Part shown: positions 1 through 64,000 of the stretch, piece after piece
Position numbering within the stretch: the stretch's first letter is position 1
Layout: every line of letters starts with the position of its first letter
Origin: a phage
DNA length: 64,000 nucleotides
Direction: 5' to 3' (one strand)
Assembly: GCA_018175075.1 (NCBI GenBank)
Contig: GCA_018175075.1_4100.1
Translations under genes and position numbers: made by a program
Notes under the pieces: model-generated
Told to the model about the DNA's origin: nothing
Databases searched by the model: none
Seen by the model: the letters and a program-made list of their open reading frames with translations, nothing else

Positions 1-165
1 CCTATTAGGAGTGGCAGTGTGAATAACAAAGAGTGGGAAGATTACCGCAAGAAGTGCCGAGAGTTTGATAAAGAACTCACAGGTGCAGTGAACGGGGTAA
101 TGTGGGTATCTGCAATTATTGCAGTACTTGGTTTGGGTGCTATTATTATTAATAAATTATTGTAA
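1..165 (+). CDS. 3' end of CDS entering from upstream; C-terminal TM helix
   Basis: frame 1 open from window edge to TAA 163-165; ...VMWVSAIIAVLGLGAIIINKLL. Confidence 0.4.
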   Translation, partial: PIRSGSVNNKEWEDYRKKCREFDKELTGAVNGVMWVSAIIAVLGLGAIIINKLL

Positions 166-173
166 GGACTAAT

Positions 174-374
174 ATGTTTACTTTATATCTTGCAGTAGTA
201 CTAACTAATGGTGAAATCACTCGCACCGTTGGTGAAGGTGTATATAAAACACCTGATCAGTGTTACTCTGTAACTCATTGGCCTCGTGATGCTGGTGATG
301 AATCTCGCACTGAATACAAATGTATGAAGGTTAAAGGTGACTTTGTAAATCTAAAGGTTATTGAGACTAAGTAA
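174..374 (+). CDS. hypothetical protein
   Basis: 66 aa; AAGGA SD; TAATG overlap with next gene. Confidence 0.6.
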   Translation: MFTLYLAVVLTNGEITRTVGEGVYKTPDQCYSVTHWPRDAGDESRTEYKCMKVKGDFVNLKVIETK

Positions 375-892
375 TGGATATTAATGAGTTGTTGAAATTA
401 GTGTTTAATCGTGAACGCCGCGATACAAGACCAATTGAATATCAAGATGTGATACGCATTGAAACTGATTTCTGTTATGGTAAAACAACTCATGACCTTT
501 TGAATCTCTCTGGAAAACGCTATGCTGATGTTTGTTTTTCAGAGAGAAGTGATGGTTCGGAAATAACGAGTACTGATATTGTTTGTTACGCACGCAGTGC
601 TGATAAATCTTATGAAATAGAACTTATATATTCCCCTAGTTCTAAAACAAATCATCACCGCCATATTTTATATGATGTTTACACACCACCTGGTATTGCT
701 GAATATTTTGTTATTGATTATAGTACTGAAGAAAATGTGTTTCAACAAAGTTTGATTCATAACTTTGAGGTGAATGATCCATTAGTACCAAAGTTGTTCA
801 AACTACTTGACACCATAGATGTTGATTTTGAATTTGTTATGTGCATTAGAACTTCTTTATTCAATGAATTCATGGAACTTTTTAATATATGA
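374..892 (+). CDS. hypothetical protein
   Basis: 172 aa; start/stop coupled to both neighbours. Confidence 0.65.
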   Translation: MDINELLKLVFNRERRDTRPIEYQDVIRIETDFCYGKTTHDLLNLSGKRYADVCFSERSDGSEITSTDIVCYARSADKSYEIELIYSPSSKTNHHRHILYDVYTPPGIAEYFVIDYSTEENVFQQSLIHNFEVNDPLVPKLFKLLDTIDVDFEFVMCIRTSLFNEFMELFNI

Positions 893-1110
893 ATAGATAC
901 TATGTTGTGTATGAACACGTCTCTGAATTTAATAACATACGCGGGTTTTCCAGAGTAGTCACCAAGATGGATGTATTCATTCGTGCTCTTAGTGAAGTAG
1001 ATGCACTGTTTAAATTGTTTGATGAAATTACAAAGTATAACACACCTAAAACACACCGCTATGTGGAAACTGTACATAGCATTATGCTAACTGAAAGTGA
1101 TGAGGAATGA
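889..1110 (+). CDS. hypothetical protein
   Basis: 73 aa; ATGA overlap with upstream stop. Confidence 0.6.
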   Translation: MNRYYVVYEHVSEFNNIRGFSRVVTKMDVFIRALSEVDALFKLFDEITKYNTPKTHRYVETVHSIMLTESDEE

Positions 1111-1113
1111 TAA

Positions 1114-1332
1114 ATGAATTTATATCTAGTTGAAGGTTTAGTACAAGTCTATAAACCAGAAGGTGAAGGTCAACGTTTTTCACACGTAGAAGAATTTAAG
1201 TACGTTGTACAGGCTGATGGTCAGTACGATGCGGAAATTCAAGTAGATGAATCATTCCGTAAGAAAAATGAAATTGGTAAATTTCAATACCAGAACTTAC
1301 AATATAAAGTATGGCCTAGTATAAATGACTAA
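1114..1332 (+). CDS. hypothetical protein
   Basis: 72 aa; GAGGA SD. Confidence 0.6.
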   Translation: MNLYLVEGLVQVYKPEGEGQRFSHVEEFKYVVQADGQYDAEIQVDESFRKKNEIGKFQYQNLQYKVWPSIND

Positions 1333-1540
1333 GATGTGGTGGTGTCATGGTGTATATAACGTGTATGTAAATGGTAGATATAAAATGTCTAGTACCTATG
1401 CAAGACGTGTTAATGCGAACAACCAAGTTGATGCTGCTTGTGAGATCATTGAGTGGTATGCTGAGTTCAATGCACCTGACTATATGTACGAAATAGTTAC
1501 AATAAATGTTGTACAAATCGATACATCTTTGATACAATAA
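1325..1540 (+). CDS. hypothetical protein
   Basis: 71 aa; 8-nt overlap upstream; alternative ATG at 1385. Confidence 0.45.
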   Translation: MTKMWWCHGVYNVYVNGRYKMSSTYARRVNANNQVDAACEIIEWYAEFNAPDYMYEIVTINVVQIDTSLIQ

Positions 1541-1572
1541 CCACATCAAAAAAATTGCATCTGAGGATACTT

Positions 1573-2235
1573 ATGTTAGTTAATCTTAATTTCATCACTT
1601 CACCTGACTGGGCATTACGTGGAGTTTCTTTAAACTTCAAGGAAACTATGTTTGACTACATTGGTGAGTGTACATTGGTAAATGCAACTTTTGATCCAAA
1701 TCATCCGTTTTGGGCTGAAATTCATGATCCAAATGTAAACAACAATACATCTGTTATGACTATTGTCCAGACTAAACATGCAGGTATCCTTGCAGGTTAT
1801 CGACCTGCACATGCAATTGAACACTTCACTGATTACGATGTCGTGGATGAATACCCAATGATCCATGAAGATGGAAGTCTATACACATCTGAAGACTTCC
1901 GTGCTATCTTTAATAGTACTGATGATATTCTACCAAGTGGACGTCCACGTCCTGAGTCTTATCTTATGCATCCATCTTATGGTGTAGCAGATACGCTTGA
2001 ACAGATTATGAATAAGTACAAGAACCTAATTGAAGGTCCAGAAGAAATTGTCCTGTGCTATCACCCAGTACTGAAGTCTGAACAACCAAAGGATGGTGGA
2101 TGGCGTTGGCATAAGAATGGTGATTATATTGGTACTAAACGAAGTAAAGAACGTTTTGAGTACTTGTATGATGAACCAGATGTTGATGTGGTTTTGTGTT
2201 ATAATTTTATTAAGGTGAAAAAGAAATGTATCTAG
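1573..2235 (+). CDS. hypothetical protein
   Basis: 220 aa from first ATG (track uses TTG at 1555). Confidence 0.65.
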   Translation: MLVNLNFITSPDWALRGVSLNFKETMFDYIGECTLVNATFDPNHPFWAEIHDPNVNNNTSVMTIVQTKHAGILAGYRPAHAIEHFTDYDVVDEYPMIHEDGSLYTSEDFRAIFNSTDDILPSGRPRPESYLMHPSYGVADTLEQIMNKYKNLIEGPEEIVLCYHPVLKSEQPKDGGWRWHKNGDYIGTKRSKERFEYLYDEPDVDVVLCYNFIKVKKKCI

Positions 2236-2465
2236 TACTAAGTTTTGTTGTTGCACTATTGTTTATGTTTTATCCTACACTAGTAGCATTAGCCACTAAA
2301 CGACCGATTGTAGATATCACTACTGTATTCTTGCTAAACGTGGCATTAGTACTGGTTTCTATTATCATTCCCGTGAGCTTTACTGTTATTGATATTATTT
2401 CGGTATTACTCTTCGTAATCAGTTATCTTATGCTTATTGAAGAAAAACCAGTTGACAACCATTAG
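2226..2465 (+). CDS. small membrane protein
   Basis: 79 aa, three hydrophobic helices. Confidence 0.6.
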   Translation: MYLVLSFVVALLFMFYPTLVALATKRPIVDITTVFLLNVALVLVSIIIPVSFTVIDIISVLLFVISYLMLIEEKPVDNH

Positions 2466-2479
2466 TAGTACTGTATAAT
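2452..2479 (+). promoter_or_regulatory. sigma70-type promoter
   Basis: TTGACA-N16-TGTATAAT with AGTACT abutting the extended -10; overlaps the 3' end of 2226 gene. Confidence 0.55.
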
Positions 2480-2525
2480 GGTTCCTGTAGTCTGAAACTT
2501 AACACTTAAACTTGAGGTAAAAAAT

Positions 2526-2852
2526 ATGCTATCAGTACTAATTTCAATTCCGTCTTTAATTCTGATTTGGCTTCTGGTTTACGAATGCTTTATTACTGAT
2601 GATAATGATAAAAAAGAGTTCTCTGAGTTGTTTATGCTTGATTCACCGATTGTGCGTATTTTCTATACAGTCGTTGTGGTTTCAGTAATTGTATGGGTTT
2701 TGAGTTTTATCTTCCCACTCGGTGCAGTAGTTAAAACTTTGGATTTAGTTGAGAACTTTGTTGCAATTATGTGGCTAATCAAAGCACTATTTGCAGGAAA
2801 TGTTAAAATTTGGATTGATATTATCAAATTCAAGTTCACGAATAAGATGTAA
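2526..2852 (+). CDS. small membrane protein
   Basis: 108 aa, hydrophobic helices; GAGG SD. Confidence 0.6.
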   Translation: MLSVLISIPSLILIWLLVYECFITDDNDKKEFSELFMLDSPIVRIFYTVVVVSVIVWVLSFIFPLGAVVKTLDLVENFVAIMWLIKALFAGNVKIWIDIIKFKFTNKM

Positions 2853-2878
2853 CAGTCAAAATACCTCTATAGTATTAA

Positions 2879-2915
2879 ATACTTCTGTACATATATATAG
2901 TACAGAAGTATTTCT
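2879..2915 (+). terminator. intrinsic terminator
   Basis: 12-bp stem ATACTTCTGTAC/GTACAGAAGTAT followed by TTTCT. Confidence 0.6.
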
Positions 2916-2930
2916 CGTTAGAGGTTTGTT

Positions 2931-3290
2931 ATGAAAAGTTATATAAAATTAATAGCACTTGTGTGTGCATTATTTTCATGTTTTAGTTATGGTGCAGCAG
3001 CAGAAACATATTGTCGTAGTACTAAGGGAACGTGGCATGTATTGACTAACGACCCTAGAAATGGTAAAAATATAGTTGTTGATGGCGTGATTTATCGTTT
3101 TAAAGTAGAAAGTATTATTGGTAATAAAAAAATCTCGACTTATAGAGATGATTCTGGTACATTAGCAAACGTAATATTAATTGTAGACCCAAGAACTGGT
3201 AATGGTGATATCTATATAGTAATTTACTTGGACTCATCGGTACGCCGTGACCTAGATATAGATAAATTGAACTTACACTGTGAAATATAG
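2931..3290 (+). CDS. secreted small protein, two-Cys family
   Basis: signal peptide MKSYIKLIALVCALFSCFSYGAAA; Cys near both ends of mature part (YCRS...LHCEI). Confidence 0.65.
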   Translation: MKSYIKLIALVCALFSCFSYGAAAETYCRSTKGTWHVLTNDPRNGKNIVVDGVIYRFKVESIIGNKKISTYRDDSGTLANVILIVDPRTGNGDIYIVIYLDSSVRRDLDIDKLNLHCEI

Positions 3291-3301
3291 GACTTAAAAA
3301 A

Positions 3302-3679
3302 ATGGTAAACACTATTTTACTTTTGTTGTTGAATATTCCAATTATTCTGTCTTTTTTAATTTCTATTTTTATGGCAGGATATTGTTTAGTTGCAGTAATT
3401 CATTTTATTTTAACAAACAAATATGTCCTAATTTCTAAGCTTGATTCTATTTTTGCTTGCGATTCAATGGCTTATAACTTATGGTTAATTTGTTCTTGCA
3501 TTATGGGAGTAACTTTCCTTCTGCATGTATTTGATGTCCTTGACCAAAAGTTCGTATACATCAGTACTGGATTGGCTCTTTATCCTGCTACGTGGTACTT
3601 GATTTACGTTGGTGATATATGGTATAGTACTTATAAAGAATATCAGTACAAGAAATCACTTAACGTTGGAGGAAAATAA
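3302..3679 (+). CDS. membrane protein
   Basis: 125 aa, about 4 hydrophobic helices; AGGA SD. Confidence 0.6.
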   Translation: MVNTILLLLLNIPIILSFLISIFMAGYCLVAVIHFILTNKYVLISKLDSIFACDSMAYNLWLICSCIMGVTFLLHVFDVLDQKFVYISTGLALYPATWYLIYVGDIWYSTYKEYQYKKSLNVGGK

Positions 3680-3681
3680 TC

Positions 3682-4032
3682 ATGAAAATTATTTTATTTT
3701 TTGTATGTATGTTAATGTGTGGATTGTCATATGCTGAACCATTGGAAGGTTTAGTTTGTACAGATGGTAATATTAAACATATCTATCAAGGTGATAGTGA
3801 CGATCGAGATATTGTATATATTGATGGACAATCATATACGTTTGTTAAAGAGCATACAGTAGGCGACATTAGCTTCACTGAGTTTTCTAACGACACAGAC
3901 CCTAACTTCTTAGCGTTTATTGAAGTAGATGTATATGAAGATAGTAATGGCACACAATATGCTAAATTAGTTATGATGCGTCGTGGTGCTAAAGAAACTA
4001 GTTTTGGTGGCTTGTGTAAATATAAGGATTGA
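3682..4032 (+). CDS. secreted small protein, two-Cys family
   Basis: signal peptide ...MCGLSYAEP; LVCTDG...GLCKYKD; GGAGG SD. Confidence 0.65.
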   Translation: MKIILFFVCMLMCGLSYAEPLEGLVCTDGNIKHIYQGDSDDRDIVYIDGQSYTFVKEHTVGDISFTEFSNDTDPNFLAFIEVDVYEDSNGTQYAKLVMMRRGAKETSFGGLCKYKD

Positions 4033-4036
4033 TATT

Positions 4037-4228
4037 ATGTTGATTTATCAAAGTGATAATATTCGTGTTATGCAGCATCCCTACTTACAAATCTTTGATG
4101 TGCAGCAGTATATGGAAGGTGATGACCCAAGAACCTATGGTCGTAAGTATGATTACTTCACTGTAAAGCAGTGTAATAATATTAACGAAGTACGACAATT
4201 AGTTCAAGAACTTCAAAACAAAGGTTGA
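4037..4228 (+). CDS. hypothetical protein
   Basis: 63 aa from ATG with AAGGA SD (track start 3983 overlaps upstream gene). Confidence 0.55.
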   Translation: MLIYQSDNIRVMQHPYLQIFDVQQYMEGDDPRTYGRKYDYFTVKQCNNINEVRQLVQELQNKG

Positions 4229-4254
4229 CTTCGGTCAGCCTTTTTTGTTATAAT
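4223..4254 (+). promoter_or_regulatory. fused terminator-promoter hairpin module
   Basis: GGTTGAC-TTCG-GTCAGCC + T6; TTGACT in the stem is a -35, TATAAT 18 nt downstream. Confidence 0.65.
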
Positions 4255-4282
4255 TCTCTTAATAAATTAGAGGATTTTAATT

Positions 4283-4723
4283 ATGTATGTATATCGTTTT
4301 GAACTTAAATTTAGTTACATTGAACCTAACTTAGATCCTGCACGAACTGTAGGTCCGTTTGCACGGTATTCAACCAGATACAGTACTAAAAATGGATTTG
4401 ACCGTTTGCTCATGACTACACCTTCTCAATTCCAACCTGAACCAACTGAGGATGGGATCTATTCAATCAAAAGTGGATGGGTATTTGGCTGTCAAAGTTT
4501 GAAAGATTTGTTCAGATTCTTCACTATGGACTTAGGTAAATTGCATCGTGCTGGGTTTGCTATATCTGTATATGAAGTTCCAGACCACCATGTAGACATT
4601 GGTCGTAATCAGGTTCAGTACTATTGCGGTAGTGCTAAATTAGTTCGTATCATGTCAGTTAAGGAAGCAAAGGATGAGTTCCGACAAAGTAAAAGAGAAA
4701 CACATGAGGTAATATATGGATAA
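4283..4723 (+). CDS. hypothetical protein
   Basis: 146 aa; AGAGGA SD; first gene after hairpin-promoter at 4223. Confidence 0.65.
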   Translation: MYVYRFELKFSYIEPNLDPARTVGPFARYSTRYSTKNGFDRLLMTTPSQFQPEPTEDGIYSIKSGWVFGCQSLKDLFRFFTMDLGKLHRAGFAISVYEVPDHHVDIGRNQVQYYCGSAKLVRIMSVKEAKDEFRQSKRETHEVIYG

Positions 4724-5060
4724 AACTCAAATAGAATTAAAGAAATTTGTTTCATTCTATCTTCCTGATGACCCACGTAATTCACAAAAAGATATTGAAT
4801 ATTATAATATCCTATCTAAACAGTTAATGAGAAAGTTTCAACAGTGTTTAACTATATTCAATACAGATGGAAGACGTAGATACCGAATCGTTTCAATGAA
4901 TGATGAAAACGCAAATTTCTTTGATTACGATGTGGTTTTTAGAGCATATAATGATGATCGTATAAAATTAAATTATGATCAAATTATACTTGACCTGAAT
5001 GTTATATGTGTTATAATCACTCACGTAGCCGAACTTAATGGTTTTAAAGAATGGTATTGA
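4716..5060 (+). CDS. hypothetical protein
   Basis: 114 aa; GAGG SD inside upstream gene. Confidence 0.6.
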   Translation: MDKTQIELKKFVSFYLPDDPRNSQKDIEYYNILSKQLMRKFQQCLTIFNTDGRRRYRIVSMNDENANFFDYDVVFRAYNDDRIKLNYDQIILDLNVICVIITHVAELNGFKEWY

Positions 5061-5074
5061 ATAGAGGATAACAT

Positions 5075-5341
5075 ATGAAGCTTAAATTACAATATAATGG
5101 ATTTACTTTACGTAATGATACTGAATTTATTAATCGTTCTCCTGGTGCTGAACTGTTTTTACGAGAGATGAACATTCCTTTCATCATTACTACAGTGGGC
5201 GACCGTGAAGTTCTACAATACGCAGAGCATCCGATCATTGATGTTCCTTGGTACTCTGAGCATATGTACATGGATATGGCACGTCGCTACAACTGTAAGT
5301 TCGTAGTTGAAGGTGATAAAATTACAGTCGAATTTAAATAA
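5075..5341 (+). CDS. hypothetical protein
   Basis: 88 aa; AGAGGA SD. Confidence 0.6.
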   Translation: MKLKLQYNGFTLRNDTEFINRSPGAELFLREMNIPFIITTVGDREVLQYAEHPIIDVPWYSEHMYMDMARRYNCKFVVEGDKITVEFK

Positions 5342-5352
5342 GGTAAATTAAA

Positions 5353-5646
5353 ATGATCAGTACTTCAGTTAATGAAAGCATCGTCGCTGACGTAGAAATG
5401 GTTAAAGAATGTGCAGATGAAACTCTTCGTGATATGTACATTAATGATTTAATTACTGAATACGGTAGTCGTGGTGTACACGAATTTATTCGTTTAAGTG
5501 GAGAGTTGATGAAAAATCGAATTCGTATGAAGCTTAACGTACATCCAAAAGCATGGGCATTTACATTAAAATACGCAGAAGATATTGTTAATTTGCGTCG
5601 AACTGAAGTATATGAACGTTTGCACAATGGTATGTTAGATAAATGA
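5353..5646 (+). CDS. hypothetical protein
   Basis: 97 aa; AAGG SD; followed by terminator. Confidence 0.6.
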   Translation: MISTSVNESIVADVEMVKECADETLRDMYINDLITEYGSRGVHEFIRLSGELMKNRIRMKLNVHPKAWAFTLKYAEDIVNLRRTEVYERLHNGMLDK

Positions 5647-5655
5647 TTGTAAAAT

Positions 5656-5682
5656 AGGAATTCTTAAATGAATTCCTTTTTG
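5656..5682 (+). terminator. intrinsic terminator
   Basis: AGGAATTC-TTAAAT-GAATTCCT + T5. Confidence 0.65.
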
Positions 5683-5698
5683 TTTATAAGGTATAGTA

Positions 5699-5920
5699 AT
5701 GAAATATATAGTACTTGTACTGATATTATTCAGTACTGTTGTAAGTGCTAAACAAAAAGAATATGTTAAATGTATAAATTATGAAGAGAAATATGTTGAA
5801 ACATATAAAAAAAGTATAATTAAAAACGTTTCGATTACTAACAGAGCAACAATCATTGTACTTAAAAATGGGTTAATTATGCTATATAAACCACACGTTA
5901 AATGTGAAATTATTAATTGA
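5699..5920 (+). CDS. secreted small protein, two-Cys family
   Basis: signal peptide MKYIVLVLILFSTVVSAKQ; YVKCIN...HVKCEIIN. Confidence 0.6.
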   Translation: MKYIVLVLILFSTVVSAKQKEYVKCINYEEKYVETYKKSIIKNVSITNRATIIVLKNGLIMLYKPHVKCEIIN

Positions 5921-5927
5921 GGAAATT

Positions 5928-6500
5928 ATGAATCGTAAAGGTCGTTTTAAAGTATCAAAAAAGAACAAAAGTTCTAGGTTTAAACCTATTGTTTTAACAG
6001 TTAAATCTAACAAAGATTTAACTGCACTTAGTAAAAAGATAATTTCATCTAAGATTGAAGTATCATACGTAAATTCATTAAAATATATGAATGTCAAACC
6101 ACTGGACCAACTCATTTCACTTATATTTGAACGTAATGATTTTGAGATATCAGTAGATGATTATAGAGCCTATAATGCTGGTTTCATTAATGTTACTTGT
6201 AATAAAAAACTAACTGAGTTGGAAAATTTGTCATGTATAATAAATCTAGATAAAGGTGTTGTGAAGTACCATTTTGTACATTTCACTAATATCAATAATG
6301 GAATGGGTGTACAATCCAGACCTATAGTGCCTACGTGTGATGTTACTAAATTAGCAAAGCTCAATGATGAAGAATATTTTCAAGAAAGCATTGTAACTGA
6401 GCATTTAGATGATATAATAGCTACTTACAAAGAATGCATATGGGTGTTGAATGCTATAAAACCTAAATTGTGTTTAATGAATATTGTTCGTGATTTATGA
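5928..6500 (+). CDS. hypothetical protein, basic N-terminus
   Basis: 190 aa from ATG with GAGGA SD (track start 5904 overlaps upstream stop). Confidence 0.6.
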   Translation: MNRKGRFKVSKKNKSSRFKPIVLTVKSNKDLTALSKKIISSKIEVSYVNSLKYMNVKPLDQLISLIFERNDFEISVDDYRAYNAGFINVTCNKKLTELENLSCIINLDKGVVKYHFVHFTNINNGMGVQSRPIVPTCDVTKLAKLNDEEYFQESIVTEHLDDIIATYKECIWVLNAIKPKLCLMNIVRDL

Positions 6501-6513
6501 ATGGGGAATCGTA

Positions 6514-6957
6514 ATGAGTTGGGTAAATGTTAATAGTATTGAACTTAACGAACAAGATATTTTTGCATTTGTAAATTTAACTAATAACACAGTACTAAAA
6601 GGGCGTTTGTTCAGTGCTAGTGATGGGTACAAATGGATCTCTTTGATGGATGATAGTGGTGTGATTTATAATGTAATGCAATTACCCCAATGGGTATATA
6701 GTAACACTGCTGACGATGTTCTTACCGCAGTTATGCGTGAGTTTGAAAAACTCCCAGGTGGTGATATCAAAAACAAAGTTTTTAATGCAGAACGTAAAAA
6801 TTATACAGCACAGCAATTGGAATCCCTTGCCATTGCTGCTTATCAAGCTGCTATTAAGAAGCCAGAGTGCGTTATTCTTAAGTATGTACCAGACTTAAAA
6901 CTTACGTTGGAAAACATGGATGCATTCATTTTTACATCTGAACTTGATCAGTACTAA
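6514..6957 (+). CDS. hypothetical protein
   Basis: 147 aa from MSWVNV; track start 6484 overlaps upstream gene. Confidence 0.6.
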   Translation: MSWVNVNSIELNEQDIFAFVNLTNNTVLKGRLFSASDGYKWISLMDDSGVIYNVMQLPQWVYSNTADDVLTAVMREFEKLPGGDIKNKVFNAERKNYTAQQLESLAIAAYQAAIKKPECVILKYVPDLKLTLENMDAFIFTSELDQY

Positions 6958-7072
6958 TTTAACTTTGGGACAACCATTCTTATTATGATATAATGTTTTA
7001 TGTCATTCGATATAAATGACAACGGAACTATAAATATTATAGTAAAATTTATCTCTTATAGGAGTTATAAAA

Positions 7073-7456
7073 ATGGTTGATAAATGGAATAAGAAAGATC
7101 CATCACATGATGTTGATATTTCTGGTCTAGACAATGCACATAAGCACAAGTATCTAGATTCACTAGGTCTTCTAAAACCAGACCAAAGTCTTGCACATGA
7201 TCGTCCATCCCGTGAAAAAGCATTTAGCCTAGAATCACTAGGTCATGAGCTTAATCGTGTGTTTGAGGATCACCCAATCTATGTACGTGATATTATCGAG
7301 AAACTTAAAGTAACTCCTAAAGAGCACTTTAAAGCAACTGTACACTCTGCATTCCGTGCATTACATGAATCTCTAAAGAAAACTCACAATCTTCGTAAAA
7401 TTCATGATGAAATCGTGAATGCAATCGAAAGTGAAAAACATAAGTTCAAGAAGTAA
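7073..7456 (+). CDS. hypothetical protein (short paralog of 8800..10059)
   Basis: AGGAG SD; KYLDSLGLLKPDQ and IIEKLKVTPKEHFKA motifs shared with 8800 gene. Confidence 0.65.
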   Translation: MVDKWNKKDPSHDVDISGLDNAHKHKYLDSLGLLKPDQSLAHDRPSREKAFSLESLGHELNRVFEDHPIYVRDIIEKLKVTPKEHFKATVHSAFRALHESLKKTHNLRKIHDEIVNAIESEKHKFKK

Positions 7457-7461
7457 TAAAA

Positions 7462-7494
7462 GGGTTGACTAAGGTCAGCCCTTTGTTGTATCAT
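7462..7494 (+). promoter_or_regulatory. fused terminator-promoter hairpin module
   Basis: GGGTTGAC-TAAG-GTCAGCCC + TTTGTT; TTGACT -35, TATCAT -10. Confidence 0.55.
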
Positions 7495-7523
7495 AACTTC
7501 TCAATATAACTGAGGTATCATAT

Positions 7524-7637
7524 ATGCAAGGTTTGAAATTTGTAGTTGCTGCACTCATCGCTGCTGTTGTAGTGGGTACAGTATGTTATTCAATTGACAC
7601 CTATATCAATACACCTAGTGTTGAACAAACCAAATAA
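7524..7637 (+). CDS. 37-aa single-pass membrane peptide
   Basis: below track cutoff; GAGG SD; VVAALIAAVVVGTV helix; first ORF after hairpin-promoter at 7462. Confidence 0.4.
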   Translation: MQGLKFVVAALIAAVVVGTVCYSIDTYINTPSVEQTK

Positions 7638-7645
7638 GGGATATC

Positions 7646-7909
7646 ATGGCTGAAACATTATCACTATATGCGTTAGTACTGTTATTTGTCGGATTTCTTC
7701 CCGCACTCATTACAGCCATTCGTGTTGTTAAACATGAAGCTGCATTGATTGTATGTAGTATTGGGTCGAACATTCTATTGTATTTCTTTTTGACAAATAC
7801 TATTGTACTGTTTGCTTTCTTTATCATGATTCTGTGGGTACTTGTAATTCTCGGATTCTTCATTTGGTCATTGGTTGATCCTAAGAAAAAATCAGGAGAA
7901 GTGAAATGA
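7646..7909 (+). CDS. small membrane protein
   Basis: 87 aa, three hydrophobic helices. Confidence 0.6.
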   Translation: MAETLSLYALVLLFVGFLPALITAIRVVKHEAALIVCSIGSNILLYFFLTNTIVLFAFFIMILWVLVILGFFIWSLVDPKKKSGEVK

Positions 7910-8202
7910 AATTAATTATAGCAATGATAATGTGTTTGGCTTTCCCTGTACTGGCTACTCCTAATCTGGACTGCACACTGTTGCGTTCAGATGGTGACAC
8001 ACTTGAAATCAACACATATGAACTCTTTGGTCCAAGTGTAGTGGAGAATGAAACCACCTACAATTTCAAAGCTATTGACTTTGAAGGTAATGTTCCAGTA
8101 CTAACTACAATGACTATTGACAAAACTACTTTACTCGGACGAATCACCACACAACGCGGAGAAAGTAAAACATTCACAGCGAAAGCTGACTGTAACTACT
8201 AA
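7906..8202 (+). CDS. secreted small protein, two-Cys family
   Basis: signal peptide MKLIIAMIMCLAFPVLATP; LDCTL...KADCNY. Confidence 0.65.
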   Translation: MKLIIAMIMCLAFPVLATPNLDCTLLRSDGDTLEINTYELFGPSVVENETTYNFKAIDFEGNVPVLTTMTIDKTTLLGRITTQRGESKTFTAKADCNY

Positions 8203-8223
8203 TGGTATAGTACAGTGAAAATA

Positions 8224-8254
8224 GGGTTGACTTCGGTCAACCTTTATATATAAT
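8224..8254 (+). promoter_or_regulatory. fused terminator-promoter hairpin module
   Basis: GGGTTGAC-TTCG-GTCAACCT; TTGACT-N16-TATAAT. Confidence 0.6.
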
Positions 8255-8267
8255 GGAAGAAATAAAC

Positions 8268-8795
8268 ATGGAACGTTGGAAATTAATTCCTGATTATGAC
8301 TATTCAATTTCTGATCATGGAAGAGTAAGAAACGAACAAACTGGATATATAAGTTGTGGATTTAAAAATAAAGATGGGTATGTGAAGGTCGATTTGTATC
8401 GCAATTCTGTGAAAAATAGAAAGGCGATTCATCGACTAGTAGCTGAAGCATTTTTACCACCACCCACACAGAAACAGTTACAGTGGGCGAGTAGAACAAA
8501 GAAAAAAGTTGTTCACATAAACCATAAAGATTGTAATAGAAGTAACAATCACTATTTGAATTTGGAATGGAACACAGCATCTGAAAACGTACTATATTCT
8601 TATTCACATGGTAACGCAACAACTAATCGTGGTGCTGCTGTGTTGACATGGGAAATTGTAAGAGAAATAAGAAAAGATTATAATGATAATTATAATGATG
8701 TGATAGAATATGCACGAGAAAATTGTAATAAATACCGTGTATGTAAAAAAACAATACGTCGTATTTTATACAATCAAACATGGATAGAGGATTAA
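8268..8795 (+). CDS. HNH homing endonuclease (NUMOD4-like N-terminus + HNH_3-type core)
   Basis: WKLIPDYDYSISDHGRVRN...; VVHINHKDCNRSNNHYLNLEWNTASEN; the 8253 ATG lies in the -10 box, so 8268 is preferred. Confidence 0.85.
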   Translation: MERWKLIPDYDYSISDHGRVRNEQTGYISCGFKNKDGYVKVDLYRNSVKNRKAIHRLVAEAFLPPPTQKQLQWASRTKKKVVHINHKDCNRSNNHYLNLEWNTASENVLYSYSHGNATTNRGAAVLTWEIVREIRKDYNDNYNDVIEYARENCNKYRVCKKTIRRILYNQTWIED

Positions 8796-8799
8796 AAAT

Positions 8800-10059
8800 A
8801 TGCCACAAGATAATGGGGATATGAAACATCGTAATGGTGGACTAGTACAACACTCGGATAAATGGGCCGACCGAAATCGTCGCAAAAATAGTTATCAAGC
8901 AGGACAAGGTTCACGTGGTTCCAGAAACCAAGGAACGGGACTTGCTGGTAAGGCAAACGCAGAAGCAGGTGAAGTTAAGAGTACTGAGAACATGACTGAG
9001 CTAGAAAAGCTACGTTATGTTAATTCATTGGGACTTCTTAATGCTACACAAAAACAACGTCTAGCTGATATGGAACGTGAAGAAAAAGAAAAGTCTGCTC
9101 CTGCGAAAGAAGAACCAAAACAAGAAGCACCAAAGGCGGTTAACCCTGTCAAAGAACTGTCTGATAAGTTAGGTAAGATTTTTGCTAATAAACCACAACT
9201 TATCCAAGGTATTGTGAAAGAATTGCAATCTGTACCTAAAGAAGAATTAAAAGTCAAAGCACAAGCTGTACTTGATGCAATGAGTGGAAATACCAGTACT
9301 GAACCAACTGAAGTATTCAGTACTATAATGCGTGCACTTGAAGGTACGCAACAAGGTGATGTGCCTGCACAAGAGGAAGTAAGTCTTGAAAGCGTACTTA
9401 AAACATTTGATAGTATTGGTAAAGAAGACCGTGCTAATGCTCAACAAGTTAAGAATGTACTAGCTAAGTTAGAAAACCGTCTGGAAGGTAAAGACGATAA
9501 GATTAAATTAGTATCTGATGCAGTTAACGATGCACTTAAATCTTATGTACAAGGTGAAAAGAGTCGTTTTGTAACTGCAATGGATGCTGCATTCAATACT
9601 ATGAAAAAGTATGAAGCTGATCATGGTGAGAAGGTTACACGAGATGGTTATCTGATGCGTGATGATGAAGAAGGTGCAGTAGAACAGAATGATGTTCATT
9701 CAGACGAAGAAATTGATGACATGGAAGCTGAACTGTCACAAGACCGCCAAATGACTGAAAAATCCCATAACGAACTACAGAAATTAATGCAATGGGTTGC
9801 AGATGTTGGTGAAAAAGCTGGTGCTGATAAGAAGAGTATAAACCGAAATCTTAGTTGGATTAAAGATAAAGTTGGTAACAACGCTCGTAAACTACAAAAA
9901 GCGTGGACTGATGTAGTGAATGGTGCTGTTGACATTGATGTTGAATCCGGTGAGGCATATGATTATGCATTGACTACACTTGATGACTCTTTCCGTGATT
10001 ACGAAAATGGAAATGTAACTCCTTGGGAAAAGGATATCATGAGCAAATACGGTAAATGA
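8800..10059 (+). CDS. acidic low-complexity protein
   Basis: 419 aa, E/K/D/A-rich; AGAGGA SD; LRYVNSLGLLNATQ motif. Confidence 0.65.
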   Translation: MPQDNGDMKHRNGGLVQHSDKWADRNRRKNSYQAGQGSRGSRNQGTGLAGKANAEAGEVKSTENMTELEKLRYVNSLGLLNATQKQRLADMEREEKEKSAPAKEEPKQEAPKAVNPVKELSDKLGKIFANKPQLIQGIVKELQSVPKEELKVKAQAVLDAMSGNTSTEPTEVFSTIMRALEGTQQGDVPAQEEVSLESVLKTFDSIGKEDRANAQQVKNVLAKLENRLEGKDDKIKLVSDAVNDALKSYVQGEKSRFVTAMDAAFNTMKKYEADHGEKVTRDGYLMRDDEEGAVEQNDVHSDEEIDDMEAELSQDRQMTEKSHNELQKLMQWVADVGEKAGADKKSINRNLSWIKDKVGNNARKLQKAWTDVVNGAVDIDVESGEAYDYALTTLDDSFRDYENGNVTPWEKDIMSKYGK

Positions 10060-10069
10060 TAAAACAAAA

Positions 10070-10095
10070 GGTTGACTTCGGTCAGCCTTTTTTTT
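10070..10095 (+). terminator. intrinsic terminator of the same hairpin family
   Basis: GGTTGAC-TTCG-GTCAGCC + T8; no good -10 downstream. Confidence 0.65.
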
Positions 10096-10131
10096 GTAAA
10101 TACAAAAGAGGAATTAAGAAGAGGGATTACA

Positions 10132-10383
10132 ATGAAAAAATATATTATATTTGGAATTGTATTATTTTCCAGTACTGCTTATGGTGCAGATTATCATTGC
10201 TCCGTAGCAAGGCAGGATTTCAGAAATGGGGAGTTCTATACTACCTCATACACAAAAGGAATAATACACGACACCGACAGAACTATTGGATTTAATGTGT
10301 TTGACAACAAAGATTCATATACTTCAGGTATACTATCTGAGCATAAGACTGATGTAATGGGAATAGAAAAAGAGTTCCGGTGA
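10132..10383 (+). CDS. secreted small protein (two-Cys family, possibly truncated)
   Basis: signal peptide MKKYIIFGIVLFSSTAYGADY; only the N-proximal Cys is present. Confidence 0.55.
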   Translation: MKKYIIFGIVLFSSTAYGADYHCSVARQDFRNGEFYTTSYTKGIIHDTDRTIGFNVFDNKDSYTSGILSEHKTDVMGIEKEFR

Positions 10384-10393
10384 TTCAGTAGTA

Positions 10394-10717
10394 ATGTGCA
10401 ATGACATTGAAAGTACTAAAACAATTTATTATAATAATGAACGTAACTATCGTTTTCATAATTTAACCACAAATAAAAGTTTACTATTTTACAATTGTAA
10501 AGAAGTAATACTCCCATCAGACAATAGCTGTACTCCAACTAATCAACCCCCAGCACAATGTAATACTCCCTCTGAACCTGATAAAAATAAAAAAGACAAA
10601 GATAAAGATAAAAAAGAAGACAAAAAACCTTTAAAAGATAAAAAGAAAGATAAAAAACCTAATCCGTTTAAAAATAATAAACCAGCACAACCCGATATGA
10701 CATGTAAAATAAAATAA
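10394..10717 (+). CDS. hypothetical protein with KD-rich tail
   Basis: 107 aa; no SD; FYNCKEV then KDKDKDKK repeats. Confidence 0.4.
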   Translation: MCNDIESTKTIYYNNERNYRFHNLTTNKSLLFYNCKEVILPSDNSCTPTNQPPAQCNTPSEPDKNKKDKDKDKKEDKKPLKDKKKDKKPNPFKNNKPAQPDMTCKIK

Positions 10718-10726
10718 GGATATATA

Positions 10727-11146
10727 ATGAAAAAGATTTTTTTAAGTATTATTTTAGTACTTTTTAGTTTTAATGTATATGCAGCAGATGCTAAACAGGT
10801 TGCAAATACAGTAAAAGATGTTATAGTAGATAATGCTCCTACATTAGAGGAAATTGGGGTAAAAACTTGTGATATAGTAATATATAATTTAGTTAATGAT
10901 GAACGAGTTATGTTGAATACGTATGAACAAGTAGTCCCATTGGTTGAATCTGGTGATGCTTTTAGCTTTACATATAAAGTTAAATTAACAGGAGGGGTTG
11001 AAGTTAATCTTGACATTGATACCGCTTCAGTACTAAAAGATAAACTAGGATATGTGTTCAATCGTATTCGTGAAGAAGGTCATCTTAAGTATGTTTATGA
11101 AAGTAAAATACTAAAACGTGCAATAGTTATAGAAAACTGTAAATGA
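10727..11146 (+). CDS. secreted small protein, two-Cys family
   Basis: signal peptide ...FSFNVYAADA; internal Cys and C-terminal ENCK. Confidence 0.65.
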   Translation: MKKIFLSIILVLFSFNVYAADAKQVANTVKDVIVDNAPTLEEIGVKTCDIVIYNLVNDERVMLNTYEQVVPLVESGDAFSFTYKVKLTGGVEVNLDIDTASVLKDKLGYVFNRIREEGHLKYVYESKILKRAIVIENCK

Positions 11147-11154
11147 TAATAAAA

Positions 11155-11187
11155 GGGTTGACTTCGGTCAGCCTTTTTTGTTATGAT
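11155..11187 (+). promoter_or_regulatory. fused terminator-promoter hairpin module
   Basis: GGTTGAC-TTCG-GTCAGCC + T6; TTGACT-N18-TATGAT. Confidence 0.6.
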
Positions 11188-11215
11188 GTTGGTATTAACT
11201 ACAGAGGATAAAGTA

Positions 11216-11857
11216 ATGACTAAGCAAGACATATTCAAAACTTTAATTGACATTTTGCGTCCATCAAAAACTCGTTGTGCGATGGAGTTTGATATTCCTT
11301 ATGCTGAACGCGTAATCTTTCCACAAGTTAAAGCTGCTGGACTTACTTTGCTTGGAATGGGGATGTACTCTGTAGTAGTTGAACATAAAAACTATCATGG
11401 ACGTGCATTTAAAGTAACCACTTCACGCTGGGATGGTTTTCGTGCTTATGCAAAGTACTGCATTGAAAACGCAGGAACCAAGTTTCTTCCAGTGATCTAC
11501 AGTGCCAACGAACAAGGAAACTTTGGATGGTATGAGATGGACAAGTACTATCCTATAATTAAACAAAAAAATAATTATGATGACTTTGTTAGTACTAAAA
11601 TTGGAGATTTATATTCTTATGCACATGCTGGTCAGTACGCTACTTCAGTGAATGATATGCGTGGAAATTCTGAAGAGATTGCTATTGCAACGGTCGCTGC
11701 TAACATCATGAAAGAGTTTCACGGGCGTTTTGTACCAGACATTCATTCAAGTAATGTGATGATGGATAAAGATGGCAATGTATTCATTACTGATCCTCTT
11801 TCGTGTGATGTACGTAGAGAAATACCAGTTACTGAAGAAGATCCAGTTTTTTATTGA
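11216..11857 (+). CDS. protein-kinase-like protein (mini-kinase 1)
   Basis: LLGMGMYSVVV...RAFKV (G-loop/Lys), PDIHSSNVMMDKDGNVFITDP (catalytic loop, DxG); GAGGA SD. Confidence 0.55.
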   Translation: MTKQDIFKTLIDILRPSKTRCAMEFDIPYAERVIFPQVKAAGLTLLGMGMYSVVVEHKNYHGRAFKVTTSRWDGFRAYAKYCIENAGTKFLPVIYSANEQGNFGWYEMDKYYPIIKQKNNYDDFVSTKIGDLYSYAHAGQYATSVNDMRGNSEEIAIATVAANIMKEFHGRFVPDIHSSNVMMDKDGNVFITDPLSCDVRREIPVTEEDPVFY

Positions 11858-11918
11858 CAGAACTGATGTTCTGGTGTATTCTTAATAAACCATAAAAATT
11901 GCGGTAAAGGATAAAATC

Positions 11919-12200
11919 ATGCGTTCATTTGAAAACTTAATAGGTAAGCATCTTTTATCTGAAATTGATGCAGACGTTAAAGAATTATCCAAATCAAAAA
12001 GTTACATTCATTTGGATGAACTGTTTATTAAGTACGGTGAGATTGGTTTTAAGTCATTATTTGTTTTTACTATGAAAGTACATAGTTTAAAGTACTTCGA
12101 TTTGAGTTCTAAAGATGGTGAACCGAATCTATATTACATGTATTACCTTAAGAACAAAGATGAAGCTAATACATTACTCTCTGAATATATATTGGGGTAA
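11919..12200 (+). CDS. hypothetical protein
   Basis: 93 aa; AAGGA SD. Confidence 0.6.
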   Translation: MRSFENLIGKHLLSEIDADVKELSKSKSYIHLDELFIKYGEIGFKSLFVFTMKVHSLKYFDLSSKDGEPNLYYMYYLKNKDEANTLLSEYILG

Positions 12201-12202
12201 AA

Positions 12203-12541
12203 ATGGAACAATATTTTGAATTAATAAACAAAGTATCATTTTATGTAGTATCTTTGGTTTGGGTGTATTATATGTTTTGCTATATTATTGCATTCTTCCG
12301 ATATACTACTTTATATGAACGTATCTACTATGATGCCCCAATTTCATTCTTGATGTTTTGTGCATGTACGTGGGGAATATTAGAAGTACTGATATGTGGG
12401 TATAGTACTGATGAATTAAATCTGGTATCGGTGTTGACTGGGTTTTCATTTGTTGTTATGATAGCTGCCGTTCCAGTATGGTTGTTCTTTGGACTAGTTC
12501 ATCGCATTGATATATGGCGTTCTAATATCCCTGAAAAGTAA
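12203..12541 (+). CDS. membrane protein, TM-FK paralog family
   Basis: 112 aa; TM1 then AFFRY motif; tail WRSNIPEK. Confidence 0.65.
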   Translation: MEQYFELINKVSFYVVSLVWVYYMFCYIIAFFRYTTLYERIYYDAPISFLMFCACTWGILEVLICGYSTDELNLVSVLTGFSFVVMIAAVPVWLFFGLVHRIDIWRSNIPEK

Positions 12542-12550
12542 GGATTGGAA

Positions 12551-12892
12551 ATGATTTATTACACTAACATGTTTGCCTATGCTGTTGCTTGCATTTACAT
12601 TGTTTACTTCTTATTCGGTGGAGTACTGTGCTTCTTTAAGTACAAAACGTTGTTCAACCGAATGTACCCAAATCATCCAATTGTAGTTGTACTTTTGATT
12701 CTTTCAGTTTCTCAAATAATCGTTGAAACTACAATGGGTATCAGTAGTGTACATTATAGTTTTGGCACTATAGTAATTATTACTATGCTTATTGCATACA
12801 TTTTAGTACTTGGATATGGTATCTTTGGTAATATTGGTATGAAAATGTATCATCGAATTAAAACATTACGTGATAATCTACCGGAGCGTTGA
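12551..12892 (+). CDS. membrane protein, TM-FK paralog family
   Basis: ATG start (track uses TTG at 12545); CFFKYKTLFNRMYP; tail LRDNLPER. Confidence 0.65.
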   Translation: MIYYTNMFAYAVACIYIVYFLFGGVLCFFKYKTLFNRMYPNHPIVVVLLILSVSQIIVETTMGISSVHYSFGTIVIITMLIAYILVLGYGIFGNIGMKMYHRIKTLRDNLPER

Positions 12893-12893
12893 T

Positions 12894-13238
12894 ATGTATA
12901 ATTTGAACCTAATCTCATATATTATAACAACACTGTTTACATTCTATGCCTTTGTTGGTATAATCCTACTGTACTTTAAATTTTATAAAGTGTTTAACCG
13001 TTTCTATCCTTCAATGGAGAATGAGTTTTTCTTTGTGTTGTACGTAGGTTACACATTAATGGCTACATGTTTCACTGTAGCCGATGGTGTCATCGGCATT
13101 AAAACTGATTCCCCAAATGGTAGTACGCTGGTTGCATTTATTCTTACTGGATTCCTTGCAACTTATATTGCCTTCATTACAACATGGTCAGTGGTTGAAT
13201 TTCTCTTGCGACTACGAAAGAATATGCCGAATCGATAG
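12894..13238 (+). CDS. membrane protein, TM-FK paralog family
   Basis: GGAG SD; LYFKFYKVFNRFYP; tail LRKNMPNR. Confidence 0.65.
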   Translation: MYNLNLISYIITTLFTFYAFVGIILLYFKFYKVFNRFYPSMENEFFFVLYVGYTLMATCFTVADGVIGIKTDSPNGSTLVAFILTGFLATYIAFITTWSVVEFLLRLRKNMPNR

Positions 13239-13247
13239 GAGACATAT

Positions 13248-13502
13248 ATGTTTGCGTTGCGTAATAAAAACACTAAAGAATTATTATGTATTGATACCGT
13301 ATGGGATTGTGCGGGATCAACTACAGTTCTTGAAGAAGGAACTGGATATTGCGTGTTTGTTGTTCATGATAGGAATGAACTCGAATTATTACTTGCTGAG
13401 TTCAATGCTGGTGGTAATCCTAACAGTACTGAATACCCTGAGATTATCAATCCAGCACCACCAGGCTCTTATGAAATTCTACAACTGTGGGAGTTGAAGT
13501 AA
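13248..13502 (+). CDS. hypothetical protein (paralog of 15366..15635)
   Basis: 84 aa; AGGAG SD; MFALRNKN... resembles MYALYNKE... Confidence 0.6.
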   Translation: MFALRNKNTKELLCIDTVWDCAGSTTVLEEGTGYCVFVVHDRNELELLLAEFNAGGNPNSTEYPEIINPAPPGSYEILQLWELK

Positions 13503-13882
13503 TGCGTCAAATGCACAAAGTAACCGAGCTAAACAAGCGTCTGGTTAAACAATCAATGTTCGAGGATAAAGAGTCTTATTATAACTTTAAACGTGCTGTA
13601 GAGGCTGCTATCCACATTCAGAAGCTTAAAGAACGTGGTTGTATTATTCTGGAAAATGGGTCGGAAGTTGTAACGGATGACTTTAGTGTAGCGTTTGATG
13701 TTTCACCTGACGGGACGCTATCAATGCCCCGCTTAGGAACTGGAAACATGACTGTTTGGGTTGGCTTCACTATGGGGAATGTACCTGGTACTGTGTACGT
13801 AGATGATGCGGAATTGAAAGACAGTTTCAAAAACTTATCTTATCTTGAACCACAATACGCACATGAAATGAATTTATTTTGA
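13502..13882 (+). CDS. hypothetical protein
   Basis: 126 aa from MRQMHK; TAATG coupling. Confidence 0.6.
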   Translation: MRQMHKVTELNKRLVKQSMFEDKESYYNFKRAVEAAIHIQKLKERGCIILENGSEVVTDDFSVAFDVSPDGTLSMPRLGTGNMTVWVGFTMGNVPGTVYVDDAELKDSFKNLSYLEPQYAHEMNLF

Positions 13883-13883
13883 G

Positions 13884-13941
13884 TTGACAAACACATTCAG
13901 TACTGTATAATGCTTATCAAGGGGATGAACTTCTCATCCCT
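13884..13941 (+). promoter_or_regulatory. promoter + 5'UTR hairpin unit
   Basis: TTGACA-N16-TGTATAAT, then GGGATGA-ACTTC-TCATCCC, then GAGGA SD. Confidence 0.6.
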
Positions 13942-13958
13942 ACAATCGAGGAACTACC

Positions 13959-14513
13959 ATGATTACTTTTAAGAAAACTGCTAACCACATCCATGAAATC
14001 TACATTAACGGTCACAAAGCTGGCCTTCTTCGTTTACTCGCCCATCATCCTGATGTTACCGTATCTGATAATGAACCTAAAGATTGGCGTGTATTTTTCT
14101 TTGGAAAGTACAGTGATTTTCAAGTATCAAACCTGAAGAACATTCGTTCAGTATGCACGTTAACTGAAATTAAAGAAAAGTTAGAAAAAGCATTGAAAAC
14201 TAATCCAGATGGTGTTCTTCCACCTGATAACTTTGTAGAGAAAGGTTATGCATTAGCTCATTTCAAAGATGGTACTATTCAATCTATCAGTACTGAATAT
14301 GAATATCAATGGACTGAGTACTTCACTTATGGATCGCGTAATACATTGATGGCTTCACGTAGTAAATTGGAAGAAGTACTGACTCGTATGAATGAACGCG
14401 AACGTCAATTTTATGACAAACCAGAAATGTGGAGTTCAACTTACATTGACCGTATTGACTATGTTATTATGACTCCAATCTTTGACACTGCTTACTATGA
14501 TTCTTTGAAATAA
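13959..14513 (+). CDS. hypothetical protein
   Basis: 184 aa; own promoter + GGGATGA/TCATCCC leader hairpin + GAGGA SD. Confidence 0.65.
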   Translation: MITFKKTANHIHEIYINGHKAGLLRLLAHHPDVTVSDNEPKDWRVFFFGKYSDFQVSNLKNIRSVCTLTEIKEKLEKALKTNPDGVLPPDNFVEKGYALAHFKDGTIQSISTEYEYQWTEYFTYGSRNTLMASRSKLEEVLTRMNERERQFYDKPEMWSSTYIDRIDYVIMTPIFDTAYYDSLK

Positions 14514-14524
14514 GGATAACTTAT

Positions 14525-14701
14525 ATGAAACTACGTACTCGTAATCGACTGATGGATGCACTGTACCATGAACAGCTTTCACTGAATGAAGTGAAGCGAC
14601 AGTTAATGTACACATATCTGTTACCCGCTCGCATTGCAAAACAACGTGCTAAAGAATTGCTGAAAGAAGCAATCGAGTACTGGGAATCTGATTCGTACTA
14701 A
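14525..14701 (+). CDS. hypothetical small protein
   Basis: 58 aa, below track cutoff; AAGGA SD; MKLRTRNRLMDALYHEQ... Confidence 0.45.
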   Translation: MKLRTRNRLMDALYHEQLSLNEVKRQLMYTYLLPARIAKQRAKELLKEAIEYWESDSY

Positions 14702-14729
14702 TTGTCACGTTAATTAAGTGAGGCGATAA

Positions 14730-14981
14730 ATGAAAATTTTATTAGTTCTAATACTACTAATTGTTTTACCATTTACGTTAGTATCCCCTGAACTTGCATG
14801 GAATGTGTTTGTGTACTTACTATGTACTATTGTAGTAAATGGTATCTTGTTCTTAGTTCTATTCATAAATGGAATAGGACACGGTGGAGGATGGACCAGT
14901 ACTGCTGATATTGTACATAAAACCACTATGTCTTTATTTGTAGTGTGGAATTTATTCTGGACTTGGTTTGTGTTCTTCTAA
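14730..14981 (+). CDS. small membrane protein
   Basis: 83 aa, three hydrophobic helices; GAGG SD. Confidence 0.6.
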   Translation: MKILLVLILLIVLPFTLVSPELAWNVFVYLLCTIVVNGILFLVLFINGIGHGGGWTSTADIVHKTTMSLFVVWNLFWTWFVFF

Positions 14982-14992
14982 TTAAAAAAAAT

Positions 14993-15364
14993 ATGAATAT
15001 AGATTTGAAAGGTGCAACACGAACTGTCATACTCATTGGGGAATATGCTATCAAGATTCCAACCTTTAAAAGTTGGAAGCTATTCTTAACAGGGATGATA
15101 GCTAACCTCAATGAATGTTCGTGGATGCAGTACTCCAAGCGTAGTAATAGTGGTATCTGCCCTACGTTGTGGTCATCATGTACTGGACTAGTAACTGTAC
15201 AGAAACGTTGTAAGCCAGTACAACATAGGGGTTTATTTTGGGTGGAGTTGTGTGCTTTAGCATTGGATTCAGAGTTAAGTACTGACTTCTTCTATTCAGA
15301 TGCGAAGCCAGAAAACTTTGGGTATCTGTGTGGTAAGTTGGTTAAACTTGATTATGGAGATTAA
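14993..15364 (+). CDS. protein-kinase-like protein (mini-kinase 2, 123 aa)
   Basis: GEYAIKIP (VAIK-like Lys), SDAKPENFG...KLVKLDYGD (DxKxxN + DxG); start at MNIDLKG. Confidence 0.45.
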   Translation: MNIDLKGATRTVILIGEYAIKIPTFKSWKLFLTGMIANLNECSWMQYSKRSNSGICPTLWSSCTGLVTVQKRCKPVQHRGLFWVELCALALDSELSTDFFYSDAKPENFGYLCGKLVKLDYGD

Positions 15365-15365
15365 T

Positions 15366-15635
15366 ATGTACGCACTGTATAATAAAGAAAAGAAACGATT
15401 TGCTAAGGTTGAAATTTCGATTGATACATTTGACATGTTGGAGTACTGTATTGTAACGGACTTATATGCTAACTTGTATTACGTTCTTGATGACGTATCA
15501 GTACTGCAACGATTGCTTGAGAATTCCAAAAGTCAATGCCAGGACATCCATGATGGTTCATCTTATGAAACACCTGAGTGTCCCCACGGGCAACTCGATG
15601 GGTATGAGATTGTTAAGTTGGGAATTGTTGAGTAA
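15366..15635 (+). CDS. hypothetical protein (paralog of 13248..13502)
   Basis: 89 aa; GGAG SD; start at MYALYNK. Confidence 0.6.
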   Translation: MYALYNKEKKRFAKVEISIDTFDMLEYCIVTDLYANLYYVLDDVSVLQRLLENSKSQCQDIHDGSSYETPECPHGQLDGYEIVKLGIVE

Positions 15636-15641
15636 AAGGTA

Positions 15642-15670
15642 TTGACACCGTACTCATTTAACTGTATTAT
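15642..15670 (+). promoter_or_regulatory. sigma70-type promoter
   Basis: TTGACA-N17-TATTAT. Confidence 0.55.
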
Positions 15671-15700
15671 GTATGTACACCAACTAATGAGGAATCGGAA

Positions 15701-16060
15701 ATGGCATCTTTATCTGAAATCACTGAACTGAATCCACTGGTAATTAGTACTGTTCAACGCACCAAGACGTTTTACTTCCGTCCTGCTGATGGATGGAAAC
15801 GTGGAATGAATGGTGACTATCGAGTACTGGAAGATTCGCTCATCGAGCGTATCAACTCTGAACTACAGAAGTATGAAGGTGTTAAAGTTGTCCGTTCAAC
15901 TTCTCGTTATTTTGAGTACTACATTGAGTCTTCAACTGTAAATGAAAACTCATCATTCTCGGTGGATAACACTGATATTCTTCGCAATGCAGTTGGTTTG
16001 CTATGCAACATTGCAGAAGAAATGGGATTAACTATCACCACAATGAGTGAGTTAGAATAG
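15701..16060 (+). CDS. hypothetical protein
   Basis: 119 aa; TTGACA-N17-TATTAT promoter at 15642; GAGGA SD. Confidence 0.6.
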   Translation: MASLSEITELNPLVISTVQRTKTFYFRPADGWKRGMNGDYRVLEDSLIERINSELQKYEGVKVVRSTSRYFEYYIESSTVNENSSFSVDNTDILRNAVGLLCNIAEEMGLTITTMSELE

Positions 16061-16070
16061 AATAAAAAAA

Positions 16071-16102
16071 GGGTTGACTTAGGTCGGCCCTTTTGCTATT
16101 AT
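16071..16102 (+). promoter_or_regulatory. fused terminator-promoter hairpin module
   Basis: GGGTTGAC-TTAG-GTCGGCCC + T4; TTGACT-N17-TATTAT. Confidence 0.65.
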
Positions 16103-16130
16103 ATCTATATCGAAACGAAGGAGACAAACC

Positions 16131-16904
16131 ATGACCCGTCAAGAGAAAGCAATCCAAATCGAAAAAAACTTCAATAGCATGATGGCTGCACTGGAATGCC
16201 TTCTTGATACACAAGCTAACTCTATCAACTCTCTGATCGTATCAGGTAAAGGTGGTGTTGGTAAAACTTATAACGTTGACCAACGGTTGCAGAAAGCTGA
16301 TGATAACTTTGAAATCGACTACAAGAAAATCAGTGGTAAAGTAACTACTTTGGGTCTGTACGAAGCACTGTATCGTTCACGTCATGCCGCATCAGTACTG
16401 TTACTTGATGACGTTGATATCTTCTCTGACGAGACTAACATTGATTTGCTTAAAGCTGTGTTGGATACGTCAGAGAAGCGTGTAGTTTCTTACGCGACTT
16501 CTGCTAAGTACCTGGAACAGCAGGGTATCCCTAAGCAGTTTGAATTCCGTGGTAAAGTAATCTTTCTGACTAACAAAAACCTGTCACAGATTGCTAAAGG
16601 TAAAAGCAGCTTAGCACCACACATCGATGCACTGATCACTCGTAGTATCTTTGTTGACCTGCAACTGTTCACCAACGAAGAAGTGATGATTCACATTGAG
16701 AACATCATGAACAAAACTAACATCCTTGAAAACAATGGTGTTAACAAAAATGGTTGTAAAGCAATCCTGAATTGGATGCTGAACAACGAAGAACGTTTGC
16801 GTAGTCCATCACTGCGTATGCCAGTACTGATCGCTGGTTTGTATAATAAATTCCCATACGATTGGGAATCAATGGCAGAGAATATGTTCCTTGAGAAAAT
16901 TTAA
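16131..16904 (+). CDS. P-loop NTPase (AAA-like)
   Basis: Walker A SGKGGVGKT, Walker B VLLLDDVD; AAGGAG SD. Confidence 0.8.
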   Translation: MTRQEKAIQIEKNFNSMMAALECLLDTQANSINSLIVSGKGGVGKTYNVDQRLQKADDNFEIDYKKISGKVTTLGLYEALYRSRHAASVLLLDDVDIFSDETNIDLLKAVLDTSEKRVVSYATSAKYLEQQGIPKQFEFRGKVIFLTNKNLSQIAKGKSSLAPHIDALITRSIFVDLQLFTNEEVMIHIENIMNKTNILENNGVNKNGCKAILNWMLNNEERLRSPSLRMPVLIAGLYNKFPYDWESMAENMFLEKI

Positions 16905-16913
16905 TTACATGTA

Positions 16914-16942
16914 TTGACAGTACTACACTATGGTAGTACTAT
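16914..16942 (+). promoter_or_regulatory. sigma70-type promoter
   Basis: TTGACA-N17-TACTAT, two AGTACT sites in the spacer. Confidence 0.5.
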
Positions 16943-16971
16943 AACTTAATATTCACCACCGGAGATACGAT

Positions 16972-17310
16972 ATGCTTGAGTTTTTTAATTCAGATACAAT
17001 GATTAGTATTACTTTGATTTATCTGTTTGGTTTTTTCTTTTATCATGCACTGGTTGTAGTACTGTGGTATTTTAAAAAGAAAATTGTTTTTAAACTGTAT
17101 CCAGTAAGGAATTCATCACTAGTTCTTTACACACTAGTTCAAGGTTTGTTTGCAATTGTTGGTCTTATGGCACACTTAATTTATTGTGCCAATCCTCACT
17201 TGAACTCAATCTCACAATATATTGTATTCTTTGGGTTGTTCATTTGGTTAGTTGTATACTTAATCCATCTCATTATTCATGGTAGAGATAAAATTCGCGG
17301 AGACTTCTAA
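16972..17310 (+). CDS. membrane protein, TM-FK paralog family
   Basis: 112 aa; VLWYFKKKIVFKLYP; GGAG SD. Confidence 0.65.
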   Translation: MLEFFNSDTMISITLIYLFGFFFYHALVVVLWYFKKKIVFKLYPVRNSSLVLYTLVQGLFAIVGLMAHLIYCANPHLNSISQYIVFFGLFIWLVVYLIHLIIHGRDKIRGDF

Positions 17311-17657
17311 TGTTTGAAGCTTATCTTGAGTTTTTAAGGAGTAGTTCAGTTGCACATTCACTTGCAGGGATTATTCTAACAACTTATGTATCATTTTGGG
17401 TAGTTATGTTTCTAGGATGGTATTTTAAACGACAATTCTATAAACGTAATGGTGAAGATTTTATGAATTCTGCCATTAATCAATCGTTGTTTGCATCAAC
17501 ATTGATTGCATGTATTGTAGCAACACTCACAGGAAAGGTACTACCAGCTTTTTCCGCAGTTTACGGCACACTTGGGATGATATGTTTAACTTTTATATTG
17601 ACCATTAAAATTTGTTGTGTTATGATTGAACTTCGAAATAAGATACCGGAGGAATGA
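17310..17657 (+). CDS. membrane protein, TM-FK paralog family
   Basis: 115 aa; GWYFKRQFYKR; tail LRNKIPEE. Confidence 0.65.
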   Translation: MFEAYLEFLRSSSVAHSLAGIILTTYVSFWVVMFLGWYFKRQFYKRNGEDFMNSAINQSLFASTLIACIVATLTGKVLPAFSAVYGTLGMICLTFILTIKICCVMIELRNKIPEE

Positions 17658-17992
17658 TGGAGTACTTTATTGATTTACTGCCGTGGTATATGAAAGTTAG
17701 TACCATGTACTATATTATTAGTGCTGGATTCTACTTTCTGATGTGGTTCTTTAAACGACCAATTTCAGTATTCATCGCTGATAACATGCTGCAATTAAAA
17801 TTACACGCATGGTTTGGTATGGCGATGATTATGCCTATTATTCACTACTCAATGATTAGTAGAGGTTTCCGTTCTAATGGTGAACCAATTGTATTAGTAT
17901 TCTATTGGGGTTCAACTATTGCATATGTAAGTTTGTTGTTGTTCCCAGTCGTTCATAAGTTACGTGCTAAAGTTCCTGATGCGAGGTACTAA
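17654..17992 (+). CDS. membrane protein, TM-FK paralog family
   Basis: 112 aa; MWFFKRPISVF; tail LRAKVPDARY. Confidence 0.65.
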   Translation: MMEYFIDLLPWYMKVSTMYYIISAGFYFLMWFFKRPISVFIADNMLQLKLHAWFGMAMIMPIIHYSMISRGFRSNGEPIVLVFYWGSTIAYVSLLLFPVVHKLRAKVPDARY

Positions 17993-18306
17993 TGGATATA
18001 GTAACATTGATTTACACGTTGTATTCATTCTATTTCATTATGTGTTGGGTTGGATTTTTATTTGTACTCAAGATGTTTGATTATGTTGAAAAACAGATAA
18101 AAGAATTTTGTATTCCTTTTATCGGTTCAACCATTATTAGTGTTTCTTGTGTGTATTTTTTGGTTTTTGATCCACCAGATAACACTGCAATGATTGACTT
18201 GATGTTACTACCAACAACTGTTACTTTTTTATGTAGTCTGATGCCGCCGATTAGCCGTGGACTAACAGAATTTAGACGCAATCAAAAGCGTAAACGAGGG
18301 ATGTAA
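17992..18306 (+). CDS. membrane protein, TM-FK paralog family (diverged)
   Basis: 104 aa; tail RRNQKRKRGM. Confidence 0.6.
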   Translation: MDIVTLIYTLYSFYFIMCWVGFLFVLKMFDYVEKQIKEFCIPFIGSTIISVSCVYFLVFDPPDNTAMIDLMLLPTTVTFLCSLMPPISRGLTEFRRNQKRKRGM

Positions 18307-18674
18307 TGGAAATTGCTCTTATTATCTTAACTGCTATGCTGTTTATTAGTACTGTGGTTATAATTGGTAAATTCTTTTGTGTATCATTTTTAGAAACGGT
18401 ATACGATGAAATTGCTGATGATTATGAATTACAAGCCGGATTTTTCATTACGTATTGGCTTAGTTTATTTTGTCTAGTCATTGCTTGGATTTTACATATC
18501 TTTAAATGGGGTATGGTAGACGGTGATCCTATTATGGCAATTATTGTTCTAGTGTTTGGTATCCTTGGTGGTGCAGTGCATAATCTAATGGTTATCTGGC
18601 AAACTGTTCAATATGTTTTGGTTCCCTATTTCGAAAAGATGCACAGTACAATTAAAAAACGTAAACGAGGTTAG
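18306..18674 (+). CDS. membrane protein, TM-FK paralog family (diverged)
   Basis: 122 aa; tail IKKRKRG. Confidence 0.6.
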   Translation: MEIALIILTAMLFISTVVIIGKFFCVSFLETVYDEIADDYELQAGFFITYWLSLFCLVIAWILHIFKWGMVDGDPIMAIIVLVFGILGGAVHNLMVIWQTVQYVLVPYFEKMHSTIKKRKRG

Positions 18675-18675
18675 T

Positions 18676-19038
18676 ATGAACGGGATAGAATTATCTTTTG
18701 TTGGTCAATTACTAGTAATGGCGTATACATTTATCTTCTCACTGAATGCATTCGTGTGCATTGGGAAGTACTTCCATAAGCGACCATTATCAAATATATA
18801 TGATGTAATCCAAAAGAGATATAGTCCAGCATATACTGTGTTGGGTACAGTATTCAATTTTGGTTTTATTGTATTAATAATTGGACTGTTCACATCCTCT
18901 TTGAATACAATAACCTTCGGTCTTATGATATGTTCATTGGTATTAGCCGTAATTATATGTTGTTTAGTACTGCACCTTGTGGTACTATTGTATATAAAGA
19001 TCTCTGAAATCCACCAACGTTTGGGTATGAGGAAATAA
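18676..19038 (+). CDS. membrane protein, TM-FK paralog family
   Basis: GAGG SD; start MNGIELSF (track start 18613 overlaps upstream gene); GKYFHKRPL. Confidence 0.6.
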   Translation: MNGIELSFVGQLLVMAYTFIFSLNAFVCIGKYFHKRPLSNIYDVIQKRYSPAYTVLGTVFNFGFIVLIIGLFTSSLNTITFGLMICSLVLAVIICCLVLHLVVLLYIKISEIHQRLGMRK

Positions 19039-19039
19039 T

Positions 19040-19411
19040 ATGAGTTACCGTGAGATATTTTCCATTATTTCAATTATTATGTTCAGTACTGGAACACTGG
19101 TATGGTTATTATACTTCTTCTGTATTAATCCAGTGTATAATATGTTATGTAATATTAAATCAAGTGCCGGATATATCACTTTTATGGTCTTTATGGGATA
19201 TTATTGTCTAAGCATTTTAGGTGTTGTTTTGGTTGTTATATTTGATGTGGGACCAAATAGTGATGGTATGGAAATACATGAATTAATAACCATGTTTGGA
19301 TGTATGATACCAACAGCACTACTGTTTGTAGCTACTGGTAGTGGATTGATAAAATTATATAATTATTTAAAATCCATTCATAATTCCATTCATAATAAGC
19401 GTATGTCATAA
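19040..19411 (+). CDS. membrane protein, TM-FK paralog family (diverged)
   Basis: 123 aa; GAGGA SD; hydrophobic helices, basic tail. Confidence 0.6.
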   Translation: MSYREIFSIISIIMFSTGTLVWLLYFFCINPVYNMLCNIKSSAGYITFMVFMGYYCLSILGVVLVVIFDVGPNSDGMEIHELITMFGCMIPTALLFVATGSGLIKLYNYLKSIHNSIHNKRMS

Positions 19412-19428
19412 TAAAAAATCCAGTACTA

Positions 19429-19450
19429 TTAAGTACTGGATGTATAAGGA
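19429..19450. terminator. palindromic hairpin between convergent gene blocks
   Basis: TCCAGTAC-TATTAA-GTACTGGA, no U-tract. Confidence 0.4.
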
Positions 19451-19453
19451 GTT

Positions 19454-20116
19454 ATGATGAAATCAAAATTAGGTTTGTTTTATAAAAACTATTTTGTTAA
19501 ACAACGTAAATTTATAAAAAAATATTTCTCTGGCGAGAAGTCTAGTCCTATAATCTTTAAAAGACCAAGTTATAATACTTACTTAGCTGGTGCTAAACAG
19601 TCTAAGAAATTTATTACTCTTTTACATAAAAACAAAATTAAAGCTTCTTATGTTGAAACGAGAAGAAACTCATCAATAACTCCTGGTGATTTTATTGAGT
19701 ACGGATGTTTCAATATTAAGTACAATGATAATACATACTTTATGGATATTGATTGTAATACATCCAATCTTTTTAACATTGTAGTAAATCCATTAAAACA
19801 ATATAATGTTTATGGTGATTCTATTATCAAATTAATCAAAAACAAAGATAGCTTTGATTTTGAAATAAATGTTTTAGATGATAATTTTGACGAAGTACCA
19901 GTAAACCCTGAAATCTGTGATATTTTAAACAGTTTAAAAGGTAGTACCTACACTATATCATCTGATTTAATGTTTCAGTACTCATTAATCCATAAAGATA
20001 TTGAAAAGTATATTGAATGCTCCAAAATTTTGAATTATCTTTACGATGAATTTAAAAAGAGTTCTAAAATAACCGCATACACTTTGTACAATATTCCTAA
20101 AATGGTGAATCTTTGA
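19454..20116 (+). CDS. hypothetical protein, basic N-terminus
   Basis: 220 aa; AAGGAG SD; last + strand gene, converges on the - strand array. Confidence 0.6.
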   Translation: MMKSKLGLFYKNYFVKQRKFIKKYFSGEKSSPIIFKRPSYNTYLAGAKQSKKFITLLHKNKIKASYVETRRNSSITPGDFIEYGCFNIKYNDNTYFMDIDCNTSNLFNIVVNPLKQYNVYGDSIIKLIKNKDSFDFEINVLDDNFDEVPVNPEICDILNSLKGSTYTISSDLMFQYSLIHKDIEKYIECSKILNYLYDEFKKSSKITAYTLYNIPKMVNL

Positions 20117-20993
20117 CAAATACAGTACTGGCAACTCCACCGTCTGTAACATATTGTCCAGTACTGTAAATTTGTATACCATCGGTTAAGTAAGTTCTGT
20201 ATAAAGTTGCTGTAACATATACGTTATTCATATTCATCTCTATTGGTAGTACACATTTGGTATAGGCTGAGACATCTGTTTGTGTACCTATACCTAATTG
20301 ACCTGCGTTATCGCCTGTGTTATAACCAGTTGCGTAAACACCTAATGAAGTTATAATATGATTAGAAAAATATGAATAACCCACACTGCTTCTTATTATA
20401 TCACCTGGTGCTTGTGTTGTTTGTCTTAACGAAATATATGTTTGTGATGTAGAACCATTTGCTAACTGACCAAAGTATTGTCCACCACCATGATATGCAA
20501 ATAATTTATTACTACTATTATTACTTGCTATAGCAAAAGCGAAGTAACTTGAGTTTGTTGTATAATCTTTCACCGTATAGGTATTAGTTATTTGAGAACA
20601 TAACGTGTACTTTGAATATAACGTCATGTCGGTTGTACCTACGCCTGATATTGCACCAGTATAATACAATCTCCCATCGGTTCCAATAAATCCTTGCATA
20701 AGAAAATTTGCCAGTATTTTGGATGGTGTTACTCCAGTAGGTACTGTTCCTTGTACAAATGATGAAAGTGAATCGGTACTTCTACCATTTCCCAGTTGTC
20801 CATAACTACCATAACCCGTATTCCATATCGTGTTGTCTGTACATAATACGCTTAATGCACCTGCACTAACTGCAATTTGTTTTATTGTTTTTCCAAGTGC
20901 TGTTATCCTATCAAACACTATCTTTGCAGAAGCCCACGTTGTTGACTTATCAGTTGATAAACCGAATGATGCACCATTTCCAGCATACCACAT
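20097..20993 (-). CDS. RCC1-like repeat protein, C-terminal part of a frameshifted gene
   Basis: GYGSYGQLGNG, DNAGQLGIGT; frame stays open upstream of the listed Met to about 21058. Confidence 0.7.
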   Translation of the reverse strand: MWYAGNGASFGLSTDKSTTWASAKIVFDRITALGKTIKQIAVSAGALSVLCTDNTIWNTGYGSYGQLGNGRSTDSLSSFVQGTVPTGVTPSKILANFLMQGFIGTDGRLYYTGAISGVGTTDMTLYSKYTLCSQITNTYTVKDYTTNSSYFAFAIASNNSSNKLFAYHGGGQYFGQLANGSTSQTYISLRQTTQAPGDIIRSSVGYSYFSNHIITSLGVYATGYNTGDNAGQLGIGTQTDVSAYTKCVLPIEMNMNNVYVTATLYRTYLTDGIQIYSTGQYVTDGGVASTVFVKDSPF

Positions 20994-21024
20994 CGTATTA
21001 TCTTTCTTTTTAATTAATGTTGAC

Positions 21025-21249
21025 TCATACCCGAACCCATAGATCTTCTACGTTTGTATTGCACAAAACCCATTTGGTTTGTGTTATAATATTACCTATA
21101 CCCATTTGCCCAAACTCTTGAGAGCCTCTACTGTACAACGTACCATCTGACATAAGGGCAAAAACTGTTGTATCAGATGAAGCTATTTTTGTAACAGAAG
21201 GTTGTATGTTCTTTTTTGATGATGTGATAATTCTTCCAAAGGGTAGCAT
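21025..21249 (-). CDS. RCC1-like repeat protein, N-terminal fragment (MLPF leader)
   Basis: GGAGG SD; MLPFGRIITS...QEFGQMGIGN; ends EDLWVRV* where paralogs continue. Confidence 0.65.
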   Translation of the reverse strand: MLPFGRIITSSKKNIQPSVTKIASSDTTVFALMSDGTLYSRGSQEFGQMGIGNIITQTKWVLCNTNVEDLWVRV

Positions 21250-21320
21250 TGTATCCTCCAAATGTAAATCGTTATTATATTTAGGACAAAAAAATGCCAG
21301 TACAAAATACTGGCTTTATT
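21250..21320 (-). promoter_or_regulatory. RCC1-array cassette (diverged copy)
   Basis: GCCAGTAT-TTT-GTACTGGC hairpin, TATAAT, GGAGG SD. Confidence 0.5.
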
Positions 21321-22526
21321 TTATATACCACGACTGGGTATTTTATATAATTGAAATTTAGTGTAATAATCAGAAACTGTTGTACCTGTCGCTTGTGGGA
21401 TATAGCCACTCAAATACACATCCCCTTGATTATCCATATACACATTTGTACATTCACTTGGACAGAATAACTCGATGCTGCCAACTTTAGGTGCATCAAC
21501 TGGAACTACAAATGTAGTACTTGATGTTGTATTACCGCGACCGAGCCTACCATATGTGTTTATACCACACATATAAAGTGAATTGTTAGTTTTAACCGTA
21601 AGACCACCATATGTTAATGAATTTGATTTCATTATCATATCATCTGATATTGGTAGAGTGGAGATTGTAGATAATACTGTCCCTGATGAAGCGGCTGAAC
21701 CATTACCCAAGTTACCTTCCGATTGAATCCCACTTGCACGAACTGTATATGTATTATTCGTGTTGTGTTTAGATACAACCCATGATGCACTCCCACCAAG
21801 TTCATAATGTATAACAGTATTGTTGGCTAATGCACCCATTTGTGTCCATACTCTAATGTTAGTTTCACCATTACTTATACCAAGTGAACCCCATGTGTTT
21901 TGACCAGTTACCCAAAGTGTTTTATCAATTTTCTGCACAATCACTGCACTTGAACCTGTTTTTACACTATCCACATTCGTATTAATTGAAGTAAATGTTG
22001 ATAATCTTGTGGTTGTGTTATTACCAAAATATCCCTGTGTATTTGCCCCCATTCCATATAGCGTACCATTTTGAAGTAAAACAAAAATACCCTCCCCTAC
22101 AATTTGAATGTCCTTAATTTGCGACAATTGTGTTGCATTGAATACTGATGTAAAATATGAAGTACAATCAGTATAAGTACTGACAGTACTTAATCCTGCA
22201 CCAATAGCTCTACCTACGCCACTGTAATAAAATTTATTATCTTCGGTTTGGATTAAATTAAAAGAACCTTGGGCTGTTCTAAAACGTTTTACATTTTGGT
22301 ATATTAAAGTCCACTCTTTTACTTTCGCATTAGGTACACCATTTCCGAATCCATAGTTTTGTGAACTAGTTCCACCTATACCCATTAAGTCTCCATTTTT
22401 ATATAATAGTAAGAGTGCTGTTGCTGGAATAACTGACGCACTATAACCATTGTAAATAAAGATTTCTTTCACTTCAGGAACTTTCATTTTATTTGCGTAT
22501 TTTATCATCCTTGGAAAAGGTAACAT
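21321..22526 (-). CDS. RCC1-like beta-propeller protein with MLPF leader
   Basis: MLPFPRMIKYAN; NTWGSLGISNG, GINTYGRLGRGN, QSEGNLGNGS. Confidence 0.8.
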   Translation of the reverse strand: MLPFPRMIKYANKMKVPEVKEIFIYNGYSASVIPATALLLLYKNGDLMGIGGTSSQNYGFGNGVPNAKVKEWTLIYQNVKRFRTAQGSFNLIQTEDNKFYYSGVGRAIGAGLSTVSTYTDCTSYFTSVFNATQLSQIKDIQIVGEGIFVLLQNGTLYGMGANTQGYFGNNTTTRLSTFTSINTNVDSVKTGSSAVIVQKIDKTLWVTGQNTWGSLGISNGETNIRVWTQMGALANNTVIHYELGGSASWVVSKHNTNNTYTVRASGIQSEGNLGNGSAASSGTVLSTISTLPISDDMIMKSNSLTYGGLTVKTNNSLYMCGINTYGRLGRGNTTSSTTFVVPVDAPKVGSIELFCPSECTNVYMDNQGDVYLSGYIPQATGTTVSDYYTKFQLYKIPSRGI

Positions 22527-22597
22527 AAAATCCTCCTTTATTCATTATACTATATTTAATCAAAAAGAAAAGCCAGTGTTAAGTACTGGCATAAAAT
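22527..22597 (-). promoter_or_regulatory. RCC1-array cassette: hairpin + promoter + SD
   Basis: mRNA sense GCCAGTACTTAACACTGGC...TTAAATATAGTATAATGAATAAAGGAGG. Confidence 0.6.
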
Positions 22598-23767
22598 CTA
22601 AGCAGAAGGCATATTCTTCATCTTAATAAATGAAAATTGTGTACCAGTATTTGTGGTTTGATCAGTAAAATATGAATTACTCCCAGCCCAGTACAATTCA
22701 TTATTGACTATACAATATATAACAGAACTCGAACTCTGTGAATACACACGACTTATATTTGATTGTTCTACTCCAGTACTGAACTGAACTACCCCCAACT
22801 GTGAACTTGGTATTACATTAGTTGGTCTACCTAAACCGTTAACACCCGCTCCACCACCACATGTATATACTCCAGTACTATCAGTTGATATATTAACATA
22901 ACCATTTCCGGCATTTTCAAATAGTATTTCACTGGGAACAACACCAAATCCTGTAAGATCTATTTTCCTGAATGTAGTGTAAACAGTAGAACCACCAACA
23001 CCTCTTCCACCATAATCATTAGAACCAGCCATATAGATACTATATCCAGAACTTCCTAAACATAATAACTGTACGTTGTCATATAAAATTTGCATAGATA
23101 TAACGTTATCAGGAATACTCAATACCGTAAAAGTAGTTAAAGAAGAACTTCCAATATTACTACCAACCGATGTTCCACATCTGTAGTACTTACCGCCTTT
23201 TATATAATGGAACGATGAACCGCCTAACTTATGTGCTCCTATTTCACTTACCCCAGTATCTATAAGAATGGGAGATACAACTTTGTTATTAACACCTAAC
23301 TCAGATCTACTGTTCATACCGAACCCATATAAACGACCATCTAACATCAATATTAGTGTACTACCTGACGTACCTGCTGACGTAAATTCTATATTCTTTA
23401 TTTGCGACACGTCAATACCTACAAATAATGAAGTTACTTCAGTCCAGTTAACATATGAACCACTAGCCCCAAAATATCCACCCATGTATAGTCCGGCACA
23501 ATATAACTTATTATCAACCGTCTTTATTAATGTACCGGATACACACGCCCAAAAATCATCAACTTCATAGGGTACATGTACCCAACCACCTAATACATCA
23601 CTATCATTCCCTGTTCCTAATTTGTAGTTCGATCCAGAACCACGCATATACATATTCCCTGTACTATAAAGTAATCCGACATGTAATTGACTACCATCCA
23701 ATTTCTTTATTTCGGGAAGAGTTGGTTTAATATTTCCGTACTTTAACATTCTTCCAAAAGGTAACAT
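22598..23767 (-). CDS. RCC1-like beta-propeller protein with MLPF leader
   Basis: start at MLPFGRMLKYGNI behind GGAGG; GSNYKLGTGND, NSRSELGVNN. Confidence 0.8.
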   Translation of the reverse strand: MLPFGRMLKYGNIKPTLPEIKKLDGSQLHVGLLYSTGNMYMRGSGSNYKLGTGNDSDVLGGWVHVPYEVDDFWACVSGTLIKTVDNKLYCAGLYMGGYFGASGSYVNWTEVTSLFVGIDVSQIKNIEFTSAGTSGSTLILMLDGRLYGFGMNSRSELGVNNKVVSPILIDTGVSEIGAHKLGGSSFHYIKGGKYYRCGTSVGSNIGSSSLTTFTVLSIPDNVISMQILYDNVQLLCLGSSGYSIYMAGSNDYGGRGVGGSTVYTTFRKIDLTGFGVVPSEILFENAGNGYVNISTDSTGVYTCGGGAGVNGLGRPTNVIPSSQLGVVQFSTGVEQSNISRVYSQSSSSVIYCIVNNELYWAGSNSYFTDQTTNTGTQFSFIKMKNMPSA

Positions 23768-23845
23768 AATTCCTCCTTTATTCATTATACTATATTTAAT
23801 ACAAATAAGAAAGCCAGTACAAAGTACTGGCATAGTTTTATAGTA
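23768..23845 (-). promoter_or_regulatory. RCC1-array cassette: hairpin + promoter + SD
   Basis: GCCAGTAC-TTT-GTACTGGC then TTAAATATAGTATAATGAATAAAGGAGG. Confidence 0.6.
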
Positions 23846-24955
23846 TTATTTCGGCATTGTAATTGCAGACCATGAGTTCGTGGTAATAGGACCTGGCACA
23901 TACAAAAAAGAACCACAAGCATAAATTTGATTATTACCATCAAATACTATACTAAAATGTGCACATGTGTATAATGCTGATTTTTCTGGGTTGTAATTAT
24001 CTAAAGTTAGTGTATTGGTGAATCTACTCAAACCACCACCAGAACCATTTCTACCAAATTCACCAGTACTGTATATCTTTCCTTCGGTTGTTGCGTACAT
24101 ATTAACATATGAAGTCGCACTTGATTTTGATATTTTATGTATCTTACTATCAATAGTAGTGGAGTTAAATGCAAATGGATATACTTGTGTGTTCGTTGTA
24201 ATACCGTTACCAAGTTGACCAATATACTGCCAACCTGCGTTGTATATATTGCTGGCTGAATAAGCAAGAGTACCAGTACTGTTACCACCAAATAGTTTAA
24301 CACTTGTTAACCTGCTTACTAGTGTAGTATACTGTCCGGGACTTACGCCAAGTGAACCATATCCACTGCTCCCGCAACCGAGAAGTTCATTATTTGATGT
24401 TAATATTAATGTGTTATTCTGTGTACCCAATATATCAAGGACTGTATTAGCTCCGGTATTAACAACTGAAACAAAAGTACTCTGAACCGTGGAATACCCA
24501 CCACCGAGTGAATAGTTACCATTCATGCCTCTACCATAAACAATCGAACCACTAGCATCAACGTAGTGCATTGTATCTGCACCAATTGATATCATTTTAA
24601 TATTAGATATATGTGGAAATGAAGAAGTAACATTCAAACCACCCAACGGAATCATAGTATTTCCTGTGCCTAATTGTGTGGTAACTCCATGCATTATGAA
24701 TTCTTCACCCTTGAGATAAAGAATATTGTACGCACCAGCCCATGCATCAGTAACACCTTCTGAAATTAATATCCAAGTATTTCTTGTTGCTGTATTTTCA
24801 ACGTTTAACTGCAAATACGTATTAACCCCACAACCATAAAGTGAGCCATCGCCATAGAGGACGTACAAATTATCAAGACCGCACAGAACTTTCTTTATCT
24901 TTGGAGCTTCAGGTGCAATATTTCCGTACTTAACCATTCTAGCAAAAGGTAACAT
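23846..24955 (-). CDS. RCC1-like beta-propeller protein with MLPF leader
   Basis: MLPFARMVKYGNI; SGYGSLGVS, QYIGQLGNGIT. Confidence 0.8.
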   Translation of the reverse strand: MLPFARMVKYGNIAPEAPKIKKVLCGLDNLYVLYGDGSLYGCGVNTYLQLNVENTATRNTWILISEGVTDAWAGAYNILYLKGEEFIMHGVTTQLGTGNTMIPLGGLNVTSSFPHISNIKMISIGADTMHYVDASGSIVYGRGMNGNYSLGGGYSTVQSTFVSVVNTGANTVLDILGTQNNTLILTSNNELLGCGSSGYGSLGVSPGQYTTLVSRLTSVKLFGGNSTGTLAYSASNIYNAGWQYIGQLGNGITTNTQVYPFAFNSTTIDSKIHKISKSSATSYVNMYATTEGKIYSTGEFGRNGSGGGLSRFTNTLTLDNYNPEKSALYTCAHFSIVFDGNNQIYACGSFLYVPGPITTNSWSAITMPK

Positions 24956-24965
24956 AAATTCCTCC

Positions 24966-25367
24966 TTAAATTTGTGGCAATTGGTATTCAGTTAAAGTCC
25001 ATGTACCAACAACTGTCCCTACTGGAGACATACCAGTGTAGTATAATTTCCCACTCACATATGCAAATAATGCATTGTCATTCGCAGCAACCAACGATGT
25101 TGACGGATCATAAACTACAGAATTTGGAAATTGTGCTTGGACGAAAATTGAAGCATTATTAGATGAATTGTTACCAAGCTGTCCATAATTATTATACCCT
25201 GTTCCAAAAATACGACTTCCATTTCTATATAATAATCCCCTAGGGTTTTGTGAATATGTTTGTATAAATTCAAAATCGGAAACATTAGTTAATTGTAAAT
25301 AAGTACTTTGTGGCGTTAAAGATATCTTATTAGTATTAGATAGAACACCATTTCCTAATTGTCCGTG
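24966..25367 (-). pseudogene. RCC1-like protein, displaced C-terminal 133 codons of the 25336..26145 gene
   Basis: stop-free frame, no usable ATG: HGQLGNGVLSNT...NNYGQLGNNSS...TLTEYQLPQI*. Confidence 0.65.
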
Positions 25368-26145
25368 AATTTTGTGACCCTACACCATATAGCGGATAAG
25401 TATTATCTACATTAAGAACTATACCCAACATATTGTTATATGAAATTATATCAACTGGGTACTGGCCTGTAGGAAAACTATACTTTGTCCAACTCGTCAA
25501 AGTATCAGTAGCAGAACCAGTTAACAATGTACCAGTACTAGTTTTACCACATCTCCATGCTGAATTATCATTTTTAATTATCCAAGTTGGACTATTGAAA
25601 AATGAACTAACCTTTTTAACATTAATATTAACCTGTGTAAATGATGTAAGTGTAGATGAACTACTACCCAACTCATAGGTTGAATTATCACCTATTGCGT
25701 AAAGAACACTATCATTTGTTAGTAAAAACATATTACGAACATTTGGATATATCTCCTTGATATTATCCACATTAAAACCTGAAAAATAAGACGTACAATC
25801 AACAAATGTAGTACTTTGAACTGCCCTAGATGTACCAGTCCAAAAGTTCCAACCTGCATAATAAAATTTATTATCATTGGTCTGAACTAAGCTATATGAA
25901 GCATTCCTTGTGCACCAAAAATTTTTCACATTTTGCATTAAGCGAACCCATTTGGTCTGTGTCGTTGTATTTCCAAGACCGAATATACCAGCATTGTTAC
26001 CGCCAATACCCCACAAATCACCGTTCTTATACAGAATCATCAATGTGTTGTTGGTAAAAGCCGATGGTGCTTGCATTTTAATTACATTAGATTCATATAC
26101 AGGTGCTATATTCCCGTACTTTAACATTCTCCCAAAAGGTAACAT
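25336..26145 (-). CDS. RCC1-like repeat protein with MLPF leader, truncated by frameshift
   Basis: MLPFGRMLKYGNI; NNAGIFGLGNT, DNSTYELGSSS; ends GVGSQNSRTIRKWCSI* inside a repeat motif. Confidence 0.75.
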   Translation of the reverse strand: MLPFGRMLKYGNIAPVYESNVIKMQAPSAFTNNTLMILYKNGDLWGIGGNNAGIFGLGNTTTQTKWVRLMQNVKNFWCTRNASYSLVQTNDNKFYYAGWNFWTGTSRAVQSTTFVDCTSYFSGFNVDNIKEIYPNVRNMFLLTNDSVLYAIGDNSTYELGSSSSTLTSFTQVNINVKKVSSFFNSPTWIIKNDNSAWRCGKTSTGTLLTGSATDTLTSWTKYSFPTGQYPVDIISYNNMLGIVLNVDNTYPLYGVGSQNSRTIRKWCSI

Positions 26146-26153
26146 ATTCCCTC

Positions 26154-27329
26154 CTATTCCGGTAAAATCATTTTCTTCATTTTAACTTGTTGTGTACCTG
26201 GACTCTGTTCCTGAAACATAGACCCGTTACCACACCAGTACACCTCATTAGTACCCACTAACGCGTATAACACACCAGAACCACCTTGTACTGAAAATGC
26301 ATTAACATCTGGTGCAACATCCATATCCTCATATTGTACCTGGTGGTAATAAGATCTTTCTGATGCAGTAGTAACAGGCCAACCAAGAGGAACACCACTA
26401 CCACATGTATAAAGTTTACCATTCTGTGTCATTGCCATTATAAAATAATTCAAACTGTGATTGTTCATCGACCCAGCATCTGGTATAATACCACTAATTG
26501 CAGGAGTGGTACTAAATGGACTCATGATAATAGTAGTGTCGCCATACCCTATTCCTAAACAATAATCAGTGTTTTTTCCAGCAGTATATACATTAATCTT
26601 ATTTCTATTGGATGTAAGTACTGAAGTGGTTTCAGGAGTACATGAAATACCAATAACTGTTCCAGATATATCAGTACTTACTGTAAATGTGGATAGTTTA
26701 GATGAACTTGAACCTAGGTTATAACTTGCATTATTACCACATCTGTAATATTGTCCATTTTTTACAAAATGGAAAGCACCACCCGACTGTGTTCCTGCGA
26801 TTAAAGTAACACCCGTGTTAATCAAAATAGGTGTTGATTTTATTCCAGTAACACCCAATTCACCCCCAGCATTACGGCCTATCCCATATAAGTTACCATC
26901 ACTTAACAGAATTAACAAAGAACCATTGGATGCGGTAGTTTCGGTAGAAGCTATATCTTGAACTGTAGTAAGGCTTGGAATTGTAGACAATATAGATGTA
27001 ATATTAGTCCATCCGGGAACAGGTGATGCAGATACACCGACATAGTTCATTTGCCCTGCTAAGTAAAATTCTCCGTCAGTCGTAAGTATAATTGTCCCTG
27101 CGAATAAACACCAAACATTAGAAACTTTATATGGACACTGTACCCACCCATTTTGTACATACTCCGTACTATTATTTCCTAGCCTATAATGTGCACCACT
27201 TCCACGTAGATATAAGTTACCACTATCAAATAACATACCCATATGTGATGACGATGTACTAATCTTTAATACACCAGAAGGTGCAGGTTTAATATTTCCA
27301 TACTTAACCATTCTTGCAAAAGGTAACAT
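26154..27329 (-). CDS. RCC1-like beta-propeller protein with MLPF leader
   Basis: start at MLPFARMVKYGNI; GAHYRLGNNS, RNAGGELGVTG. Confidence 0.8.
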   Translation of the reverse strand: MLPFARMVKYGNIKPAPSGVLKISTSSSHMGMLFDSGNLYLRGSGAHYRLGNNSTEYVQNGWVQCPYKVSNVWCLFAGTIILTTDGEFYLAGQMNYVGVSASPVPGWTNITSILSTIPSLTTVQDIASTETTASNGSLLILLSDGNLYGIGRNAGGELGVTGIKSTPILINTGVTLIAGTQSGGAFHFVKNGQYYRCGNNASYNLGSSSSKLSTFTVSTDISGTVIGISCTPETTSVLTSNRNKINVYTAGKNTDYCLGIGYGDTTIIMSPFSTTPAISGIIPDAGSMNNHSLNYFIMAMTQNGKLYTCGSGVPLGWPVTTASERSYYHQVQYEDMDVAPDVNAFSVQGGSGVLYALVGTNEVYWCGNGSMFQEQSPGTQQVKMKKMILPE

Positions 27330-27399
27330 ATTTCCTCCTTTATTCATTATACTATATTTAATCAAAAAGAAAAGCCAGTACTCTGTACTGGCCTATATT
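27330..27399 (-). promoter_or_regulatory. RCC1-array cassette: hairpin + promoter + SD
   Basis: same ~70-bp cassette. Confidence 0.6.
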
Positions 27400-28137
27400 T
27401 TAGACTGAATTGTTAGGATAATATCTCCCACGTCCCCATATTATTCGCACAGCACCACCACCAGCAGCCGTATAAGAAAAATTATCCCATATACTACCAC
27501 CACCACCATACATCTTACCAGCACCACCACTACCAGCACCACCATTATATGAACCATCGTATCTACCGCCAATACCATTAGCACCTTGAACAATGATACC
27601 AGTACCACCACCCGTACCAATGAACGAGGTATTATAGAATGCACCACCACCACCGCCGCCGCCAGCACCATTTTCACCAGTGATTGCATCTCCGTTACCA
27701 CCTTTACCAGTGTAGCCACCAGCACCACCACCAATGACTGCACCACCACTTACACCAGCGTTGCCCCCATTACCACCACCATCATTAATAGCGTTAGCAG
27801 CTTTCCCACCTAGTCCACCAACCCTATATTCACCAGTGAAGCTAACACATAGTTTTTCAGTTCCACGATATAAACCGTTTTCAACTGCTGTAGTAGTGTT
27901 GGGATGTGTAAGAGAAACACTTAAGTACTCACCACTAGTAACCGGAATATTATTACGCCACGATAAGCCGCCACCAGCACCACGTTGACCACCCGGCGAA
28001 ATAACACATACTGATATTTCGGTAACGCCAGCAGGAACTGTAAATTGTGTTGTTCCTATTGTCGTGATTAATTGTTCACCATGTGGCTTATATTCAATTT
28101 TATTCCCGTACTTAACCATTCTTCCAAAAGGTAACAT
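27400..28137 (-). CDS. glycine-rich (Gly_rich-type) protein with the same MLPF leader
   Basis: MLPFGRMVKYGN; FTVPAGVTEISVCVISPGGQRGAGGG then GGxGG tracts; no RCC1 motifs. Confidence 0.75.
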   Translation of the reverse strand: MLPFGRMVKYGNKIEYKPHGEQLITTIGTTQFTVPAGVTEISVCVISPGGQRGAGGGLSWRNNIPVTSGEYLSVSLTHPNTTTAVENGLYRGTEKLCVSFTGEYRVGGLGGKAANAINDGGGNGGNAGVSGGAVIGGGAGGYTGKGGNGDAITGENGAGGGGGGGAFYNTSFIGTGGGTGIIVQGANGIGGRYDGSYNGGAGSGGAGKMYGGGGSIWDNFSYTAAGGGAVRIIWGRGRYYPNNSV

Positions 28138-28210
28138 AATTCCCTCCTTTATTCATTATAATATATTTAATACAAAAAAGAAAAGCCAGTACTCTGTACT
28201 GGCTTTTACA
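28138..28210 (-). promoter_or_regulatory. RCC1-array cassette: hairpin + promoter + SD
   Basis: same ~70-bp cassette. Confidence 0.6.
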
Positions 28211-29401
28211 TTACAATTGTCTAGGTGTATCCAGTACATATCTATTTGTACGAGGACCACCATCATCATGCGTTCCGGTTGAATATATATTTTTCATATC
28301 AGCAGTTAGGAAAGTACGATACGAACCGCGATATATTTTAATTTTATCATACATAGAATATGTTATTCCTGACGGCAATGGACATGCAGTAAATTTACCA
28401 ATGGTAACATTAGAACCAACACCTAATGTACCAGCATAACCACTCGCATTTAAACCAGTTGCATATACACCTGTACTCGTAACTAGTATACTAGATTGTG
28501 ATGCATATCCAGTATGGATTGAATAATAAGTTCCTGATGGTAATGTAGTACTATTATTCCCTAATACTGCTAGTGCTGTACTATTCGTAGTGTTATTACC
28601 CCATGCCCCATTATTAGCTAATCCACCAACTAGAAACTGACGTGCTCCTGTATTTGGATTCTCCACTAAAGCACTGACAGCACCAAATGAACAAACAGTA
28701 TATTGTAATGTTTTTGTATATGTGGTACTTGGCTTATACAAAGTATATTCATTAAATGGTGTCCATGTGGTACTAGTACTTATGCCAGATGTACTACCAC
28801 CAATATATAAATTATTTTGTGTATCAAAAAACATTGCACAGTAATTTGTTGACTGTATTTGTGCAATATCTACATCTGGTGTTACCGCTTTAACAAATGA
28901 ACCATCTGATATTTGATAAGTAGTTCCTGTACCATCTGCGAATTGTCTAGCACTATTCCACCCTGTACTCCATATTGTATTATTATCCATTAAGAAAGTA
29001 AACCACGTAGTACCTGCATACATCTGTTTAATTGAAGTACTTGAACTTTGTGTGTACAAATTTTCAATATATTGGTTATAACTTAAAAATGATGTAGTAC
29101 TAGTTTCTAAACCAATATGACTACCATATCCACAATAAAAATAATTTAAGTCATTATCTTGTACTAACAAAGTTCCTTGTGTCATCCAGCAATCTTTGAC
29201 ATTTTCTCTAATTAATGTCCACGACCTTACTGCATTATTATTTCCTCTACCAAACTTCCCATAACTATTACTGCCTCGTGCGTATAGTTGACCGTCGGTA
29301 TAAAGTACAACAACCTCAGTATCAGTTGGTATTATTTTCTTAATTTGTAGTGGTACAGGCACAATATTCCCATAATTCATCATTCTTGCAAAAGGTAACA
29401 T
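28211..29401 (-). CDS. RCC1-like beta-propeller protein with MLPF leader
   Basis: MLPFARMMNYGNI; SNSYGKFGRGNN, GYAGTLGVGS. Confidence 0.8.
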   Translation of the reverse strand: MLPFARMMNYGNIVPVPLQIKKIIPTDTEVVVLYTDGQLYARGSNSYGKFGRGNNNAVRSWTLIRENVKDCWMTQGTLLVQDNDLNYFYCGYGSHIGLETSTTSFLSYNQYIENLYTQSSSTSIKQMYAGTTWFTFLMDNNTIWSTGWNSARQFADGTGTTYQISDGSFVKAVTPDVDIAQIQSTNYCAMFFDTQNNLYIGGSTSGISTSTTWTPFNEYTLYKPSTTYTKTLQYTVCSFGAVSALVENPNTGARQFLVGGLANNGAWGNNTTNSTALAVLGNNSTTLPSGTYYSIHTGYASQSSILVTSTGVYATGLNASGYAGTLGVGSNVTIGKFTACPLPSGITYSMYDKIKIYRGSYRTFLTADMKNIYSTGTHDDGGPRTNRYVLDTPRQL

Positions 29402-29472
29402 AATTCCCCTCCTTATTCATTATACTATATTTAATACAAATAAGAAAGCCAGTATCAAGTACTGGCCTATAT
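29402..29472 (-). promoter_or_regulatory. RCC1-array cassette: hairpin + promoter + SD
   Basis: same ~70-bp cassette. Confidence 0.6.
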
Positions 29473-30642
29473 TTAAACTGGCGAATCTAATATAAATTCT
29501 AAACTACTAATGCCACCATATGTGACATCTGTTCCCGTGCTATATACAAAATTACCATCAGTTATATAAGTTCGGTTATAACTACCTGCCATCTGTGACT
29601 TACTATAATCAAACCCATCAGGTACGATTGCTTTGGTATATACTAATGCATTAGTAGATGTACCAATACCTAACATACCAGCTTGTGTAGATTGATTGTA
29701 GCCGCAACAATATATACCATCTGTTGTAGCAATAACTTGGTTATAATATGAAGTATTGTTAGCAATGCTTACTACATCACCAGGTGGCATTAGTGATGCT
29801 GTTTGTACCTCAAATGCTCTATAATCTTTGAGAGAACCATCTTTCCCATCTGCTTGTGCACCAAATATTCTTGAACCACCATTTGCGATGATAGTTTTAC
29901 CAGTGGGATCAGTGCCTATTGCCATTGCCATTGAAGTACCATTATTCACATAGTACTTTATATTAATTGTATTACTTAAGCTGGTAGGAGCACCATAATA
30001 TATATTATATAACTTACTTCCTGAACTTGTAACTGCATTGACTCTTCCTGTATAAAATAACCATCCTTGGTTTGTAACATAACCGTGCATTAAATTACTT
30101 GCAAACAATTTAACAGGTAATTGATTTGCTGCGGTAGGAACAGTACTTTTGACGAATCTACCAGAAACATGGTTAATTGTTGTCCCATCACCCAACTGAC
30201 CATCCGACCCTACTCCAGTACTCCATATTGTTTGGTCTGATAGTAACACACTTGTAGTCTGATAACTAACGGCTATATCTAATATTGGTAATGTTAATGT
30301 ATTGAATATAGGCATAGCAGATGTCCATATTGATACTCCTGACCCTTTCATACCAACAGTTGTTGAACTTCCACTGTACCATATTTCATTATTGCTTTTC
30401 TTAACAACTATCGACGTGGCACCCATCCAAAAATCTTCAACACCAGAAGTACTAAAAGTCCATGTAGTAACAGTATTTTTGTGACCTAAACCCAAAATAC
30501 CATATGCATTATCACCACGCACATATAAATCACCACTGTTTGTTAAAACAGCAACATTATAGTTGTTAGCAAGTATTTTTTTAATATTTGGTTTATCAGG
30601 TGCAATATTCCCGTACTTAAACATCCTCGCAAAAGGTAACAT
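29473..30642 (-). CDS. RCC1-like beta-propeller protein with MLPF leader
   Basis: MLPFARMFKYGNI; DNAYGILGLGH, GSDGQLGDGT, TQAGMLGIGT. Confidence 0.8.
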   Translation of the reverse strand: MLPFARMFKYGNIAPDKPNIKKILANNYNVAVLTNSGDLYVRGDNAYGILGLGHKNTVTTWTFSTSGVEDFWMGATSIVVKKSNNEIWYSGSSTTVGMKGSGVSIWTSAMPIFNTLTLPILDIAVSYQTTSVLLSDQTIWSTGVGSDGQLGDGTTINHVSGRFVKSTVPTAANQLPVKLFASNLMHGYVTNQGWLFYTGRVNAVTSSGSKLYNIYYGAPTSLSNTINIKYYVNNGTSMAMAIGTDPTGKTIIANGGSRIFGAQADGKDGSLKDYRAFEVQTASLMPPGDVVSIANNTSYYNQVIATTDGIYCCGYNQSTQAGMLGIGTSTNALVYTKAIVPDGFDYSKSQMAGSYNRTYITDGNFVYSTGTDVTYGGISSLEFILDSPV

Positions 30643-30711
30643 ATTTCCTCCTTATTCATTATACTATATTTAATACAAATAAGAATGCCAGTATCAAGTA
30701 CTGGCATTATG
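30643..30711 (-). promoter_or_regulatory. RCC1-array cassette: hairpin + promoter + SD
   Basis: same ~70-bp cassette. Confidence 0.6.
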
Positions 30712-31821
30712 TTATTTTGGTAAATCAATTTTAGTAAAGACTGCAACATCTGCACTTGCACCTGGAATGGCGTAATACGATCCAGTACTATATACATTCC
30801 CGTCTTTGGTTAATAATGATGTTAATCCGTCACTAAAAGCAACATCACTAATCTCACTAACTTCTACAGGTAATTGTAAATTAGCAGCACTATAGATAGC
30901 ACCCGTTTGAGAATTGTTTAATCCCAAACCACGGTTTCCCCCAATACCTTTCTGATATGCACTAGTTAATATAATTTGCGTAGCCGTGCTTGTTGCCTCT
31001 GAATTTGTCATAAACAAAGGTGAATTATTAGGTAAAGTACTTACAGGAACTGCTTTGAATGTAGTTGAATCTGAACTAAGAAAGTTTGGAGTTGTACCAC
31101 ATGTGAAATATGATGTACCATTATAGTAATTGAGTGTATGTCCACCAATAGCTGCATCTATTACACCAGAACTACGCAGTCCCCAAATGTTAACTTGTGT
31201 TCTGTTCCCTGTGCCATGTAATCCACGGTCATTCCACCCTGAACTATATAACTTATTATCTATGCTAATATACATACTATCATTAGGAGTAGACATAACT
31301 TTACGCACATTAGAAGCACATAGTGTTAATGTATATATTGATGAAGAACCAATCCCCAATACACCACGGTATCCATTAGCCCCAGCACCATAGAGTACTG
31401 AACTTGAACTTAGTACAAATATTACACCACTATTGCATACAATATTAGCAATTTGATTCACTGGTATTGTATTTGTAAACCACTCGGTTCTATCAACTAA
31501 TGTAGTACTGTAAGAAGTAGTTGTAGAAGATGTGAACCAGTACGTTTGACCTGATGTCCATATCGTATTATCATTTTTAATAATAACAAGTGTTCGTCCT
31601 CCAGTGAAAAAATTAGAAACATCTGCACTTACTAATATCCATGAAGATACCGTGTTGGTATTACCATTTCCAGATTCACCACCTTGATTTCTGCCTATGT
31701 AATACAATTCATGTGAATCAGTCAATACGAATTGACCTTGAGTAGAAGCACCAACTTTAATTATATTTTTAGGACCAGAGGTAATATTCCCATAATCAAA
31801 TAGTCTTACAAAAGGTAACAT
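30712..31821 (-). CDS. RCC1-like beta-propeller protein with MLPF leader
   Basis: start at MLPFVRLFDYGNI behind GGAGGG; RNQGGESGNGNT, NGYRGVLGIGS. Confidence 0.8.
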   Translation of the reverse strand: MLPFVRLFDYGNITSGPKNIIKVGASTQGQFVLTDSHELYYIGRNQGGESGNGNTNTVSSWILVSADVSNFFTGGRTLVIIKNDNTIWTSGQTYWFTSSTTTSYSTTLVDRTEWFTNTIPVNQIANIVCNSGVIFVLSSSSVLYGAGANGYRGVLGIGSSSIYTLTLCASNVRKVMSTPNDSMYISIDNKLYSSGWNDRGLHGTGNRTQVNIWGLRSSGVIDAAIGGHTLNYYNGTSYFTCGTTPNFLSSDSTTFKAVPVSTLPNNSPLFMTNSEATSTATQIILTSAYQKGIGGNRGLGLNNSQTGAIYSAANLQLPVEVSEISDVAFSDGLTSLLTKDGNVYSTGSYYAIPGASADVAVFTKIDLPK

Positions 31822-31829
31822 ATTCCCTC

Positions 31830-33032
31830 CTATTGTTGCCATAACTGCGTTGGCATTAATGTTAGTGTAGTAATACTATAAGTGCCATCAGGCAATCTAC
31901 CACCATTACCATTCCAGCCACCACATGCATATAATTTATAATCTTTAGTAATTATTATGGTTCTGCTCCAATCTTTAGATGCCATAAGAACATTGTCATA
32001 ACCACCACTTATTGCACTAAGATTAAAAATAGCCCAAGTCTTAACTAATGTATTAGTTCCATTACCTTCTTGACCATATGAGTTAGGACCACTACTTCTA
32101 ACATATGGTGCGTATTGTGCCATAGGTGAACCAATTGATGCATTTCCCATATTACTTGGACAAATAAAATTACTGTACTTACTTACATCAACCGTGACCG
32201 ATGTATTCCTAATTGGTGTTAGCTGATTTACTGATGTAGTCGTACCATTACCAGCTTGTCCAGTATTGTTAGACCCACTATAATATACAGGCCCACCAGT
32301 AGTAAACCACCAAGTAACATTGTATGTAGTACTAATATGTTCTACATTACTAATCACGAATTTGTTCAAATATACAACAGAACTACCACCACATCCACTT
32401 TCACCAAAGTTATCCTTACCACAAAACCATGCATCTTTATTTGATTTAATATAGTGCGTTCCTTGTAATGAACATGCCATATCTATAACTTCACCCATAT
32501 TAGTCATAACTGTTAGTGTAGGGATTGAATTTTGATTACCCGACCCACATTCACCATTAGTATTTTTTCCACACGCAATTACTCTACCATCTGTTAATAA
32601 TATTCTAGTACTTTCACCTATATATACACTCTTGATCATATTAGCCATTACGCCAATTTTATTAAATGAAGCAGTAACATCAGTCCATGTTCTCAAATAA
32701 CCACTAACAGGTGTTGCATCTCCATAATCAGAAAATGCACCCACCGACCCAGTGTAGTATATTTTATTATCCAAATCAACCATCAATGAACCATGAACAC
32801 CCAGCCAATAGGCTGCACAGTTACGTGCAAGTACAGTAAATGACGGAACTGCTGCTGAATTCCCAAGACCAAATTGAGACATGTTATTACTACCATAACC
32901 ATATAAAGTATTAGTTGGGCTATGTAGATACATACAGTTTGTATAATGTTGTTGTAAAACATCTGAGAACTCTATAGGTTCTGGCCCTGGTGCAATATTA
33001 CCGTACTTAACCATTCTAGCAAAAGGTAACAT
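31830..33032 (-). CDS. RCC1-like beta-propeller protein with MLPF leader
   Basis: MLPFARMVKYGNI; NNMSQFGLGN, NNTGQAGNGT, NSYGQEGNGT. Confidence 0.8.
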   Translation of the reverse strand: MLPFARMVKYGNIAPGPEPIEFSDVLQQHYTNCMYLHSPTNTLYGYGSNNMSQFGLGNSAAVPSFTVLARNCAAYWLGVHGSLMVDLDNKIYYTGSVGAFSDYGDATPVSGYLRTWTDVTASFNKIGVMANMIKSVYIGESTRILLTDGRVIACGKNTNGECGSGNQNSIPTLTVMTNMGEVIDMACSLQGTHYIKSNKDAWFCGKDNFGESGCGGSSVVYLNKFVISNVEHISTTYNVTWWFTTGGPVYYSGSNNTGQAGNGTTTSVNQLTPIRNTSVTVDVSKYSNFICPSNMGNASIGSPMAQYAPYVRSSGPNSYGQEGNGTNTLVKTWAIFNLSAISGGYDNVLMASKDWSRTIIITKDYKLYACGGWNGNGGRLPDGTYSITTLTLMPTQLWQQ

Positions 33033-33104
33033 ATTTCCCTCCTTTATTCATTATATTATATTTAATCAAAAATAAAAGCCAGTACTTGAGTACTGGCATA
33101 TCAA
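33033..33104 (-). promoter_or_regulatory. RCC1-array cassette: hairpin + promoter + SD
   Basis: same ~70-bp cassette. Confidence 0.6.
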
Positions 33105-34271
33105 TTACGAAAAACGTGGATCATCAAGAACAAACACGGTACTACTTGGACCACCTTGTGTGGTGACAGCACTAGTACTGTAAAGAAAGTTACCATCTGT
33201 CATATAAGTTCTACGATTCGTACAAATAACTCTTACTTTATTCATATCGATATCAGGATTAGGTAATGGACATGAAGTATACACTGATACATCAGTACTT
33301 GTTCCTATTCCCAGCGTACCTTCATTTGTGGTTGAACCGCTATTCAACCCACTAGCATATATACCACTGCTTGTAATAACAAAAGTGGCGTAGAATGGAG
33401 AACCTTCACCTATATTTAATTTAGTTCCAGGTGGTTGTCTTGCCGCAGCAACCGCACCATATGCTTTCCCACCAGATGTGGCAAGATTACCAAGAGCACC
33501 ATACTGTTGTTGTCCACCATTATACACTGTGTTAGTGCCATCACTGTTAGTGTGGATACCAATAGAATTATAGTTACTGTTGCTATATACTAAAGCGGCA
33601 TTAGAAGTAACTGTATTTCGTGTATATACTTTATATTGTTGGGTAAAATTACCACTAGTGGACGTACCCTGTACAGTTCCAGTGTAGTATATATATCCGT
33701 CTGTACCAATGAATGAGTGCATAACACTACCTGCAAAAATTTTTTCTGGAGTAACACCTGACGGTATTGTTGATTGTACAAATCTACCCACTACATTTGT
33801 TGTTGTATTATTTCCCAATTGACCGGAGTCACCATAACCACTTGACCATATGGTATTGTTCTCAAGAAGAACACTAATTGATAATCTTGATAAAGCTATT
33901 TCTTTAACATCACTTTCTAATGTATCAAAAAATGAAGTACAATTTGTCCAAGTGTTCACTACGCTAGAACTAACACCAATTTGTTTATTATCACCAGAAC
34001 TATAATAATTCCCATCATATGTTTGTATAAGTATAACAGAACCACCAACCCATACTTTATCAACTGAACCAAACGTTCTTGTCCATGTGGTAACTATATC
34101 CCCGCTATTATTACCCAATCCAAAGCAACCACTACTATCTACGCCTCGTACATATAAATCTCCTGAAGTCATCAGAACTGCACAGAATGATTGTGCACCT
34201 TTAACATCTTTAATTGGCTCTGGTTCAGGTGCAACATTTCCATAATCAAACATTCTAACAAAAGGTAACAT
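33105..34271 (-). CDS. RCC1-like beta-propeller protein with MLPF leader
   Basis: start at MLPFVRMFDYGNV; DSSGCFGLGNN, GDSGQLGNNT, NEGTLGIGT. Confidence 0.8.
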   Translation of the reverse strand: MLPFVRMFDYGNVAPEPEPIKDVKGAQSFCAVLMTSGDLYVRGVDSSGCFGLGNNSGDIVTTWTRTFGSVDKVWVGGSVILIQTYDGNYYSSGDNKQIGVSSSVVNTWTNCTSFFDTLESDVKEIALSRLSISVLLENNTIWSSGYGDSGQLGNNTTTNVVGRFVQSTIPSGVTPEKIFAGSVMHSFIGTDGYIYYTGTVQGTSTSGNFTQQYKVYTRNTVTSNAALVYSNSNYNSIGIHTNSDGTNTVYNGGQQQYGALGNLATSGGKAYGAVAAARQPPGTKLNIGEGSPFYATFVITSSGIYASGLNSGSTTNEGTLGIGTSTDVSVYTSCPLPNPDIDMNKVRVICTNRRTYMTDGNFLYSTSAVTTQGGPSSTVFVLDDPRFS

Positions 34272-34319
34272 ATTTCCTCCTTTATTCATTATATCATATT
34301 TACCCCATAAACAAAACCC

Positions 34320-34348
34320 TTGACAACCTTCCAGTACTGGTGTACTAT
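34320..34348 (+). promoter_or_regulatory. sigma70-type promoter of the small-gene array (divergent from RCC1 array)
   Basis: TTGACA-N17-TACTAT, CAGTACTGG in the spacer. Confidence 0.55.
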
Positions 34349-34373
34349 AGAAGGAATATAAGGAGAACTACAC

Positions 34374-34601
34374 ATGACAAATACTCTTAAGTACTACATT
34401 AATACTCTAAATGAACTAGAGTACGCGAAGTTTCTCGCGGATAGTTCGTGGCTAATTGAGCTAAAAAATTATAATAGTCCAGGATGCACCCTTATGATGA
34501 ACAATGCAATTGATACCCTCATTGTGAGTATTTTACACAGCAACATCTGCGGGGATAGAAACAAACAATTATCAAAAATCTTAGTACTGCTATCTATATG
34601 A
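34374..34601 (+). CDS. small protein, YY/LIYRY tandem family
   Basis: 75 aa; AAGGAG SD after the 34320 promoter; MTNTLKYYINTL... Confidence 0.6.
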   Translation: MTNTLKYYINTLNELEYAKFLADSSWLIELKNYNSPGCTLMMNNAIDTLIVSILHSNICGDRNKQLSKILVLLSI

Positions 34602-34801
34602 ATATCGAACAGTACTACATCGATGCACTACCAACAAAAGGTCTACGTGAAAGCCTACTGCATACACAAACTAATTTCAAACACCTCAAACGTAGCCCTA
34701 AACTCCTGAACTCGTACAGGAATAATAACATAAGAAATGCTTTACAAGGGGTAGAATGTATGCAATACTATTACATCCTTACCCTATTAATCGAGTACTA
34801 A
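34598..34801 (+). CDS. small protein, YY/LIYRY tandem family
   Basis: MNIEQYYIDALP...LTLLIEY; ATGA coupling. Confidence 0.6.
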   Translation: MNIEQYYIDALPTKGLRESLLHTQTNFKHLKRSPKLLNSYRNNNIRNALQGVECMQYYYILTLLIEY

Positions 34802-34802
34802 T

Positions 34803-35012
34803 ATGAATACTGAACATAAAGAATTCTACACCAAATACCTTAGCAACGAAGAACAATTGTTTCTAAGGAGTGTATCACCTGTAAGTACCAATACTCAATT
34901 CGGTAGAGATTGCTTTAATAATTGTATACGTAGTACTCTAGAAGCAATCGAATGCAATAACAAAAATATTATGTACTCAGGTTTAATAGGACTAATATAT
35001 TTCTATGAATAA
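34803..35012 (+). CDS. small protein, YY/LIYRY tandem family
   Basis: MNTEHKEFYTKYL...GLIYFYE; close paralog of 38188. Confidence 0.65.
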   Translation: MNTEHKEFYTKYLSNEEQLFLRSVSPVSTNTQFGRDCFNNCIRSTLEAIECNNKNIMYSGLIGLIYFYE

Positions 35013-35199
35013 TCATAAAGATTTCTATTGTAGTAAACTACCCAAACAAGAACAGCTATCATTCTCTTTAGCACCACCTATGAGAAAGGATAATCTGTAT
35101 TATAATTACGATTTCAGGATGGTGACACGTTATGCAATAGAACATCAGTTCCCTGAAACTAAGTACCGCTCTATCCTGAACCTCATCTTTAAGTTCTAA
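35005..35199 (+). CDS. small protein, YY/LIYRY tandem family
   Basis: MNNHKDFYCSKLP...; paralog of 38390. Confidence 0.6.
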   Translation: MNNHKDFYCSKLPKQEQLSFSLAPPMRKDNLYYNYDFRMVTRYAIEHQFPETKYRSILNLIFKF

Positions 35200-35251
35200 A
35201 AGGTACACCAGGGACCGAGTACTTTAATATAGTAAGGCTAATTACATTATA

Positions 35252-35437
35252 ATGAATCATATAAGCTACTACTACCAACAACTATCCGACAGAGACAAGT
35301 ACAGTCACAACTCCCATGTGTGGTACTACAAACGCGGCAGTATAAGAGACAAACAACATTACTTCTGTATTTCTATTAAAGAAGCACTGACAACTAAGTA
35401 CACGTACCGAGCAGTACTTAAACTTATTGAAATGTAA
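35252..35437 (+). CDS. small protein, YY/LIYRY family (VLKLI subgroup)
   Basis: MNHISYYYQQLSD...YRAVLKLIEM. Confidence 0.6.
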   Translation: MNHISYYYQQLSDRDKYSHNSHVWYYKRGSIRDKQHYFCISIKEALTTKYTYRAVLKLIEM

Positions 35438-35447
35438 AGAGAATACT

Positions 35448-35630
35448 ATGAACATTGAATTGTACTTAAGTAAATTACAGCCTGGCGATAGATTCATCTA
35501 CAATAAGTTCGAATTCAACTACAAGAACGGGAGCAACAAATATCGTCGAGGATACCTATATACAAGCACAAGAGATGCACAAAACGAAAAGTACACATAC
35601 AGAGAAGTACTTAAACTAATCTCTATTTGA
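35448..35630 (+). CDS. small protein, YY/LIYRY family (VLKLI subgroup)
   Basis: MNIELYLSKLQP...EKYTYREVLKLISI. Confidence 0.6.
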   Translation: MNIELYLSKLQPGDRFIYNKFEFNYKNGSNKYRRGYLYTSTRDAQNEKYTYREVLKLISI

Positions 35631-35638
35631 GGTAATAT

Positions 35639-35824
35639 ATGAATACATTTGAGTACTATACCAATAAACTATCTATGCCTGAAAGATCTCATCTCTATGT
35701 GTGGAGAAATGCGTATAAAAGCGGCAATAAACTTATACAAAGAAATTCCCTTACAGTGTGTACAAATTTAATTAAAGCAGAGTACCGCACATATATTGAA
35801 GTACTGAAACTAATCTCTATCTAA
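35639..35824 (+). CDS. small protein, YY/LIYRY family (VLKLI subgroup)
   Basis: MNTFEYYTNKLS...YIEVLKLISI; GAGG SD. Confidence 0.6.
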   Translation: MNTFEYYTNKLSMPERSHLYVWRNAYKSGNKLIQRNSLTVCTNLIKAEYRTYIEVLKLISI

Positions 35825-35832
35825 GGTACTCT

Positions 35833-36012
35833 ATGCAAGAATTCTATATCTATAAACTTCAGCACAAAGATAGATACAACTATAATAAATTCCAAAGGTA
35901 CTACACAGTCGGGAACAAAAGAGATAAAAAACGATACTTTCTATCATGTACAGTAGAAGCACAAAACGAAAAGTACACGTACAGAGAAGTACTGAAACTC
36001 ATCTCTATGTAA
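35833..36012 (+). CDS. small protein, YY/LIYRY family (VLKLI subgroup)
   Basis: 59 aa, below track cutoff: MQEFYIYKLQ...EKYTYREVLKLISM; AAGG SD. Confidence 0.55.
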   Translation: MQEFYIYKLQHKDRYNYNKFQRYYTVGNKRDKKRYFLSCTVEAQNEKYTYREVLKLISM

Positions 36013-36020
36013 GGAATAAT

Positions 36021-36200
36021 ATGCAAGAATACTATATAGAACACATAAGCATTAAAGACCGTTTCATGTACGACACCTTCGTGAAGTACTACAACCTGGC
36101 AACTAACAGTACTAAAAATATTAATCTCAATAGCTGCATTCATCACGCACTAACAAAAGATAATCCCTTCAGGGAAATCCTCGCACTAGCATCTGTATAA
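36021..36200 (+). CDS. small protein, YY/LIYRY family (VLKLI subgroup)
   Basis: MQEYYIEHISIK...FREILALASV; AAGGA SD. Confidence 0.6.
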   Translation: MQEYYIEHISIKDRFMYDTFVKYYNLATNSTKNINLNSCIHHALTKDNPFREILALASV

Positions 36201-36210
36201 AGGAAACCAA

Positions 36211-36870
36211 ATGAAACTTAATGCACACAGCAAACAATACCTTAAGCACTTTAAGTACCTCAACAGTATTCAAGCAGAATCTTTTACACCAGCATATACG
36301 TATCACCCAAATGTACTAAAGAAACGAAATAAAAAGAAAAAATCCAGAAATGTTCTCGTATCTAAGAACCTCAAATCGTACTTGAAGAAAAATAATATAG
36401 CTCTTGCTTTTATTAATATCTATAATACTGATTTAAAAGTATTGAGTACTAATACCAGCACAAAAGCACTAAAGAATGCATCTATCTATATACACATGGA
36501 TAATATCCCGTGCACTATAATTCTATCTTTCGGGAATGTATACTTCTTCGGGAATTGTAATAGCACCCATGATATCAGTACTGCACAATTCCAAATCGGC
36601 GATATGTACTGCATGGGTTCAGAAAAAATACACGATAACATGCACTTCTTCCAAAAGCAACGTACTAACGAAACTGATACAGTACTGCAATTCCTCAAAG
36701 AACTAGAACACAAAGAATTATCCGAGGAAGAAGAATTCATGTACAGTACTGTAATCGATAATCCAGAACTCTATAAAAACGCGTACAAACTAACAAAACA
36801 TGTACAGGAACTTATCAGTACTGATAAGAAATTTCATCACCTCATTACGTATATTTCAAACTATGTATAA
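36211..36870 (+). CDS. hypothetical protein, basic N-terminus (interrupts the small-gene array)
   Basis: 219 aa; AAGGA SD. Confidence 0.6.
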   Translation: MKLNAHSKQYLKHFKYLNSIQAESFTPAYTYHPNVLKKRNKKKKSRNVLVSKNLKSYLKKNNIALAFINIYNTDLKVLSTNTSTKALKNASIYIHMDNIPCTIILSFGNVYFFGNCNSTHDISTAQFQIGDMYCMGSEKIHDNMHFFQKQRTNETDTVLQFLKELEHKELSEEEEFMYSTVIDNPELYKNAYKLTKHVQELISTDKKFHHLITYISNYV

Positions 36871-37045
36871 AGAATACTACAAAGATAAAATCCCAATGCA
36901 TCTACAACACCATATACCAAACGTTGCATTGGGTATCAAAGATCACGCAAAGATAATGTTCCAACAATGTACTAAGTACACGCTCATATACGATGATAAT
37001 CCATATATGCTGTACTACGTAGTAATGCTAACATTCAGGTACTAA
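36863..37045 (+). CDS. small protein, YY/LIYRY tandem family
   Basis: MYKEYYKDKIPMHL...VVMLTFRY. Confidence 0.6.
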   Translation: MYKEYYKDKIPMHLQHHIPNVALGIKDHAKIMFQQCTKYTLIYDDNPYMLYYVVMLTFRY

Positions 37046-37046
37046 T

Positions 37047-37226
37047 ATGAATACTTATAAAGAATTCTACCTCTCGTACCTTAATTCCGATATAGTAACA
37101 TCCAATACATTCAGTACTAAAATTATCTATAATGAATTAATGAAAGAATGTATTAAAGGTGCTATTAACCCTAAAGATACGTATGACTTGTACTATGCAG
37201 TACTAACCCTTGTTTTCACGAAATAA
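37047..37226 (+). CDS. small protein, YY/LIYRY tandem family
   Basis: 59 aa, below track cutoff: MNTYKEFYLSYL...AVLTLVFTK. Confidence 0.55.
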   Translation: MNTYKEFYLSYLNSDIVTSNTFSTKIIYNELMKECIKGAINPKDTYDLYYAVLTLVFTK

Positions 37227-37234
37227 CACATAAT

Positions 37235-37426
37235 ATGAATAACCACAAAGAATACTACATAGAGAAACTCCCAATGTATCTCCAACACCTTGTACCAACA
37301 GAACCATTGGGTATAGAAAAAAACTACGAAAAAGACTACTTCATTCAGTGCACTAAATCCTCGATATATATTGAAGACTATAATCGAGTACTGTATCACA
37401 TCCTTTTACTAATATATAGGTACTAA
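37235..37426 (+). CDS. small protein, YY/LIYRY tandem family
   Basis: MNNHKEYYIEKLPMYL...ILLLIYRY. Confidence 0.65.
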   Translation: MNNHKEYYIEKLPMYLQHLVPTEPLGIEKNYEKDYFIQCTKSSIYIEDYNRVLYHILLLIYRY

Positions 37427-37427
37427 T

Positions 37428-37610
37428 ATGCACAAAGAATACTACACACAATTTCTCCCCAGCATTTTTGAACACTACGCCAGATACAAAGTCCCTATGG
37501 ATAACGATTTGGCAGTACTGGGATTCAATAACTGCATAGAACGAAGTATAGAAAATAGTAGTAGTTATGACCAGCTATATAACACTATCCTACTTATATT
37601 CAGGTACTAA
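37428..37610 (+). CDS. small protein, YY/LIYRY tandem family
   Basis: MHKEYYTQFLP...TILLIFRY; AGGTACTAATATG junction. Confidence 0.65.
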   Translation: MHKEYYTQFLPSIFEHYARYKVPMDNDLAVLGFNNCIERSIENSSSYDQLYNTILLIFRY

Positions 37611-37611
37611 T

Positions 37612-37800
37612 ATGCATAAAGAATACTACACAAAATATTTCCCAATGTACCTCAGTACTAATCTATTAGATAAACCTCGCGGTATCAATGCACAAAACGA
37701 TAAAGTGTATTTTACTATGTGTACTAAAGCATGTATACTAGATTTTGACAGCTACCATCGAGTACTGTATCATACCCTGTACCTAGCTTTCGTATTCTAA
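37612..37800 (+). CDS. small protein, YY/LIYRY tandem family
   Basis: MHKEYYTKYFPMYL...; same junction. Confidence 0.65.
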   Translation: MHKEYYTKYFPMYLSTNLLDKPRGINAQNDKVYFTMCTKACILDFDSYHRVLYHTLYLAFVF

Positions 37801-37809
37801 AAGAACAAT

Positions 37810-37995
37810 ATGCATAAAGAATTCTACTTAAGCCATCTCGATCTAAACTCCCAAATGCTTATACCACTAATCCCAATAGATATCAAGGATAAGAAAAATA
37901 CCGAACAATTCATTTACCATACACAGTGTGCGATCACCCCAAATTACATTCCATATGAATTGTACTACATTATCGCCCTAATATATAGGTACTAA
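37810..37995 (+). CDS. small protein, YY/LIYRY tandem family
   Basis: MHKEFYLSHL...IIALIYRY. Confidence 0.65.
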   Translation: MHKEFYLSHLDLNSQMLIPLIPIDIKDKKNTEQFIYHTQCAITPNYIPYELYYIIALIYRY

Positions 37996-37996
37996 T

Positions 37997-38182
37997 ATGC
38001 ATAGAGAATACTACACACAATTTGTTAAAGGGAACTACAAACATGCCGTACCCAGAACCCCTTTAAATTCTCATGACCCAAGTACTATATTCTTGTTTAA
38101 TGACGCAATACGTACAGTACTCAATACTAAAGATGAAGATGTGCAGTACGTATTCTTACTATTACTTATATACAGACACTAA
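37997..38182 (+). CDS. small protein, YY/LIYRY tandem family
   Basis: MHREYYTQFV...FLLLLIYRH. Confidence 0.65.
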   Translation: MHREYYTQFVKGNYKHAVPRTPLNSHDPSTIFLFNDAIRTVLNTKDEDVQYVFLLLLIYRH

Positions 38183-38187
38183 CTAAT

Positions 38188-38397
38188 ATGAATAAAGAAC
38201 ATAAAGAATTCTACTCCAAATACATAAGCCCCTCAGAACAAATGTTTCTAAGAACTACTCCACCTTTAAGTACTAATACATTTTTCGGCAGAGTATGCTA
38301 CAATAATTGTATTCAAATGACTTTAAACGCAAACGAAGATGGTAACAGTACTAACCTGTACTCAGGTATCATAGGTATACTATTCCTGTATGAATAA
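38188..38397 (+). CDS. small protein, YY/LIYRY tandem family
   Basis: MNKEHKEFYSKYI...GILFLYE; paralog of 34803. Confidence 0.65.
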   Translation: MNKEHKEFYSKYISPSEQMFLRTTPPLSTNTFFGRVCYNNCIQMTLNANEDGNSTNLYSGIIGILFLYE

Positions 38398-38581
38398 TTA
38401 CAAAGACTTCTATTTGAATACACTACCTACTGTACTTTCTCTAAGTGCTCAATGTAAAATCCCGCTGGATAATGCTTACGCCAGATATAGCTATTCCATA
38501 ACTGTTAATCGATGTATAGAGAATCATTGCAGTACTAACACTAGTACTATCATATTAATTAATAGAGAATACTATGTATAA
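38390..38581 (+). CDS. small protein, YY/LIYRY tandem family
   Basis: MNNYKDFYLNTLP... Confidence 0.6.
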   Translation: MNNYKDFYLNTLPTVLSLSAQCKIPLDNAYARYSYSITVNRCIENHCSTNTSTIILINREYYV

Positions 38582-38765
38582 AAACTTCTATATAAGTAAA
38601 CTAAAAGAAAATGAACAAGTATGGATTAGATCTATAATTCCACTGGCATTTAATAGATATGCATTTAACAGATGTACCGAGATTGCTATAGACCCTTATA
38701 ATATTAAAGAGAATGTACAGTATAATCAGTACTACTATATCTTAATGCTTATATATAGAAAGTAA
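38574..38765 (+). CDS. small protein, YY/LIYRY tandem family
   Basis: MYKNFYISKLKE...YILMLIYRK; last gene of the array. Confidence 0.6.
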   Translation: MYKNFYISKLKENEQVWIRSIIPLAFNRYAFNRCTEIAIDPYNIKENVQYNQYYYILMLIYRK

Positions 38766-38782
38766 TTAAACACATAGAGACA

Positions 38783-38872
38783 GGGGAAGCTCCTAGTGAA
38801 CAACCTTTATGTACAGGCGAATTGTTAAAATTCAGCCTGGACAAATGCGATCACTAGGATTCTCCCCAGGCT
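38783..38872 (+). other. long-range inverted repeat / structured element after the small-gene array
   Basis: GGGGA..TCCTAGTGA (38783-99) pairs with TCACTAGGA..TCCCC (38851-67); AGCCTGG/CCAGGCT alternative stem. Confidence 0.4.
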
Positions 38873-39403
38873 AAACCCCGTAATCATAGGTAGTCATAAG
38901 TAATCATATATAAACATTTATATGAGCACCGTAGAATCACAGAATGATTATATATGATTCAGTACTGATTAGTATAGACAAGATTGCTCAAGAATGCACG
39001 GAAATGTGTGTGAATGATTCAGTACTGATATCCCACTAAGTAGGCAGAGGAAGTCTGCCGTACTTTGTAGTTTCCAAGCTCCTTTTCCATTTTGCAAATT
39101 ACATCAAATGTAATCAAAAGTAATCACACAATGATTAGTACTGAATTATTACTTTCACCTTAATTACAATTACCCTTTTACCCTTCGGGGTAAAATTCCA
39201 TTACCCCTTGAGGCTCCAGCAAAAAGTTGGTTAGTACTCCATCCTAAATCTCGATCCTAAAAATTTTGGAGTACCTATGAAATAAAAGTTGGATCTTCGA
39301 AAGTTGAAATTTACGTTGGGACGTTTATGATTTGTGGGATATAATGATGTTTGTAGTCGGGTAGTTCTCAAGAATATCAGTACTGAATGATGAAAGAAAG
39401 CTA

Positions 39404-39431
39404 TTGACTTTATGATTCAGTACTGTATAAT
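39404..39431 (+). promoter_or_regulatory. orphan promoter in the ORF-free hub
   Basis: TTGACT-N16-TGTATAAT-GTTTTACAT, same class as the mini-gene promoters. Confidence 0.55.
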
Positions 39432-39437
39432 GTTTTA

Positions 39438-39550
39438 CATAGAGAGATGAGTTGCCGCAAACAATTCATTCACTCTACTTCCTGTCGTGAGACAGTACAG
39501 AAAGATAGTTCCTCCTATGGGTGGTACATCTTTTAGAACCTCTTTTTTCG
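39438..39550 (+). ncRNA. candidate non-coding transcript (or 29-aa peptide mRNA, ORF 39447..39536)
   Basis: runs from the orphan promoter to T6 at 39543-48; contains CTGTC-GTGA-GACAG hairpin. Confidence 0.3.
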
Positions 39551-39819
39551 TAATATGAACAGTACTGATATTAACAGAATGGTGTCAGTACTGATTTTAA
39601 TTTAATGCATTATGCCACCAGCACAAGCTGGTGGATTCCCTCTAACAGTATTCAGTACTACATGATGGTCTTCATCCTCCTAGGGTAACATAGTGAGGGC
39701 TATGATGGCAGTACTGAATACTCCCTTTCAAAAGATAGATCTATGGTATAGTACTGACGGATTTTGGGCGTAGTTACCCTGGATGGATTTTGGGCGTAGA
39801 TATGTCTAGCCCTCCAGAA

Positions 39820-39950
39820 GTCTGGAAGTAAAGATGGCTATCCATCTAGACGGCTAAACGGCTAGATTTCTGGATGGCTGGATGGCTAGACGTTTGGACG
39901 GCTAAACGGCTAGATGGTTACACGTCTGGAAGTATAGACGGCTAAATCAA
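39820..39950 (+). repeat. iteron-like direct repeats
   Basis: GACGGCTAAACGGCTAGAT x2 (39849, 39897) + GACGGCTAAAT (39938); GGATGGCT x3; GTCTGGAAGTA x2; A/T tract follows. Confidence 0.6.
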
Positions 39951-40094
39951 AATTTTATTTTGTTTTTTCCAATAGTTCCCCTACCGCGTGGGGATAGTTT
40001 CCCCGCAGTATCTGGTGTTAGATTTTTCTGAATCTGGAATCATTATCTTATAAACTGGGGGCAATGTCAACGGCCTGGACGGATATTTTTAAAA

Positions 40095-40195
40095 ATTTTT
40101 TCAGTACTGAATTTTGGGCGTAACTATGCACCCGGTGGGCTGGAGTCTTTCTCGACTTGATGGAACTATTATACAGTACTGGAAAAATAAAGCAA
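40095..40195 (-). ncRNA. GGGTGC-core promoter-proximal RNA element, copy 1 (with promoter)
   Basis: TTGCTT-N16-TATAAT then ..GUCGAGAAAGAC..AGCCCACCGGGUGC..UACGCCCAAAAU. Confidence 0.35.
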
Positions 40196-40319
40196 TACCC
40201 TGGATGAAAAAAGTTTTAATTAATTTGCTTGCCATCCTGGGCCGGACTATGGTACTATAATTCAGTACTGAGAAAGTGCGTTAACCTGCTAGGGTGCGGG
40301 AGTGTATCCTTTTTTTATA

Positions 40320-40410
40320 TCTTGAATTTTGGGCGTAATTCCGCACCCTCTGGGGTTTCCGCTTTCTCGCGTCTATGTAGTAATTATACGCTTTTTCAGG
40401 ATCAAGTCAA
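40320..40410 (-). ncRNA. GGGTGC-core RNA element, copy 2 (with promoter)
   Basis: TTGACT-N16-TATAAT then ..CGCGAGAAAGCG..CCCCAGAGGGUGC..UACGCCCAAAAU. Confidence 0.35.
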
Positions 40411-40561
40411 TACCTAAAAACAAATAATTGAAAATAATTTAACGCGTTTAAACGGCCCGTAACGCCCTGGAATGATTAGAATGGTGCAAATGTATAGCTT
40501 AGGTGTATTAATGCGTTAGAATGCGTCTGAGGCCGTTTTATGGGGTGTAGTAGTGATTTGG

Positions 40562-40654
40562 TTGATTCAGTACTGAATAATAGTACTCCTATATAGAAAG
40601 ATAGTTCCCCTGGATTGATTCAGTACTGAATAATAGTACTCCTATATAGAAAGA
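40562..40654 (+). repeat. tandem direct repeat, period 53 bp
   Basis: TTGATTCAGTACTGAATAATAGTACTCCTATATAGAAAGA at 40562 and 40615. Confidence 0.7.
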
Positions 40655-40685
40655 AAACTATTTTAAAAGTACATGTAGAAAGTAC

Positions 40686-40745
40686 TTGCACCGTACTGAT
40701 AAAAGCGTATAATGTTTTACATCGAGAGCGGGAACACTTCCCGCT
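40686..40745 (+). promoter_or_regulatory. mini-gene promoter + 5'UTR hairpin unit
   Basis: AGTACTTGCAC..TATAATGTTTTACATC + AGCGGGAA-CAC-TTCCCGCT. Confidence 0.6.
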
Positions 40746-40768
40746 ACACTTTAAAAGAGATGAAAACG

Positions 40769-41131
40769 ATGGCGACTCAAATCAATAAAATCATGCTTAA
40801 CCTGGTAAACTTCCGCGATGAGATGAAAGGTCTTCCGGCTGAAACTGTAAAAATTCACATTGCAGCTTATCGGGAACTTATTGCAATGTTGCCGCTTAAG
40901 CGTGAACAATACGCCGCTACTTTGATGCTGGATTCAATGATCCATGTAATGATCTCAAATGATTTAACGATGGTTTATCAGTACATGGGAGAAAATTTCG
41001 CGGTGTGTAGTAAGCCAGTACCAGGGATGGCAACTACTGAGGAATTGCACGGTTTAAATTTAAAGCAAGATGCATGGGATAATATGCCTCGTTTCCTGGT
41101 ATGGGCTGACAGTGGCAAAATTTACAAATAA
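40769..41131 (+). CDS. hypothetical protein
   Basis: 120 aa from MATQINK; the track start 40712 lies inside the -10 box. Confidence 0.6.
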   Translation: MATQINKIMLNLVNFRDEMKGLPAETVKIHIAAYRELIAMLPLKREQYAATLMLDSMIHVMISNDLTMVYQYMGENFAVCSKPVPGMATTEELHGLNLKQDAWDNMPRFLVWADSGKIYK

Positions 41132-41145
41132 GTTTAATAAAGTAC

Positions 41146-41204
41146 TTGCAAACTATGTTTAATGGCGTATAATGTTTTACATCAGGTGGGGAATAGTTCC
41201 CCAC
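41146..41204 (+). promoter_or_regulatory. mini-gene promoter + 5'UTR hairpin unit
   Basis: TTGCAA-N16-TATAATGTTTTACATC + GTGGGGAA-TAG-TTCCCCAC. Confidence 0.6.
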
Positions 41205-41224
41205 TATATAAGAGGATTAAAAAA

Positions 41225-41464
41225 ATGGCTAAATCAAAAATGTTCTTAGGTCACAAAAACAAAACTCATTGGAATGTAAGCCTGTGGATTAATAACGATG
41301 AGGGATTGTATCGGTTGGCCCTGGATTTTATTAACGACAACACTAATCGCAATGATGCGGCCCGTCATATGATGTTATTTTTAGAACAGACTGGACAAGA
41401 TAAAACACCGGACGGATTCAAATATAGCACTACTGCGATCCGTGCGGCGATGGTTGGAATGTAA
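41225..41464 (+). CDS. hypothetical protein (paralog of 43265..43504)
   Basis: MAKSKMFLGHKNKTHWNVSLWINNDEGLY...TPDGFKYSTTAIRAAMVGM. Confidence 0.7.
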   Translation: MAKSKMFLGHKNKTHWNVSLWINNDEGLYRLALDFINDNTNRNDAARHMMLFLEQTGQDKTPDGFKYSTTAIRAAMVGM

Positions 41465-41554
41465 TAGAATAGAATTTATTTAAAGTACTATCGCAAAAAA
41501 TGATAGTACTTTATAATAGTGTTTTATTCATACACCAACGATAAGGGCAACAGC

Positions 41555-41818
41555 ATGAATATTAAGTATTTTGCGACGCGTGAACAAGCTCGGATCGCTG
41601 CACGCCAGGACGGGGCAACGTTTAAAGATATGGGCGTACAATCGGAACGTGGTAAACGTTGGGCCATTGTAAAGCGTAGTACCGCCAGATCATTACAGTA
41701 CTGGTTAGCGGCCTTAAAAAGTCCCGATAGTGTATCGCGTCGAGTGGTAGAAATAAAGCTCGACCGAAAGGGCAACCGCGTGACCGTGTACCGTACTAAA
41801 AAGATTGCAGTACTATAA
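41555..41818 (+). CDS. hypothetical protein (paralog of 54831..55226)
   Basis: MNIKYFATREQARIAARQDGATFKDMG...DRKGNRVTVYRTKK. Confidence 0.65.
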   Translation: MNIKYFATREQARIAARQDGATFKDMGVQSERGKRWAIVKRSTARSLQYWLAALKSPDSVSRRVVEIKLDRKGNRVTVYRTKKIAVL

Positions 41819-41826
41819 AAAAGTAC

Positions 41827-41885
41827 TTGCAAACTCTGTTTAATGGCGTATAATGTTTTACATCGAGAGCGGGAACACTTCCCGC
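41827..41885 (+). promoter_or_regulatory. mini-gene promoter + 5'UTR hairpin unit
   Basis: TTGCAA-N16-TATAATGTTTTACATC + GCGGGAA-CAC-TTCCCGC. Confidence 0.6.
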
Positions 41886-41906
41886 CTATAACCTGGAGTA
41901 ATAAAA

Positions 41907-42137
41907 ATGACTAATATGTATATGACTGAAGTTAAAACCGTAAAAGATACTACCACAAATAAAGTTACTTACTTACAGCGGATCTGTGGTGTATGGCAAC
42001 GTATCAGCAAATCAAAGTACTATAAATTAACATCATATGCAAACCGTTCTGATTCATTCAGTACTGAAATAAAAGGTAATAAAGTACACCAATACGGCAC
42101 TTATTATTATTACAGCCTGGACGCGATTGCAGTATAA
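41907..42137 (+). CDS. hypothetical protein
   Basis: 76 aa; promoter + GCGGGAA/TTCCCGC hairpin + GGAG SD. Confidence 0.65.
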   Translation: MTNMYMTEVKTVKDTTTNKVTYLQRICGVWQRISKSKYYKLTSYANRSDSFSTEIKGNKVHQYGTYYYYSLDAIAV

Positions 42138-42167
42138 GCAGTTTACAAATCTTTACAATTGCCGGTA

Positions 42168-42260
42168 TTGACTTATTTTGTCAGTACTGGCATAATGTAT
42201 TCATTGGCAGATAAGCCGTAGCCCATAGGGTGCGGGAGTGTATCTATAGAAAAATTAGTT
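42168..42260 (+). ncRNA. GGGTGC-core RNA element, copy 3 (with promoter)
   Basis: TTGACT-N17-CATAAT then ..GGCAGAUAAGCC..GCCCAUAGGGUGC. Confidence 0.35.
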
Positions 42261-42340
42261 TAGTATAGTTACAATTGTGCACCCGGTGGGTTAGCTGTTG
42301 TCATGGGGTATATTATGCCAGTACTGGATAGTGCTGTCAA
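42250..42340 (-). ncRNA. GGGTGC-core RNA element, copy 4 (with promoter), convergent with copy 3
   Basis: TTGACA-N17-CATAAT then ..ACCCACCGGGUGCACAAUUGUAACUAU. Confidence 0.35.
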
Positions 42341-42384
42341 TACTTTTTTAATATTCAGTACTGAAAACTATTTTTAAAAAGTAC

Positions 42385-42530
42385 TTGCAAACTATGTTTA
42401 AAGGCGTATAATGTTTTACATCAGGACGGGGAACGAAATAAGTAACTTCCCGTTAAGTAGCCCAGGAGTAAGGCACACGAAAAACTCCCCTGATAAAATA
42501 GTTTGACAATTGTTTTTAAAAGCGTATAAT
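42385..42530 (+). ncRNA. conserved ~80-nt leader RNA L1 between tandem promoters
   Basis: TTGCAA..TATAAT, AUCAGG..ACGGGGAA/UUCCCGU..UAAGUAG..GGAG/CUCC..CCUGAU, then TTGACA-N16-TATAAT. Confidence 0.4.
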
Positions 42531-42562
42531 ACTTACATCAACTACTGAATGAGGGTTACAAA

Positions 42563-43174
42563 ATGAAAACTATCACTACTACTACTTTCGTTATGGATTT
42601 TTCTGAATTGAACGCAGAACAAAAAACGTCAGCTATCGAACTGGTTCGGGAACGTGAAAAAAACTCAAACGACAATTATTTTTCTGAAAGTGAAATTGAA
42701 TACTATAAAGAAACAGTACTACCGGAATATGGCATTAATGACGCTGAAATACAATTCAGTGGCTTTTGGTCCCAGGGTGACGGTGCATCAATCAGTACTG
42801 ACCACGTTGACGCAGTGAAGTTTTTACGCAAGGTAAGAGCATTAACTAAGTATCGCTCAATCCGTCACCTGCTGAATGAAGATGATTTGGCGATGAGTGT
42901 AAAGCGTTCGCACTCCCACTACTCGCATGAGAATACTGTAAGCGGGTACATTGAATCGGCTTACACTGATTTAACCGCAAAACAAGAAACGTTAGTTAAT
43001 GAGCTTGAGGAACTACTCACTGAAACTATTCGTGAATTGTCCCGCAAGTTGTACCGTGATTTAGAGAATGCATATGAGGATCAATTCACCACTGAAAACA
43101 TTACGGCACTGATTGAGGGTAACGAATATCAATTCAATGTTATTGATGGCGTAGTAGAATCAATCGAATATTAA
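42563..43174 (+). CDS. hypothetical acidic protein
   Basis: 203 aa; FSGFWSQGDGASI motif; tandem promoters + conserved leader upstream. Confidence 0.7.
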   Translation: MKTITTTTFVMDFSELNAEQKTSAIELVREREKNSNDNYFSESEIEYYKETVLPEYGINDAEIQFSGFWSQGDGASISTDHVDAVKFLRKVRALTKYRSIRHLLNEDDLAMSVKRSHSHYSHENTVSGYIESAYTDLTAKQETLVNELEELLTETIRELSRKLYRDLENAYEDQFTTENITALIEGNEYQFNVIDGVVESIEY

Positions 43175-43185
43175 TTTAAAAAGTA

Positions 43186-43245
43186 CTTGCAAACTAAGTT
43201 TAAAAGCGTATAATACTTTATATCGAGGCGGGGAATGGTTCCCCG
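43186..43245 (+). promoter_or_regulatory. mini-gene promoter + 5'UTR hairpin unit
   Basis: TTGCAA-N16-TATAAT + GCGGGGAA-TGG-TTCCCCGC. Confidence 0.6.
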
Positions 43246-43264
43246 CTCAAACGAGGATTTAAAA

Positions 43265-43504
43265 ATGGCTAGTACTAAAACTTACAACGGTCACAAAAAC
43301 AAAACTCATTGGAATGTAAGCCTTTGGATTAATAACGGTGAGTCATTGTATCGGCTTGCTCAAAGTTGCATCGCACAAAGTAGAACTAAAGATATTGCTG
43401 CGGAATGTATGTACCGCAGATTAAAAGCCAACGGTACTACTACAACGCCGGACGGCTTTAAGTATAGCACTACTGCGATCCGTGCTGCAATGGTTGGAAT
43501 GTAA
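43265..43504 (+). CDS. hypothetical protein (paralog of 41225..41464)
   Basis: MASTKTYNGHKNKTHWNVSLWINNGESLY... Confidence 0.7.
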   Translation: MASTKTYNGHKNKTHWNVSLWINNGESLYRLAQSCIAQSRTKDIAAECMYRRLKANGTTTTPDGFKYSTTAIRAAMVGM

Positions 43505-43561
43505 TATTCAGTACTGAGATAATGGCGGGGAATGGTTCCCGCCTTTACTGAGGGTTATCTA

Positions 43562-43849
43562 ATGAGTAAAGTAATAAAGTACAATGTGTTAAGTAAATCA
43601 TTGTCTATCAGTGAATGCACCGATGGTTTTTGGATGTACGATGAAACGCGTGGCATGAATTTAGCTATGCGTGCAAAAACTGCTGAGGCGGCGTATATTC
43701 AAGCACTGGAATACTACCAGGAACGTTTAAAGGAAGTAGAAGAAGATTATAAAAGCCTCAAAGCGAAAGTAGATCATTTCGTCGGTCAATTCGTGGAAGA
43801 CAACGACGAGGACGGGCACTACTGCGACCGTTGCGGATCTTACAGTTAA
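43562..43849 (+). CDS. hypothetical protein
   Basis: 95 aa; leader hairpin GGCGGGGAA/TTCCCGCC; GAGGG SD. Confidence 0.65.
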   Translation: MSKVIKYNVLSKSLSISECTDGFWMYDETRGMNLAMRAKTAEAAYIQALEYYQERLKEVEEDYKSLKAKVDHFVGQFVEDNDEDGHYCDRCGSYS

Positions 43850-43866
43850 GTACTAAGGATTATATA

Positions 43867-44079
43867 ATGAGTGATTTAATTGAACGTATCAAAGAGCTTG
43901 AAGAAAAAGAATTGCAGTTGATCGGGTTACGGAATAAAGTATTCCATGATTTAGGTGGCTTTATTAATGCCTGGGATAGTGGCGATCCTGATGCGTTACC
44001 TGCTAACCGCCAGGCGATGATCAATGATGTGCGTGGTGTCTTTGAGTATGTTTTAAAAGTACTAGACACTAAGCAATAA
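43867..44079 (+). CDS. hypothetical protein
   Basis: 70 aa from MSDLIERIKE; AAGGA SD. Confidence 0.6.
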   Translation: MSDLIERIKELEEKELQLIGLRNKVFHDLGGFINAWDSGDPDALPANRQAMINDVRGVFEYVLKVLDTKQ

Positions 44080-44140
44080 AGGCGTATAATACTTTATATT
44101 GGTACTGACAAACATTATAAGCGATTCAGGAGCTTTAATC

Positions 44141-44326
44141 ATGACAACATTATCTGAGGTTATCCGCGTTCAAGCTGCAAAGGCTGGAATGACTGTTATC
44201 AATGTAGGGATCAAGATTGAGATCTCCCCTAACGAGTTGCAAGGGATTCCCGATCCTACTAGCTGGGATCGTGCTGGGCGAATGATGCGTAATGCTTCAT
44301 TACTGGACGGTACAAAATTTAATTAA
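44141..44326 (+). CDS. hypothetical protein
   Basis: 61 aa from MTTLSEV; AGGAG SD. Confidence 0.6.
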   Translation: MTTLSEVIRVQAAKAGMTVINVGIKIEISPNELQGIPDPTSWDRAGRMMRNASLLDGTKFN

Positions 44327-44333
44327 AAAGTAC

Positions 44334-44392
44334 TTGCAATTAGTTTTTAGTACTGTATAATGGTTTACATCAAAGGGAGAAATGGTTCTCCC
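44334..44392 (+). promoter_or_regulatory. mini-gene promoter + 5'UTR hairpin unit
   Basis: TTGCAA-N16-TGTATAAT + GGGAGAA-ATGG-TTCTCCC. Confidence 0.6.
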
Positions 44393-44411
44393 TGGTAATG
44401 AGGAAAATAAA

Positions 44412-44633
44412 ATGGCTAATATCACTACTCTTTCCCAACTGGAAGCACTGGTTAAATCTATGCGGGAACATGCCGACAAAATCGGCGTACAAGATCCAGC
44501 CGTTTGCTTCTGCGACGAAATGAATGATGATACACTGGTAATAGCAGAAGTCCAGGACGTTTCTAACTATTCCTCGCGTTACACTGGCGGCGTAGCAAAT
44601 AAAGGTGACTTCTGTTTATACCTTACAAAATAA
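44412..44633 (+). CDS. hypothetical protein
   Basis: 73 aa from MANITT; promoter+hairpin; terminator follows. Confidence 0.65.
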   Translation: MANITTLSQLEALVKSMREHADKIGVQDPAVCFCDEMNDDTLVIAEVQDVSNYSSRYTGGVANKGDFCLYLTK

Positions 44634-44638
44634 CAACG

Positions 44639-44668
44639 CGGGGAGATAATAACTCCCCGTTACTTTTT
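44639..44668 (+). terminator. intrinsic terminator
   Basis: CGGGGAG-ATAATAA-CTCCCCG + TTACTTTTT. Confidence 0.6.
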
Positions 44669-44768
44669 CAGTACTGAATCATTTAATAGACGGATCTCGG
44701 CACCCGGTGGGTTAGTGACTGTTTCGTCTTGATGTAGTAATTATGCCAGTACTGGATGCACTTGTCAA
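44639..44768 (-). ncRNA. GGGTGC-core small RNA candidate, copy 5 (promoter to hairpin)
   Basis: TTGACA-N17-CATAAT (44763-44740); ..GACGAAACAGUC..ACCCACCGGGUGC..; ends at CGGGGAG/CTCCCCG hairpin. Confidence 0.4.
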
Positions 44769-44876
44769 CAACTATTTTTCAAATACTTTTTATTAAAATA
44801 CTTGCAATTAGTTTTTAAACGCGTATAATGTTTTGCATAGGGGGAGCGGTTCCCCTGGTAACTAAGGAATAATAAA

Positions 44877-45113
44877 ATGCTTGAACAAATCAAATCAACG
44901 TCTGCGAATGTAACGGGAACGGTAGCACACTTTACTAGTGATGAATCGCGGGGCGTTCCCTATTGTGCTGTACATGTAAACACTGAGGGTAACTACTGGT
45001 TTACGGTTTACGGATCATATTCATTTGGACGGCCTGGACATCAAAAAATTCTGGATAAAGTACAGCCAACGGGTAAAAATATCACTGCTGAAATGTTTTA
45101 TAAAAAATCATAA
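44877..45113 (+). CDS. hypothetical protein
   Basis: 78 aa; promoter+hairpin+AAGGA SD. Confidence 0.65.
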   Translation: MLEQIKSTSANVTGTVAHFTSDESRGVPYCAVHVNTEGNYWFTVYGSYSFGRPGHQKILDKVQPTGKNITAEMFYKKS

Positions 45114-45198
45114 AGTACTTGATAATAGTTTTTAGTACTGTATAATATTTTACATCGCAAGGGGGGAGCGGTTCCCCCTGGTAACTAAGGATAATCAA

Positions 45199-45498
45199 AT
45201 GAAAATTGCAATCATCGCCCTGGCTTTATCTGTTTCCTCTTTCGCTGTTAATGCGTCGTTAGATGTAAGTAGTGAAAAATTCATTCAGTGCACTGTAGCG
45301 ATGACCAATGAAAGTACTGGCGAGATTGTTTTAAAGGATTTAGAGATCCAGCCAGAAGCATTTAAAAACGGGCCGTTCCATGAAGAAGACGAAAAAGGTA
45401 GCACGACAATTTATTACGATGCAAGTACTAAACGCGGTTCGGTCACTGTTATGGATACTGAGAAAGTAACGCATTCCGGCGTTATTAATTGCCGTTGA
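45199..45498 (+). CDS. secreted small protein, two-Cys type
   Basis: signal peptide MKIAIIALALSVSSFAVNAS; FIQCTV...GVINCR. Confidence 0.65.
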   Translation: MKIAIIALALSVSSFAVNASLDVSSEKFIQCTVAMTNESTGEIVLKDLEIQPEAFKNGPFHEEDEKGSTTIYYDASTKRGSVTVMDTEKVTHSGVINCR

Positions 45499-45519
45499 TA
45501 GATACTACGGGGTAACATC

Positions 45520-45750
45520 ATGACTAAGCGAATTGTTTTACTTAACGAAAGCAGTACTACACAACTACTTAACGCCGTGCATTATGATATTGAAACGAGC
45601 GTTAATCTTATCAGTACTGTAGTACTGTTGGACACTGGAAAGGTCGCCAATGATAAAGCGATTGCAGGTATATTAACGGATCTTGAGCCTGGTAGCAGTG
45701 CACCAATAACGTTAAATGGTAAAGTGTTTAATATTTTACTCACTGATTAA
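45520..45750 (+). CDS. hypothetical protein
   Basis: 76 aa; followed by strong terminator. Confidence 0.6.
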   Translation: MTKRIVLLNESSTTQLLNAVHYDIETSVNLISTVVLLDTGKVANDKAIAGILTDLEPGSSAPITLNGKVFNILLTD

Positions 45751-45756
45751 GTACAT

Positions 45757-45779
45757 AGCCCACCTGGTGGGCTTTTTTG
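45757..45779 (+). terminator. intrinsic terminator
   Basis: AGCCCAC-CTG-GTGGGCT + T6. Confidence 0.7.
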
Positions 45780-45867
45780 TTTTTGTAGTATCGTAGTACT
45801 GAGATACTTTGAAAATAGTTTTAAAAAAATAGTTGACATTACCGCAAAAAGGCGTAGAATATATTAC

Positions 45868-45940
45868 ATCAAGACGGGGAGCACTAAGTAGACCGCCAGT
45901 AAGTCGAACGAAAAACTGGACACGTCGAGAAAACTTTGAT
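45868..45940 (+). ncRNA. leader RNA L3 (diverged copy)
   Basis: AUCAA-GACG..UAAGUAG..CCAGU-loop-ACUGG..CGUC..UUGAU nested pairs after TTGACA-N16-TAGAAT. Confidence 0.35.
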
Positions 45941-45983
45941 ACACTAATAAACGTAAACTAAACTTTAATTGAGGATTTATAAA

Positions 45984-46466
45984 ATGGCTAATGTAAAATC
46001 ATTCATCAAAGCACTGGTAGCAAATGAAACTAACGTCGCGGCTGAGATCCTGGCTGAACTGGATAACGATACCATGAAAGCGGTACGCAATAATTTTAAC
46101 ATCGCTTACAGTACTGCGAAAGAACTACAAGCAAATAAAGCGGCAGAAATTGAAGCGGCAAAGGCGGCCCGTGAAGCAGAACTACAAGCAACAATTGAAA
46201 GTATTCAGGCGGCAGTAGTTGGATTGGATCTGGAAGTAGTTACAGAGATGGCACAAAAAGCCCTGGCGAAAAAGTACGGTGAAGATAAGCCAGAAGTAAA
46301 AGCTAAAAAATGGATTCAAGAACGTGTAGCGGTAGTACTTGATAACGGGGAAGAATATCTGATTCCGGTGCGTGGTAACTGCATTGCGGTAGTACTGGAT
46401 GCGATTAACTCCAGTGGTATGACTCGCGAGGAATGGATCGAAGCTCATCGCAAAGTTGAAGCATAA
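45984..46466 (+). CDS. hypothetical Ala/Glu-rich helical protein
   Basis: 160 aa from MANVKSF; GAGGA SD; ~110-nt structured leader. Confidence 0.65.
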   Translation: MANVKSFIKALVANETNVAAEILAELDNDTMKAVRNNFNIAYSTAKELQANKAAEIEAAKAAREAELQATIESIQAAVVGLDLEVVTEMAQKALAKKYGEDKPEVKAKKWIQERVAVVLDNGEEYLIPVRGNCIAVVLDAINSSGMTREEWIEAHRKVEA

Positions 46467-46487
46467 CAATTAAAGTACTGAATCATT

Positions 46488-46514
46488 AGCCCACTTATAC
46501 AGTGGGCTTTTTTG
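46488..46514 (+). terminator. intrinsic terminator
   Basis: AGCCCACT-TATAC-AGTGGGCT + T6. Confidence 0.7.
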
Positions 46515-46750
46515 TGTTTATCGTTTACCAGGCCACCAGCACCGCCTAGAAACGATTCTAACGTATTAAACTGTTTATCTGATGCATTGCCCTAGCTGGT
46601 GGCGTTAAAGTCGTTAGAATGCGATTGAGTGCGTTTAAAGTATTTTGCAAAAAGTAATAAAAAGTACTTGCACGATTAAGAGATTAGCGTATAATGTTTT
46701 ACATCGAGAGGGGGAAACGGTTCTCCTTCCAAATCAAAGGAATCAAAACA

Positions 46751-46978
46751 ATGGCTATTATCATTACTCGCGTATCTGGTACTACTGGCAACGAACAAGT
46801 AGTTGCAGTCATTACCAACAAGGAAGGTGCGGAATTGCAAAATGCAATGAATACCTGGGCCGTTAATGAGTTCGGTCAGTGGGCAAGTGTAGCATACATT
46901 GAAACCTATCAAGTGCCGTCGATTAGTTTAACTGATTTGGGCGTTGAGCGTATCCTTTGCCTTGATGAATTAAATTAA
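46751..46978 (+). CDS. hypothetical protein
   Basis: 75 aa from MAIIITRV; track start is a -10 box artefact. Confidence 0.65.
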   Translation: MAIIITRVSGTTGNEQVVAVITNKEGAELQNAMNTWAVNEFGQWASVAYIETYQVPSISLTDLGVERILCLDELN

Positions 46979-47064
46979 AAAAGTACTTGCAAAGTAAATC
47001 GAATAAAGTATAATACATTACATCAAGGGGAGAAAATGGTTCTCCCCACTACAAGGAAACTAAA

Positions 47065-47208
47065 ATGAAAACTTGTCAATGTGGTCAGAAATCTATTACT
47101 GGTTTAAAGCGGGGCGTTGCTCTTTGCCAGTACCATTATAATTTACAAGTATGGGGTAAAGAATGGGCCGACCAGGTGGAAGCAGCAAAGAAAGCAAAAA
47201 GTAAGTAA
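47065..47208 (+). CDS. 47-aa Cys-rich small protein
   Basis: below track cutoff; promoter+hairpin+AAGGA SD; MKTCQCGQ...ALCQYH. Confidence 0.5.
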   Translation: MKTCQCGQKSITGLKRGVALCQYHYNLQVWGKEWADQVEAAKKAKSK

Positions 47209-47268
47209 AAATATTATCACAGTACTATTGACATAGTTTGATAGTACTGGCATAATAGATTTTATCAA
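47207..47268 (+). repeat. type-2 ~60-bp promoter repeat
   Basis: AAAATATTATCACAGTACTATTGACATAGTTTGATAGTACTGGCATAAT..; TTGACA-N17-CATAAT. Confidence 0.6.
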
Positions 47269-47287
47269 AACAACTGAGGAAAATAAA

Positions 47288-47500
47288 ATGGCTATCATCA
47301 CTAAAATCAAAGTTAACAAGACTATCGTTAAACTGGCAGAAGTGAAAGAAGGTTATAAAGTATCTTGGTGCGGTATGTATCGGACGTTCGCAGATATAGA
47401 TGATGCAATCAATTACTACACTGACACGGTTAAAAACTTTGTTCGTGCTGATGTGGTTATGGCAGTGGCAACATATAAAGCAGCGAAAGAAAGTAAGTAA
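47288..47500 (+). CDS. hypothetical protein (paralog of 50419..50598)
   Basis: MAIITKIKVNK...; type-2 promoter repeat upstream. Confidence 0.65.
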   Translation: MAIITKIKVNKTIVKLAEVKEGYKVSWCGMYRTFADIDDAINYYTDTVKNFVRADVVMAVATYKAAKESK

Positions 47501-47560
47501 AAATATTATCACAGTACTATTGACATAGTTTGATAGTACTGGCATAATAGATTTTATCAA
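47499..47560 (+). repeat. type-2 ~60-bp promoter repeat
   Basis: near-identical to 47207 copy, including the upstream gene's last codons (AGTAAGTAA). Confidence 0.6.
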
Positions 47561-47589
47561 GACAACATATTAATTTAAGGAATACAAAA

Positions 47590-47913
47590 ATGGCTAAAAC
47601 TATCATTAACACCGTTTCCCTGGCTGCAATCCGTGCAATCAATGTTGACGGTAAACGTTGGACTGATTCATATGGCAATACTTATCATTCTTGTCATGTA
47701 AGCGTTGAACTGGATAACGGTTTGAATGATCTGGCGGTTGAATCATTTACTTATGGCTATGAAGATGCATATCAACAAACGGCGTTATCTCTCTTAAAGG
47801 AATCAGTAGACGGGCTTAATACTGATGAAACCTCCCTTACTCGTTTGTGTAATGATTTGTCTATCCCGTTGCATTGTACTGTACAGAATGTTAAACGCAA
47901 AAAAGATCTTTAA
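47590..47913 (+). CDS. hypothetical protein (paralog of 54412..54735)
   Basis: DGKRWTDSYGNTYHSCHVS...FTYGYEDAY...VKRKKDL. Confidence 0.7.
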   Translation: MAKTIINTVSLAAIRAINVDGKRWTDSYGNTYHSCHVSVELDNGLNDLAVESFTYGYEDAYQQTALSLLKESVDGLNTDETSLTRLCNDLSIPLHCTVQNVKRKKDL

Positions 47914-47993
47914 TTAGCTTTACTTTATGCAGATACTTTGATATAGTGTCTGCATAGGGGAAAGAAATTAAATTAACTTAAGAGGATCGTATA

Positions 47994-48263
47994 ATGAAAA
48001 ATATCAGTACTTTAATCGACGCAGGTACACATGTTCGGCGGTCTATGGTTGCAACCAGTACTACAAAACAAGTAGCGAGCGGTTATCTTGTATTTGTGCA
48101 CGATGGTAAACTCCTGGAACGTTCAATCAATTTTGATGTTAAAAACAATTGCCGTTTTATTATCTTTAAGCGTGAACAATATAAAATCGATTTGCCAGCA
48201 AAGCCCATTAGCGGGGCGTACAACGTGCAATCATTGTTTGAGCGTCAACCTTACACCTATTAA
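47994..48263 (+). CDS. hypothetical protein
   Basis: 89 aa; AGAGGA SD. Confidence 0.6.
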   Translation: MKNISTLIDAGTHVRRSMVATSTTKQVASGYLVFVHDGKLLERSINFDVKNNCRFIIFKREQYKIDLPAKPISGAYNVQSLFERQPYTY

Positions 48264-48314
48264 TCAAAACATCGTTAGCGGTCGTTTTAGGCCGCTTATA
48301 TTGGGGATTATACC

Positions 48315-48587
48315 ATGAACGTTAATCAAGTACTGAATGAGATCGAAAGCATCATTAAACCGATGAAGCGTACTGATGCTATGTTAACACCGGAAGAATG
48401 CCGCCTTTATGAGCGTTACAGCGTCGAACAAGTCCAGGCAATGGCTATGGCTACCCCAGCCGTTAAACCGCCTGAGAATGCGTTACAGGACGTTACAGGG
48501 GATTATATCATCAATCCAGTACTAGGGAAGATGGCTGCAATCACCGAAGATCAACAAGACTACTTAAGCCAGTACTTAAAAGGTTAA
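48315..48587 (+). CDS. hypothetical protein
   Basis: 90 aa. Confidence 0.6.
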   Translation: MNVNQVLNEIESIIKPMKRTDAMLTPEECRLYERYSVEQVQAMAMATPAVKPPENALQDVTGDYIINPVLGKMAAITEDQQDYLSQYLKG

Positions 48588-48592
48588 TTAAT

Positions 48593-48802
48593 ATGCTTAC
48601 TGTACAGGATAAGATCGACATCTTAAAGGTTAATATGTATGTGATTGATGCAGTACCTGGTAAAGTATTTGCATACGATGACACCACTGTAAGCGATTTC
48701 TACTATAGCCAGGCCGTGGGGGATCTTTCTGTACAGTCGGTTATTGAAAACGTAGTTAATGCAGCGTATGAGCATTTACTTTCAAATAGTACTTGCAATT
48801 AG
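48593..48802 (+). CDS. hypothetical protein
   Basis: 69 aa; last codons (STCN*) double as the next -35 region. Confidence 0.6.
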   Translation: MLTVQDKIDILKVNMYVIDAVPGKVFAYDDTTVSDFYYSQAVGDLSVQSVIENVVNAAYEHLLSNSTCN

Positions 48803-48871
48803 TTTTTAAACGCGTATAATGTTTTACATGAAGGGGAGAAATGATTCTCCCCACTAATTAAGGAATATGAA

Positions 48872-49018
48872 ATGAAAGCATCAAAAAAGAGTACTAACAA
48901 GAAAGCACGTTCAACCTTAGATGGGGTATTCCCTTTACGTTTCGTTGATGAAGTGGTTTCCTACCCGCCTGGCCTTACTCCTGAGATGGTAGAAAGTTTG
49001 CGTAAATCTAAAAAATAG
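48872..49018 (+). CDS. 48-aa basic small protein
   Basis: below track cutoff; promoter+GGGGAGAA/TTCTCCCC hairpin+AAGGA SD. Confidence 0.5.
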   Translation: MKASKKSTNKKARSTLDGVFPLRFVDEVVSYPPGLTPEMVESLRKSKK

Positions 49019-49021
49019 TAC

Positions 49022-49081
49022 TTGCAATTAGTTTTTAGTACTGTATAATGTTTTACATGAAGGGGAGAAATGATTCTCCCC
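49022..49081 (+). promoter_or_regulatory. mini-gene promoter + 5'UTR hairpin unit
   Basis: TTGCAA-N16-TGTATAATGTTTTACAT + GGGGAGAA-ATGA-TTCTCCCC. Confidence 0.6.
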
Positions 49082-49099
49082 AATAACAGGAGAAACAAA

Positions 49100-49252
49100 A
49101 TGAAACAATACAACGCTCGGTTTGATGTTACTATCGGTAACGGCAAAGGTCAATTCTCTTTCAGTACTCGCCGCAGTTATACAGAAAACTTCCTGCGTAA
49201 TTGTGCACTGACCGCCGCACAAATTAAACATTACTTTCAGGCTAAAAAATGA
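49100..49252 (+). CDS. 50-aa small protein
   Basis: start MKQYNARF after promoter+hairpin; track start is an artefact. Confidence 0.55.
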   Translation: MKQYNARFDVTIGNGKGQFSFSTRRSYTENFLRNCALTAAQIKHYFQAKK

Positions 49253-49338
49253 AATCATTAGCTTATTACAGTTCGGCCCTGGTCGGTGCATTGATCGCGG
49301 CATTGTTAGTAACCTATCTATTCTTTATGGTGATTTAA
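49249..49338 (+). CDS. 29-aa single-pass membrane peptide
   Basis: ATGA coupling; MKSLAYYSSALVGALIAALLVTYLFFMVI. Confidence 0.4.
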   Translation: MKSLAYYSSALVGALIAALLVTYLFFMVI

Positions 49339-49473
49339 ATGAATCCTAACGGTATAATTTACAGTACTCCTAAAACGAAAGCAGACAAGGTAAACGCTAA
49401 AAAAGCGAAAGTAAAGGAGTACATCAAGCAAGGCATGACGCGAAAGGCCGCAGTACTTAAAGCTAAAAAATAA
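49339..49473 (+). CDS. 44-aa Lys-rich small protein
   Basis: ATG directly after upstream TAA; followed by hairpin-promoter at 49484. Confidence 0.4.
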   Translation: MNPNGIIYSTPKTKADKVNAKKAKVKEYIKQGMTRKAAVLKAKK

Positions 49474-49483
49474 ATGAAAAAAG

Positions 49484-49570
49484 TGGTTGACTTCGGTCAG
49501 CCATTTTGCTATTATATATTCATTGAGAGATAGCTCACTAGCCCACAGGGTGCGGAAGTGTATCTATTAT
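49484..49570 (+). promoter_or_regulatory. fused terminator-promoter hairpin + GGGTGC-core element, copy 6
   Basis: TGGTTGAC-TTCG-GTCAGCCA; TTGACT-N17-TATTAT; ..UGAGAGAUAGCUCA..GCCCACAGGGUGC. Confidence 0.55.
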
Positions 49571-49687
49571 ATAAGTATTGAGTACTGAAAACTATTTTTA
49601 AAAAGTACTTGCAAACTATCTCAATAGGCGTATAATGTTTTACATCGAAAGGGGAAACGGTTTCCCCTGGTAATAAGGAAACAAATC

Positions 49688-50029
49688 ATGACTATTGCAA
49701 TTGCTCAATCTAACTTTGAAAATGAAATCATCGCTCAGACACTGCGTTTAAGTGATGGTCGGGCCGAAATTAATTACGGTTTCAATTCAGGCGGTTGTGA
49801 AAAATATCAGTACTTTGTAACGGCTGATGGCGGTGTCCTGGGTATCAATACAGTTATTGTAAACATACAGAAAATTAATTTCAATGATCCAGACGATAGC
49901 CAGTTTTACATCACAGGCGTAGACGTGAACTATGAGGATGACTCACTAACTGATGATCACACTGGCGAGCGGTTAGAAAGTGCATACGGTGAAGATGATT
50001 ATCAGTCCGGTCCAGAAGATTTCGAATAA
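49688..50029 (+). CDS. hypothetical acidic protein
   Basis: 113 aa; promoter+hairpin+AAGGA SD. Confidence 0.65.
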   Translation: MTIAIAQSNFENEIIAQTLRLSDGRAEINYGFNSGGCEKYQYFVTADGGVLGINTVIVNIQKINFNDPDDSQFYITGVDVNYEDDSLTDDHTGERLESAYGEDDYQSGPEDFE

Positions 50030-50122
50030 TATAAAAAATAGTTTGACAATAGATTATAGTACTGTATAATAGTTTACATCAAGGGGAGAAATGATTCTCC
50101 CCACTAACAGAGAGAAAACAAA

Positions 50123-50335
50123 ATGGCTAATATCTGCACTGTACTGAAAAATGCAAAACAAGTTTTATTTTCTGATCACGATCATTTAAACAAGGATATT
50201 ACTGGCGTTCGGAATATCAAAGATGTAAAAAGTGTTATGGGTATCTATTGCAATATGAAACGTGTTGGAACGTTCGGCGACAAAGTACTATACCAGGCAG
50301 GGGATTACAATTTTACACTGACTATCATTAACTAA
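50123..50335 (+). CDS. hypothetical protein
   Basis: 70 aa; promoter+hairpin. Confidence 0.65.
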   Translation: MANICTVLKNAKQVLFSDHDHLNKDITGVRNIKDVKSVMGIYCNMKRVGTFGDKVLYQAGDYNFTLTIIN

Positions 50336-50395
50336 AAATATTATCACAGTACTATTGACATAGTTTGATAGTACTGACATAATAACTTTTATCAA
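50334..50395 (+). repeat. type-2 ~60-bp promoter repeat
   Basis: same repeat; -10 CATAAT. Confidence 0.6.
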
Positions 50396-50418
50396 CTACA
50401 CTACTAAGGAATTAAAAA

Positions 50419-50598
50419 ATGGCTATCATCGCAAAAACTGAAATCGTTGGTCTGGATTCTATCATCATGACGTTTGAAGATCAAAAAGGTATGTATGTAG
50501 TTTCATATGGTGATTATGTTCGGGAGTATGAAACGGTAGACGAAGCCTTTGAAAGTTATATTCGCCAGGTGAATAAAGCATACGACGACTACCGCTAA
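50419..50598 (+). CDS. hypothetical protein (paralog of 47288..47500)
   Basis: 59 aa, below track cutoff: MAIIAKTEIVG...; type-2 promoter repeat. Confidence 0.55.
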   Translation: MAIIAKTEIVGLDSIIMTFEDQKGMYVVSYGDYVREYETVDEAFESYIRQVNKAYDDYR

Positions 50599-50655
50599 AA
50601 TATATTACCAGTACTATTGACAACGTTTGATAGTACTGTATAATAAGTTTTATAA
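50597..50655 (+). repeat. type-2 promoter repeat (variant)
   Basis: ..CCAGTACTATTGACAACGTTTGATAGTACTGTATAAT. Confidence 0.55.
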
Positions 50656-50688
50656 ACAGTAGTTAACTTAACCTAAGAGAGAAATAAA

Positions 50689-50832
50689 ATGATCGCACTG
50701 GATTCATTCATCGACGCAGTACTGGCAAAAACTGGCGAGGATCTGACCGCAGAACAATACGCAATGATCGAGCAATGCCAGCAAGACGGTAAATCGGTGA
50801 AAGATACTGTTAAGATTATCCGCAAGATGTAA
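50689..50832 (+). CDS. 47-aa small protein
   Basis: below track cutoff; AGAGAG SD-like; MIALDSFIDAVLAKTG... Confidence 0.45.
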   Translation: MIALDSFIDAVLAKTGEDLTAEQYAMIEQCQQDGKSVKDTVKIIRKM

Positions 50833-50937
50833 TATTATAGCCCACTGGTTAACGCTGGTGGGCTTTAATTCATTACCCTATACAATGCCAGTACTAAACC
50901 GTTTATCTCGTTAGAATGCATTACAGGACGTTTGACA

Positions 50938-51135
50938 ATGATTAGCATGAAATCAGTACAAAAACAAATAGAAACATTATCAAAAATTAAACGTAAACAG
51001 TACTCGTTAGAATATACAATCAATGGTAACTATCATCTAATGAAAGAAAATAATTTTATAGTCATTGATGAATCATTGCAAATCATTAGTATAGTACTGA
51101 AAGCATTAATTAATGATAGAAAAAAATTAAAATAA
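50938..51135 (+). CDS. hypothetical protein
   Basis: 65 aa from first ATG; atypically AT-rich; weak signals. Confidence 0.35.
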   Translation: MISMKSVQKQIETLSKIKRKQYSLEYTINGNYHLMKENNFIVIDESLQIISIVLKALINDRKKLK

Positions 51136-51139
51136 TCTA

Positions 51140-51235
51140 TTGACAATATCCTCCAGTACTGGCATAATACTTACATCAAGACGAGAACGTCACTAACCCA
51201 TAGGGTGCACAAATGTAACTATATAACATCGATCA
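51140..51235 (+). ncRNA. GGGTGC-core RNA element, copy 7 (with promoter)
   Basis: TTGACA-N17-CATAAT then ..GACGAGAACGUC..ACCCAUAGGGUGCACAAAUGUAACUAU. Confidence 0.35.
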
Positions 51236-51303
51236 ATAAATGATCAAAAAAGTACTGGATCAATTTAGCATAAGGCGTATAATTCTGATCAATTCTTGAT
51301 CAA
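51231..51303 (+). promoter_or_regulatory. GATCAA cluster around a promoter (operator / Dam-site candidate)
   Basis: five GATCAA in 73 bp; TATAAT at 51278-83; palindrome TGATCAATTCTTGATCA at 51286-51302. Confidence 0.45.
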
Positions 51304-51464
51304 AGGCAATATACGCAGTTGAATTTATATAGACAGTACAAAGGCGTTACTATCCGTGGTAATGCTGGTGGATATGTAGTATCATGTGGTTTGAATAAGA
51401 TTAGCACTAGTAGTATTATTGTAGCATTACAGTACTATAGTATTTTTATAATGAGGTTAAAATA

Positions 51465-51722
51465 ATGGCAGTAGGATACGCGAAAGACGGGGCCGAACAA
51501 GACGAGATTAACGCAGTGATTCAGGCCGCCGTTAACCACGCTAGAAAGCAAATTAACGCACAAAGAGAATCACTAGTACATTGCCTCGACTGCGGCGATA
51601 AAATCCCTGAGAATCGACGCCAGGCCGTTATAGGGTGCATGTATTGTATTACTTGCCAGGCGGATCATGATAGTACTTTTAAAAGAGATCCGCGTAATTG
51701 TTGGCATAGATCTATGAGATAA
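51465..51722 (+). CDS. TraR/DksA-family C4 zinc-finger protein
   Basis: CLDCGDKIPENRRQAVIGCMYCITCQ = CxxC-N17-CxxC with the IPxxRR motif. Confidence 0.8.
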   Translation: MAVGYAKDGAEQDEINAVIQAAVNHARKQINAQRESLVHCLDCGDKIPENRRQAVIGCMYCITCQADHDSTFKRDPRNCWHRSMR

Positions 51723-51786
51723 AAAGTAATTGACAGTACTGAAAGATAGTGTATAATGTTTTATATCTTAAATGAGGATAGAAATC

Positions 51787-52143
51787 ATGGGAATACAACA
51801 TATCACGCGTACTACTGACAATGGCGAGATCACTGGTTATCAGGTACAGGGCAAAGTAGCACAATTGCAGTACTGGTTTGTTAAACGTGGAATCATTGCA
51901 CCGGATCTTGATTATGACCGTGTTGCTTTCATTGATTCTCTTTATGTTGATCCTGATAGTCGGGGCAATGGTGAAGGTAACGAATTAATGAATGCCTTTA
52001 TCGATGCCGCCGATGATTCAGATTGTATCATCTTAGAATGCGATACGGGAGAAGATAACGCCTTTAATCTTAAAGAATGGTACGAAGGTTTCGGATTCGA
52101 GGTATTGATAGATAGTGAATATCCTATCATGATTTTATCATAG
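51787..52143 (+). CDS. GNAT-family N-acetyltransferase
   Basis: YVDPDSRGNGEGNELMNAFID (motif A-like), WYEGFGFE; GAGGA SD. Confidence 0.7.
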   Translation: MGIQHITRTTDNGEITGYQVQGKVAQLQYWFVKRGIIAPDLDYDRVAFIDSLYVDPDSRGNGEGNELMNAFIDAADDSDCIILECDTGEDNAFNLKEWYEGFGFEVLIDSEYPIMILS

Positions 52144-52215
52144 TACTTGCATTTAGTTTTCAGTACTGTTATAGTACTTACATCAAGGGGAAACATCTTC
52201 CCCTACTAAGAGGAA

Positions 52216-52410
52216 ATGAAAATGGAAAACTTATCAAGTATTTTAGTACAAGATGATTTCGGTAATCCTGGAAGTGCTATCATAGTTCGGGGCAATAAAG
52301 CAACGTTTGTTATTGCTGGTGGACCCGTACAGCGTAGCATTAAAAATAATGCTGTTACCATTAATAATGTACGCTATCGCTTAGATAAAGAATTAATTCA
52401 TAAACTGTAA
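52216..52410 (+). CDS. hypothetical protein
   Basis: 64 aa (or start 52222); promoter+GGGGAA/TTCCCC hairpin. Confidence 0.6.
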   Translation: MKMENLSSILVQDDFGNPGSAIIVRGNKATFVIAGGPVQRSIKNNAVTINNVRYRLDKELIHKL

Positions 52411-52437
52411 TATTAATTTAATAGAGGATAACAATAA

Positions 52438-52761
52438 ATGTACATTCATACTACTATCACAAAGGAAGTCCGTTGCCAGTTCGAAAGTATTCCGGGCGTA
52501 TGTTTCATCACTGGTACGTTTTCCCCTGGTGATCGTGATAATCCAGTACTGTTACAATTACGCCATCCATCATGGGATAAAGCATTTGATCTACCGTTGA
52601 ATGAATTCGCAACTACTGCTGAAAAGTACATTAAAAATATTCGCGAGAATGATCGACTATTCATTAATGCTTTTAGTGATTCCGCGTTAAGCGAGATCCA
52701 CGGTGTATTGGTTGCAATCATGGAATCAATGGAGAAAACTAAATTCAAACAAGGTGAATAA
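52438..52761 (+). CDS. hypothetical protein
   Basis: 107 aa; AGAGGA SD. Confidence 0.65.
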   Translation: MYIHTTITKEVRCQFESIPGVCFITGTFSPGDRDNPVLLQLRHPSWDKAFDLPLNEFATTAEKYIKNIRENDRLFINAFSDSALSEIHGVLVAIMESMEKTKFKQGE

Positions 52762-52844
52762 AAACTATTGACAAGATAATCTAGTACTGTATAATAAGTT
52801 ACATGAAGGGGAGAAATGATTCTCCCCACTGAGAGGAAAGAAAA

Positions 52845-53057
52845 ATGCAAGGTCAACTAATCGTTCGTAAATGGTCTGATACTAACGCTAAACCGTGGGA
52901 TGTACAATACATCGGCCCCAATGGTGAATCCAGATATCAACCAGGTGTAACGCATAGTACTGAGCAATTCGCCGCCGCTCATCGTGAACGTCTGTTACAA
53001 TCAATGCAGCAAGGTTCCGGTGAAAAATTCATTCAGGATCATTGGCTGAAAGATTAA
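52845..53057 (+). CDS. hypothetical protein
   Basis: 70 aa; promoter+hairpin+GAGAGG SD. Confidence 0.65.
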   Translation: MQGQLIVRKWSDTNAKPWDVQYIGPNGESRYQPGVTHSTEQFAAAHRERLLQSMQQGSGEKFIQDHWLKD

Positions 53058-53143
53058 AAAGTACTTGCACAGTACTGAATAAAGTGTATAATGTTTTATA
53101 TCGGAAGGGGAATAGTTCCCCTCCCAACAAAGAGGAAAGTATA

Positions 53144-53317
53144 ATGATCCAAGTAGAATTATCAGTACTGAAAGATCTGTTTTATCGGTTAGGTACTAAT
53201 GGCGAGTATCCTAAAAGTGATACCGCAAAACTTTTTGTATCACTCGACTTATGGCAACGCGAACAATTAGTAATGTCCTGGCGTAAAGGTAAAGCAGATC
53301 GCGAGGTGAAAGCATGA
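53144..53317 (+). CDS. hypothetical protein
   Basis: 57 aa from MIQVELSVL; promoter+hairpin. Confidence 0.55.
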   Translation: MIQVELSVLKDLFYRLGTNGEYPKSDTAKLFVSLDLWQREQLVMSWRKGKADREVKA

Positions 53318-53463
53318 AAGAATTCTTATTCGAAGTAGTGTTTCAAGGTGTCGGTAGTAACCAACTGATTCGATCAAGTGGTTACAATGTCAACCAGGCA
53401 TGGAATAACATTAAACAAATGTACCCGAACGCTATCACCTATCGCAACCCGAAAGAAGTTTAA
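53314..53463 (+). CDS. 49-aa small protein
   Basis: ATGA coupling; MKEFLFEVVFQGVGSNQ... Confidence 0.45.
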   Translation: MKEFLFEVVFQGVGSNQLIRSSGYNVNQAWNNIKQMYPNAITYRNPKEV

Positions 53464-53477
53464 AAATAATTGAAAAA

Positions 53478-53560
53478 GGGATTGACTCCGGTCAGTCCCT
53501 TTGCTATTATATACGCATAGAAACAAATCAGCCCACCGGGTGCATAAATGTATCTATTGT
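53478..53560 (+). promoter_or_regulatory. fused terminator-promoter hairpin + GGGTGC-core element, copy 8
   Basis: GGGATTGAC-TCCG-GTCAGTCCC; TTGACT-N17-TATTAT; ..GCCCACCGGGUGC.. Confidence 0.55.
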
Positions 53561-53600
53561 TTGCTGGTGGCTAGTACTGAAAACTATTTTAAAAAAGTAC

Positions 53601-53744
53601 TTGCATTGTACTTAGAATAAAGTATAATGTTTTACATCAGGACGGGGAACGAAACAAGTAACCCCGTTAAGTAGTCCAGGAGTAAGACATACGAAAAACT
53701 CCCCTGATAAAATAGTTTGACAATAGAAAGTAAACGAGTATAAT
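53601..53744 (+). ncRNA. conserved ~80-nt leader RNA L2 between tandem promoters
   Basis: near-copy of L1 with ACGGGG/CCCCGU stem variant; downstream gene unrelated to that of L1. Confidence 0.4.
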
Positions 53745-53777
53745 ACTCACATCAACCACTGATAAGGAAACATAAAA

Positions 53778-54053
53778 ATGCGGATTCTACTGACAGCTAA
53801 CGAAATCGAACAAGTACTGACTACTAACCTGGAAGACTGGAAACGTGAAGCAGATATCCAGGCGGTTCAACAGCTTAACGATGAGTTAACGCCGGATGAC
53901 TTAAGCAAGATTGTAGATCCTCAATTCTACGAAGATATCCACGACACCGCGTTAAGCGTCGAGGATGTACTAGATAAGCACTACATTGATATTGATTTGC
54001 AGGTTTACGGTCGTAAAAACTTTATCACTATTCACGACATTTACAATAATTAA
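53778..54053 (+). CDS. hypothetical acidic protein
   Basis: 91 aa; tandem promoters + conserved leader upstream. Confidence 0.65.
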   Translation: MRILLTANEIEQVLTTNLEDWKREADIQAVQQLNDELTPDDLSKIVDPQFYEDIHDTALSVEDVLDKHYIDIDLQVYGRKNFITIHDIYNN

Positions 54054-54056
54054 GTA

Positions 54057-54118
54057 TTGACAAAGTATCTTAGTACTGTATAATAGTTTACATCGAGTGA
54101 GGGGAAACGGTTCCCCTC
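54057..54118 (+). promoter_or_regulatory. mini-gene promoter + 5'UTR hairpin unit
   Basis: TTGACA-N16-TGTATAAT + GAGGGGAA-ACGG-TTCCCCTC; near-identical copy at 54328-54390. Confidence 0.6.
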
Positions 54119-54141
54119 CTAACAAAGAGAGAGAAATAAAA

Positions 54142-54324
54142 ATGGCTAAGTGCACTATCTGCAAGAAAGAAATAGTATTAGTTCCAAGTGCCCGTGAACG
54201 TGCCGCTCGGTTCGGTGGCAAAGCGTCAGACTATACAAAAATGTTTACTACCCATGCAGCTTGCCAGGTAGCAAAACGTTCACAAGAAAGCGTAGAATTA
54301 ATGCGTAAACTTTCCAAAAAATAA
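54142..54324 (+). CDS. small Cys-containing protein (possible Zn ribbon)
   Basis: MAKCTICKKEIVLVP...THAACQV; promoter+hairpin. Confidence 0.6.
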   Translation: MAKCTICKKEIVLVPSARERAARFGGKASDYTKMFTTHAACQVAKRSQESVELMRKLSKK

Positions 54325-54411
54325 GTATTGACAAAGTATCTTAGTACTGTATAATAGTTTACATCAAGTGAGGGGAATGGTTCCCCTCCTAACTAAAAGA
54401 GAGAAATAAAA

Positions 54412-54735
54412 ATGGCTATGATCCTTGCCCAGAAAGTAGAATTGAAAATTGTAACCTCATTTGACATTAACGTTAATCGGTGGACTGATTCACACGGCAA
54501 TACTTACCACTCTTGCTACGTGTCTGCGTTAATTGGCGACCGCTGGGAAGACCTGGGACATGAAACCTTTACATACGGTTACGGCACACAAGGCGAATAC
54601 ACGGGCTTGGAGATCATTAAAGAAACCGTTATAGGTTTCAACCCGAAAGAAAAAGTTATTCACCAAATCGAAAAAGAGATTAACAAAGAAATAACAGTTC
54701 GATACAACGATGTAAAACGTAAGAAAGACATGTAA
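54412..54735 (+). CDS. hypothetical protein (paralog of 47590..47913)
   Basis: NRWTDSHGNTYHSCYVS...FTYGYGTQ...VKRKKDM. Confidence 0.7.
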   Translation: MAMILAQKVELKIVTSFDINVNRWTDSHGNTYHSCYVSALIGDRWEDLGHETFTYGYGTQGEYTGLEIIKETVIGFNPKEKVIHQIEKEINKEITVRYNDVKRKKDM

Positions 54736-54830
54736 TAGAATCCATTTAAAGTACTATTTGACATTGCCCAGATAGTACTTTATAATAGACTCTAACTTGT
54801 AGTACTAACTTAACTAATAGGATGTATACC

Positions 54831-55226
54831 ATGATTACTAAATTCTACGCTACCCGTGAAGCTGCCCGTATTGTTGCACGCGAGGAAGGAGCAGCATTTA
54901 AAGACATGGGCAAAGATGCACCGAAAGGCCAACGCTGGGCCGTACAGTTCAAAGAGATCTCTGATATTGTGAATTCACCTGAGCCAGTACTAACAGCAGC
55001 AGAACTAAAACGAGCGGATATGCTGGCGGCAATACTTGACGCACAAGATGAGTTTATCGCTGGTTCTGATATCAAAGTACAGGTAAACCACACCGCATGG
55101 ACTCACGCGGATCACCTGGCAAACCTTAAGCGTCCAAGTGAACTGATTCGCAACCAGAAAGAGATCCGACATGATCGTAAGGGTAATCGTGTAACAGTAT
55201 ACAGTAAACGCCGCCAGGTTATCTAA
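54831..55226 (+). CDS. hypothetical protein (paralog of 41555..41818)
   Basis: MITKFYATREAARIVAREEGAAFKDMG...DRKGNRVTVYSKRR. Confidence 0.65.
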   Translation: MITKFYATREAARIVAREEGAAFKDMGKDAPKGQRWAVQFKEISDIVNSPEPVLTAAELKRADMLAAILDAQDEFIAGSDIKVQVNHTAWTHADHLANLKRPSELIRNQKEIRHDRKGNRVTVYSKRRQVI

Positions 55227-55248
55227 TAACTTGCAGTACTAACAACAC

Positions 55249-55273
55249 GGCGGGATCAGTTCCCGCCTTTTTT
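55249..55273 (+). terminator. intrinsic terminator
   Basis: GGCGGGA-TCAG-TTCCCGCC + T6. Confidence 0.7.
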
Positions 55274-55287
55274 ATAGGACAAACAAA

Positions 55288-55542
55288 ATGATTAAGGTTC
55301 AACTATATAAAGATAACATCTTACGGGTACACTATAAAGCACCTCAGAGAATCATCACAAAGGCCGTACAGCTTGCTAATGAGTTTATTAATGGTAACCT
55401 ATTACCTAGGAAGTTAAGCAACGGGAAACTGCGTGTAATCGACGTGGACACTAACAACAGGATAGTAATCGAGAACACAGGAAAGATAAACCTTTATGAG
55501 CATCAACAATACAATAAGAAAATAAAACTAATATCACGTTGA
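55288..55542 (+). CDS. hypothetical protein
   Basis: 84 aa; follows terminator at 55249. Confidence 0.6.
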   Translation: MIKVQLYKDNILRVHYKAPQRIITKAVQLANEFINGNLLPRKLSNGKLRVIDVDTNNRIVIENTGKINLYEHQQYNKKIKLISR

Positions 55543-55595
55543 CAGTACTCAAATGTTTTAGTACTATGTACACATACCAACACGGGAGAAACAAA

Positions 55596-55814
55596 ATGAA
55601 ATTATCTAAAATCGAAAAGAAAACTATTGATGAAGCAGTTAAGCACGGTTATACCTTTCGTAATGATTCACATTTTACCAATTTTCAACAAGGGTATCGT
55701 ACTATTAAAAAACTAATTGACAAAGGTTTATTAGTTGAAGTCAATAACGGTAACGGTATCGAGTATCAACCAACACAAGACGCATTTTATTTTAAGAAAT
55801 ATAATATTATCTAA
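55596..55814 (+). CDS. hypothetical protein
   Basis: 72 aa from MKLSKIEKK; TTGACA-N17-TACTAT promoter at 55540. Confidence 0.6.
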   Translation: MKLSKIEKKTIDEAVKHGYTFRNDSHFTNFQQGYRTIKKLIDKGLLVEVNNGNGIEYQPTQDAFYFKKYNII

Positions 55815-55872
55815 TTGACAGTACTCAAATGTTTTAGTACTATATGTACATACCAACACGGGGAGAAACAAA

Positions 55873-56115
55873 ATGATTACTTTAGAAAAACGTATCAAAG
55901 AAACTACATCGCTGGTGGAACTGTTAACAGTACTGAAATGTAAAACAACACCATTCAGCACGCCGGACTTTATTAATATGGTTGATGTTAATGGTCGCTA
56001 TCGTATCACGGTCGTGAATGGTGCGGCGAAAGTATTCAGTACTAAAAACACTAAGGAAGTGATCCACGCCGTTAATGTTAAAAAAGTAGTTGCCATTGAT
56101 AGTAAAGTACTGTAA
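55873..56115 (+). CDS. hypothetical protein
   Basis: 80 aa; near-identical copy of the 55540 promoter upstream. Confidence 0.6.
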   Translation: MITLEKRIKETTSLVELLTVLKCKTTPFSTPDFINMVDVNGRYRITVVNGAAKVFSTKNTKEVIHAVNVKKVVAIDSKVL

Positions 56116-56146
56116 GATAGTTTCATTAACTCAAGGAGTAAATGCA

Positions 56147-56731
56147 ATGCGTAATTATACTAAATTCATCCGTACACTGTCAGAAATGGAAACCAACAAA
56201 GAGATCCTTTCAGCTTGTCGGTTAGCTGGCCTGGAGATCATCGGGGCGGGATCTTCCCGTATAGTTTTCGCTTTAAATGATCGGTTAGTGATTAAGGTCG
56301 CGAATTGTGATGCGGGTGTAGAACAAAATGAAACTGAATGTAAGGTATGGAATTTTTTAGACTATGACCGCCCTCAGTTGAAACAGTACTTTGCAAAGGT
56401 GCATATGCATTTATGCGATCCTGATAATATGTTTATCGTTATGGATCGGTTGAGTACTGCAAGCAAAGGCAGTGTGAAGCACGTTAACGCGTGCAATGAA
56501 TTAAAGTACAATATTAAACGTAATGCAATCGAACGCCAGCACCGCTTTGCTGATGCACTACAACACGTTGATGATACATTATCAACACTAACGATAAGAG
56601 ATATCAGAAAACAGAATATCGGCCAGGATCGTAATGGACTTATTAAAGTACTTGATTACGGTTTAACCCGCAATATCTGGAATCAGTACTATAAAAAGCG
56701 TGATGTAGCAGCAAGTAAGGTAACACGATAA
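56147..56731 (+). CDS. protein-kinase-like protein (mini-kinase 3)
   Basis: IIGAGSSRIVF...LVIKVA; RDIRKQNIGQDRNGLIKVLDYG; AAGGAG SD. Confidence 0.55.
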   Translation: MRNYTKFIRTLSEMETNKEILSACRLAGLEIIGAGSSRIVFALNDRLVIKVANCDAGVEQNETECKVWNFLDYDRPQLKQYFAKVHMHLCDPDNMFIVMDRLSTASKGSVKHVNACNELKYNIKRNAIERQHRFADALQHVDDTLSTLTIRDIRKQNIGQDRNGLIKVLDYGLTRNIWNQYYKKRDVAASKVTR

Positions 56732-56745
56732 AAAAGATTAAAAAA

Positions 56746-56832
56746 GGGATTGACTCCGGTCAGTCCCTTTGCTATTATATATTCATTGAGAGATAACTCA
56801 CTGACCCATAGGGTGCATAAGTGTATCTATTA
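56746..56832 (+). promoter_or_regulatory. fused terminator-promoter hairpin + GGGTGC-core element, copy 9
   Basis: same hairpin; TTGACT-N17-TATTAT; ..UGAGAGAUAACUCA..ACCCAUAGGGUGC. Confidence 0.55.
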
Positions 56833-56953
56833 TATAAGTATTCAGTACTGGAAACTATTTTTAAAAAGTACTTGCATTGTACTTAGAATCAAGTATAATG
56901 TTTTATATCGAGAGGGGGAAATGGTTCTCCCTGGTACATTAAGGAATAAAATC

Positions 56954-57175
56954 ATGACTACAATGACTTGCATTCACGCTTCAAACCTGCTTAATGATGC
57001 GGCCTTTAATGTTGATTCAGAATATCAATGTTATCGGGATGAAAATAAAAAAGTTTTTGTAGTTGATAATAATGGTTTCCATATTGAATTACAATCCGGC
57101 TTCACTGGTGTTGATGGTAAATCAGTATGGGGCGTACAGGATGATAAAGGTACATATCATTTTAAACGTAATTAA
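56954..57175 (+). CDS. hypothetical protein
   Basis: 73 aa from MTTMTCIH; the long track ORF runs through the regulatory module. Confidence 0.6.
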   Translation: MTTMTCIHASNLLNDAAFNVDSEYQCYRDENKKVFVVDNNGFHIELQSGFTGVDGKSVWGVQDDKGTYHFKRN

Positions 57176-57261
57176 GTATTGACAAAGTATATCAGTACTG
57201 TATAATAGTTTACATCAAGGGGAGAATAGTTCTCCCCACACCAATAAAAGGAAACAAAATT

Positions 57262-57534
57262 ATGTCCAGCTACTCCGCTACTATGATCATTAAAGATATG
57301 AACGGTAATCCTACTTCTGCTGGTGGATCATTTGGAAACATTAATTTAGATGGTCGGTTATCCATGCAATCAGCCATTGATGCAGCTAAAGAAGTTTTTA
57401 AGAATGAATGTACTGTAAGCAAGCTGGATTATATGGGATTCGCTATCGAGAAAACTAATCGTTTTGTGAACTACAAAAAGCCTATGATGATTGATACTAA
57501 CCTGAAAGCTAACGAAGTGGAATACTTATTATGA
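57262..57534 (+). CDS. hypothetical protein
   Basis: 90 aa; promoter+hairpin. Confidence 0.65.
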   Translation: MSSYSATMIIKDMNGNPTSAGGSFGNINLDGRLSMQSAIDAAKEVFKNECTVSKLDYMGFAIEKTNRFVNYKKPMMIDTNLKANEVEYLL

Positions 57535-57722
57535 CAGTAGAAGAAGTTAAAAAAGTACTGGCAGTACTACGCTATCATAATCATTGTAAGGTGAAGAATG
57601 ATCCTGATTATCTTGATTCATCCCTGGAGGAAGACACCTTAAACGCGATAAGCTATATGCAAACATTAGCAAAGCGTATGACCGAAAAGAATAGGCCGGA
57701 CTATATAGGAAATAAAATTTAA
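57531..57722 (+). CDS. hypothetical protein
   Basis: 63 aa; ATGA coupling. Confidence 0.6.
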   Translation: MTVEEVKKVLAVLRYHNHCKVKNDPDYLDSSLEEDTLNAISYMQTLAKRMTEKNRPDYIGNKI

Positions 57723-57809
57723 AAAGTACTTGCATTGTAGTTAGATTAACGTATAATGTTTTATATCGAGAGGGGGAAATGGTTTCCCCTCAAGTCCAGG
57801 AGATACACC

Positions 57810-58073
57810 ATGAACACTATCGAAATCACTATCAATGCACACGTATACGACAACGTAGTACTGCAAACTACTATGACCGCTAATGATACCAGTACTTTGC
57901 GGAATACTGTTATTAGTGCCGTATGTGCTGCAATCGGTGATGTCGCCCTGGAAAATGCAAAACACGTAAACGATGGTTTCACTATGTGCAAACGTGATAA
58001 CGCAAAACATATCATCGTGGAAGGTTACGGCGGTGTAGAATTTAATGTTTATATGAAAAAAGTACTTGCATAA
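57810..58073 (+). CDS. hypothetical protein
   Basis: 87 aa from MNTIEITI; 3' end (KKVLA*) overlaps the next -35. Confidence 0.65.
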   Translation: MNTIEITINAHVYDNVVLQTTMTANDTSTLRNTVISAVCAAIGDVALENAKHVNDGFTMCKRDNAKHIIVEGYGGVEFNVYMKKVLA

Positions 58074-58140
58074 TAACTAAAACAAAGTATAATGTTTTGC
58101 ATAGGGGGAGATATCCTCCCCCACTAAAAGGAGTAATAAA

Positions 58141-58365
58141 ATGGCTAACTTTGATGAACTGATGCGGGAAGTAGCTACCCTGGCAGAAGAGAAGAAATCA
58201 TTCGATTCTATCTATAACACCGCTCACCGTGATTCAGTACTGGCATGTACTCAGGATCAAAAAGATGAACTAATCGCCACCTATCATGAAGCATGGAAGT
58301 ACTACCGCCAATGGGAGAAAGAAGAAAGCGAGTCTACCATCAACGGCATCAATAATCTAATCTAA
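58141..58365 (+). CDS. hypothetical protein
   Basis: 74 aa; promoter+GGGGGAG/CTCCCCC hairpin. Confidence 0.65.
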   Translation: MANFDELMREVATLAEEKKSFDSIYNTAHRDSVLACTQDQKDELIATYHEAWKYYRQWEKEESESTINGINNLI

Positions 58366-58371
58366 AAGTTT

Positions 58372-58425
58372 TATTTCAGTACTATTGACATAGCTTGATA
58401 GTACTGATGTAATAACTTTACTAAC
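58372..58425 (+). repeat. type-2 promoter repeat (variant)
   Basis: ..TCAGTACTATTGACATAGCTTGATAGTACTGATGTAAT. Confidence 0.55.
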
Positions 58426-58441
58426 TACAAGGGGAAACATC

Positions 58442-58699
58442 ATGGAACAATTCACACAATATCGGGTAAATCCTCAAGCTATGGCCTACGTAGAAGACCA
58501 TAAAACGTTACCAGTACTGCAACCAGTTAAAGGCCATATCTATCGTGGCCTTGCCTGGGATACGGCCCAGGATGGATATAAAACCGTCGCAGTGGGGATG
58601 TATTGCGGGAATGGTGAATGGTTTGATCCTAACAATCCGATTGCACTTGACAGTACTGAAAAAATGAAATGGGCCGACTACATCGAAGATATTTCATAA
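58442..58699 (+). CDS. hypothetical protein
   Basis: 85 aa; type-2 promoter repeat upstream. Confidence 0.6.
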   Translation: MEQFTQYRVNPQAMAYVEDHKTLPVLQPVKGHIYRGLAWDTAQDGYKTVAVGMYCGNGEWFDPNNPIALDSTEKMKWADYIEDIS

Positions 58700-58789
58700 A
58701 AACTATTTGACAGTACTAACCAGTAATGTATAATGTTTTACATAGAGCGGGGGAATAGTTCTCCCGCCAATAGTTTGGAGTAAAACATT

Positions 58790-58990
58790 ATGTCTATCGC
58801 TATCGCCCTGGTTGAAGTACTGAAAGAAGCTAAAGCCAACCTTATCGATGTACAGATTAAGGAATTGCAAAACGGCTTAATCGGCTGTACTTGTACCGCT
58901 GGCGGTGCGGCAGACTATCGAGAACACGAATCACTCGAATCACTGGTTCGGTATCTTACCATGATCGTTGATGATTGGAGAATCATCTAA
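58790..58990 (+). CDS. hypothetical protein
   Basis: 66 aa; promoter+hairpin. Confidence 0.6.
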   Translation: MSIAIALVEVLKEAKANLIDVQIKELQNGLIGCTCTAGGAADYREHESLESLVRYLTMIVDDWRII

Positions 58991-59009
58991 CAAAAAAAGA
59001 ATAAAAAAA

Positions 59010-59090
59010 GGGATTGACTCCGGTCAGTCCCTTTGCTATTATATACGCATAGACAAAAACTAGCCCACAGGGTGCATAAGTGTATCCAAA
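59010..59090 (+). promoter_or_regulatory. fused terminator-promoter hairpin + GGGTGC-core element, copy 10
   Basis: same hairpin; TTGACT-N17-TATTAT; ..UAGACAAAAACUA..GCCCACAGGGUGC. Confidence 0.55.
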
Positions 59091-59238
59091 ATATATAGTT
59101 AATAACGGTGAGTAACTATCTGCTGGTGGAGTGAAAACTATTAATAAAAAAAAGTATTGACAAAGTATATCAGTACTGCAATAATGTATCTCGTAGGGCG
59201 GCAATGGTGCGACGGCCCACAAAGTTAGGAGATTCAAA

Positions 59239-59571
59239 ATGACTACTTCAATCGCTATCGTTAAAGCTTTCATCCGTACTAATGTTTCCTCTGTATTCAT
59301 CGACGGCCTCGACCGTAACGTAGAATACTCAATCATTATCGCACAAACGGCAAACGGTTCTCGGTACATCCTGAATGATAGTGAAGCAAATCACTACTAC
59401 TTCACTAAAGCCACTGGCTTTAAACGCATCGATGCTGATGTAGTATACGCTAAGATGAATAAGCTGGTAGACAAGATTAACGCGAAAGGTACTATCGATT
59501 TACAGTACTGGACCGAAACCGATCCAGAATATGGATCTCACCGCTACCTGAATCCAGGTATTAAAATGTAA
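59239..59571 (+). CDS. hypothetical protein
   Basis: 110 aa; TTGACA promoter at 59158; AGGAG SD. Confidence 0.65.
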   Translation: MTTSIAIVKAFIRTNVSSVFIDGLDRNVEYSIIIAQTANGSRYILNDSEANHYYFTKATGFKRIDADVVYAKMNKLVDKINAKGTIDLQYWTETDPEYGSHRYLNPGIKM

Positions 59572-59578
59572 AAAGTAC

Positions 59579-59640
59579 TTGCATAGTACTTAGAATCAAG
59601 TATAATGTTTTACATAGAGAGGGGGAAATGGTTCTCCCTC
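59579..59640 (+). promoter_or_regulatory. mini-gene promoter + 5'UTR hairpin unit
   Basis: TTGCAT-N16-TATAATGTTTTACAT + GAGGGGGAA-ATGG-TTCTCCCTC. Confidence 0.6.
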
Positions 59641-59660
59641 CTACTTTAAGGAGTATTATC

Positions 59661-60062
59661 ATGACCTTCACTATCACTTCTTACGCTGACGTTTTAGTAC
59701 TGGCCCGGACTTTTGGTAAAGCTGGCCTTGAACACGCTGTAAGTAATGGTCATATGCACCCTGAATATTGCCGCATCATTGGAAGCTGTAAACGTTGGGC
59801 CGTGTCCCGTAACATTGAGATTGAAAACTTCAATGACGGTAACAACGAATATACAGTTGATGCAGTATTCGAATCCGTTGATCTCGGCGGTATCTATAAC
59901 ACTAACCTGAATGATGTGCGTATCGTTCGCACGGGGTTCGGTGCTTATGATGTATCTATCCGTGAAGCTATGGACAAGGGATACATTAGCAAGGACCAGT
60001 TAGCTTACATCATGCAGCAAACTAAGGAACGTAACGAAGCACGTACTATCTTAGGGCTGTAA
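59661..60062 (+). CDS. hypothetical protein
   Basis: 133 aa from MTFTITSY; promoter+hairpin+AAGGAG SD. Confidence 0.65.
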   Translation: MTFTITSYADVLVLARTFGKAGLEHAVSNGHMHPEYCRIIGSCKRWAVSRNIEIENFNDGNNEYTVDAVFESVDLGGIYNTNLNDVRIVRTGFGAYDVSIREAMDKGYISKDQLAYIMQQTKERNEARTILGL

Positions 60063-60130
60063 GCAATACACATCACCAAACATCATAGGCCGCTCTCTAG
60101 CGGCCTTAACTATATCAGGAGGGCATACAT

Positions 60131-60340
60131 ATGTTCTATACAGTATACAGCGTTCTAGGCACTATTGCAGGCGTACATGATAACGTCAATGATGCTATGC
60201 GTACAGTACTGCAACAGGTTCCACTAAAGCCTAAGACCATTAAGCAGATGACAGCACGACTAACCAGGGCGACCGATGGCGTGGAAGTATGGCAGGACTA
60301 CGGGGATACACAGATAATCGTTAGCGTAACGAAGGATTAA
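60131..60340 (+). CDS. hypothetical protein
   Basis: 69 aa; AGGAGG SD; last gene of the G+C-richer block. Confidence 0.6.
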   Translation: MFYTVYSVLGTIAGVHDNVNDAMRTVLQQVPLKPKTIKQMTARLTRATDGVEVWQDYGDTQIIVSVTKD

Positions 60341-60368
60341 TGCGTAAAGGGATCTAGTACTGATTCAG

Positions 60369-60434
60369 AAAAAAGTCAAGGCGTTTTTAAAATTATGCGT
60401 TAAAAAAATGCATAGGTAATCCCTTGACTTTTTT
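60369..60434. repeat. 13-bp inverted repeat at the block boundary
   Basis: AAAAAAGTCAAGG (60369-81) / CCTTGACTTTTTT (60422-34). Confidence 0.5.
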
Positions 60435-60531
60435 GAAATAAAAGGGATTGGACTATGGCAAAATGCGTAGGGGGCTAAAGGGCGGGTAACCTTAGCGACT
60501 TCGATAAAGGGGTATTACGAATAAAATGTTA

Positions 60532-60559
60532 TTGACTTTTTATATGAATCGTATAAAAT
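60532..60559 (+). promoter_or_regulatory. sigma70-type promoter of the GTNYQ array
   Basis: TTGACT-N16-TAAAAT, about 30 nt upstream of 60590. Confidence 0.45.
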
Positions 60560-60589
60560 ATGATTGATATTAATTTTAAGGGAGTCCCT

Positions 60590-60787
60590 ATGCGTATTTT
60601 AACTAAAGAACAGCACCACGAAAGACTTATCAATAACATGGCTATGATAATGTATAAGTCCCATGACCGTGGTATTGCCTATAAGCGTGAATTAATTATG
60701 GCACTATTCATTGGAACTAACTTTCAGGAAAGGTATGTCAACGATTGGATTTGGTATTTAATTGAAGATATAACGAGTAAACTATGA
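60590..60787 (+). CDS. small protein, GTNYQ tandem family
   Basis: MRILTKEQHHERL...FIGTNFQERYV...ITSKL; promoter at 60532. Confidence 0.65.
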   Translation: MRILTKEQHHERLINNMAMIMYKSHDRGIAYKRELIMALFIGTNFQERYVNDWIWYLIEDITSKL

Positions 60788-60984
60788 AAATGCGTATTTT
60801 AAATAAAGAAGAATATCAATCACTGTTACGTAAAAACTACGTAAAGATTTACAACACAGACACACATGTAGAACGAATGGAGTTATACCTTTTGATTACA
60901 TTGGGAACAAACTATCAGGGTAGATGGGTGTGGCAATATATGGATACATTGAAAAATAAAATATTGTCCACGAGGAAACAATGA
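60784..60984 (+). CDS. small protein, GTNYQ tandem family
   Basis: MKMRILNKEEYQSLL...TLGTNYQGRWV; ATGA coupling. Confidence 0.65.
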   Translation: MKMRILNKEEYQSLLRKNYVKIYNTDTHVERMELYLLITLGTNYQGRWVWQYMDTLKNKILSTRKQ

Positions 60985-61190
60985 AAACTATAACACGAAC
61001 CCAATCATACGGTCTTATCTTGAAATACATGGACTTAATGGTGGATATCAGCAAAGACCTGCCTAAAACTGAAATTGAAGTTGCAAGAGCAGAGATCCGC
61101 ATGTTGGCTGTACTGAACACAAACCATCAGGAAGAGTATGTTCAAGATTGGATTCGATTTTTAATAGAAGATATTAAGAGTAAACTATGA
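60981..61190 (+). CDS. small protein, GTNYQ tandem family
   Basis: ...IRMLAVLNTNHQEEYV...IKSKL. Confidence 0.65.
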   Translation: MKTITRTQSYGLILKYMDLMVDISKDLPKTEIEVARAEIRMLAVLNTNHQEEYVQDWIRFLIEDIKSKL

Positions 61191-61399
61191 TTATATTAAC
61201 ACCTGAAGAATATAAGAAACGTTTTAAATCTGTCCAGGCTGAAATATTACTTATATACCTTTCAAATGCAGATCTTAACTTATCAAGGGTAATGGAGAAG
61301 GATTTACTTATGGGTGCATTTTTGGATACAGACTTTCAGGAGTATTATGTAGGAGAATACTTTATTGCACTTCAGAACCACATTAAGAGTAAACTATGA
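61187..61399 (+). CDS. small protein, GTNYQ tandem family
   Basis: MIILTPEEYKKRF...FLDTDFQEYYV...IKSKL. Confidence 0.65.
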   Translation: MIILTPEEYKKRFKSVQAEILLIYLSNADLNLSRVMEKDLLMGAFLDTDFQEYYVGEYFIALQNHIKSKL

Positions 61400-61611
61400 T
61401 TATTCTAGAAAAATCATATCAATATACTGAACGCATCGCTGCCAGACAACTTGAAATCCTCATAATATACGAAGAGACTTCTGATTTAAACTTAGCCGAG
61501 GTATTGGAAAATGAAATACTTTTGGGTGCATTCTTGGGAACAGACTATCAGGAGTATTATGAGGAAAAGTATTTGTCATCTCTTGAGAAATACGTCAGGA
61601 GCAAACTATGA
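61396..61611 (+). CDS. small protein, GTNYQ tandem family
   Basis: MIILEKSYQYTERI...FLGTDYQEYYE...VRSKL. Confidence 0.65.
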   Translation: MIILEKSYQYTERIAARQLEILIIYEETSDLNLAEVLENEILLGAFLGTDYQEYYEEKYLSSLEKYVRSKL

Positions 61612-61835
61612 AACATTTAAGTAATATAGAGAAGAATAAAATTATCATTGCTGTAATAAACAAATATTTTACACTTCCACAAAAAGAATGTTTATCTATA
61701 AGGGAACACAGGATAAACACCACCGAGATTCGCATGTTGGCTGTACTGGGGACTAACTTCCAAGAAGGCTATGTTCATGAGCACATCGTTGCACTCACTA
61801 ATTACATAATGGACAAATGTAATGAACATCATTAA
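61608..61835 (+). CDS. small protein, GTNYQ tandem family
   Basis: ...IRMLAVLGTNFQEGYV. Confidence 0.65.
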   Translation: MKHLSNIEKNKIIIAVINKYFTLPQKECLSIREHRINTTEIRMLAVLGTNFQEGYVHEHIVALTNYIMDKCNEHH

Positions 61836-62046
61836 TAACTTTGAATACGAGGCCCGTGCTAAGAGTGCCAGAAAAAAAGAGAACACCATTTACTTCACTA
61901 TGATGTACTTACAATGGACTGAAATTGAAGAAAAGGTTGCTGAAGTATGGATGTTGGAATTCATGGGGACGCAGTATCAGAATAGGTTTGCGGGTGAGTA
62001 TATCAATGTTCTTATGAAACAAATAGAAAGAAAGGAAAAGAACTAA
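61822..62046 (+). CDS. small protein, GTNYQ tandem family
   Basis: ...MLEFMGTQYQNRFA. Confidence 0.6.
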   Translation: MNIINNFEYEARAKSARKKENTIYFTMMYLQWTEIEEKVAEVWMLEFMGTQYQNRFAGEYINVLMKQIERKEKN

Positions 62047-62204
62047 TGGTTTTCATTAACATATCTGACCAACTCGATACTAAACTAGAAGTCGAGCAGA
62101 GTGAGGGATGGATGTTGTACTTTCTTGGAACTTCTCATCAGAATTTTTATATCCATGAACACATAGTTGCACTCACAAATCTAATAAGGGATAAATGTAA
62201 ATGA
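62046..62204 (+). CDS. small protein, GTNYQ family, N-terminally truncated member
   Basis: 52 aa, below track cutoff: ...MLYFLGTSHQNFYIHEHIVALTNLI. Confidence 0.45.
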   Translation: MVFINISDQLDTKLEVEQSEGWMLYFLGTSHQNFYIHEHIVALTNLIRDKCK

Positions 62205-62458
62205 AACACTTGACGAACGATGAATATTCACTTAGAATTCGAAAGCTCACCCCAGAAGCAAGAGTAATCTACGATGACGATGCACTTTCATGGAACGAGA
62301 TGAAAGTTAAAGTTCATGAGCTATGGTTGCTGTACTTTGTGGGAACCCAATATCAAGAGAAATATTGTACCGATTATCTTGAACAACTAATGGATCTTAT
62401 ACAGATAAAACTAAATGAACGAATTGTGGAAAAATATGAAAACTTTATCAAGCTCTGA
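62201..62458 (+). CDS. small protein, GTNYQ tandem family
   Basis: MKHLTNDEYSLRI...LLYFVGTQYQEKYC. Confidence 0.65.
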   Translation: MKHLTNDEYSLRIRKLTPEARVIYDDDALSWNEMKVKVHELWLLYFVGTQYQEKYCTDYLEQLMDLIQIKLNERIVEKYENFIKL

Positions 62459-62687
62459 GTATCAAGCCGCCCTCTTCTCTATTCTTAACACCCTTAGAAA
62501 AAACTATGCATTACATGGTGCACCTGAATTGGATGTTATCAACGGTGATGTTTATCTTATGAAATTCATTGGAACAAACTATCAAGAACTGTTCATTCTA
62601 CGATACCTATCAGCATTAAGAAACCAAATCCAATATAAAACCGTCAAGGCCAAAAAAGAATGGAATAAACAATGCGACAAAGACTAA
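62436..62687 (+). CDS. small protein, GTNYQ tandem family
   Basis: MKTLSSSEYQAAL...MKFIGTNYQELFI. Confidence 0.6.
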   Translation: MKTLSSSEYQAALFSILNTLRKNYALHGAPELDVINGDVYLMKFIGTNYQELFILRYLSALRNQIQYKTVKAKKEWNKQCDKD

Positions 62688-62923
62688 ATCACAAAATGTA
62701 TTGTAAACTATTGCAGACACTGGCACAGAAACACTATGACACTGTATCTGAAATATTACCCTATGATATCATGCGTTTAATTCATAGTGAGGCAGAGATG
62801 CTTGTACTGATGACAGGCACTGATAAAAAAGCAATTGCCAAATCAATAGATATGTTCATCGAAGCACAATGTCAACACATTAGAACCGAGATATGGAGAC
62901 GAGAGAATGATAACACTAAATGA
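62672..62923 (+). CDS. small protein, GTNYQ family (diverged)
   Basis: ...EMLVLMTGTDKKAIA; same size and position. Confidence 0.55.
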   Translation: MRQRLNHKMYCKLLQTLAQKHYDTVSEILPYDIMRLIHSEAEMLVLMTGTDKKAIAKSIDMFIEAQCQHIRTEIWRRENDNTK

Positions 62924-63122
62924 GTTTCAGTATCATTGGAGGTTACAAGCTATAAGAAGGAAAGTTGTTAGTATTTCTTTAGACAAGTCTATTGCACAAG
63001 AGGACAAATGTGTTATAATAGCTGAAATGAAGTTGGGTGCTTTCGTAGGAACAAACTATCAAAACATCTACACTGACGTATTGTTAAGTGCCTTACGTAA
63101 CAAGGTGATATCTAAAGAATGA
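62907..63122 (+). CDS. small protein, GTNYQ tandem family
   Basis: MITLNEFQYHWRL...LGAFVGTNYQNIYT. Confidence 0.65.
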   Translation: MITLNEFQYHWRLQAIRRKVVSISLDKSIAQEDKCVIIAEMKLGAFVGTNYQNIYTDVLLSALRNKVISKE

Positions 63123-63337
63123 GAAAATTACAAGGCTTTGAATACATCAGACTCCTGAAAACATGTGCCAACAGAAGAGTAAAGATTCAATCTGATAAGA
63201 GCATCCCTGCCAACCTAAAACATGCAATGGTAGCTGAACTCTATGCAGGGGCACTCATAGGGACAAACTATCAACAAATGTATATAGACATGTGGGTTGA
63301 TGCATTAGTCAAGGTGACCCAAAGTAAATGCAAATGA
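63119..63337 (+). CDS. small protein, GTNYQ tandem family
   Basis: ...YAGALIGTNYQQMYI. Confidence 0.65.
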   Translation: MRKLQGFEYIRLLKTCANRRVKIQSDKSIPANLKHAMVAELYAGALIGTNYQQMYIDMWVDALVKVTQSKCK

Positions 63338-63546
63338 TTAATTTAAGTAAAGATGAATATTATGAACGTCTTGCAAAAACTTATCCAGCACGTAACGCCG
63401 TTTATAATAGTAACATTATTGAACGCTCAAAGAAGTTGATTGTAGTAAATGAGATTAAGATGCTTTCAGTCTTAGGAACAAACTATCAAGAGAATGCTGT
63501 ACTGTTGTTAATTGATGCCCTCCAGAGAGAGATACAAAGTAAATGA
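63328..63546 (+). CDS. small protein, GTNYQ tandem family
   Basis: MQMINLSKDEYYERL...MLSVLGTNYQENAV. Confidence 0.65.
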   Translation: MQMINLSKDEYYERLAKTYPARNAVYNSNIIERSKKLIVVNEIKMLSVLGTNYQENAVLLLIDALQREIQSK

Positions 63547-63791
63547 TTCATTTATCTTACCATGATTATCAAAAACGTTTAAATGCATCAAGGGATATAA
63601 GGATTCAAATCTTCAATAACAAAAAATTGAAACCTGACACCAGAAGAATCAAAATGATAGAAGCAGAGTTATGCAACTTCCTGGGGACGAACTATCAGGC
63701 AGGTAAGGTAAAAAACTATCTTAGAGAACTAATGATTTGTATCGAAAATAAATGTGAGGTTGATGAACATGCAAATGATCAATTTAAGTAA
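63543..63791 (+). CDS. small protein, GTNYQ tandem family
   Basis: ...ELCNFLGTNYQAGKV. Confidence 0.65.
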   Translation: MIHLSYHDYQKRLNASRDIRIQIFNNKKLKPDTRRIKMIEAELCNFLGTNYQAGKVKNYLRELMICIENKCEVDEHANDQFK

Positions 63792-64000
63792 AGATGAATA
63801 TACCGAGCGTATGACAAAAATTACGCACAAACGTAATACAATCTATCACAACCCAGAAATCCAACACAGTAAGAAAATGATTATGATGCGTGAGTTAAAG
63901 ATGGGTGTATTCTTAGGAACAAACTATCAAGATACAGAAGTAAATCGCTTAATCGCGGAGTTACTACTGGAAATCAAAGGTAAGCTGTACTTTCATCAAA
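63769..64000 (+). CDS. small protein, GTNYQ tandem family (3' end outside window)
   Basis: MQMINLSKDEYTERM...MGVFLGTNYQDTEV; open to window edge. Confidence 0.6.
   Translation, partial: MQMINLSKDEYTERMTKITHKRNTIYHNPEIQHSKKMIMMRELKMGVFLGTNYQDTEVNRLIAELLLEIKGKLYFHQ

Follow-up and report, generated by a model that had tools for sequence, protein, structure and literature searches.

Why does a phage genome keep hundreds of copies of one six-base palindrome, AGTACT, where other palindromes have vanished? The question is raised by the 64 kb stretch of DNA analysed here (the window), which derives from a 121Q/RaK2-like jumbo coliphage and in which GCGC and 25 palindromic hexamers have zero occurrences. 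An earlier sequence-only reading had proposed a roughly 10-fold, frame-independent excess of AGTACT over positions 1-64000, due to selection at the DNA level. We counted 283 AGTACT sites (1..60361, no strand assigned), against 21.6 expected from the base composition (A 0.337, T 0.303, G 0.184, C 0.176) and 22.2±4.8 (maximum 33) in 100 dinucleotide-preserving shuffles of the window. The excess is real and, at about 13-fold (12.8x), larger than first stated. The hand count of 19 sites in 38761-40720 was exact, and that of 12 in 1-3000 was close, the actual number being 11 with the twelfth site beginning at 3018. The longer words CAGTACTG and TTCAGTACTGAA occur 64 and 6 times in the window (0.7 and 0.01 expected), and five of the six TTCAGTACTGAA 12-mers lie outside ORFs, the setting in which they had been reported. 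Among palindromic hexamers of the window, AGTACT alone is enriched; the runner-up reaches 1.75x.

The density of sites is 3.2/kb in 1-20096, 2.9/kb in 20097-34300, 7.2/kb in 34301-39038, and 6.7/kb in 39039-60492. The excess holds as far as the final site (60356-60361), and the rest of the window has none. The site-free stretch directly 3' of the terminal repeat described below (60493..64000, plus strand) contains 14 paralogous ORFs of about 70 aa each and zero AGTACT, against about 9 at the genome-wide density. This AGTACT-free paralogue array counts against a reading in which AGTACT marks the whole genome.

The excess was examined against null models that respect coding. ORFs contain 186 AGTACT sites, compared with 54.2±5.4 (maximum 72) when synonymous codons are shuffled and 24.3±5.3 when the codon order is; therefore, the ratio of observed to expected sites stays far from 1 when the codons' meaning is preserved. 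The sites occupy every codon phase in the genes of both strands, as had been claimed (58/32/62 in plus-strand genes and 27/3/3 in minus-strand genes), and 85 of the 155 Ser-Thr pairs are spelled AGT-ACT (23 expected). Enrichment in the window is highest in intergenic DNA. Words with one mismatch to AGTACT occur at 1.0-1.8x and hence are not depleted. Because the pentamers AGTAC and GTACT are themselves enriched, 229 of the 283 sites are expected under an order-4 Markov model. The 283 sites represent 240 independent flank contexts, 224 of them unique, and repeated cassettes are rejected as the source of the excess.

Phage 121Q carries 903 AGTACT sites (100 expected), with enrichment in every 5 kb bin, and it lacks GCGC and 24 palindromic hexamers. 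The excess is common to four genera infecting Enterobacterales, at 9-18x expectation and with a strict 6-bp core. It was found in 121Q, RaK2, GAP32, CBB, and an Erwinia phage, and in all IMG/VR contigs whose capsid identity is 85% or more; at 64-69% capsid identity it is weak at most. No excess was seen in relatives on Pseudomonas, Xanthomonas, Agrobacterium, and Sinorhizobium; PA5oct, Atu_ph07, Phosso, and XacN1 lack it, as do T4, T5, and rV5, which share the host of 121Q, and the sister lineages checked have no alternate palindrome in its place. The density in E. coli is about 0.06/kb, and the phages are 40- to 100-fold denser. Every gene class has AGTACT (1.7-2.9/kb), and late intergenic regions are no richer in it than coding DNA. 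We found no earlier description of this excess in the literature. Positive selection maintains AGTACT as a signature word specific to this clade.

The individual sites are also conserved. Between the window and 121Q, which belong to one genus, AGTACT is kept in 85% of cases compared with 70% for phase-matched control hexamers, and the intergenic divergence is 3.7% at the sites and 9.6% in their flanks. Across genera, 15 of 67, 5 of 26, and 14 of 61 sites occupy the identical codon-aligned position, where about 0.2 would be expected; about 20% of sites thus hold their position at 46-63% protein identity. Purifying selection acts on AGTACT sites, with turnover. The proposal of DNA-level selection is borne out by codon choice, site conservation, positional conservation, and clade-wide occurrence. 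Spacing is under-dispersed: its coefficient of variation in 121Q is 0.74-0.86 compared with 0.98-1.00 in simulations (p = 0.001-0.04 in four of five regions), and the largest gap over 348 kb is at most 2.1 kb. A site is found about once per 400 bp, more evenly than chance, in every gene class and frame. Flank preference is weak (0.33 bit at -1). A sharp 6-bp site with weak flanks is commoner for restriction/modification enzymes than for repressors, which argues against a repressor-type reader.

The early region holds a second tier of sites, in fixed registers within most strong sigma70 promoters. This region is the equivalent of a direct terminal repeat of about 21 kb (39039..60492, plus strand), whose ends were placed by exact matches to the 25-mers that start and end the terminal repeat of fEgEco12 (39039 and 60468-60492). 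The fEgEco12 repeat was determined experimentally (PMC13070987). The repeat in the window contains 143 AGTACT sites and 107 sigma70 promoter-like sites, compared with 66±9 of the latter in shuffles. AGTACT is present in 29 of its 37 strong sigma70 promoters but in only 19% of random windows, and it starts at -39/-42, -29/-30, or -19/-20 in these 29. The three registers (about -40, -30, and -20) are one helical turn apart. As in an operator, the position is fixed relative to the -35 and -10 hexamers and is conserved among analogous promoters.

Three arrangements recur in these promoters. The dual-site promoter at 47221..47256 (plus strand; from sequence context and a promoter scan) reads AGTACT (47221-47226), a, TTGACA (47228-47233), a 9-base spacer, AGTACT (47243-47248), gg, and CATAAT (47251-47256). 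Other copies lie at 47513-47548, 50348-50383, and 50610-50644, and one starts at 58378. This class is conserved in Asteriusvirus, Alcyoneusvirus, and Mimasvirus, with varying spacer and downstream sequences, and its architecture is present in 121Q, RaK2, GAP32, CBB, and a 366 kb uncultivated genome (UViG). The -35-abutting class is represented by aaAGTACTTGCAA, a 16-base spacer, and TATAAT at 41141..41173 (plus strand), with about 10 paralogous copies in the terminal repeat (e.g. 41822, 42380, 43182, 46982, 48788, and 49604). The -10-abutting class has TTGACA, 9 bases, AGTACT, g, and TATAAT at 54057..54084 (plus strand), and other members start at 50043, 52768, 54328, and 57179. A perfect consensus promoter at 54750..54806 (plus strand; -35 at 54758-54763, -10 at 54781-54786) has three AGTACT, starting at 54750, 54774, and 54801; downstream of this promoter come a 134-aa gene and then a ParE-like toxin gene. 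The contexts listed in the sequence-only reading are all present: CAGTACTGTATAAT and CAGTACTGGCATAAT at -10 boxes, and AAAAGTACTTGCA at -35 boxes. The terminal-repeat promoters belong to paralogous families, and AGTACT might lie where it does in them partly because a 6-mer is tolerated there.

Outside the promoters, the ORF-poor boundary of the terminal repeat (38961..40686, no strand assigned; read from the sequence) contains 19 AGTACT, and the TTCAGTACTGAA 12-mers of this region lie at 40100, 40566, and 40619. AGTACT also forms hairpin stems of the type GCCAGTAC..GTACTGGC, as had been noticed. An apparent intrinsic-terminator hairpin, GCCAGTAC-TCT-GTACTGGC, at 27374..27392 (minus strand; read from its context) lies downstream of a minus-strand RCC1-like gene, and related hairpins are found at about 22575-22595, 28185-28203, 29450-29470, 30690-30710, and 33078-33100.

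We tentatively favor an explanation in which AGTACT is a selected self-marking word on duplex DNA that is read by a phage-encoded, two-fold symmetric (dimeric) factor and also serves as an early-promoter operator. A phage protein would occupy the sites, and its genome-wide occupancy would mark or coat phage DNA as opposed to host DNA. Possible uses are protection during breakdown of the host DNA, compaction, or loading of the replication or recombination machinery. Beside the -35 and -10 hexamers, the same protein could switch transcription by the host polymerase at early promoters, most simply by shutting off the early genes. Two roles offered in the sequence-only reading are thereby retained in part. 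For a transcription-factor site, the fixed registers and their conservation in three genera are observed, and the protein is presumed; for a genome-marking signal, the even spacing and a density 40 to 100 times that of E. coli are observed, and the mechanism is conjectural. Similar arrangements exist in other phages. Cluster A mycobacteriophages have stoperators, which are 13-bp, asymmetric, tied to orientation, and present at about 24-36 per genome. In SPO1, preferred sites of TF1, which recognises hydroxymethyluracil DNA, lie at early promoters in the terminal redundancy. In both, as in the role proposed here, one phage protein acts at many sites, including early promoters, to shut them down, and SPO1 likewise has early promoters in its terminal repeat. 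However, AGTACT is a fixed word, a 6-bp palindrome in about 900 copies.

A Pfam scan of the window ORFs gave no DNA-binding domain, and a review of the 121Q annotation gave no candidate reader. The antitoxin-like gene that follows the three-site promoter gives only a weak lead, as the number of sites in its promoter varies (one in RaK2, none in GAP32 or CBB).

The closest analogue of AGTACT is HIP1, the highly iterated palindrome GCGATCGC of cyanobacteria, which also has alternates (Elhai 2015, PMC4390886). Both are short exact palindromes that are many-fold over-represented in coding and non-coding DNA genome-wide, HIP1 at about one per 350-1000 bp, and both mark a whole clade; whether selection or drive maintains HIP1 is debated. 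Unlike HIP1, AGTACT is an AT-rich viral hexamer, forms part of sigma70 promoters in fixed registers, and has no alternate palindrome in sister lineages or recognisable cognate methyltransferase. The HIP-type signature of biased repair, namely skewed deviations and depleted near-cognates, was not seen for AGTACT. Site losses between the window and 121Q fall over all positions with no C-to-T excess, which argues against m5C and repair drive; with near-cognates at 1.0-1.8x, biased repair or drive was rejected.

By analogy with HIP1, a phage methyltransferase or another modifying enzyme, possibly an unrecognised one, might mark AGTACT. The density would then be maintained either because it serves a function (discrimination of strands or of DNA age, protection, or early promoters that are sensitive to methylation) or as a side effect of biased repair linked to the modification. 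A strict, sharp-edged 6-bp palindrome is the classic type II target, and since this phage removes other palindromes so thoroughly, 900 restriction targets in its genome should need protection. Cognate orphan methyltransferases accompany HIP1 and its alternates (PMC4390886). However, only two DNA methyltransferases are recognisable in 121Q, gp91 (PF00145, m5C) and gp417 (PF05869), and neither appears to fit. The former looks like a CpG-type enzyme, bisulfite data for RaK2 indicating methylation of that type (PMC3622015), and AGTACT contains no CpG. The latter has the sole NPPY motif of the 121Q proteome, and its Dam-type subfamily, which is confined to the clade (identity of 60% or more occurs nowhere else), tracks the AGTACT trait, but its closest characterised relatives methylate GATC (PMC4190342), i.e. 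m6A. By homology and literature, a recognisable cognate enzyme is unsupported, and the suggestion of a modification target was not borne out. Together with the undepleted near-cognates and the unbiased losses, this makes an epigenetic target rather unlikely.

A site at which a phage enzyme begins replication or repair is also an unlikely explanation, a little more so. Such an enzyme could be a T4-like primase (five primer bases and one cryptic template base add up to six), a nickase for recombination-dependent replication, or a strand discriminator in mismatch repair. A palindromic entry site works for both strands simultaneously, the even coverage leaves gaps of at most 2.1 kb, every gene class has sites, and the trait tracks a clade that shares its core replisome; the phage primase is too divergent for a Pfam match. 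However, known DnaG- and T4-type primases read trinucleotides, and a six-base requirement would, to our knowledge, be unprecedented. No MutS, MutL, or MutH-like genes are annotated in 121Q, and the fixed promoter registers and the threefold density of the early region would be left unexplained. Recombination joints were rejected, since 7 window/121Q mosaic breakpoints lie within 10 bp of AGTACT and 6.0 were expected.

A distinctly doubtful elaboration is that two marks separate self from host by sequence alone, AGTACT being the positive one and GCGC the negative one. A phage protein would read AGTACT, license or protect the DNA, and also time the early promoters, and the absence of GCGC would leave only host DNA open to attack. 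GCGC is absent from the phage and occurs at 7/kb in the host, while AGTACT occurs at about 2.6-6.7/kb in the phage and 0.06/kb in E. coli. T4 tells self from host DNA by hydroxymethylcytosine; two marks of this kind would be an equivalent of that discrimination without base modification.

It is improbable that an Enterobacterales host factor reads AGTACT and that the phage gathered sites in order to attract this factor or turn it to its own use. Every AGTACT-rich genus infects Enterobacterales, and the excess is missing from relatives with other hosts, but host range and phylogeny are confounded among these phages, and T4, T5, and rV5 have no excess on the same host. The SlmA site GTGAGTACTCAC, whose 12-bp form is GTRAGYRCTYAC, has AGTACT at its center (PMC3020112). 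It too is a palindrome, read by a dimer. SlmA requires G1, T2, A4, G5, and a purine at position 3, and accepts either pyrimidine at position 6 (PMC3020112), whereas the phage conserves exactly that central position, and the flanks needed by SlmA are missing. In 121Q, full SlmA sites are absent, half-sites accompany 20 of 1806 AGTACT flanks (1.1%, rarer than the 2.8% expected by chance), and G is found at -1 in 8% of sites, where SlmA needs a purine. SlmA was rejected as the reader, as was TrpR, whose determinant ACTAGT is not enriched (74, 100 expected).

That AGTACT has no function and simply results from codon usage, amino-acid motifs, repeated promoter cassettes, or mutation bias is hardly credible. 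The order-4 Markov result and the paralogous copies among some promoters and terminators favor it, but the tests run already contradict it: the ORF-internal excess after synonymous shuffling, the independent contexts, the intergenic maximum, conservation above flanks and across genera, under-dispersed spacing, and undepleted neighboring words.

The self-marking word that we favor resembles Chi (RecBCD) and the DUS/USS uptake sequences, which are over-represented in all frames and occur far more densely in self DNA than in foreign DNA; in addition, DUS often forms terminator inverted repeats, like AGTACT in minus-strand terminators. However, Chi, DUS, and USS are asymmetric, depend on orientation, and have cellular readers, whereas AGTACT is palindromic and phage-borne. 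A Chi-like hotspot was rejected, because AGTACT is palindromic and differs from GCTGGTGG; Chi itself occurs 29 times in 121Q (5 expected, about 6x). Chi, uptake sequences, and HIP1 each exposed a genome-wide machine or stay open problems. AGTACT is tractable, with cultivable coliphages, about 900 selected copies per genome, four genera, a sharp phylogenetic boundary, and a promoter read-out. Finding its reader would expose a layer of jumbo-phage biology (self-marking, early-gene shut-off, or replication entry) and might clarify why highly iterated palindromes exist.

AGTACT is the ScaI/Eco255I type II recognition site. Phages normally avoid such targets, but AGTACT is enriched 9-18x, while 24 other palindromic hexamers are missing altogether from 121Q, and a restriction target under avoidance was rejected. 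ScaI or RsaI would give very small fragments of these genomes unless the sites are modified, and the AGTACT excess with the absence of GCGC provides a simple diagnostic of the clade in metagenomes.

The window belongs to an E. coli jumbo myovirus of the 121Q/PBECO4 type (genus Asteriusvirus) and contains 283 copies (sites) of the palindrome AGTACT. Base composition predicts 21.6 copies, and 100 dinucleotide-preserving shuffles gave 22.2±4.8 and never more than 33. AGTACT is the sole enriched palindromic hexamer in the window (12.8-fold; the runner-up reaches 1.75-fold), and CAGTACTG and TTCAGTACTGAA were found 64 and 6 times (0.7 and 0.01 expected, respectively). The hand counts of the sequence-only reading essentially hold: positions 1–3000 contain 11 sites rather than 12, the twelfth starting at 3018, and 38761–40720 contains exactly the 19 that were counted. 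The core is strict, with one-mismatch variants at just 1.0–1.8-fold. The only flank bias is a C at position −1 (46%), where G is disfavoured (7–8%). Selection for an extended palindrome or hairpin was rejected because the base at −1 is statistically independent of that at +1 (complementary pairs: 306 vs ~290 expected). The single depleted one-mismatch neighbour window-wide is AGGACT/AGTCCT, with 6 copies vs 21 expected.

Coding signals were analyzed with 149 ORFs called in the window. Sites occur in all three codon phases and on both strands, as the sequence-only reading had claimed, at densities of 3.4/kb in coding and 9.4/kb in intergenic DNA. The ORFs contain 186 sites, whereas synonymous-codon shuffling leaves 54.2±5.4 (maximum 72) and codon-order shuffling 24.3±5.3. 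Codon usage is skewed in favour of AGTACT: 85 of the 155 Ser-Thr pairs are spelled AGT-ACT (23 expected), and the motif is present in 65 x-Val-Leu (12 expected) and 34 x-Tyr-x combinations (7 expected). Judged by their flanks, the 283 sites comprise 240 independent contexts, of which 224 are unique. Thus, neither a ratio near 1 after codon-preserving shuffling nor confinement to a few repeated cassettes, the two outcomes that the same reading had named as arguments against itself, was found. AGT accounts for 33% of Ser codons in the window, and AGTACT inflates this figure. A tRNA-Ser with anticodon ACT, which would read AGU, is annotated in 121Q (L002:25464–25555); no tRNAs or Rfam families were detected in the window.

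The excess extends over the complete 121Q genome, with 903 sites vs 100 expected and enrichment in every 5 kb bin. CAGTACTG occurs there 194 times (4.4 expected), and the strongest over-represented 7-mers and 8-mers are all derived from AGTACT. The genera rich in AGTACT are Asteriusvirus, Alcyoneusvirus, Mimasvirus, and Eneladusvirus. In the genomes or samples counted, relatives outside Asteriusvirus share the excess, namely RaK2 of Klebsiella (119 observed, 12 expected), GAP32 of Cronobacter (253 and 14), CBB of Pectobacterium (106 and 14), and pEa_SNUABM_12 of Erwinia (79 and 7). The counts are low in PA5oct of Pseudomonas (3 and 14), Atu_ph07 of Agrobacterium (3 and 6.7), Phosso of Sinorhizobium (1 and 5.6), and XacN1 of Xanthomonas (0 and 6). 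Among IMG/VR contigs of at least 10 kb, all nine with 89–92% capsid identity to 121Q are rich in AGTACT and free of GCGC, and the 34 analyzed contigs with 64–69% identity have no excess or a weak one (at most about 3-fold). An alternate palindrome in the sister lineages was also rejected, none being highly iterated in 35 contigs with 64–72% identity. The uncultivated IMGVR_UViG_3300027985_000435 (72%) has AGTACT as its top palindrome, with a mild ~3-fold excess (14 vs 4.6 expected), and its GCGC is at a normal level. This lineage is possibly intermediate and could help to pinpoint the responsible gene.

GCGC is absent from the window (51 expected), as are 25 GC-rich palindromic hexamers; 121Q also has no GCGC (178 expected) and lacks 24 palindromic hexamers. 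CACGTG and GTGCAC have normal frequencies in 121Q despite these 24–25 missing words. GCGC is also zero in RaK2, GAP32, CBB, and pEa_SNUABM_12, and it is kept in PA5oct, Atu_ph07, Phosso, and XacN1, near expectation in three and at about half in XacN1. In the sampled phages, missing GCGC goes with AGTACT excess, except in IMGVR_UViG_3300027985_000435.

Comparison of the window with 121Q covered 53 kb of alignable sequence with 7.7% divergence. Sites are intact in both phages in 212 of 249 cases (85%); the corresponding share among 1,823 control hexamers matched for phase is 70%. Per-base divergence is 5.0% in sites and 8.4% in their flanks; the corresponding values are 3.7% and 9.6% in intergenic DNA and 8.7% and 13.1% at third codon positions. 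Across genera, in orthologous genes with 46–63% protein identity, 15 of 67, 5 of 26, and 14 of 61 sites occupy exactly the same codon-aligned positions, whereas ~0.2 would be expected per comparison.

Site density varies along the window. It is 3.2/kb in the small plus-strand genes (1–20.1 kb), 2.9/kb in a minus-strand array of RCC1-like paralogues (20.1–34.3 kb), and 7.2/kb in small plus-strand paralogues (34.3–39.0 kb). The array (20097–34300) comprises about 12 genes of ~400 aa each, which carry the database label 'DNA condensation' proteins. In phage fEgEco12, experiments confirmed direct terminal repeats 20,993 bp long, and ten enzymes cut its DNA as predicted in silico (PMC13070987). Exact matches to the first and last 25 bases of this repeat lie in the window at 39,039 and 60,468–60,492; therefore, we placed the terminal repeat at 39,039–60,492. 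This early region contains 143 sites (6.7/kb). Its left end opens with the hairpin-forming AGTAGGCAGAGGAAGTCTGCC, 13 bp past a site. Units of 16/24 nt (CTAGACGGCTAAACGG) form a degenerate tandem array ~800 bp inside this end (39845–39944), within an ORF-poor 2 kb.

The terminal repeat contains 107 sigma70-like promoter matches (66±9 in shuffles), and 20 kb of it (40500–60492) hold eleven perfect TTGACA-N16/17-TATAAT promoters. AGTACT is found in 29 of the 37 strong plus-strand promoters, whereas 19% of equally sized random windows contain it. The sites start in three registers (−39/−42, −29/−30, and −19/−20), about one helical turn apart; they either adjoin or overlap the −35 hexamer or abut the −10 hexamer. 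In a dual-site class, AGTACT, 0–1 base, TTGACA, 9–10 bases, AGTACT, 1–3 bases, and TATAAT follow one another. An exact-pattern scan of IMG/VR gave 27 matches, 19 of which are within five Rak2-like genomes, and the spacer and downstream sequences vary between genera. Downstream of many perfect promoters is a conserved 5′ leader hairpin (gttttacatcgagRgcggggaa...ttccccgc), and 40500–60492 contains repeated promoter-plus-stem-loop cassettes, which recall the mobile regulatory cassettes of T4-type phages. A repeated element at 49480–49515, 53475–53510, 56743–56778, and 59007–59042 holds its −35 (TTGACT) within a hairpin whose 12-bp stem AAAGGGATTGACTCCGGTCAGTCCCTTT is followed by GCTATTAT; early promoters of GAP32 share this design. 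The element may act as terminator and promoter in one, or as a promoter gated by its structure. In the minus-strand array, AGTACT forms the stems of terminator hairpins, and one built on CCAGTACTGG follows each RCC1-like gene. A link to late promoters was rejected: no association of AGTACT with TATAAATA or ATAAATA was found, and site density in late intergenic DNA does not exceed that in coding DNA.

These data show that AGTACT is under selection at the DNA level in two tiers, a genome-wide, evenly spread layer of about one site per 400 bp and a dense layer at stereotyped promoter positions in the terminal-repeat early region. The likeliest explanation, which we put forward tentatively, is a putative symmetric protein encoded by the phage that would read AGTACT, mark phage DNA, and also serve as the operator-binding factor at early promoters. 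Its logic would be similar to that of TF1 of SPO1 and of stoperators; however, AGTACT differs as a 6-bp palindrome used as a self-mark. Pfam detected no DNA-binding domain in the window ORFs. An early pair at 54822–55542 comprises a gene for a 134-aa protein (phrog_8127; paralogue at 41519–41818) and, downstream, one for an 84-aa ParE-like toxin (PF24732, E = 6e-11). This toxin-antitoxin-like module within the terminal repeat is syntenic in RaK2, GAP32, and CBB. ParE toxins usually poison DNA gyrase. The antitoxin-like 134-aa protein is a weak lead as the reader. The promoter of the pair has three sites in Asteriusvirus, one in RaK2, and none in GAP32 or CBB, and an autoregulated toxin-antitoxin operator was rejected because the three-site promoter is not conserved in Mimasvirus.

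DNA modification at AGTACT, which we consider rather unlikely, would suit the sharp boundary of the hexamer and the risk that 900 copies of a restriction target pose to the phage. The search for a recognisable AGTACT methyltransferase in 121Q returned only one PF00145 m5C enzyme (gp91) and one PF05869 Dam-type enzyme (gp417). The latter has the only NPPY-type motif in the proteome and falls in a clade-specific subfamily whose nearest characterised relatives methylate GATC. CpG-type methylation and resistance to Dam-sensitive enzymes have been reported for RaK2 DNA (PMC3622015).

A role of AGTACT in replication or repair entry agrees with its even coverage, and we judge it doubtful. Spacing in 121Q is more regular than random placement (CV 0.74–0.86 vs 0.98–1.00 simulated; p = 0.001–0.04 in four of five homogeneous regions), the largest gap is at most 2.1 kb, and coding density is 1.65–2.9/kb across the replication, metabolic, and structural modules. 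In the early region, density reaches 4.5/kb in coding and 11/kb in intergenic DNA. Breakpoints of the window/121Q mosaic are not enriched at AGTACT, and recombination joints were rejected. Chi (GCTGGTGG) occurs 29 times in 121Q (18 + 11 by strand; ~5 expected), a level resembling related coding-bias words such as CACCAGCA.

A host protein as the reader is very unlikely. A general host effect was rejected, as the coliphages T4 (7 observed, 7.7 expected), T5 (10 and 10.3), and rV5 (2 and 10) have no excess. In 100 kb sampled from E. coli K-12, there are 6 AGTACT (0.06/kb) and 715 GCGC (~7.2/kb). The SlmA site GTGAGTACTCAC, which needs G1, T2, and a purine at 3 and accepts either pyrimidine at 6 (PMC3020112), has the AGTACT core in common. 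SlmA was rejected since the required flanks are missing; 121Q has no full sites, and half-sites are rarer than chance. TrpR was likewise rejected, its determinant ACTAGT not being enriched, and TTCAGTACTGAA is linked to TrpR promoters solely as an alternative output of a motif finder.

Turnover between the phages amounts to 37 window-specific and 27 121Q-specific sites, with losses over all six positions and no excess of C-to-T; very-short-patch or other biased repair was rejected as a drive on this ground and because neighbouring words are undepleted, and a neutral by-product is extremely unlikely to explain the excess.

The nearest known phenomenon is HIP1 of cyanobacteria (PMC4390886). In descriptive terms, AGTACT qualifies as a highly iterated palindrome; however, it has no recognisable cognate methyltransferase or repair-bias signature, and it has an additional layer at promoters. 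No account of AGTACT in these phages was found in full-text literature searches. The case is of high interest because the system is cultivable.

The last site in the window, at 60,356, is 136 bp inside the terminal-repeat boundary, and the following 3.5 kb (60,493–64,000) contain none, whereas the genome-wide density predicts ~9. This stretch holds 14 overlapping paralogous ORFs of ~70 aa, 27–51% identical and with a common GTNYQ motif. A recent import was rejected because database matches are restricted to Asteriusvirus genomes and the paralogues are old, judging from their identity. The stretch is strand-asymmetric, with nine GTACT and no AGTAC.

Follow-up and report, generated by a model that had tools for sequence, protein, structure and literature searches.

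The 64,000-nt stretch of phage DNA analyzed here (the window) comes from an Asteriusvirus, a jumbo E. coli phage that is phAPEC6/121Q/PBECO4-like and RaK2-related, and it raises the question of whether one short, repeated hairpin could both end one transcript and start the next. A cassette of about 40 bases occurs ten times in the window (numbered here 1 to 10 by position), always on the plus strand, with the order A-tract, G-clamp, TTGAC, tetraloop (mostly UUCG or UCCG), GTCAG, C-clamp, T-tract, and (TGn)TATnAT. Ten such hairpins had been listed in a sequence-only reading, and all ten were recovered, far above chance: the TTGACNNNNGTCA pattern matched 11 times in the window (0.59 expected from shuffles), and GTTGACTTCGGTCAGC with ≤2 mismatches matched 7 times (0.02 expected). 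The eleventh TTGACNNNNGTCA match, at 33819, lies inside an ORF on a minus-coded stretch and was rejected as a chance match; the window contains no further hairpin-promoter copies beyond the ten. Each copy has a plus-strand stop codon 6 to 22 nt upstream and a plus-strand ORF downstream. The stem and loop described earlier were found across the copies, as was the claimed −10 hexamer at 16 to 18 nt in nine of the ten, copy 4 being the exception. In copies 1 to 3 and 5 to 10, the spacers are 18, 18, 16, 18, 17, 17, 17, 17, and 17 nt and the hexamers TATAAT, TATCAT, TATAAT, TATGAT, and five times TATTAT, all fitting TAnnnT. In seven copies the −10 is moreover extended (TGn), a feature absent from the earlier reading.

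Copy 1 (cassette 4215 to 4254) consists of an A-rich part (4215 to 4222), the stem-loop GGTTGAC-TTCG-GTCAGCC (4223 to 4240; −13.9 kcal/mol, z −5.0), T6 (4241 to 4246), and a promoter with −35 TTGACT (4225 to 4230) and TGt-TATAAT (hexamer at 4249 to 4254). Its −35 contains the stop codon TGA (4226 to 4228) of the upstream ORF, and the next gene starts with ATG at 4283. Copy 2 (7454 to 7494) has the stem-loop GGGTTGAC-TAAG-GTCAGCCC (7462 to 7481; −17.3 kcal/mol, z −5.0), the tail TTTGTTG, a −35 at 7465 to 7470, and its −10 at 7489 to 7494; the upstream stop codon ends at 7456, and the next ORF (37 amino acids) starts with ATG at 7524. Copy 3 (8216 to 8254) is a perfect palindrome, GGGTTGAC-TTCG-GTCAACC (8224 to 8242; −12.1 kcal/mol), with a poor T-tract (weak tail TTTATAT), a −35 at 8227 to 8232, a −10 at 8249 to 8254, and almost no 5′ untranslated region before the ORF immediately 3′ of it (8253/8271 to 8795), which encodes an HNH/NUMOD4 homing endonuclease. 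Copy 4 (10062 to 10100) has the stem-loop GGTTGAC-TTCG-GTCAGCC (10070 to 10087; −14.3 kcal/mol), T8 (10088 to 10095), and TTGACT at 10072 to 10077, with just TGTAAA at the −10 position and the next ATG at 10132; on its sequence, it is a terminator without a credible promoter. Copy 5 (11147 to 11187) combines GGGTTGAC-TTCG-GTCAGCC (11155 to 11173; −15.1 kcal/mol, z −5.5) and T6 with a −35 at 11158 to 11163 and TGt-TATGAT (hexamer at 11182 to 11187), and the gene that follows (ATG at 11216) encodes a protein kinase, given in the 121Q annotation as an inhibitor of host transcription. In copy 6 (16063 to 16102), the stem-loop GGGTTGAC-TTAG-GTCGGCCC (16071 to 16090; −17.5 kcal/mol, z −5.3) has the 3′ arm GTCGG and two U·G pairs and is followed by T4; the −35 is at 16074 to 16079, TGc-TATTAT has its hexamer at 16097 to 16102, and ATCGAAACGAAGGAG and an ATG at 16131 lie downstream.

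The remaining copies all end in TGc-TATTAT. Copy 7 (49476 to 49515) has the stem-loop TGGTTGAC-TTCG-GTCAGCCA (49484 to 49503; −15.9 kcal/mol), T4, a −35 at 49487 to 49492, and a −10 at 49510 to 49515. Copy 8 (53470 to 53510) has GGGATTGAC-TCCG-GTCAGTCCC (53478 to 53499; −19.5 kcal/mol, z −5.5), T3, a −35 at 53482 to 53487, and a −10 at 53505 to 53510. Identical hairpins, also of −19.5 kcal/mol, form copy 9 (56738 to 56778; hairpin 56746 to 56767, z −6.7; −35 at 56750 to 56755, −10 at 56773 to 56778) and copy 10 (59002 to 59042; hairpin 59010 to 59031, z −6.8; −35 at 59014 to 59019, −10 at 59037 to 59042).

Sequence and comparison support the earlier assignment of the hairpins as terminators. 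The ten sense-strand RNA hairpins are stable, with free energies from −12 to −19.5 kcal/mol and z scores between −4.4 and −6.8; they lie close behind stop codons, and ARNold terminator calls cover them in the G17 record, where the hairpin of copy 1 is annotated as a terminator, and in Table S8 of the CBB paper; for RaK2-like phages, both sources give the hairpins as terminators only. The T-tract claimed for them is long (6 to 8 T) at 4223, 10070, and 11155, but the other seven copies have just 3 to 4 T after the stem, and termination there may be weak. Several copies in phage CBB have almost no T-tract and may serve another purpose there.

Could the inverted repeat instead be an operator, bound by a dimeric phage repressor that shuts off early genes, in promoters with no RNA terminator role? 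Those CBB copies, which retain the hairpin, would fit, as would the shape of the inverted repeat, 20 bp long with the −35 at its centre, which is classic for an operator. However, the repeat is systematically imperfect as DNA: in 92 unique elements, for which the search held the 5′ arm fixed so that variation is readable in the 3′ arm, the first T of TTGAC stands opposite G 73 times, A 12 times, and T or C 7 times. Variation is of the transition type that preserves RNA G·U pairs, the outer clamps are compensatory (GG/CC, GGGA/TCCC, TGG/CCA, GAGG/CCTC, and AGTAC/GTACT), and there are 30 different loops, with UUCG (the commonest, in 28 of the 92 elements) and GNRA types enriched. The antisense folds are 5 to 6 kcal/mol weaker than the sense folds, because the U·G pair turns into a C/A mismatch, and the elements always stand just 3′ of a stop codon. 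We therefore consider an operator role very unlikely.

The promoter half is supported by the co-occurrence of the −10, by the fixed 5′ arm, and by promoter replacement before a leader RNA. In the window and a 40-kb RaK2 locus, 19 of 22 TTGAC hairpins have a −10 at 16 to 18 nt, versus 2 of 23 other sense-strand terminators (Fisher p = 1.2e-7). Many copies are paralogous or orthologous, so that counts of this kind exceed the number of independent events. RaK2, which belongs to another genus, has 12 to 13 copies in which TTGAC and TG(c/t)TAT(t/a)AT are conserved despite varied loops (TTCG, GAAA, TAAG, TTAG, TTAT, and TTTG). In a non-circular test, IMG/VR was searched with AAGGG-N14-CCCTTTTGNTATTAT, and N14 started with TTGAC in 24 of the 29 unique matches; among these 24, the loop takes 10 forms and the 3′ arm 4, each of which pairs through G·U. 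RpoD-like early promoters are predicted in phage CBB, in keeping with a clade that depends on the host polymerase. The 18-nt spacers of the copies at 4223, 7462, and 11155 are suboptimal, and sigma-70-like matches in the region from 1 to 20 kb are no commoner than in shuffles, so that isolated hexamer matches carry little meaning. That shuffle-level background, the missing −10 at 10070, and the terminator-only annotation by others would suit plain intrinsic terminators, with TTGAC being the sequence of a duplicated hairpin family and TATnAT an AT-rich chance match. This explanation appears quite unlikely to us, because the −10 is linked to TTGAC hairpins and not to terminators generally, wobbles alter the 3′ arm but leave the 5′ arm unchanged, TGn and the spacing are kept across genera, in KVP40-type phages, and in Brochothrix phage A9, and hairpin elements replace canonical promoters before the leader RNA.

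This conserved, structured 5′ leader RNA, with a CCCAYNGGGUG core, was observed in 11 copies in the window and 74 model matches in RaK2-like DNA, and it had no Rfam match. Among 66 leader RNA copies, 63 lie 2 to 4 nt after a sigma-70 −10 (in 5 of these 63, the local alignment is truncated and begins 8 nt past the −10), and the promoter at this same distance is of the hairpin type in 26 and canonical in 37. By sequence, hairpin elements take the exact place of canonical sigma-70 promoters. The leader RNA after copy 7 (plus strand, as are the others; 49518 to 49572, 68.8 bits) comprises a P1 hairpin, CUA, GCCCACAGGGUGC, and GUAUCU, and is followed by a second, canonical promoter (49609 to 49636) and an ATG at 49688. 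After copy 9, it spans 56781 to 56835 (67.8 bits), with a second promoter at 56865 to 56921; short forms follow copy 8 (53513 to 53562, 38.9 bits, lacking the P1 insertion) and copy 10 (59051 to 59094, 43.1 bits).

From what the sequences show of the anatomy and placement of the copies, the stability of their folds, and the constraints seen in comparison, we infer termination, initiation, and their efficiencies as follows. Each copy would be a dual terminator/promoter insulator between neighbouring early or accessory genes of a phage whose early genes are transcribed by the host sigma-70 RNA polymerase, a reading that we consider well supported by comparison and to which we assign a probability of about 75%. 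The upstream transcript would be ended by the G-clamped stem with its C(UUCG)G or C(UCCG)G tetraloop and the U-tract, efficiently with 6 to 8 U (4223, 10070, and 11155) and partially with just 3 to 4 U. As duplex DNA, the same bases would form a promoter, with the A-tract in the UP-element position, the inner 5′ arm and first loop base as the −35 (TTGACN), the remaining loop, 3′ arm, and T-tract as the 16- to 18-bp spacer, and a usually extended −10, TG(c/t)TAT(t/a)AT. Transcription would stop about 7 to 9 nt past the stem, just where the −10 begins, and restart about 7 nt past the −10, which would place the old 3′ end about 12 to 15 nt from the new 5′ end. A 17-bp spacer would have room for 3 loop nt, an 8- to 9-nt arm, and only 3 to 4 T plus Gn, which would account both for the T-tracts being shortest at the best promoters and for the lack of a −10 in the T8 copy (10070). 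In the first 17 kb, five of six copies (all except 10070) would drive the next gene via a 22- to 30-nt leader, and the four early-region copies, 7 to 10, would start the structured leader RNA, with a second promoter downstream of it.

The hairpins might also have been selected mainly as recombination sites, as PeSL-type portable homology that moves gene cassettes in and out; the transcription signals would then make the sequence tolerable without being why it is retained. Mini-circles formed by PeSLs are documented in RB49/phi1 (Arbiol 2010, PMC2839356). When gene content at the hairpins was compared with that of relatives, suggestive blocks were found in phage EC.P1. There, an extra ORF stands between a pair of nearly identical hairpin-promoters, in place of the single one of the window, and the hairpin-plus-kinase unit of the window is missing; in a cassette indel at 51741 to 52160, the crossover lies inside two canonical promoter repeats. 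However, the best-mapped indel at a hairpin (7562 to 8850, relative to G17, which lacks the segment holding copy 3) has its breakpoints away from hairpins and carries the homing endonuclease. The homology is just ~40 to 45 bp, and each functional sub-element is conserved across genera, pointing to selection on transcription. Recombination as the main role is thus unlikely, is compatible with the insulator reading, and module shuffling at the hairpins is only suggested by these comparisons.

Unusually stable C(UUCG)G hairpins reportedly occur at cistron ends in T4 intercistronic regions; unlike the hairpins here, they are not known to have been described as holding the −35 of the promoter that follows. 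Morons of lambdoid phages are promoter-gene-terminator units and, like the cassettes of the window, autonomous transcription units, and the hairpin-plus-kinase unit is moron-like in that close relatives either have or lack it as a whole. In morons, however, promoter and terminator are separate and unrelated, and no repeated cassette is shared. For bacteria, a preprint (bioRxiv 10.64898/2026.08.19.745784) claims that, genome-wide, neighbouring units are extensively coupled in where their transcription starts and stops, a coupling that the cassettes here would share.

The likeness to T4-type PeSLs proposed in the sequence-only reading is borne out, but its view that a promoter within the stem departs from PeSLs does not hold, since a stem-loop overlapping the −35 is one of five PeSL subclasses (Arbiol 2010, PMC2839356) and near-identical elements occur in KVP40-type phages. 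In RB49/phi1, PeSL promoter and terminator activities were shown by lacZ fusions (PMC2839356), and these PeSLs resemble the window copies in combining a strong composite sigma-70 promoter and a stem-loop terminator with AT-rich sequence upstream and a Shine-Dalgarno sequence and ATG downstream. The RB49 stems differ in being polyG/polyC and lying mostly in the spacer between the two hexamers or across the −10, and recombination between copies, with mini-circles, was demonstrated there, whereas the topologies here are only suggestive. The PeSL consensus, A3-4 G3-loop-C3 T3-4 with TTGYVH-N17-TAWWAT (Comeau, Arbiol & Krisch 2014, PMC4122927), is, in its KVP40/nt-1-type (Schizotequatrovirus) form, what the window copies show. 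In the legend of the 2014 figure, the stem is set "just upstream" of the promoter, and the position of the −35 within the stem is not emphasized. KVP40 and phi-pp2 carry AAAAAGGGTTGAC(N4)GTCAGCCCTTTc..gTATTAT, matching the window copies in order, spacing, and mostly sequence, and in both settings the elements are intergenic, among small ORFs, and followed by ATCGAAACGA-type starts. Unlike the KVP40-type PeSLs, those described here are carried by a RaK2-like jumbo phage outside the Straboviridae, number about 10 per 350-kb genome, and in four cases would drive a leader RNA and second promoter and no gene directly. The cassette is a new example of the known PeSL design, not a new mechanism.

All ten copies of the hairpin element that the sequence-only reading had counted are present on the + strand (4223, 7462, 8224, 10070, 11155, 16071, 49484, 53478, 56746, and 59010), and their stems, loops, and variants proved to be as described. 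The element consists, in this order, of an A-rich run (found upstream of all ten copies), a G2-4 clamp, TTGAC, a 4-nt loop, GTCAG, a C clamp, a T-tract, and (TGn)TATnAT. The motif TTGACNNNNGTCA matched 11 times against 0.59 expected; the 11th match, at 33819, falls within coding sequence, and a general hairpin scan of the window returned no members beyond the ten. By megablast, the window belongs to the Asteriusvirus group of ∼350-kb jumbo coliphages, with 99% identity to phAPEC6 across 4-12 kb; other group members are 121Q, PBECO4, G17, and slurp01, and the kin of the group include Klebsiella phage RaK2, Cronobacter phage GAP32, and Pectobacterium phage CBB. The density is ten copies per 64 kb in the window, and BLAST locates the element at 6 + 4 sites in each related 350-kb genome. 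Genes are on the + strand at 1-20 kb and 34-64 kb and on the − strand at 20-34 kb, and the window holds neither tRNAs detectable with ARAGORN nor Rfam families at the gathering threshold. All ten copies lie between codirectional ORFs, 6-22 nt past a + strand stop codon and surrounded chiefly by small hypothetical ORFs; at 4223 the element overlaps the upstream stop, whose TGA is that of TTGAC. A Shine-Dalgarno (SD) sequence and ATG follow 55-62 nt past the hairpin start in five of the six 5' copies (4223, 7462, 10070, 11155, and 16071); at 8224 such a start is doubtful, and none was found.

Intrinsic terminators are GC-rich hairpins followed directly by a U-rich tract of ∼7-9 nt, in sense orientation and after a gene, and hairpin and position fit this description in all ten copies. 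The predicted folds range from −12 to −19.5 kcal/mol (z-scores of −4.4 to −6.8), and in 8/10 copies the closed loop reads C(UUCG)G or C(UCCG)G. The first T of TTGAC stands opposite a G in nine of ten, which in the sense RNA is a U·G wobble and on the antisense side becomes a C/A mismatch, so that the sense folds (−13.9 and −19.5 kcal/mol) are stronger than the antisense ones (−8.7 and −13.2 kcal/mol). At 8224, the palindrome is perfect and the tail is poor. ARNold terminators are annotated on these hairpins in the G17 GenBank record, and in the CBB paper the orthologous GGGTTGACTTCGGTCAGCCC hairpins appear among the terminators of Table S8 and are absent from the promoter table. Position, strand specificity, tetraloops, and tails all fit a predicted terminator. 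The T-tract has 6-8 T at 4223, 10070, and 11155 and 3-4 T followed by G at the other seven copies, for which partial termination is predicted because of the short tails.

Sigma-70 promoters with an UP element and an extended −10 have A-rich sequence at −40 to −46, TGn at −15/−14, and a start 6-8 nt past the −10. TTGACT is present in all ten copies, and the claim that nine carry a −10 was confirmed: a TAnnnT hexamer matching TATAAT in at least 5/6 positions lies 16-18 nt past TTGACT in 9/10, the copy at 10070 having only TGTAAA. Seven of these nine have the extended −10 TGn. If the hairpins were terminators only, as the G17 and CBB annotations have it, no such association would be expected; in the window and one 40-kb RaK2 locus, a −10 at the right distance accompanies 19/22 TTGAC hairpins versus 2/23 other sense-strand terminator-like hairpins (P = 1.2e-7). 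Conservation across genera also conflicts with a terminator-only role: the 12-13 copies in RaK2 differ in their loops (TTCG, GAAA, TAAG, TTAG, TTAT, and TTTG) but keep TTGAC, the T-tract, and TG(c/t)TAT(t/a)AT, a pattern repeated in CBB and EC.P1. In a noncircular scan of IMG/VR with the frame AAGGG-N14-CCCTTTTGNTATTAT, in which the inner stem was left free, N14 was TTGAC plus loop plus arm in 24 of 29 unique elements. The 5' arm was invariant in these 24, which had ten loops and four 3' arms (GTCAG, GTCGG, GTCAT, and GTTGG), and across 92 unique elements the 3' arm changes are transitions keeping G·U pairs. The invariant 5' arm indicates that pairing is not the only constraint on it, at odds with termination alone.

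A further argument against hairpins that only terminate comes from the leader RNA, the ∼55-nt structured 5' RNA launched by the early-region copies (49484, 53478, 56746, and 59010). A sigma-70 promoter precedes 63 of 66 leader copies, of the hairpin type in 26 and of the canonical type (TTGACA-N16/17-TATAAT) in 37, and for both types the leader model starts 2-4 nt past the end of the −10, except for 5 truncated matches. Since both types are found at the same spot, hairpin elements stand where ordinary promoters do. In the record of Yersinia phage fHe-Yen9-03 (LT960552; locus L144, 1519-1548), a −35 and a −10 are annotated on an orthologous hairpin element; the −35 is put on TTCGGT (loop and 3' arm), not on TTGACT, and the record marks no terminator at this place.

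The inverted repeat might instead be a palindromic DNA operator for a dimeric repressor, in which case the arms should be symmetrical at the DNA level and conserved in sequence on both sides. We found a systematic asymmetry, with T opposite G at the first arm position in 73/92 elements, and a 3' arm that varies (GTCAG, GTCGG, GTCAT, and GTTGG) beside a constant 5' arm. The loops are free, the clamps change in a compensatory manner (GGGA/TCCC, TGG/CCA, GAGG/CCTC, and AGTAC/GTACT), and the elements are positioned past stop codons, all of which conflicts with an operator. Slide controls of the outer G/C clamp were nondiscriminating owing to runs of G, C, and T.

Dual function as terminator and promoter would best explain the hairpins, with a probability that we put at about 0.75 from the sequence comparisons. 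Each element would end the upstream transcript and carry the −35 that starts the next one. The 17-bp spacer must fit 3 loop bases, the 8- to 9-nt 3' arm, the T-tract, and Gn; because its contents are limited to 17 bp, the best promoters (17 bp, TGc-TATTAT) have only T3-4. The T6 copies have 18-bp spacers, and the T8 copy is without a −10. The cassette shows a limit of signal superposition, the 17-bp spacer having exactly the room for a minimal terminator's 3' half, and it would lend itself directly to synthetic biology as a compact insulator.

The likeness to the promoter-early stem-loop (PeSL) cassettes of T4-type phages that had been noted from the sequence holds for the intergenic position, the −35/−10, the stem over the −35, and the dispersed copies. 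Folding of the promoter into the stem, which had been taken as the difference from PeSLs, is not new, since it is already found in one PeSL subclass (Arbiol 2010, PMC2839356) and in KVP40 elements. The PeSLs of RB49/phi1 are strong sigma-70 promoters with stem-loop terminators, both activities having been shown by lacZ fusions, and they form five subclasses by stem position, one of them overlapping the −35 (Arbiol 2010, PMC2839356), as do the window stem-loops. A sigma-70-like promoter is present in nine of the ten window copies (all except 10070), and the SD plus ATG at the cassette 3' end, a PeSL trait, in five; the four early-region copies lack it. The nt-1/KVP40 consensus is A3-4 G3-loop-C3 T3-4 with TTGYVH-N17-TAWWAT (Comeau 2014, PMC4122927), and KVP40 and phi-pp2 carry AAAAAGGGTTGAC(N4)GTCAGCCCTTTc..gTATTAT, the same element as that of the window. 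Brochothrix phage A9 has a near-identical 37-mer, for which convergence is plausible, the spacer geometry tightly fixing the design; this geometry is probably why such 37-mers occur in RaK2, KVP40-type vibriophages, and the Brochothrix phage. We found no report of PeSLs in RaK2-like phages among the papers searched, and the RaK2 genome paper is silent on promoters and terminators. The hairpins are thus a known PeSL design newly recognized in a jumbo-phage clade, for which the G17 record and the CBB paper annotate the terminator only. RaK2-like and KVP40-type hairpin-promoters also have in common a stretch after the −10, (A)TCTACATCGAAACGAA (window 16103-16125; related loci L002 at 12444 and 20008 and L005 at 20011 and 34494; many IMG/VR loci), which is similar to the start region, CAT(N)GA, found at canonical promoters and may be a shared initial transcribed sequence.

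PeSLs mediate gene shuffling in the sequence-only reading, and the corresponding view of the hairpins as recombination sites is compatible with the dual function; it is weakly documented. Suggestive topologies were found against EC.P1 (87% identity; L145), which lacks a hairpin-plus-protein-kinase unit of the window (∼11147-11907; L145 8240-8960) and has an extra 171-amino-acid ORF between two near-identical hairpin-promoters (L145 13115 and 13698, within 12699-14308). The window counterpart of the latter locus (15643-16686) has the single copy 16071, and an ORF flanked by two hairpin-promoters is the topology given by Arbiol et al. (PMC2839356) for RB49 ORF192. Against shuffling at the hairpins, the junctions of the difference between G17 and phAPEC6 at 7562-8850 are away from them. 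This segment, absent from G17, includes copy 8224 and two small ORFs; it also encodes an HNH_3/NUMOD4 homing endonuclease (8253 or 8271-8795), which makes homing the likelier cause. The only clean crossover within repeats involved the canonical promoter class. The cassette at 51741-52160 (ORF 51772-52143) is missing in slurp01 (L004 ∼7798-7802), with the crossover falling within two repeats of the canonical promoter (51719-51766 and 52140-52196) and a slurp01 promoter that is a chimera of both; judged by these junctions, the indel is a PeSL-type recombination in a nonhairpin promoter class. A 292-bp tandem duplication (47198-47274/47490-47566), a 99% identical promoter-containing repeat, is also absent from slurp01.

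The four early-region copies are followed by a ∼55-nt conserved stretch, the leader RNA, and then by a second promoter, the ATG being 200-300 nt off. A covariance model built from 16 gap-free leader copies gave 66 matches in the window and 28 related loci and 8 more in additional RaK2 and 121Q loci, 74 in total, all in RaK2-like jumbo-phage DNA; KVP40-type loci gave no match. The window has 11 copies between 40.1 and 59.1 kb, seven on the + strand (40260-40316 [weak], 42199-42252, 49518-49572, 51173-51227, 53513-53562, 56781-56835, and 59051-59094) and four on the − strand (40109-40163, 40324-40378, 42260-42303, and 44681-44735). Leader-bearing related loci are L002, L003, L004, L010, L017, L048, L062, L100, L125, L128, L134, L140, L146, L154, and L158. 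The RNA is predicted to start at about the CAU, 7 nt past the −10, and comprises, from 5' to 3', P1, CUA, a core RCCC-AYN-GGGUG, and a YRYYY segment. P1 is a 4-bp hairpin with an A-rich loop and compensatory changes at all four pairs, in seeds that were picked for having P1; a first, loose shuffle test was uninformative (61% versus 45%), and a test with fixed geometry gave 22/39 versus 15% in shuffles. The core hairpin RCCC-AYN-GGGU is 99.6% paired and has two C-G to U-A double changes. Pairing of YRYYY with this GGGUG holds for 96.6% of cells versus 30-71% when slid; as both use GGGUG, this helix and the core hairpin are mutually exclusive. RNAalifold on a plain MAFFT alignment returned the 4-bp core hairpin only, half of the sequences being without P1. 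Pairing of the P1 loop with the downstream GUAUCU, proposed by eye, fits some copies (AGAUA/UAUCU and GACG/CGUC) and not others, and was dropped.

The leader is very probably a real structured RNA family. It had no Rfam match (39.9-44.8 kb at E values up to 5 gave noise only), a literature search by core sequence returned only unrelated primers, and 16-mer core matches in small IMG/VR contigs were attributed to chance, the model confirming RaK2 and 121Q only. Some copies stand alone on the − strand and have a terminator of their own (44681-44735), and others are arranged as convergent pairs, in the window (42199-42303 and 40260-40378) and in the CBB locus L003 (984-1100, 3794-3910, and 20816-20932), with facing promoters ∼95 nt apart; each transcript would therefore hold its own motif and the complement of the other, a long inverted repeat. 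The leader may serve as a cis-acting element for antitermination or attenuation, as a 5' stabilizer, or as a small RNA. That the hairpin terminator-promoters and the leader they launch make up one circuit seems to us improbable. Speculatively, the leader would influence in cis the polymerase that transcribes it, as put or nut RNAs do, or, alternatively, would switch between its two mutually exclusive helices. Termination would, on this view, fall within the footprint of a polymerase sitting at the overlapping promoter, so that stop and restart might also be linked physically, by a roadblock or by polymerase hand-over.

The window holds other repeats as well. A second cassette, in at least 21-24 + strand copies (39397-59628; for example, 41139, 44327, 49015, 49602, 52761, 54321, 57172, and 58700), has the form AAAAAGTAC-TTGCAA/TTGACA-N16-TATAAT-nnTTTACATCGA, followed by a leader hairpin GGGGAnnnnTCCCC, SD, and ATG, and by these motifs is the predicted main early-promoter class; promoter-like sites at 44-64 kb number 110 versus 70 in shuffles. 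The palindrome TCAGTACTGA occurs 16 times versus 0.06 expected, at 38800-40700, densely within a 1.9-kb ORF-free stretch, and scattered up to 53171, and may be a protein-binding site. AGTACT is also found within canonical promoters (AAAGTACTTGCA and TAGTACTGTATAAT), some CBB hairpin clamps, and minus-strand terminators. Inside the ORF-free stretch, an array with an 8-nt period (GGCTAGAC/GGCTAAAC/GGATGGCT; 39845-39944) looks iteron-like. On the − strand, the ORF layout shows eleven tandem paralogues of ∼250-410 amino acids each (20097-34289), with RCC1-like repeats in the one scanned (33105-34289). Most are followed by a terminator hairpin, GCCAGTAC-nnn-GTACTGGC, and preceded by a conserved TATAGTATAATGAATAAAGGAGG, a repeated terminator-plus-start cassette without a recognizable −35.

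The leader RNA, which has no Rfam match and was found via the hairpin cassettes, is perhaps a more interesting object than the hairpins themselves; if it acts in one circuit with them, its action would decide read-through of the next hairpin terminators. The RaK2-like jumbo phages concerned are 121Q, PBECO4, phAPEC6, RaK2, GAP32, and CBB. With most of the hairpins predicted to be sigma-70 promoters as well, the early transcription units of these phages would have to be redrawn, and the host-transcription-inhibiting kinase, for example, would gain a promoter of its own.

Follow-up and report, generated by a model that had tools for sequence, protein, structure and literature searches.

The phage T7 kinase gp0.7 (T7K) is known from experiment as a hyperactive, promiscuous kinase that disarms bacterial defence systems via mass phosphorylation; its kinase domain comprises residues 1–242, carries DPV at 213–215 and ends about 27 aa past the DFG equivalent (PMC13645617). 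The same study already described jumbophage homologs of T7K, a branch in which the Val of DPV is absent or less conserved and which likewise lacks the shutoff/DNA-binding domain; its kinase survey covered the BASEL phage collection, and only T7-like and P1 Doc kinases were analysed (Bartolec et al., Nature 2026, PMC13645617). Since T7K is active with a truncated architecture, a kinase of such architecture can be active. The same kind of truncation is seen in the effector kinases OspG, NleH1-2 and HopBF1, which, as phage proteins are, are weapons delivered to the cytoplasm of another organism, although they act as type III effectors in eukaryotic cells and not as phage proteins in bacteria.

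We analysed a 64,000-nt window of DNA from an Asteriusvirus, a 121Q/G17-like jumbo phage of E. coli (97–99% identity to Asteriusvirus phages), with regard to three ORFs on the + strand: ORF1 (11216–11857, 213 aa), ORF2 (14993–15364, 123 aa) and ORF3 (56147–56731, 194 aa). An earlier note on this DNA had proposed these as three protein-kinase-like paralogs. Its coordinates and every motif string that it quoted were recovered in the translations (ORF1: LLGMGMYSVVV, AFKV, PDIHSSNVM and ITDP; ORF2: GEYAIKIP, SDAKPENFG and KLDYG; ORF3: IIGAGSSRIVF, VIKV, RDIRKQNIG and VLDYG), and these motif residues are beyond chance, since they coincide with the columns conserved in each family. The strings had been given in the order ORF1, ORF3, ORF2, not by coordinate.

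All three proteins contain Hanks subdomains I–VII only, which cover the N-lobe, where the nucleotide binds, and the portion of the C-lobe with the catalytic loop and the Mg-binding motif, and, like T7K, they lack the activation segment, the APE motif and αF–αI (subdomains VIII–XI), with C-terminal ends 20, 3 and 24 residues beyond the Mg-binding Asp in ORF1, ORF2 and ORF3, respectively. In canonical kinases, the αF helix is regarded as the scaffold. A bilobal kinase-like fold is indicated by T7K homology for ORF1 and by profile homology only for ORF3; β3 Lys and αC Glu are present in ORF2 (K21/E41) and ORF3 (K50/E64), with K66 as the β3 Lys of ORF1; and catalytic Asp/Asn and Mg-binding Asp were identified in ORF1 (D175/N180/D193), ORF2 (D103/N108/D120) and ORF3 (D152/N157/D170). 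None passed the gathering threshold of Pfam Pkinase (PF00069): ORF1 and ORF2 gave no match, and ORF3 scored 17.6 bits (E 0.0026) against a cut-off of 31.7. The comparison with kinase folds did not give the outcome named in the earlier note as fatal to its proposal, which was no kinase-fold match and no bilobal ATP site. The protein-kinase-like nature of all three is thus supported, and they are probably small stand-alone members of this superfamily in two lineages, for which we infer a role in phosphotransfer and takeover. By sequence, one lineage is ORF1, of the T7-kinase type, and the other comprises ORF2 and ORF3, both belonging to PHROG 4301.

ORF1 is a homolog of the T7K kinase domain, which bears out its description as protein-kinase-like. 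Alignment of the ORF1 family with T7 gp0.7 (hhalign 98.5%, E 3e-15) spanned T7K residues 61–230; ORF1 itself matched phrog_15752 (E 1e-96), which T7K matches at 1.7e-46, and phrog_2828 (E 3e-15), and PF27024 is a precomputed assignment on ORF1 homologs. The homology extends over the whole kinase domain, with the common motifs H-S-x-N-I/V-M and I-T-D-P, and the C-terminus of ORF1 corresponds to T7K residue 230, so that the C-terminal shutoff/DNA-binding domain (T7K residues 243–359) is lacking. G47, G49, K66, D175, H177, N180, T192, D193 and P194 are invariant in the family, and the catalytic loop to DFG-equivalent region, D175-I-H-S-S-N180...I-T-D193-P (11738–11797, +), aligns with FDMHSGNIM...ITDP of T7K. 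The residue after D193-P194 is Leu or Phe in the family and gives D-P-L in ORF1, in contrast to D-P-V in T7K. The correct start of ORF1 is 11216, which is preceded at 8 nt by a Shine-Dalgarno sequence, AGAGGA; the 121Q record starts the gene at another ATG, 11183, which falls within a promoter-like −10 box and was rejected. Both ORF1 and ORF3 are named kinases in the Sharanji phage paper, and their identity as kinases is not new.

ORF2 and ORF3 share the truncated architecture of T7K but have no detectable sequence kinship with it, and they retain DYG (DFG-type) and D-x-K-x-x-N. The idea of three paralogs did not hold: the ORF2 and ORF3 families are distant relatives (hhalign 95.6%, E 1.2e-8), and the ORF2-family HMM recovered ORF3 within the window (E 6e-8), whereas with ORF1 neither showed any detectable relationship outside the catalytic loop (hhalign probability 1–4%). 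ORF3 is a kinase-like protein of Rak2-type jumbo phages (phrog_4301, E 3.5e-42), with a start at 56147 that is consistent with the N-termini of its homologs. Relative to ORF2, it is extended by two helices at the N-terminus, carries an insertion ahead of the catalytic loop and runs on for 24 aa past D170. Its family profile matched the solved kinases MKK4/MKK7 in the PDB from the G-loop to DFG (E 1.6e-4 to 1e-3), in keeping with the kinase-like nature proposed in the earlier note, and the catalytic loop D152-I-R-K-Q-N157-I-G with D170-Y-G172 (56600–56662, +) aligned to these kinases; G33, G35, K50, E64, D152, D170 and G172 are invariant in the family, and at least 90% of its members have N157. 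Annotation as a kinase, or putative protein kinase, has been given to orthologs in K64-1, Munch, Muenster, SE_PL and ph0011, and for one ortholog the GenBank annotator stated an HHpred result of 99.9% to a kinase. The AF2 model of ORF3 was poor (pLDDT 50). In related genomes, the ortholog is located inside a direct terminal repeat of 20–21.5 kb.

ORF2 is an ultra-minimal kinase-like core consisting of β1–β5, αC, one αE-like helix, the catalytic loop, β7–β8 and DYG, and ends one residue past the DYG glycine; its start at 14993 is consistent with the N-termini of homologs. The AF2 monomer model was confident (pLDDT 90.2, pTM 0.81), and structure comparison returned kinase-like folds as the only matches, in agreement with the proposed kinase-like nature; BFVD holds similar phage proteins of 117–209 aa. 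The nucleotide-binding elements (15011–15115, +), assigned from conservation and model secondary structure, are the G7-x-T9-R10 loop, β3 K21 (AIK-I-P23) and αC N38...E41. Of the glycine loop and lysine assigned earlier, the Lys of AIK (K21) was retained, whereas 'GEY' proved to be the β2–β3 turn; the true Gly-loop equivalent is K-G7-A-T-R10-T-V, between β1 and β2. The conserved catalytic loop D103-A-K105-P-E-N108-F-G110 and the Mg-binding D120-Y-G122 at the C-terminus (15299–15358, +) align with HSDLKPANF...IDFG of TTK. ORF2 matched the PHROG 4301 profile at E 3.2e-43; because it has no Pfam match and the best profile match of its family to a solved kinase, TTK, reached only E 0.055, the kinase assignment of ORF2 rests on the predicted structure and motifs. 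As had been remarked, 123 aa is unusually small, smaller than the smallest kinase domains known to us. The solved chains of OspG, NleH1-2 and HopBF1 have 160–176 residues and keep some helices past the Mg-binding loop, whereas ORF2 ends at the motif. RIO, Bud32 and the archaeal RNA kinases Ark1/ArkI are also larger (solved stand-alone chains of 173–269 residues; the Bud32 structure is a 519-residue KAE1 fusion), and they keep C-lobe helices and have differing catalytic-loop signatures. Comparison with the effector kinases by sequence or structure revealed no specific kinship beyond the general kinase fold, and no sequence relationship with RIO, Bud32 or Ark1/ArkI was found.

The ORF2 family comprises at least 1212 cluster representatives (50% identity clusters) at E≤1e-3 and 638 at E≤1e-10, nearly all of 110–140 aa. 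PHROGs lists PHROG 4301 under unknown function, and neither Pfam nor NCBIfam models it; none of 125 ORF2-family members matched Pfam Pkinase, and no study of the family was found in the literature searched; three of its genes carry a kinase name (Kc263, AH04 and pEa_SNUABM_5). Judged by sequence, this phage family, large and unnamed, retains the kinase catalytic residues, and its proteins end right at the Mg-binding motif: the C-terminus lies 2–3 residues past the DYG Asp in 115 of 160 representatives (approximately 72%), and G7, R10, K21, E41 and D120 are invariant in an alignment of 125 diverse sequences. Among the 160 representatives, K21 was conserved in 157, E41 in 159, D120 in 155 and K105 in 135, and the catalytic loop had D or E in 153 and N or S in 153. 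The loop takes two coupled forms, D-x-K-x-x-N or E-x-K-x-x-S; catalytic base and metal ligand covaried in 154 sequences (D/N 98, E/S 42, mixed E/N or D/S 8), with at least eight D/N–E/S switches on a tree built without the two covarying columns, and this coupled switching points to selection for an active site that works. Members were found in jumbo, T4-like, N4-like and siphoviral phages and in lambdoid prophages, a distribution of the accessory-gene type, and also in phage PaulHMueller, which we take to belong to the BASEL collection.

In the mechanism that we propose, Mg-ATP would be held between the β3 Lys/αC Glu and the terminal Asp, and the γ-phosphate would be passed on through the D-x-K-x-x-N loop, which is the Ser/Thr protein-kinase form. 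Because there is no substrate-docking C-lobe, two modes of action are conceivable: like T7K, the kinases may act on host or phage proteins with little selectivity, or, like OspG with E2~Ub, they may bind a host protein that puts them in place or switches them on. In an ORF2-type kinase, the C-terminal carboxylate would be placed at the active site, and without the αF scaffold the enzyme might be promiscuous or borrow a host protein in place of the missing C-lobe. Phosphotransfer serving host takeover or anti-defence is the most likely, predicted function of the three ORFs; both the kinase activity and the takeover role are what we infer, and the firm part of the explanation consists of the modelled fold of ORF2, the sequence homologies and the conserved catalytic set.

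Strong promoter-like sites, which are consensus matches only, precede ORF1 and the ORF2 cluster. A hairpin and sigma-70-like promoter composite lies just upstream of ORF1 (11153–11187, +; pattern match only), with TTGACT in the stem and TGTTATGAT as the −10 box, and a perfect sigma-70 consensus, TTGACA-16-TATAAT (13884–13911, +; pattern match only), precedes the five-gene + strand cluster at 13959–15635 that contains ORF2. Another such composite was matched by pattern directly downstream of ORF3 (56743–56778, +). Sigma-70 consensus promoters numbered 23 in the ORF3 region, versus 12.9±3.6 expected, whereas their total in the 10–16.5 kb region was not above that in shuffles (29 versus 27.3). 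Host-type promoters probably drive the three genes as accessory takeover or anti-defence functions.

Our tentative reading of the ORF2 family, conceivable though short of probable, is that it represents an autonomous, active protein kinase made of Hanks I–VII alone, which would be the smallest kinase-fold enzyme known to us and a widespread, overlooked means for phages to attack host physiology or defence by phosphorylation. Alternatively, ORF2 might be a half enzyme, inactive alone, whose C-lobe scaffold is supplied by a phage or host polypeptide or by a homodimer partner. The sharply fixed C-terminus would fit this, since it leaves free the surface that normally lies under αF, and OspG provides a precedent as a minimal kinase activated by E2~Ub (PMC11078946). 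In addition, the start codon of the next gene (ATG at 15367) follows the ORF2 stop after 2 nt, and a GGAG lies within the 3' end of ORF2. However, no neighbour gene common to five phage lineages or prophage contexts was found, which makes a dedicated phage-encoded partner unlikely, and the monomer model is confident by itself; we regard the half enzyme as unlikely overall.

It is distinctly improbable that ORF2, and possibly ORF3, are small-molecule or nucleic-acid kinases, with the same ATP site but a small substrate able to bind without a docking surface on the C-lobe, candidates being RNA, a nucleotide second messenger or a compound resembling an antibiotic. The peptide-binding elements are wholly absent, the confident portion of the ORF3 model best matched APH(2'') N-lobes, and in the T4-like phage JS10 the family gene lies directly upstream of RNA ligase 2 (rnlB); this neighbourhood, however, was not kept in the other lineages examined. 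The top sequence-level matches are the protein kinases TTK and MKK4/MKK7, and the loop is D-x-K-P-E-N, whose +2 Lys is kept in most members (K105, above). Lys at +2 is typical of Ser/Thr protein kinases, and to our knowledge the loops of APH, choline kinase, RIO and Bud32 lack it.

We similarly doubt that ORF2 is a non-catalytic nucleotide binder, for example a pseudokinase, a decoy or sponge for ATP or nucleotides, or an inhibitor that blocks a host protein by plugging it, with the kinase fold serving for binding alone. Small phage proteins are often binders or sponges, ORF2 lacks αF–αI and the activation segment, and the +2 Lys is replaced or gapped in 25 of the 160 members. Pseudokinases, however, typically lose catalytic-base and metal-ligand residues, whereas here the catalytic set is near-invariant across more than 150 sequences at ≤50% identity, and base and metal ligand switch jointly from D/N to E/S without decay. 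The reading of ORF2 as the decayed relic of a once longer kinase gene, or of its motifs as a chance resemblance, is effectively refuted by the common 110–140 aa length and C-terminal end of more than 1200 clusters, by invariant catalytic residues among members 45–66% identical and by the confident model, despite weak pairwise BLASTP among the three window proteins (E 0.005 to 2.5) and fragmentation of the locus in some Salmonella jumbo phages (51–63% coverage, two CDS).

The ORF2 family escapes Pfam and NCBIfam, yet spans T4-like, N4-like, siphoviral, jumbo and temperate phages, and its members are small, soluble-looking and readily testable. If these proteins of approximately 120 residues are active, phage-driven host phosphorylation would be far commoner than annotated, and the minimal requirements of the kinase fold would need revision to forms without αF, activation segment and substrate-binding lobe.

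The earlier note described three small kinase-like ORFs and their motifs; all three lie on the + strand, and each quoted motif string was found in the translations. The window between 10.5 and 16 kb shares 97–99% identity with the E. coli Asteriusvirus jumbo phages 121Q, phAPEC6, G17 and Sharanji, and the 121Q counterparts of ORF1 (11183/11216–11857), ORF2 (14993–15364) and ORF3 (56147–56731) are gp205, annotated 'protein kinase', and the hypothetical gp215 and gp308, respectively. Pairwise BLASTP among the three ORFs gave weak matches (E 0.005 to 2.5), so that pairwise similarity alone was insufficient to establish the finding. The finding is established by the alignments of each family, in which these residues are invariant: G47, G49, K66, D175, H177, N180, D193 and P194 in ORF1 (18 homologs); G7, T9, R10, K21, P23, N38, E41, D103, K105, P106, N108, D120 and G122 in ORF2 (15 homologs); and G33, G35, K50, N61, E64, D152, D170 and G172, with N157 nearly so, in ORF3 (14 homologs). 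The interpretation as three paralogs had to be abandoned for ORF1, which is unrelated to ORF2 and ORF3 at the profile level and was ruled out as their paralog; HMMs of all three families revealed no further paralogs among all 583 six-frame ORFs of the window. ORF2 belongs, as does ORF3, to PHROG 4301 ('unknown function'; E 3e-43 for ORF2), and a 154-sequence ORF2 profile aligned with the ORF3 family over the whole ORF2 length (2–122 against 30–172, 95.6%, E 1.2e-8). ORF3 thus corresponds to ORF2 extended at the N terminus, with additional sequence inserted ahead of the catalytic loop and a tail of 24 aa.

ORF1 matched phrog_15752 (E 1e-96) and phrog_2828 (E 3e-15), the family of T7 gp0.7, and its family profile aligned with T7 gp0.7 (residues 61–230, probability 98.5%, E 3e-15), which itself matched phrog_15752 (E 1.7e-46). 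Judged by these profile matches, ORF1 is a T7-kinase homolog, and as such already known: T7K homologs were reported in jumbophages including G17 and Munch, with the shutoff domain lost and the function called open (Bartolec et al., Nature 2026, PMC13645617), and the ORF1 ortholog of Sharanji, WNN14432.1, was named as a T7-kinase homolog (PMC11895373). The ORF1 start at 11216 is preceded by a ribosome-binding site (AGAGGA), and the alternative ATG at 11183, used in the 121Q record, falls within a promoter-like -10 box. Homologs are mostly 213 aa long and begin with MTK after a good ribosome-binding site; the public 224-aa annotation of 121Q gp205 (2184–2858 in the 121Q record, 11183–11857 in the window) probably begins 11 codons too early. 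Between ORF1 and ORF2, three tandem paralogous small membrane proteins (12203–13238, +; 112–115 aa, 22–31% identity) have in common the motifs F-x-Y/F-x-T/K-L/V-F/Y-x-R-x-Y and, at the C terminus, R-x-N-x-P-E/N-K/R.

ORF3 itself matched Pfam Pkinase below threshold (E 0.0026, 17.6 bits vs a cut-off of 31.7), and its family profile matched MKK4 and MKK7 (E 1.6e-4 to 1e-3), the MKK7 alignment spanning glycine loop, catalytic loop and DFG (profile 29–183 vs kinase 21–172). The kinase homology of ORF3 had already been noticed by annotators: several records label its orthologs protein kinase, the Muenster record notes an HHpred match of 99.9% to kinase chain 6J5T_M, and the Sharanji ortholog, WNN14351.1, was called 'another protein kinase' (PMC11895373). 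In the Foldseek check on the AF2 model, which was poor (14 sequences, pLDDT 50), the N-lobe matched kinase-like folds and the rest of the protein was unmatched. The ORF3 gene is contained in the 20–21.5 kb direct terminal repeat of the related phages vB_Ec-M-J and Muenster, so the genes in this region are probably the first to be expressed. The 4 kb around ORF3 contain 23 sigma-70 consensus promoters vs 12.9±3.6 expected, including four perfect ones (54057, 54328, 54758 and 57179, +). Two near-identical TTGACA-17-TACTAT sites (55539, 55815) yield spurious TTG-start 'MTVLKCFST' ORFs.

A 20-nt hairpin core, GGNTTGACTNNGGTCRGNCC, occurs ten times in the window, always on the + strand (4222, 7462, 8224, 10069, 11155, 16071, 49484, 53479, 56747 and 59011), vs 0.02 copies expected by chance; one copy lies ahead of ORF1 and another just beyond ORF3. 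In all four copies inspected (10069, 11155, 16071 and 56747) a -35-like TTGACT is part of the stem, and in three of these a -10-like TATTAT or TATGAT comes next, with none reported at 10069. The element looks like a combined terminator and early-promoter cassette between small genes, and it resembles the promoter-early stem-loops of T4-type phages.

The new part of the finding is ORF2. By sequence alone it matched nothing at or below E 0.05 in Pfam, NCBIfam, PADLOC or, by phmmer and hmmsearch, the PDB; the best solved-structure sequence match of its family profile (125 sequences) was TTK kinase (E 0.055, catalytic loop and DFG), and none of these 125 members matched Pfam Pkinase, which explains the 'hypothetical' annotation. 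The literature search found no relevant account of a 120-aa phage kinase. The AF2 model was confident (pLDDT 90.2, pTM 0.81) and ran in the order beta1-beta2-beta3 (K21), alphaC (E41), beta4-beta5, one helix, catalytic loop (D103..N108), beta7-beta8 and D120-Y-G; BFVD contained similar small phage proteins, such as one of 133 aa from Aeromonas phage PS1 (TM 0.86/0.80). ORF1, ORF2 and ORF3 end 20, 3 and 24 residues after the Mg-binding Asp, respectively, and thus lack Hanks subdomains VIII–XI. The T7K kinase domain (1–242, DPV at 213–215), experimentally hyperactive and promiscuous (Bartolec et al., PMC13645617), likewise ends soon after its Mg-binding motif, and NleH and OspG, too, are reported to lack subdomains VIII–XI (PMC12756638), so the truncation is no argument against activity. 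That a partner or dimer is needed is an unlikely reading. The downstream gene (15367–15635, 2 nt after ORF2) was rejected as supplier of the missing C-lobe, since neighbours are not conserved and prophage contexts differ. Next to it, at 15637–15668, about 31 bp with a promoter-like TTGACA-17-TATTAT replace 889 bp of 121Q (6646–7534 in its record) that encode endonuclease V (denV) together with a single small gene; endonuclease V is also present at this locus in the other listed annotated records.

By tblastn the ORF2 family is present in 115 phage records, nearly all 'hypothetical' and three with a kinase name. Carriers include Asteriusvirus, T4-like Dhakavirus and relatives (JS10, PaulHMueller), N4-like phi G17, PaMx11-type siphoviruses and the jumbo phages PS1, Y3, OBP and RP12. 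All-against-all BLASTP across five lineages found no common neighbour gene except the mini-kinase itself, and the prophage neighbourhoods differ again: in Salmonella lambdoid prophages the gene is flanked by the Rz lysis gene and by terminase Nu1, a typical cargo ('moron') slot, as for a 123-aa member (P0025) at 6001–6372 of two Salmonella enterica contigs. HicAB toxin-antitoxin genes lie near this member. The cargo position and the want of common neighbours indicate that the family behaves as a stand-alone accessory gene. In the T4-like phage JS10 the gene (1477–1845) lies directly upstream of rnlB (RNA ligase 2), an adjacency that could hint at an RNA-related role but that the other lineages did not show. 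The D-x-K-P-E-N loop of ORF2 is the Ser/Thr protein-kinase form, and we consider a small-molecule or RNA kinase improbable.

At a cut-off of E≤1e-3, an exhaustive HMM search over 1.84 billion representatives returned 1212 ORF2-family proteins, of which 638 also passed E≤1e-10. Among the top 150 matches, nearly all are 110–140 aa long and end where the profile ends, and only 2–3 residues follow the DYG Asp in 115 of 160 representatives, which indicates that truncation is a conserved state, not decay. Pfam domains of ten longer members, considered as fusions hinting at function, were uninformative; one protein of 1073 aa (P0077), with 16 separate partial matches to profile positions 50–101, looks like a repetitive protein made from a fragment of the fold. 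Among the 160 representatives, K21 is conserved in 157, E41 in 159, D120 in 155, K105 in 135 and G110 in 154. The catalytic loop occurs as D-x-K-x-x-N (82) or E-x-K-x-x-S (42), with few mixed versions; base and metal-ligand positions (profile 100 and 105, D103 and N108 of ORF2; 15299–15316) are coupled, with D/N in 98 of 154, E/S in 42 and E/N or D/S in only 8. At least eight switches were required on an NJ tree built without both columns, a rough count on a noisy tree. We know of no precedent for a kinase catalytic loop of the E/S type. We take the coupling as evidence that a functioning active site is under selection, and a non-catalytic nucleotide binder seems unlikely. Pseudogene or chance resemblance is excluded.

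What the analysis shows is fold, homology and conservation; activity, substrates and timing we infer. ORF1, ORF2 and ORF3 would carry out ATP-dependent phosphotransfer onto proteins of the host or the phage, either loosely specific or aided by a host partner, and this may be in the service of host takeover or anti-defence.
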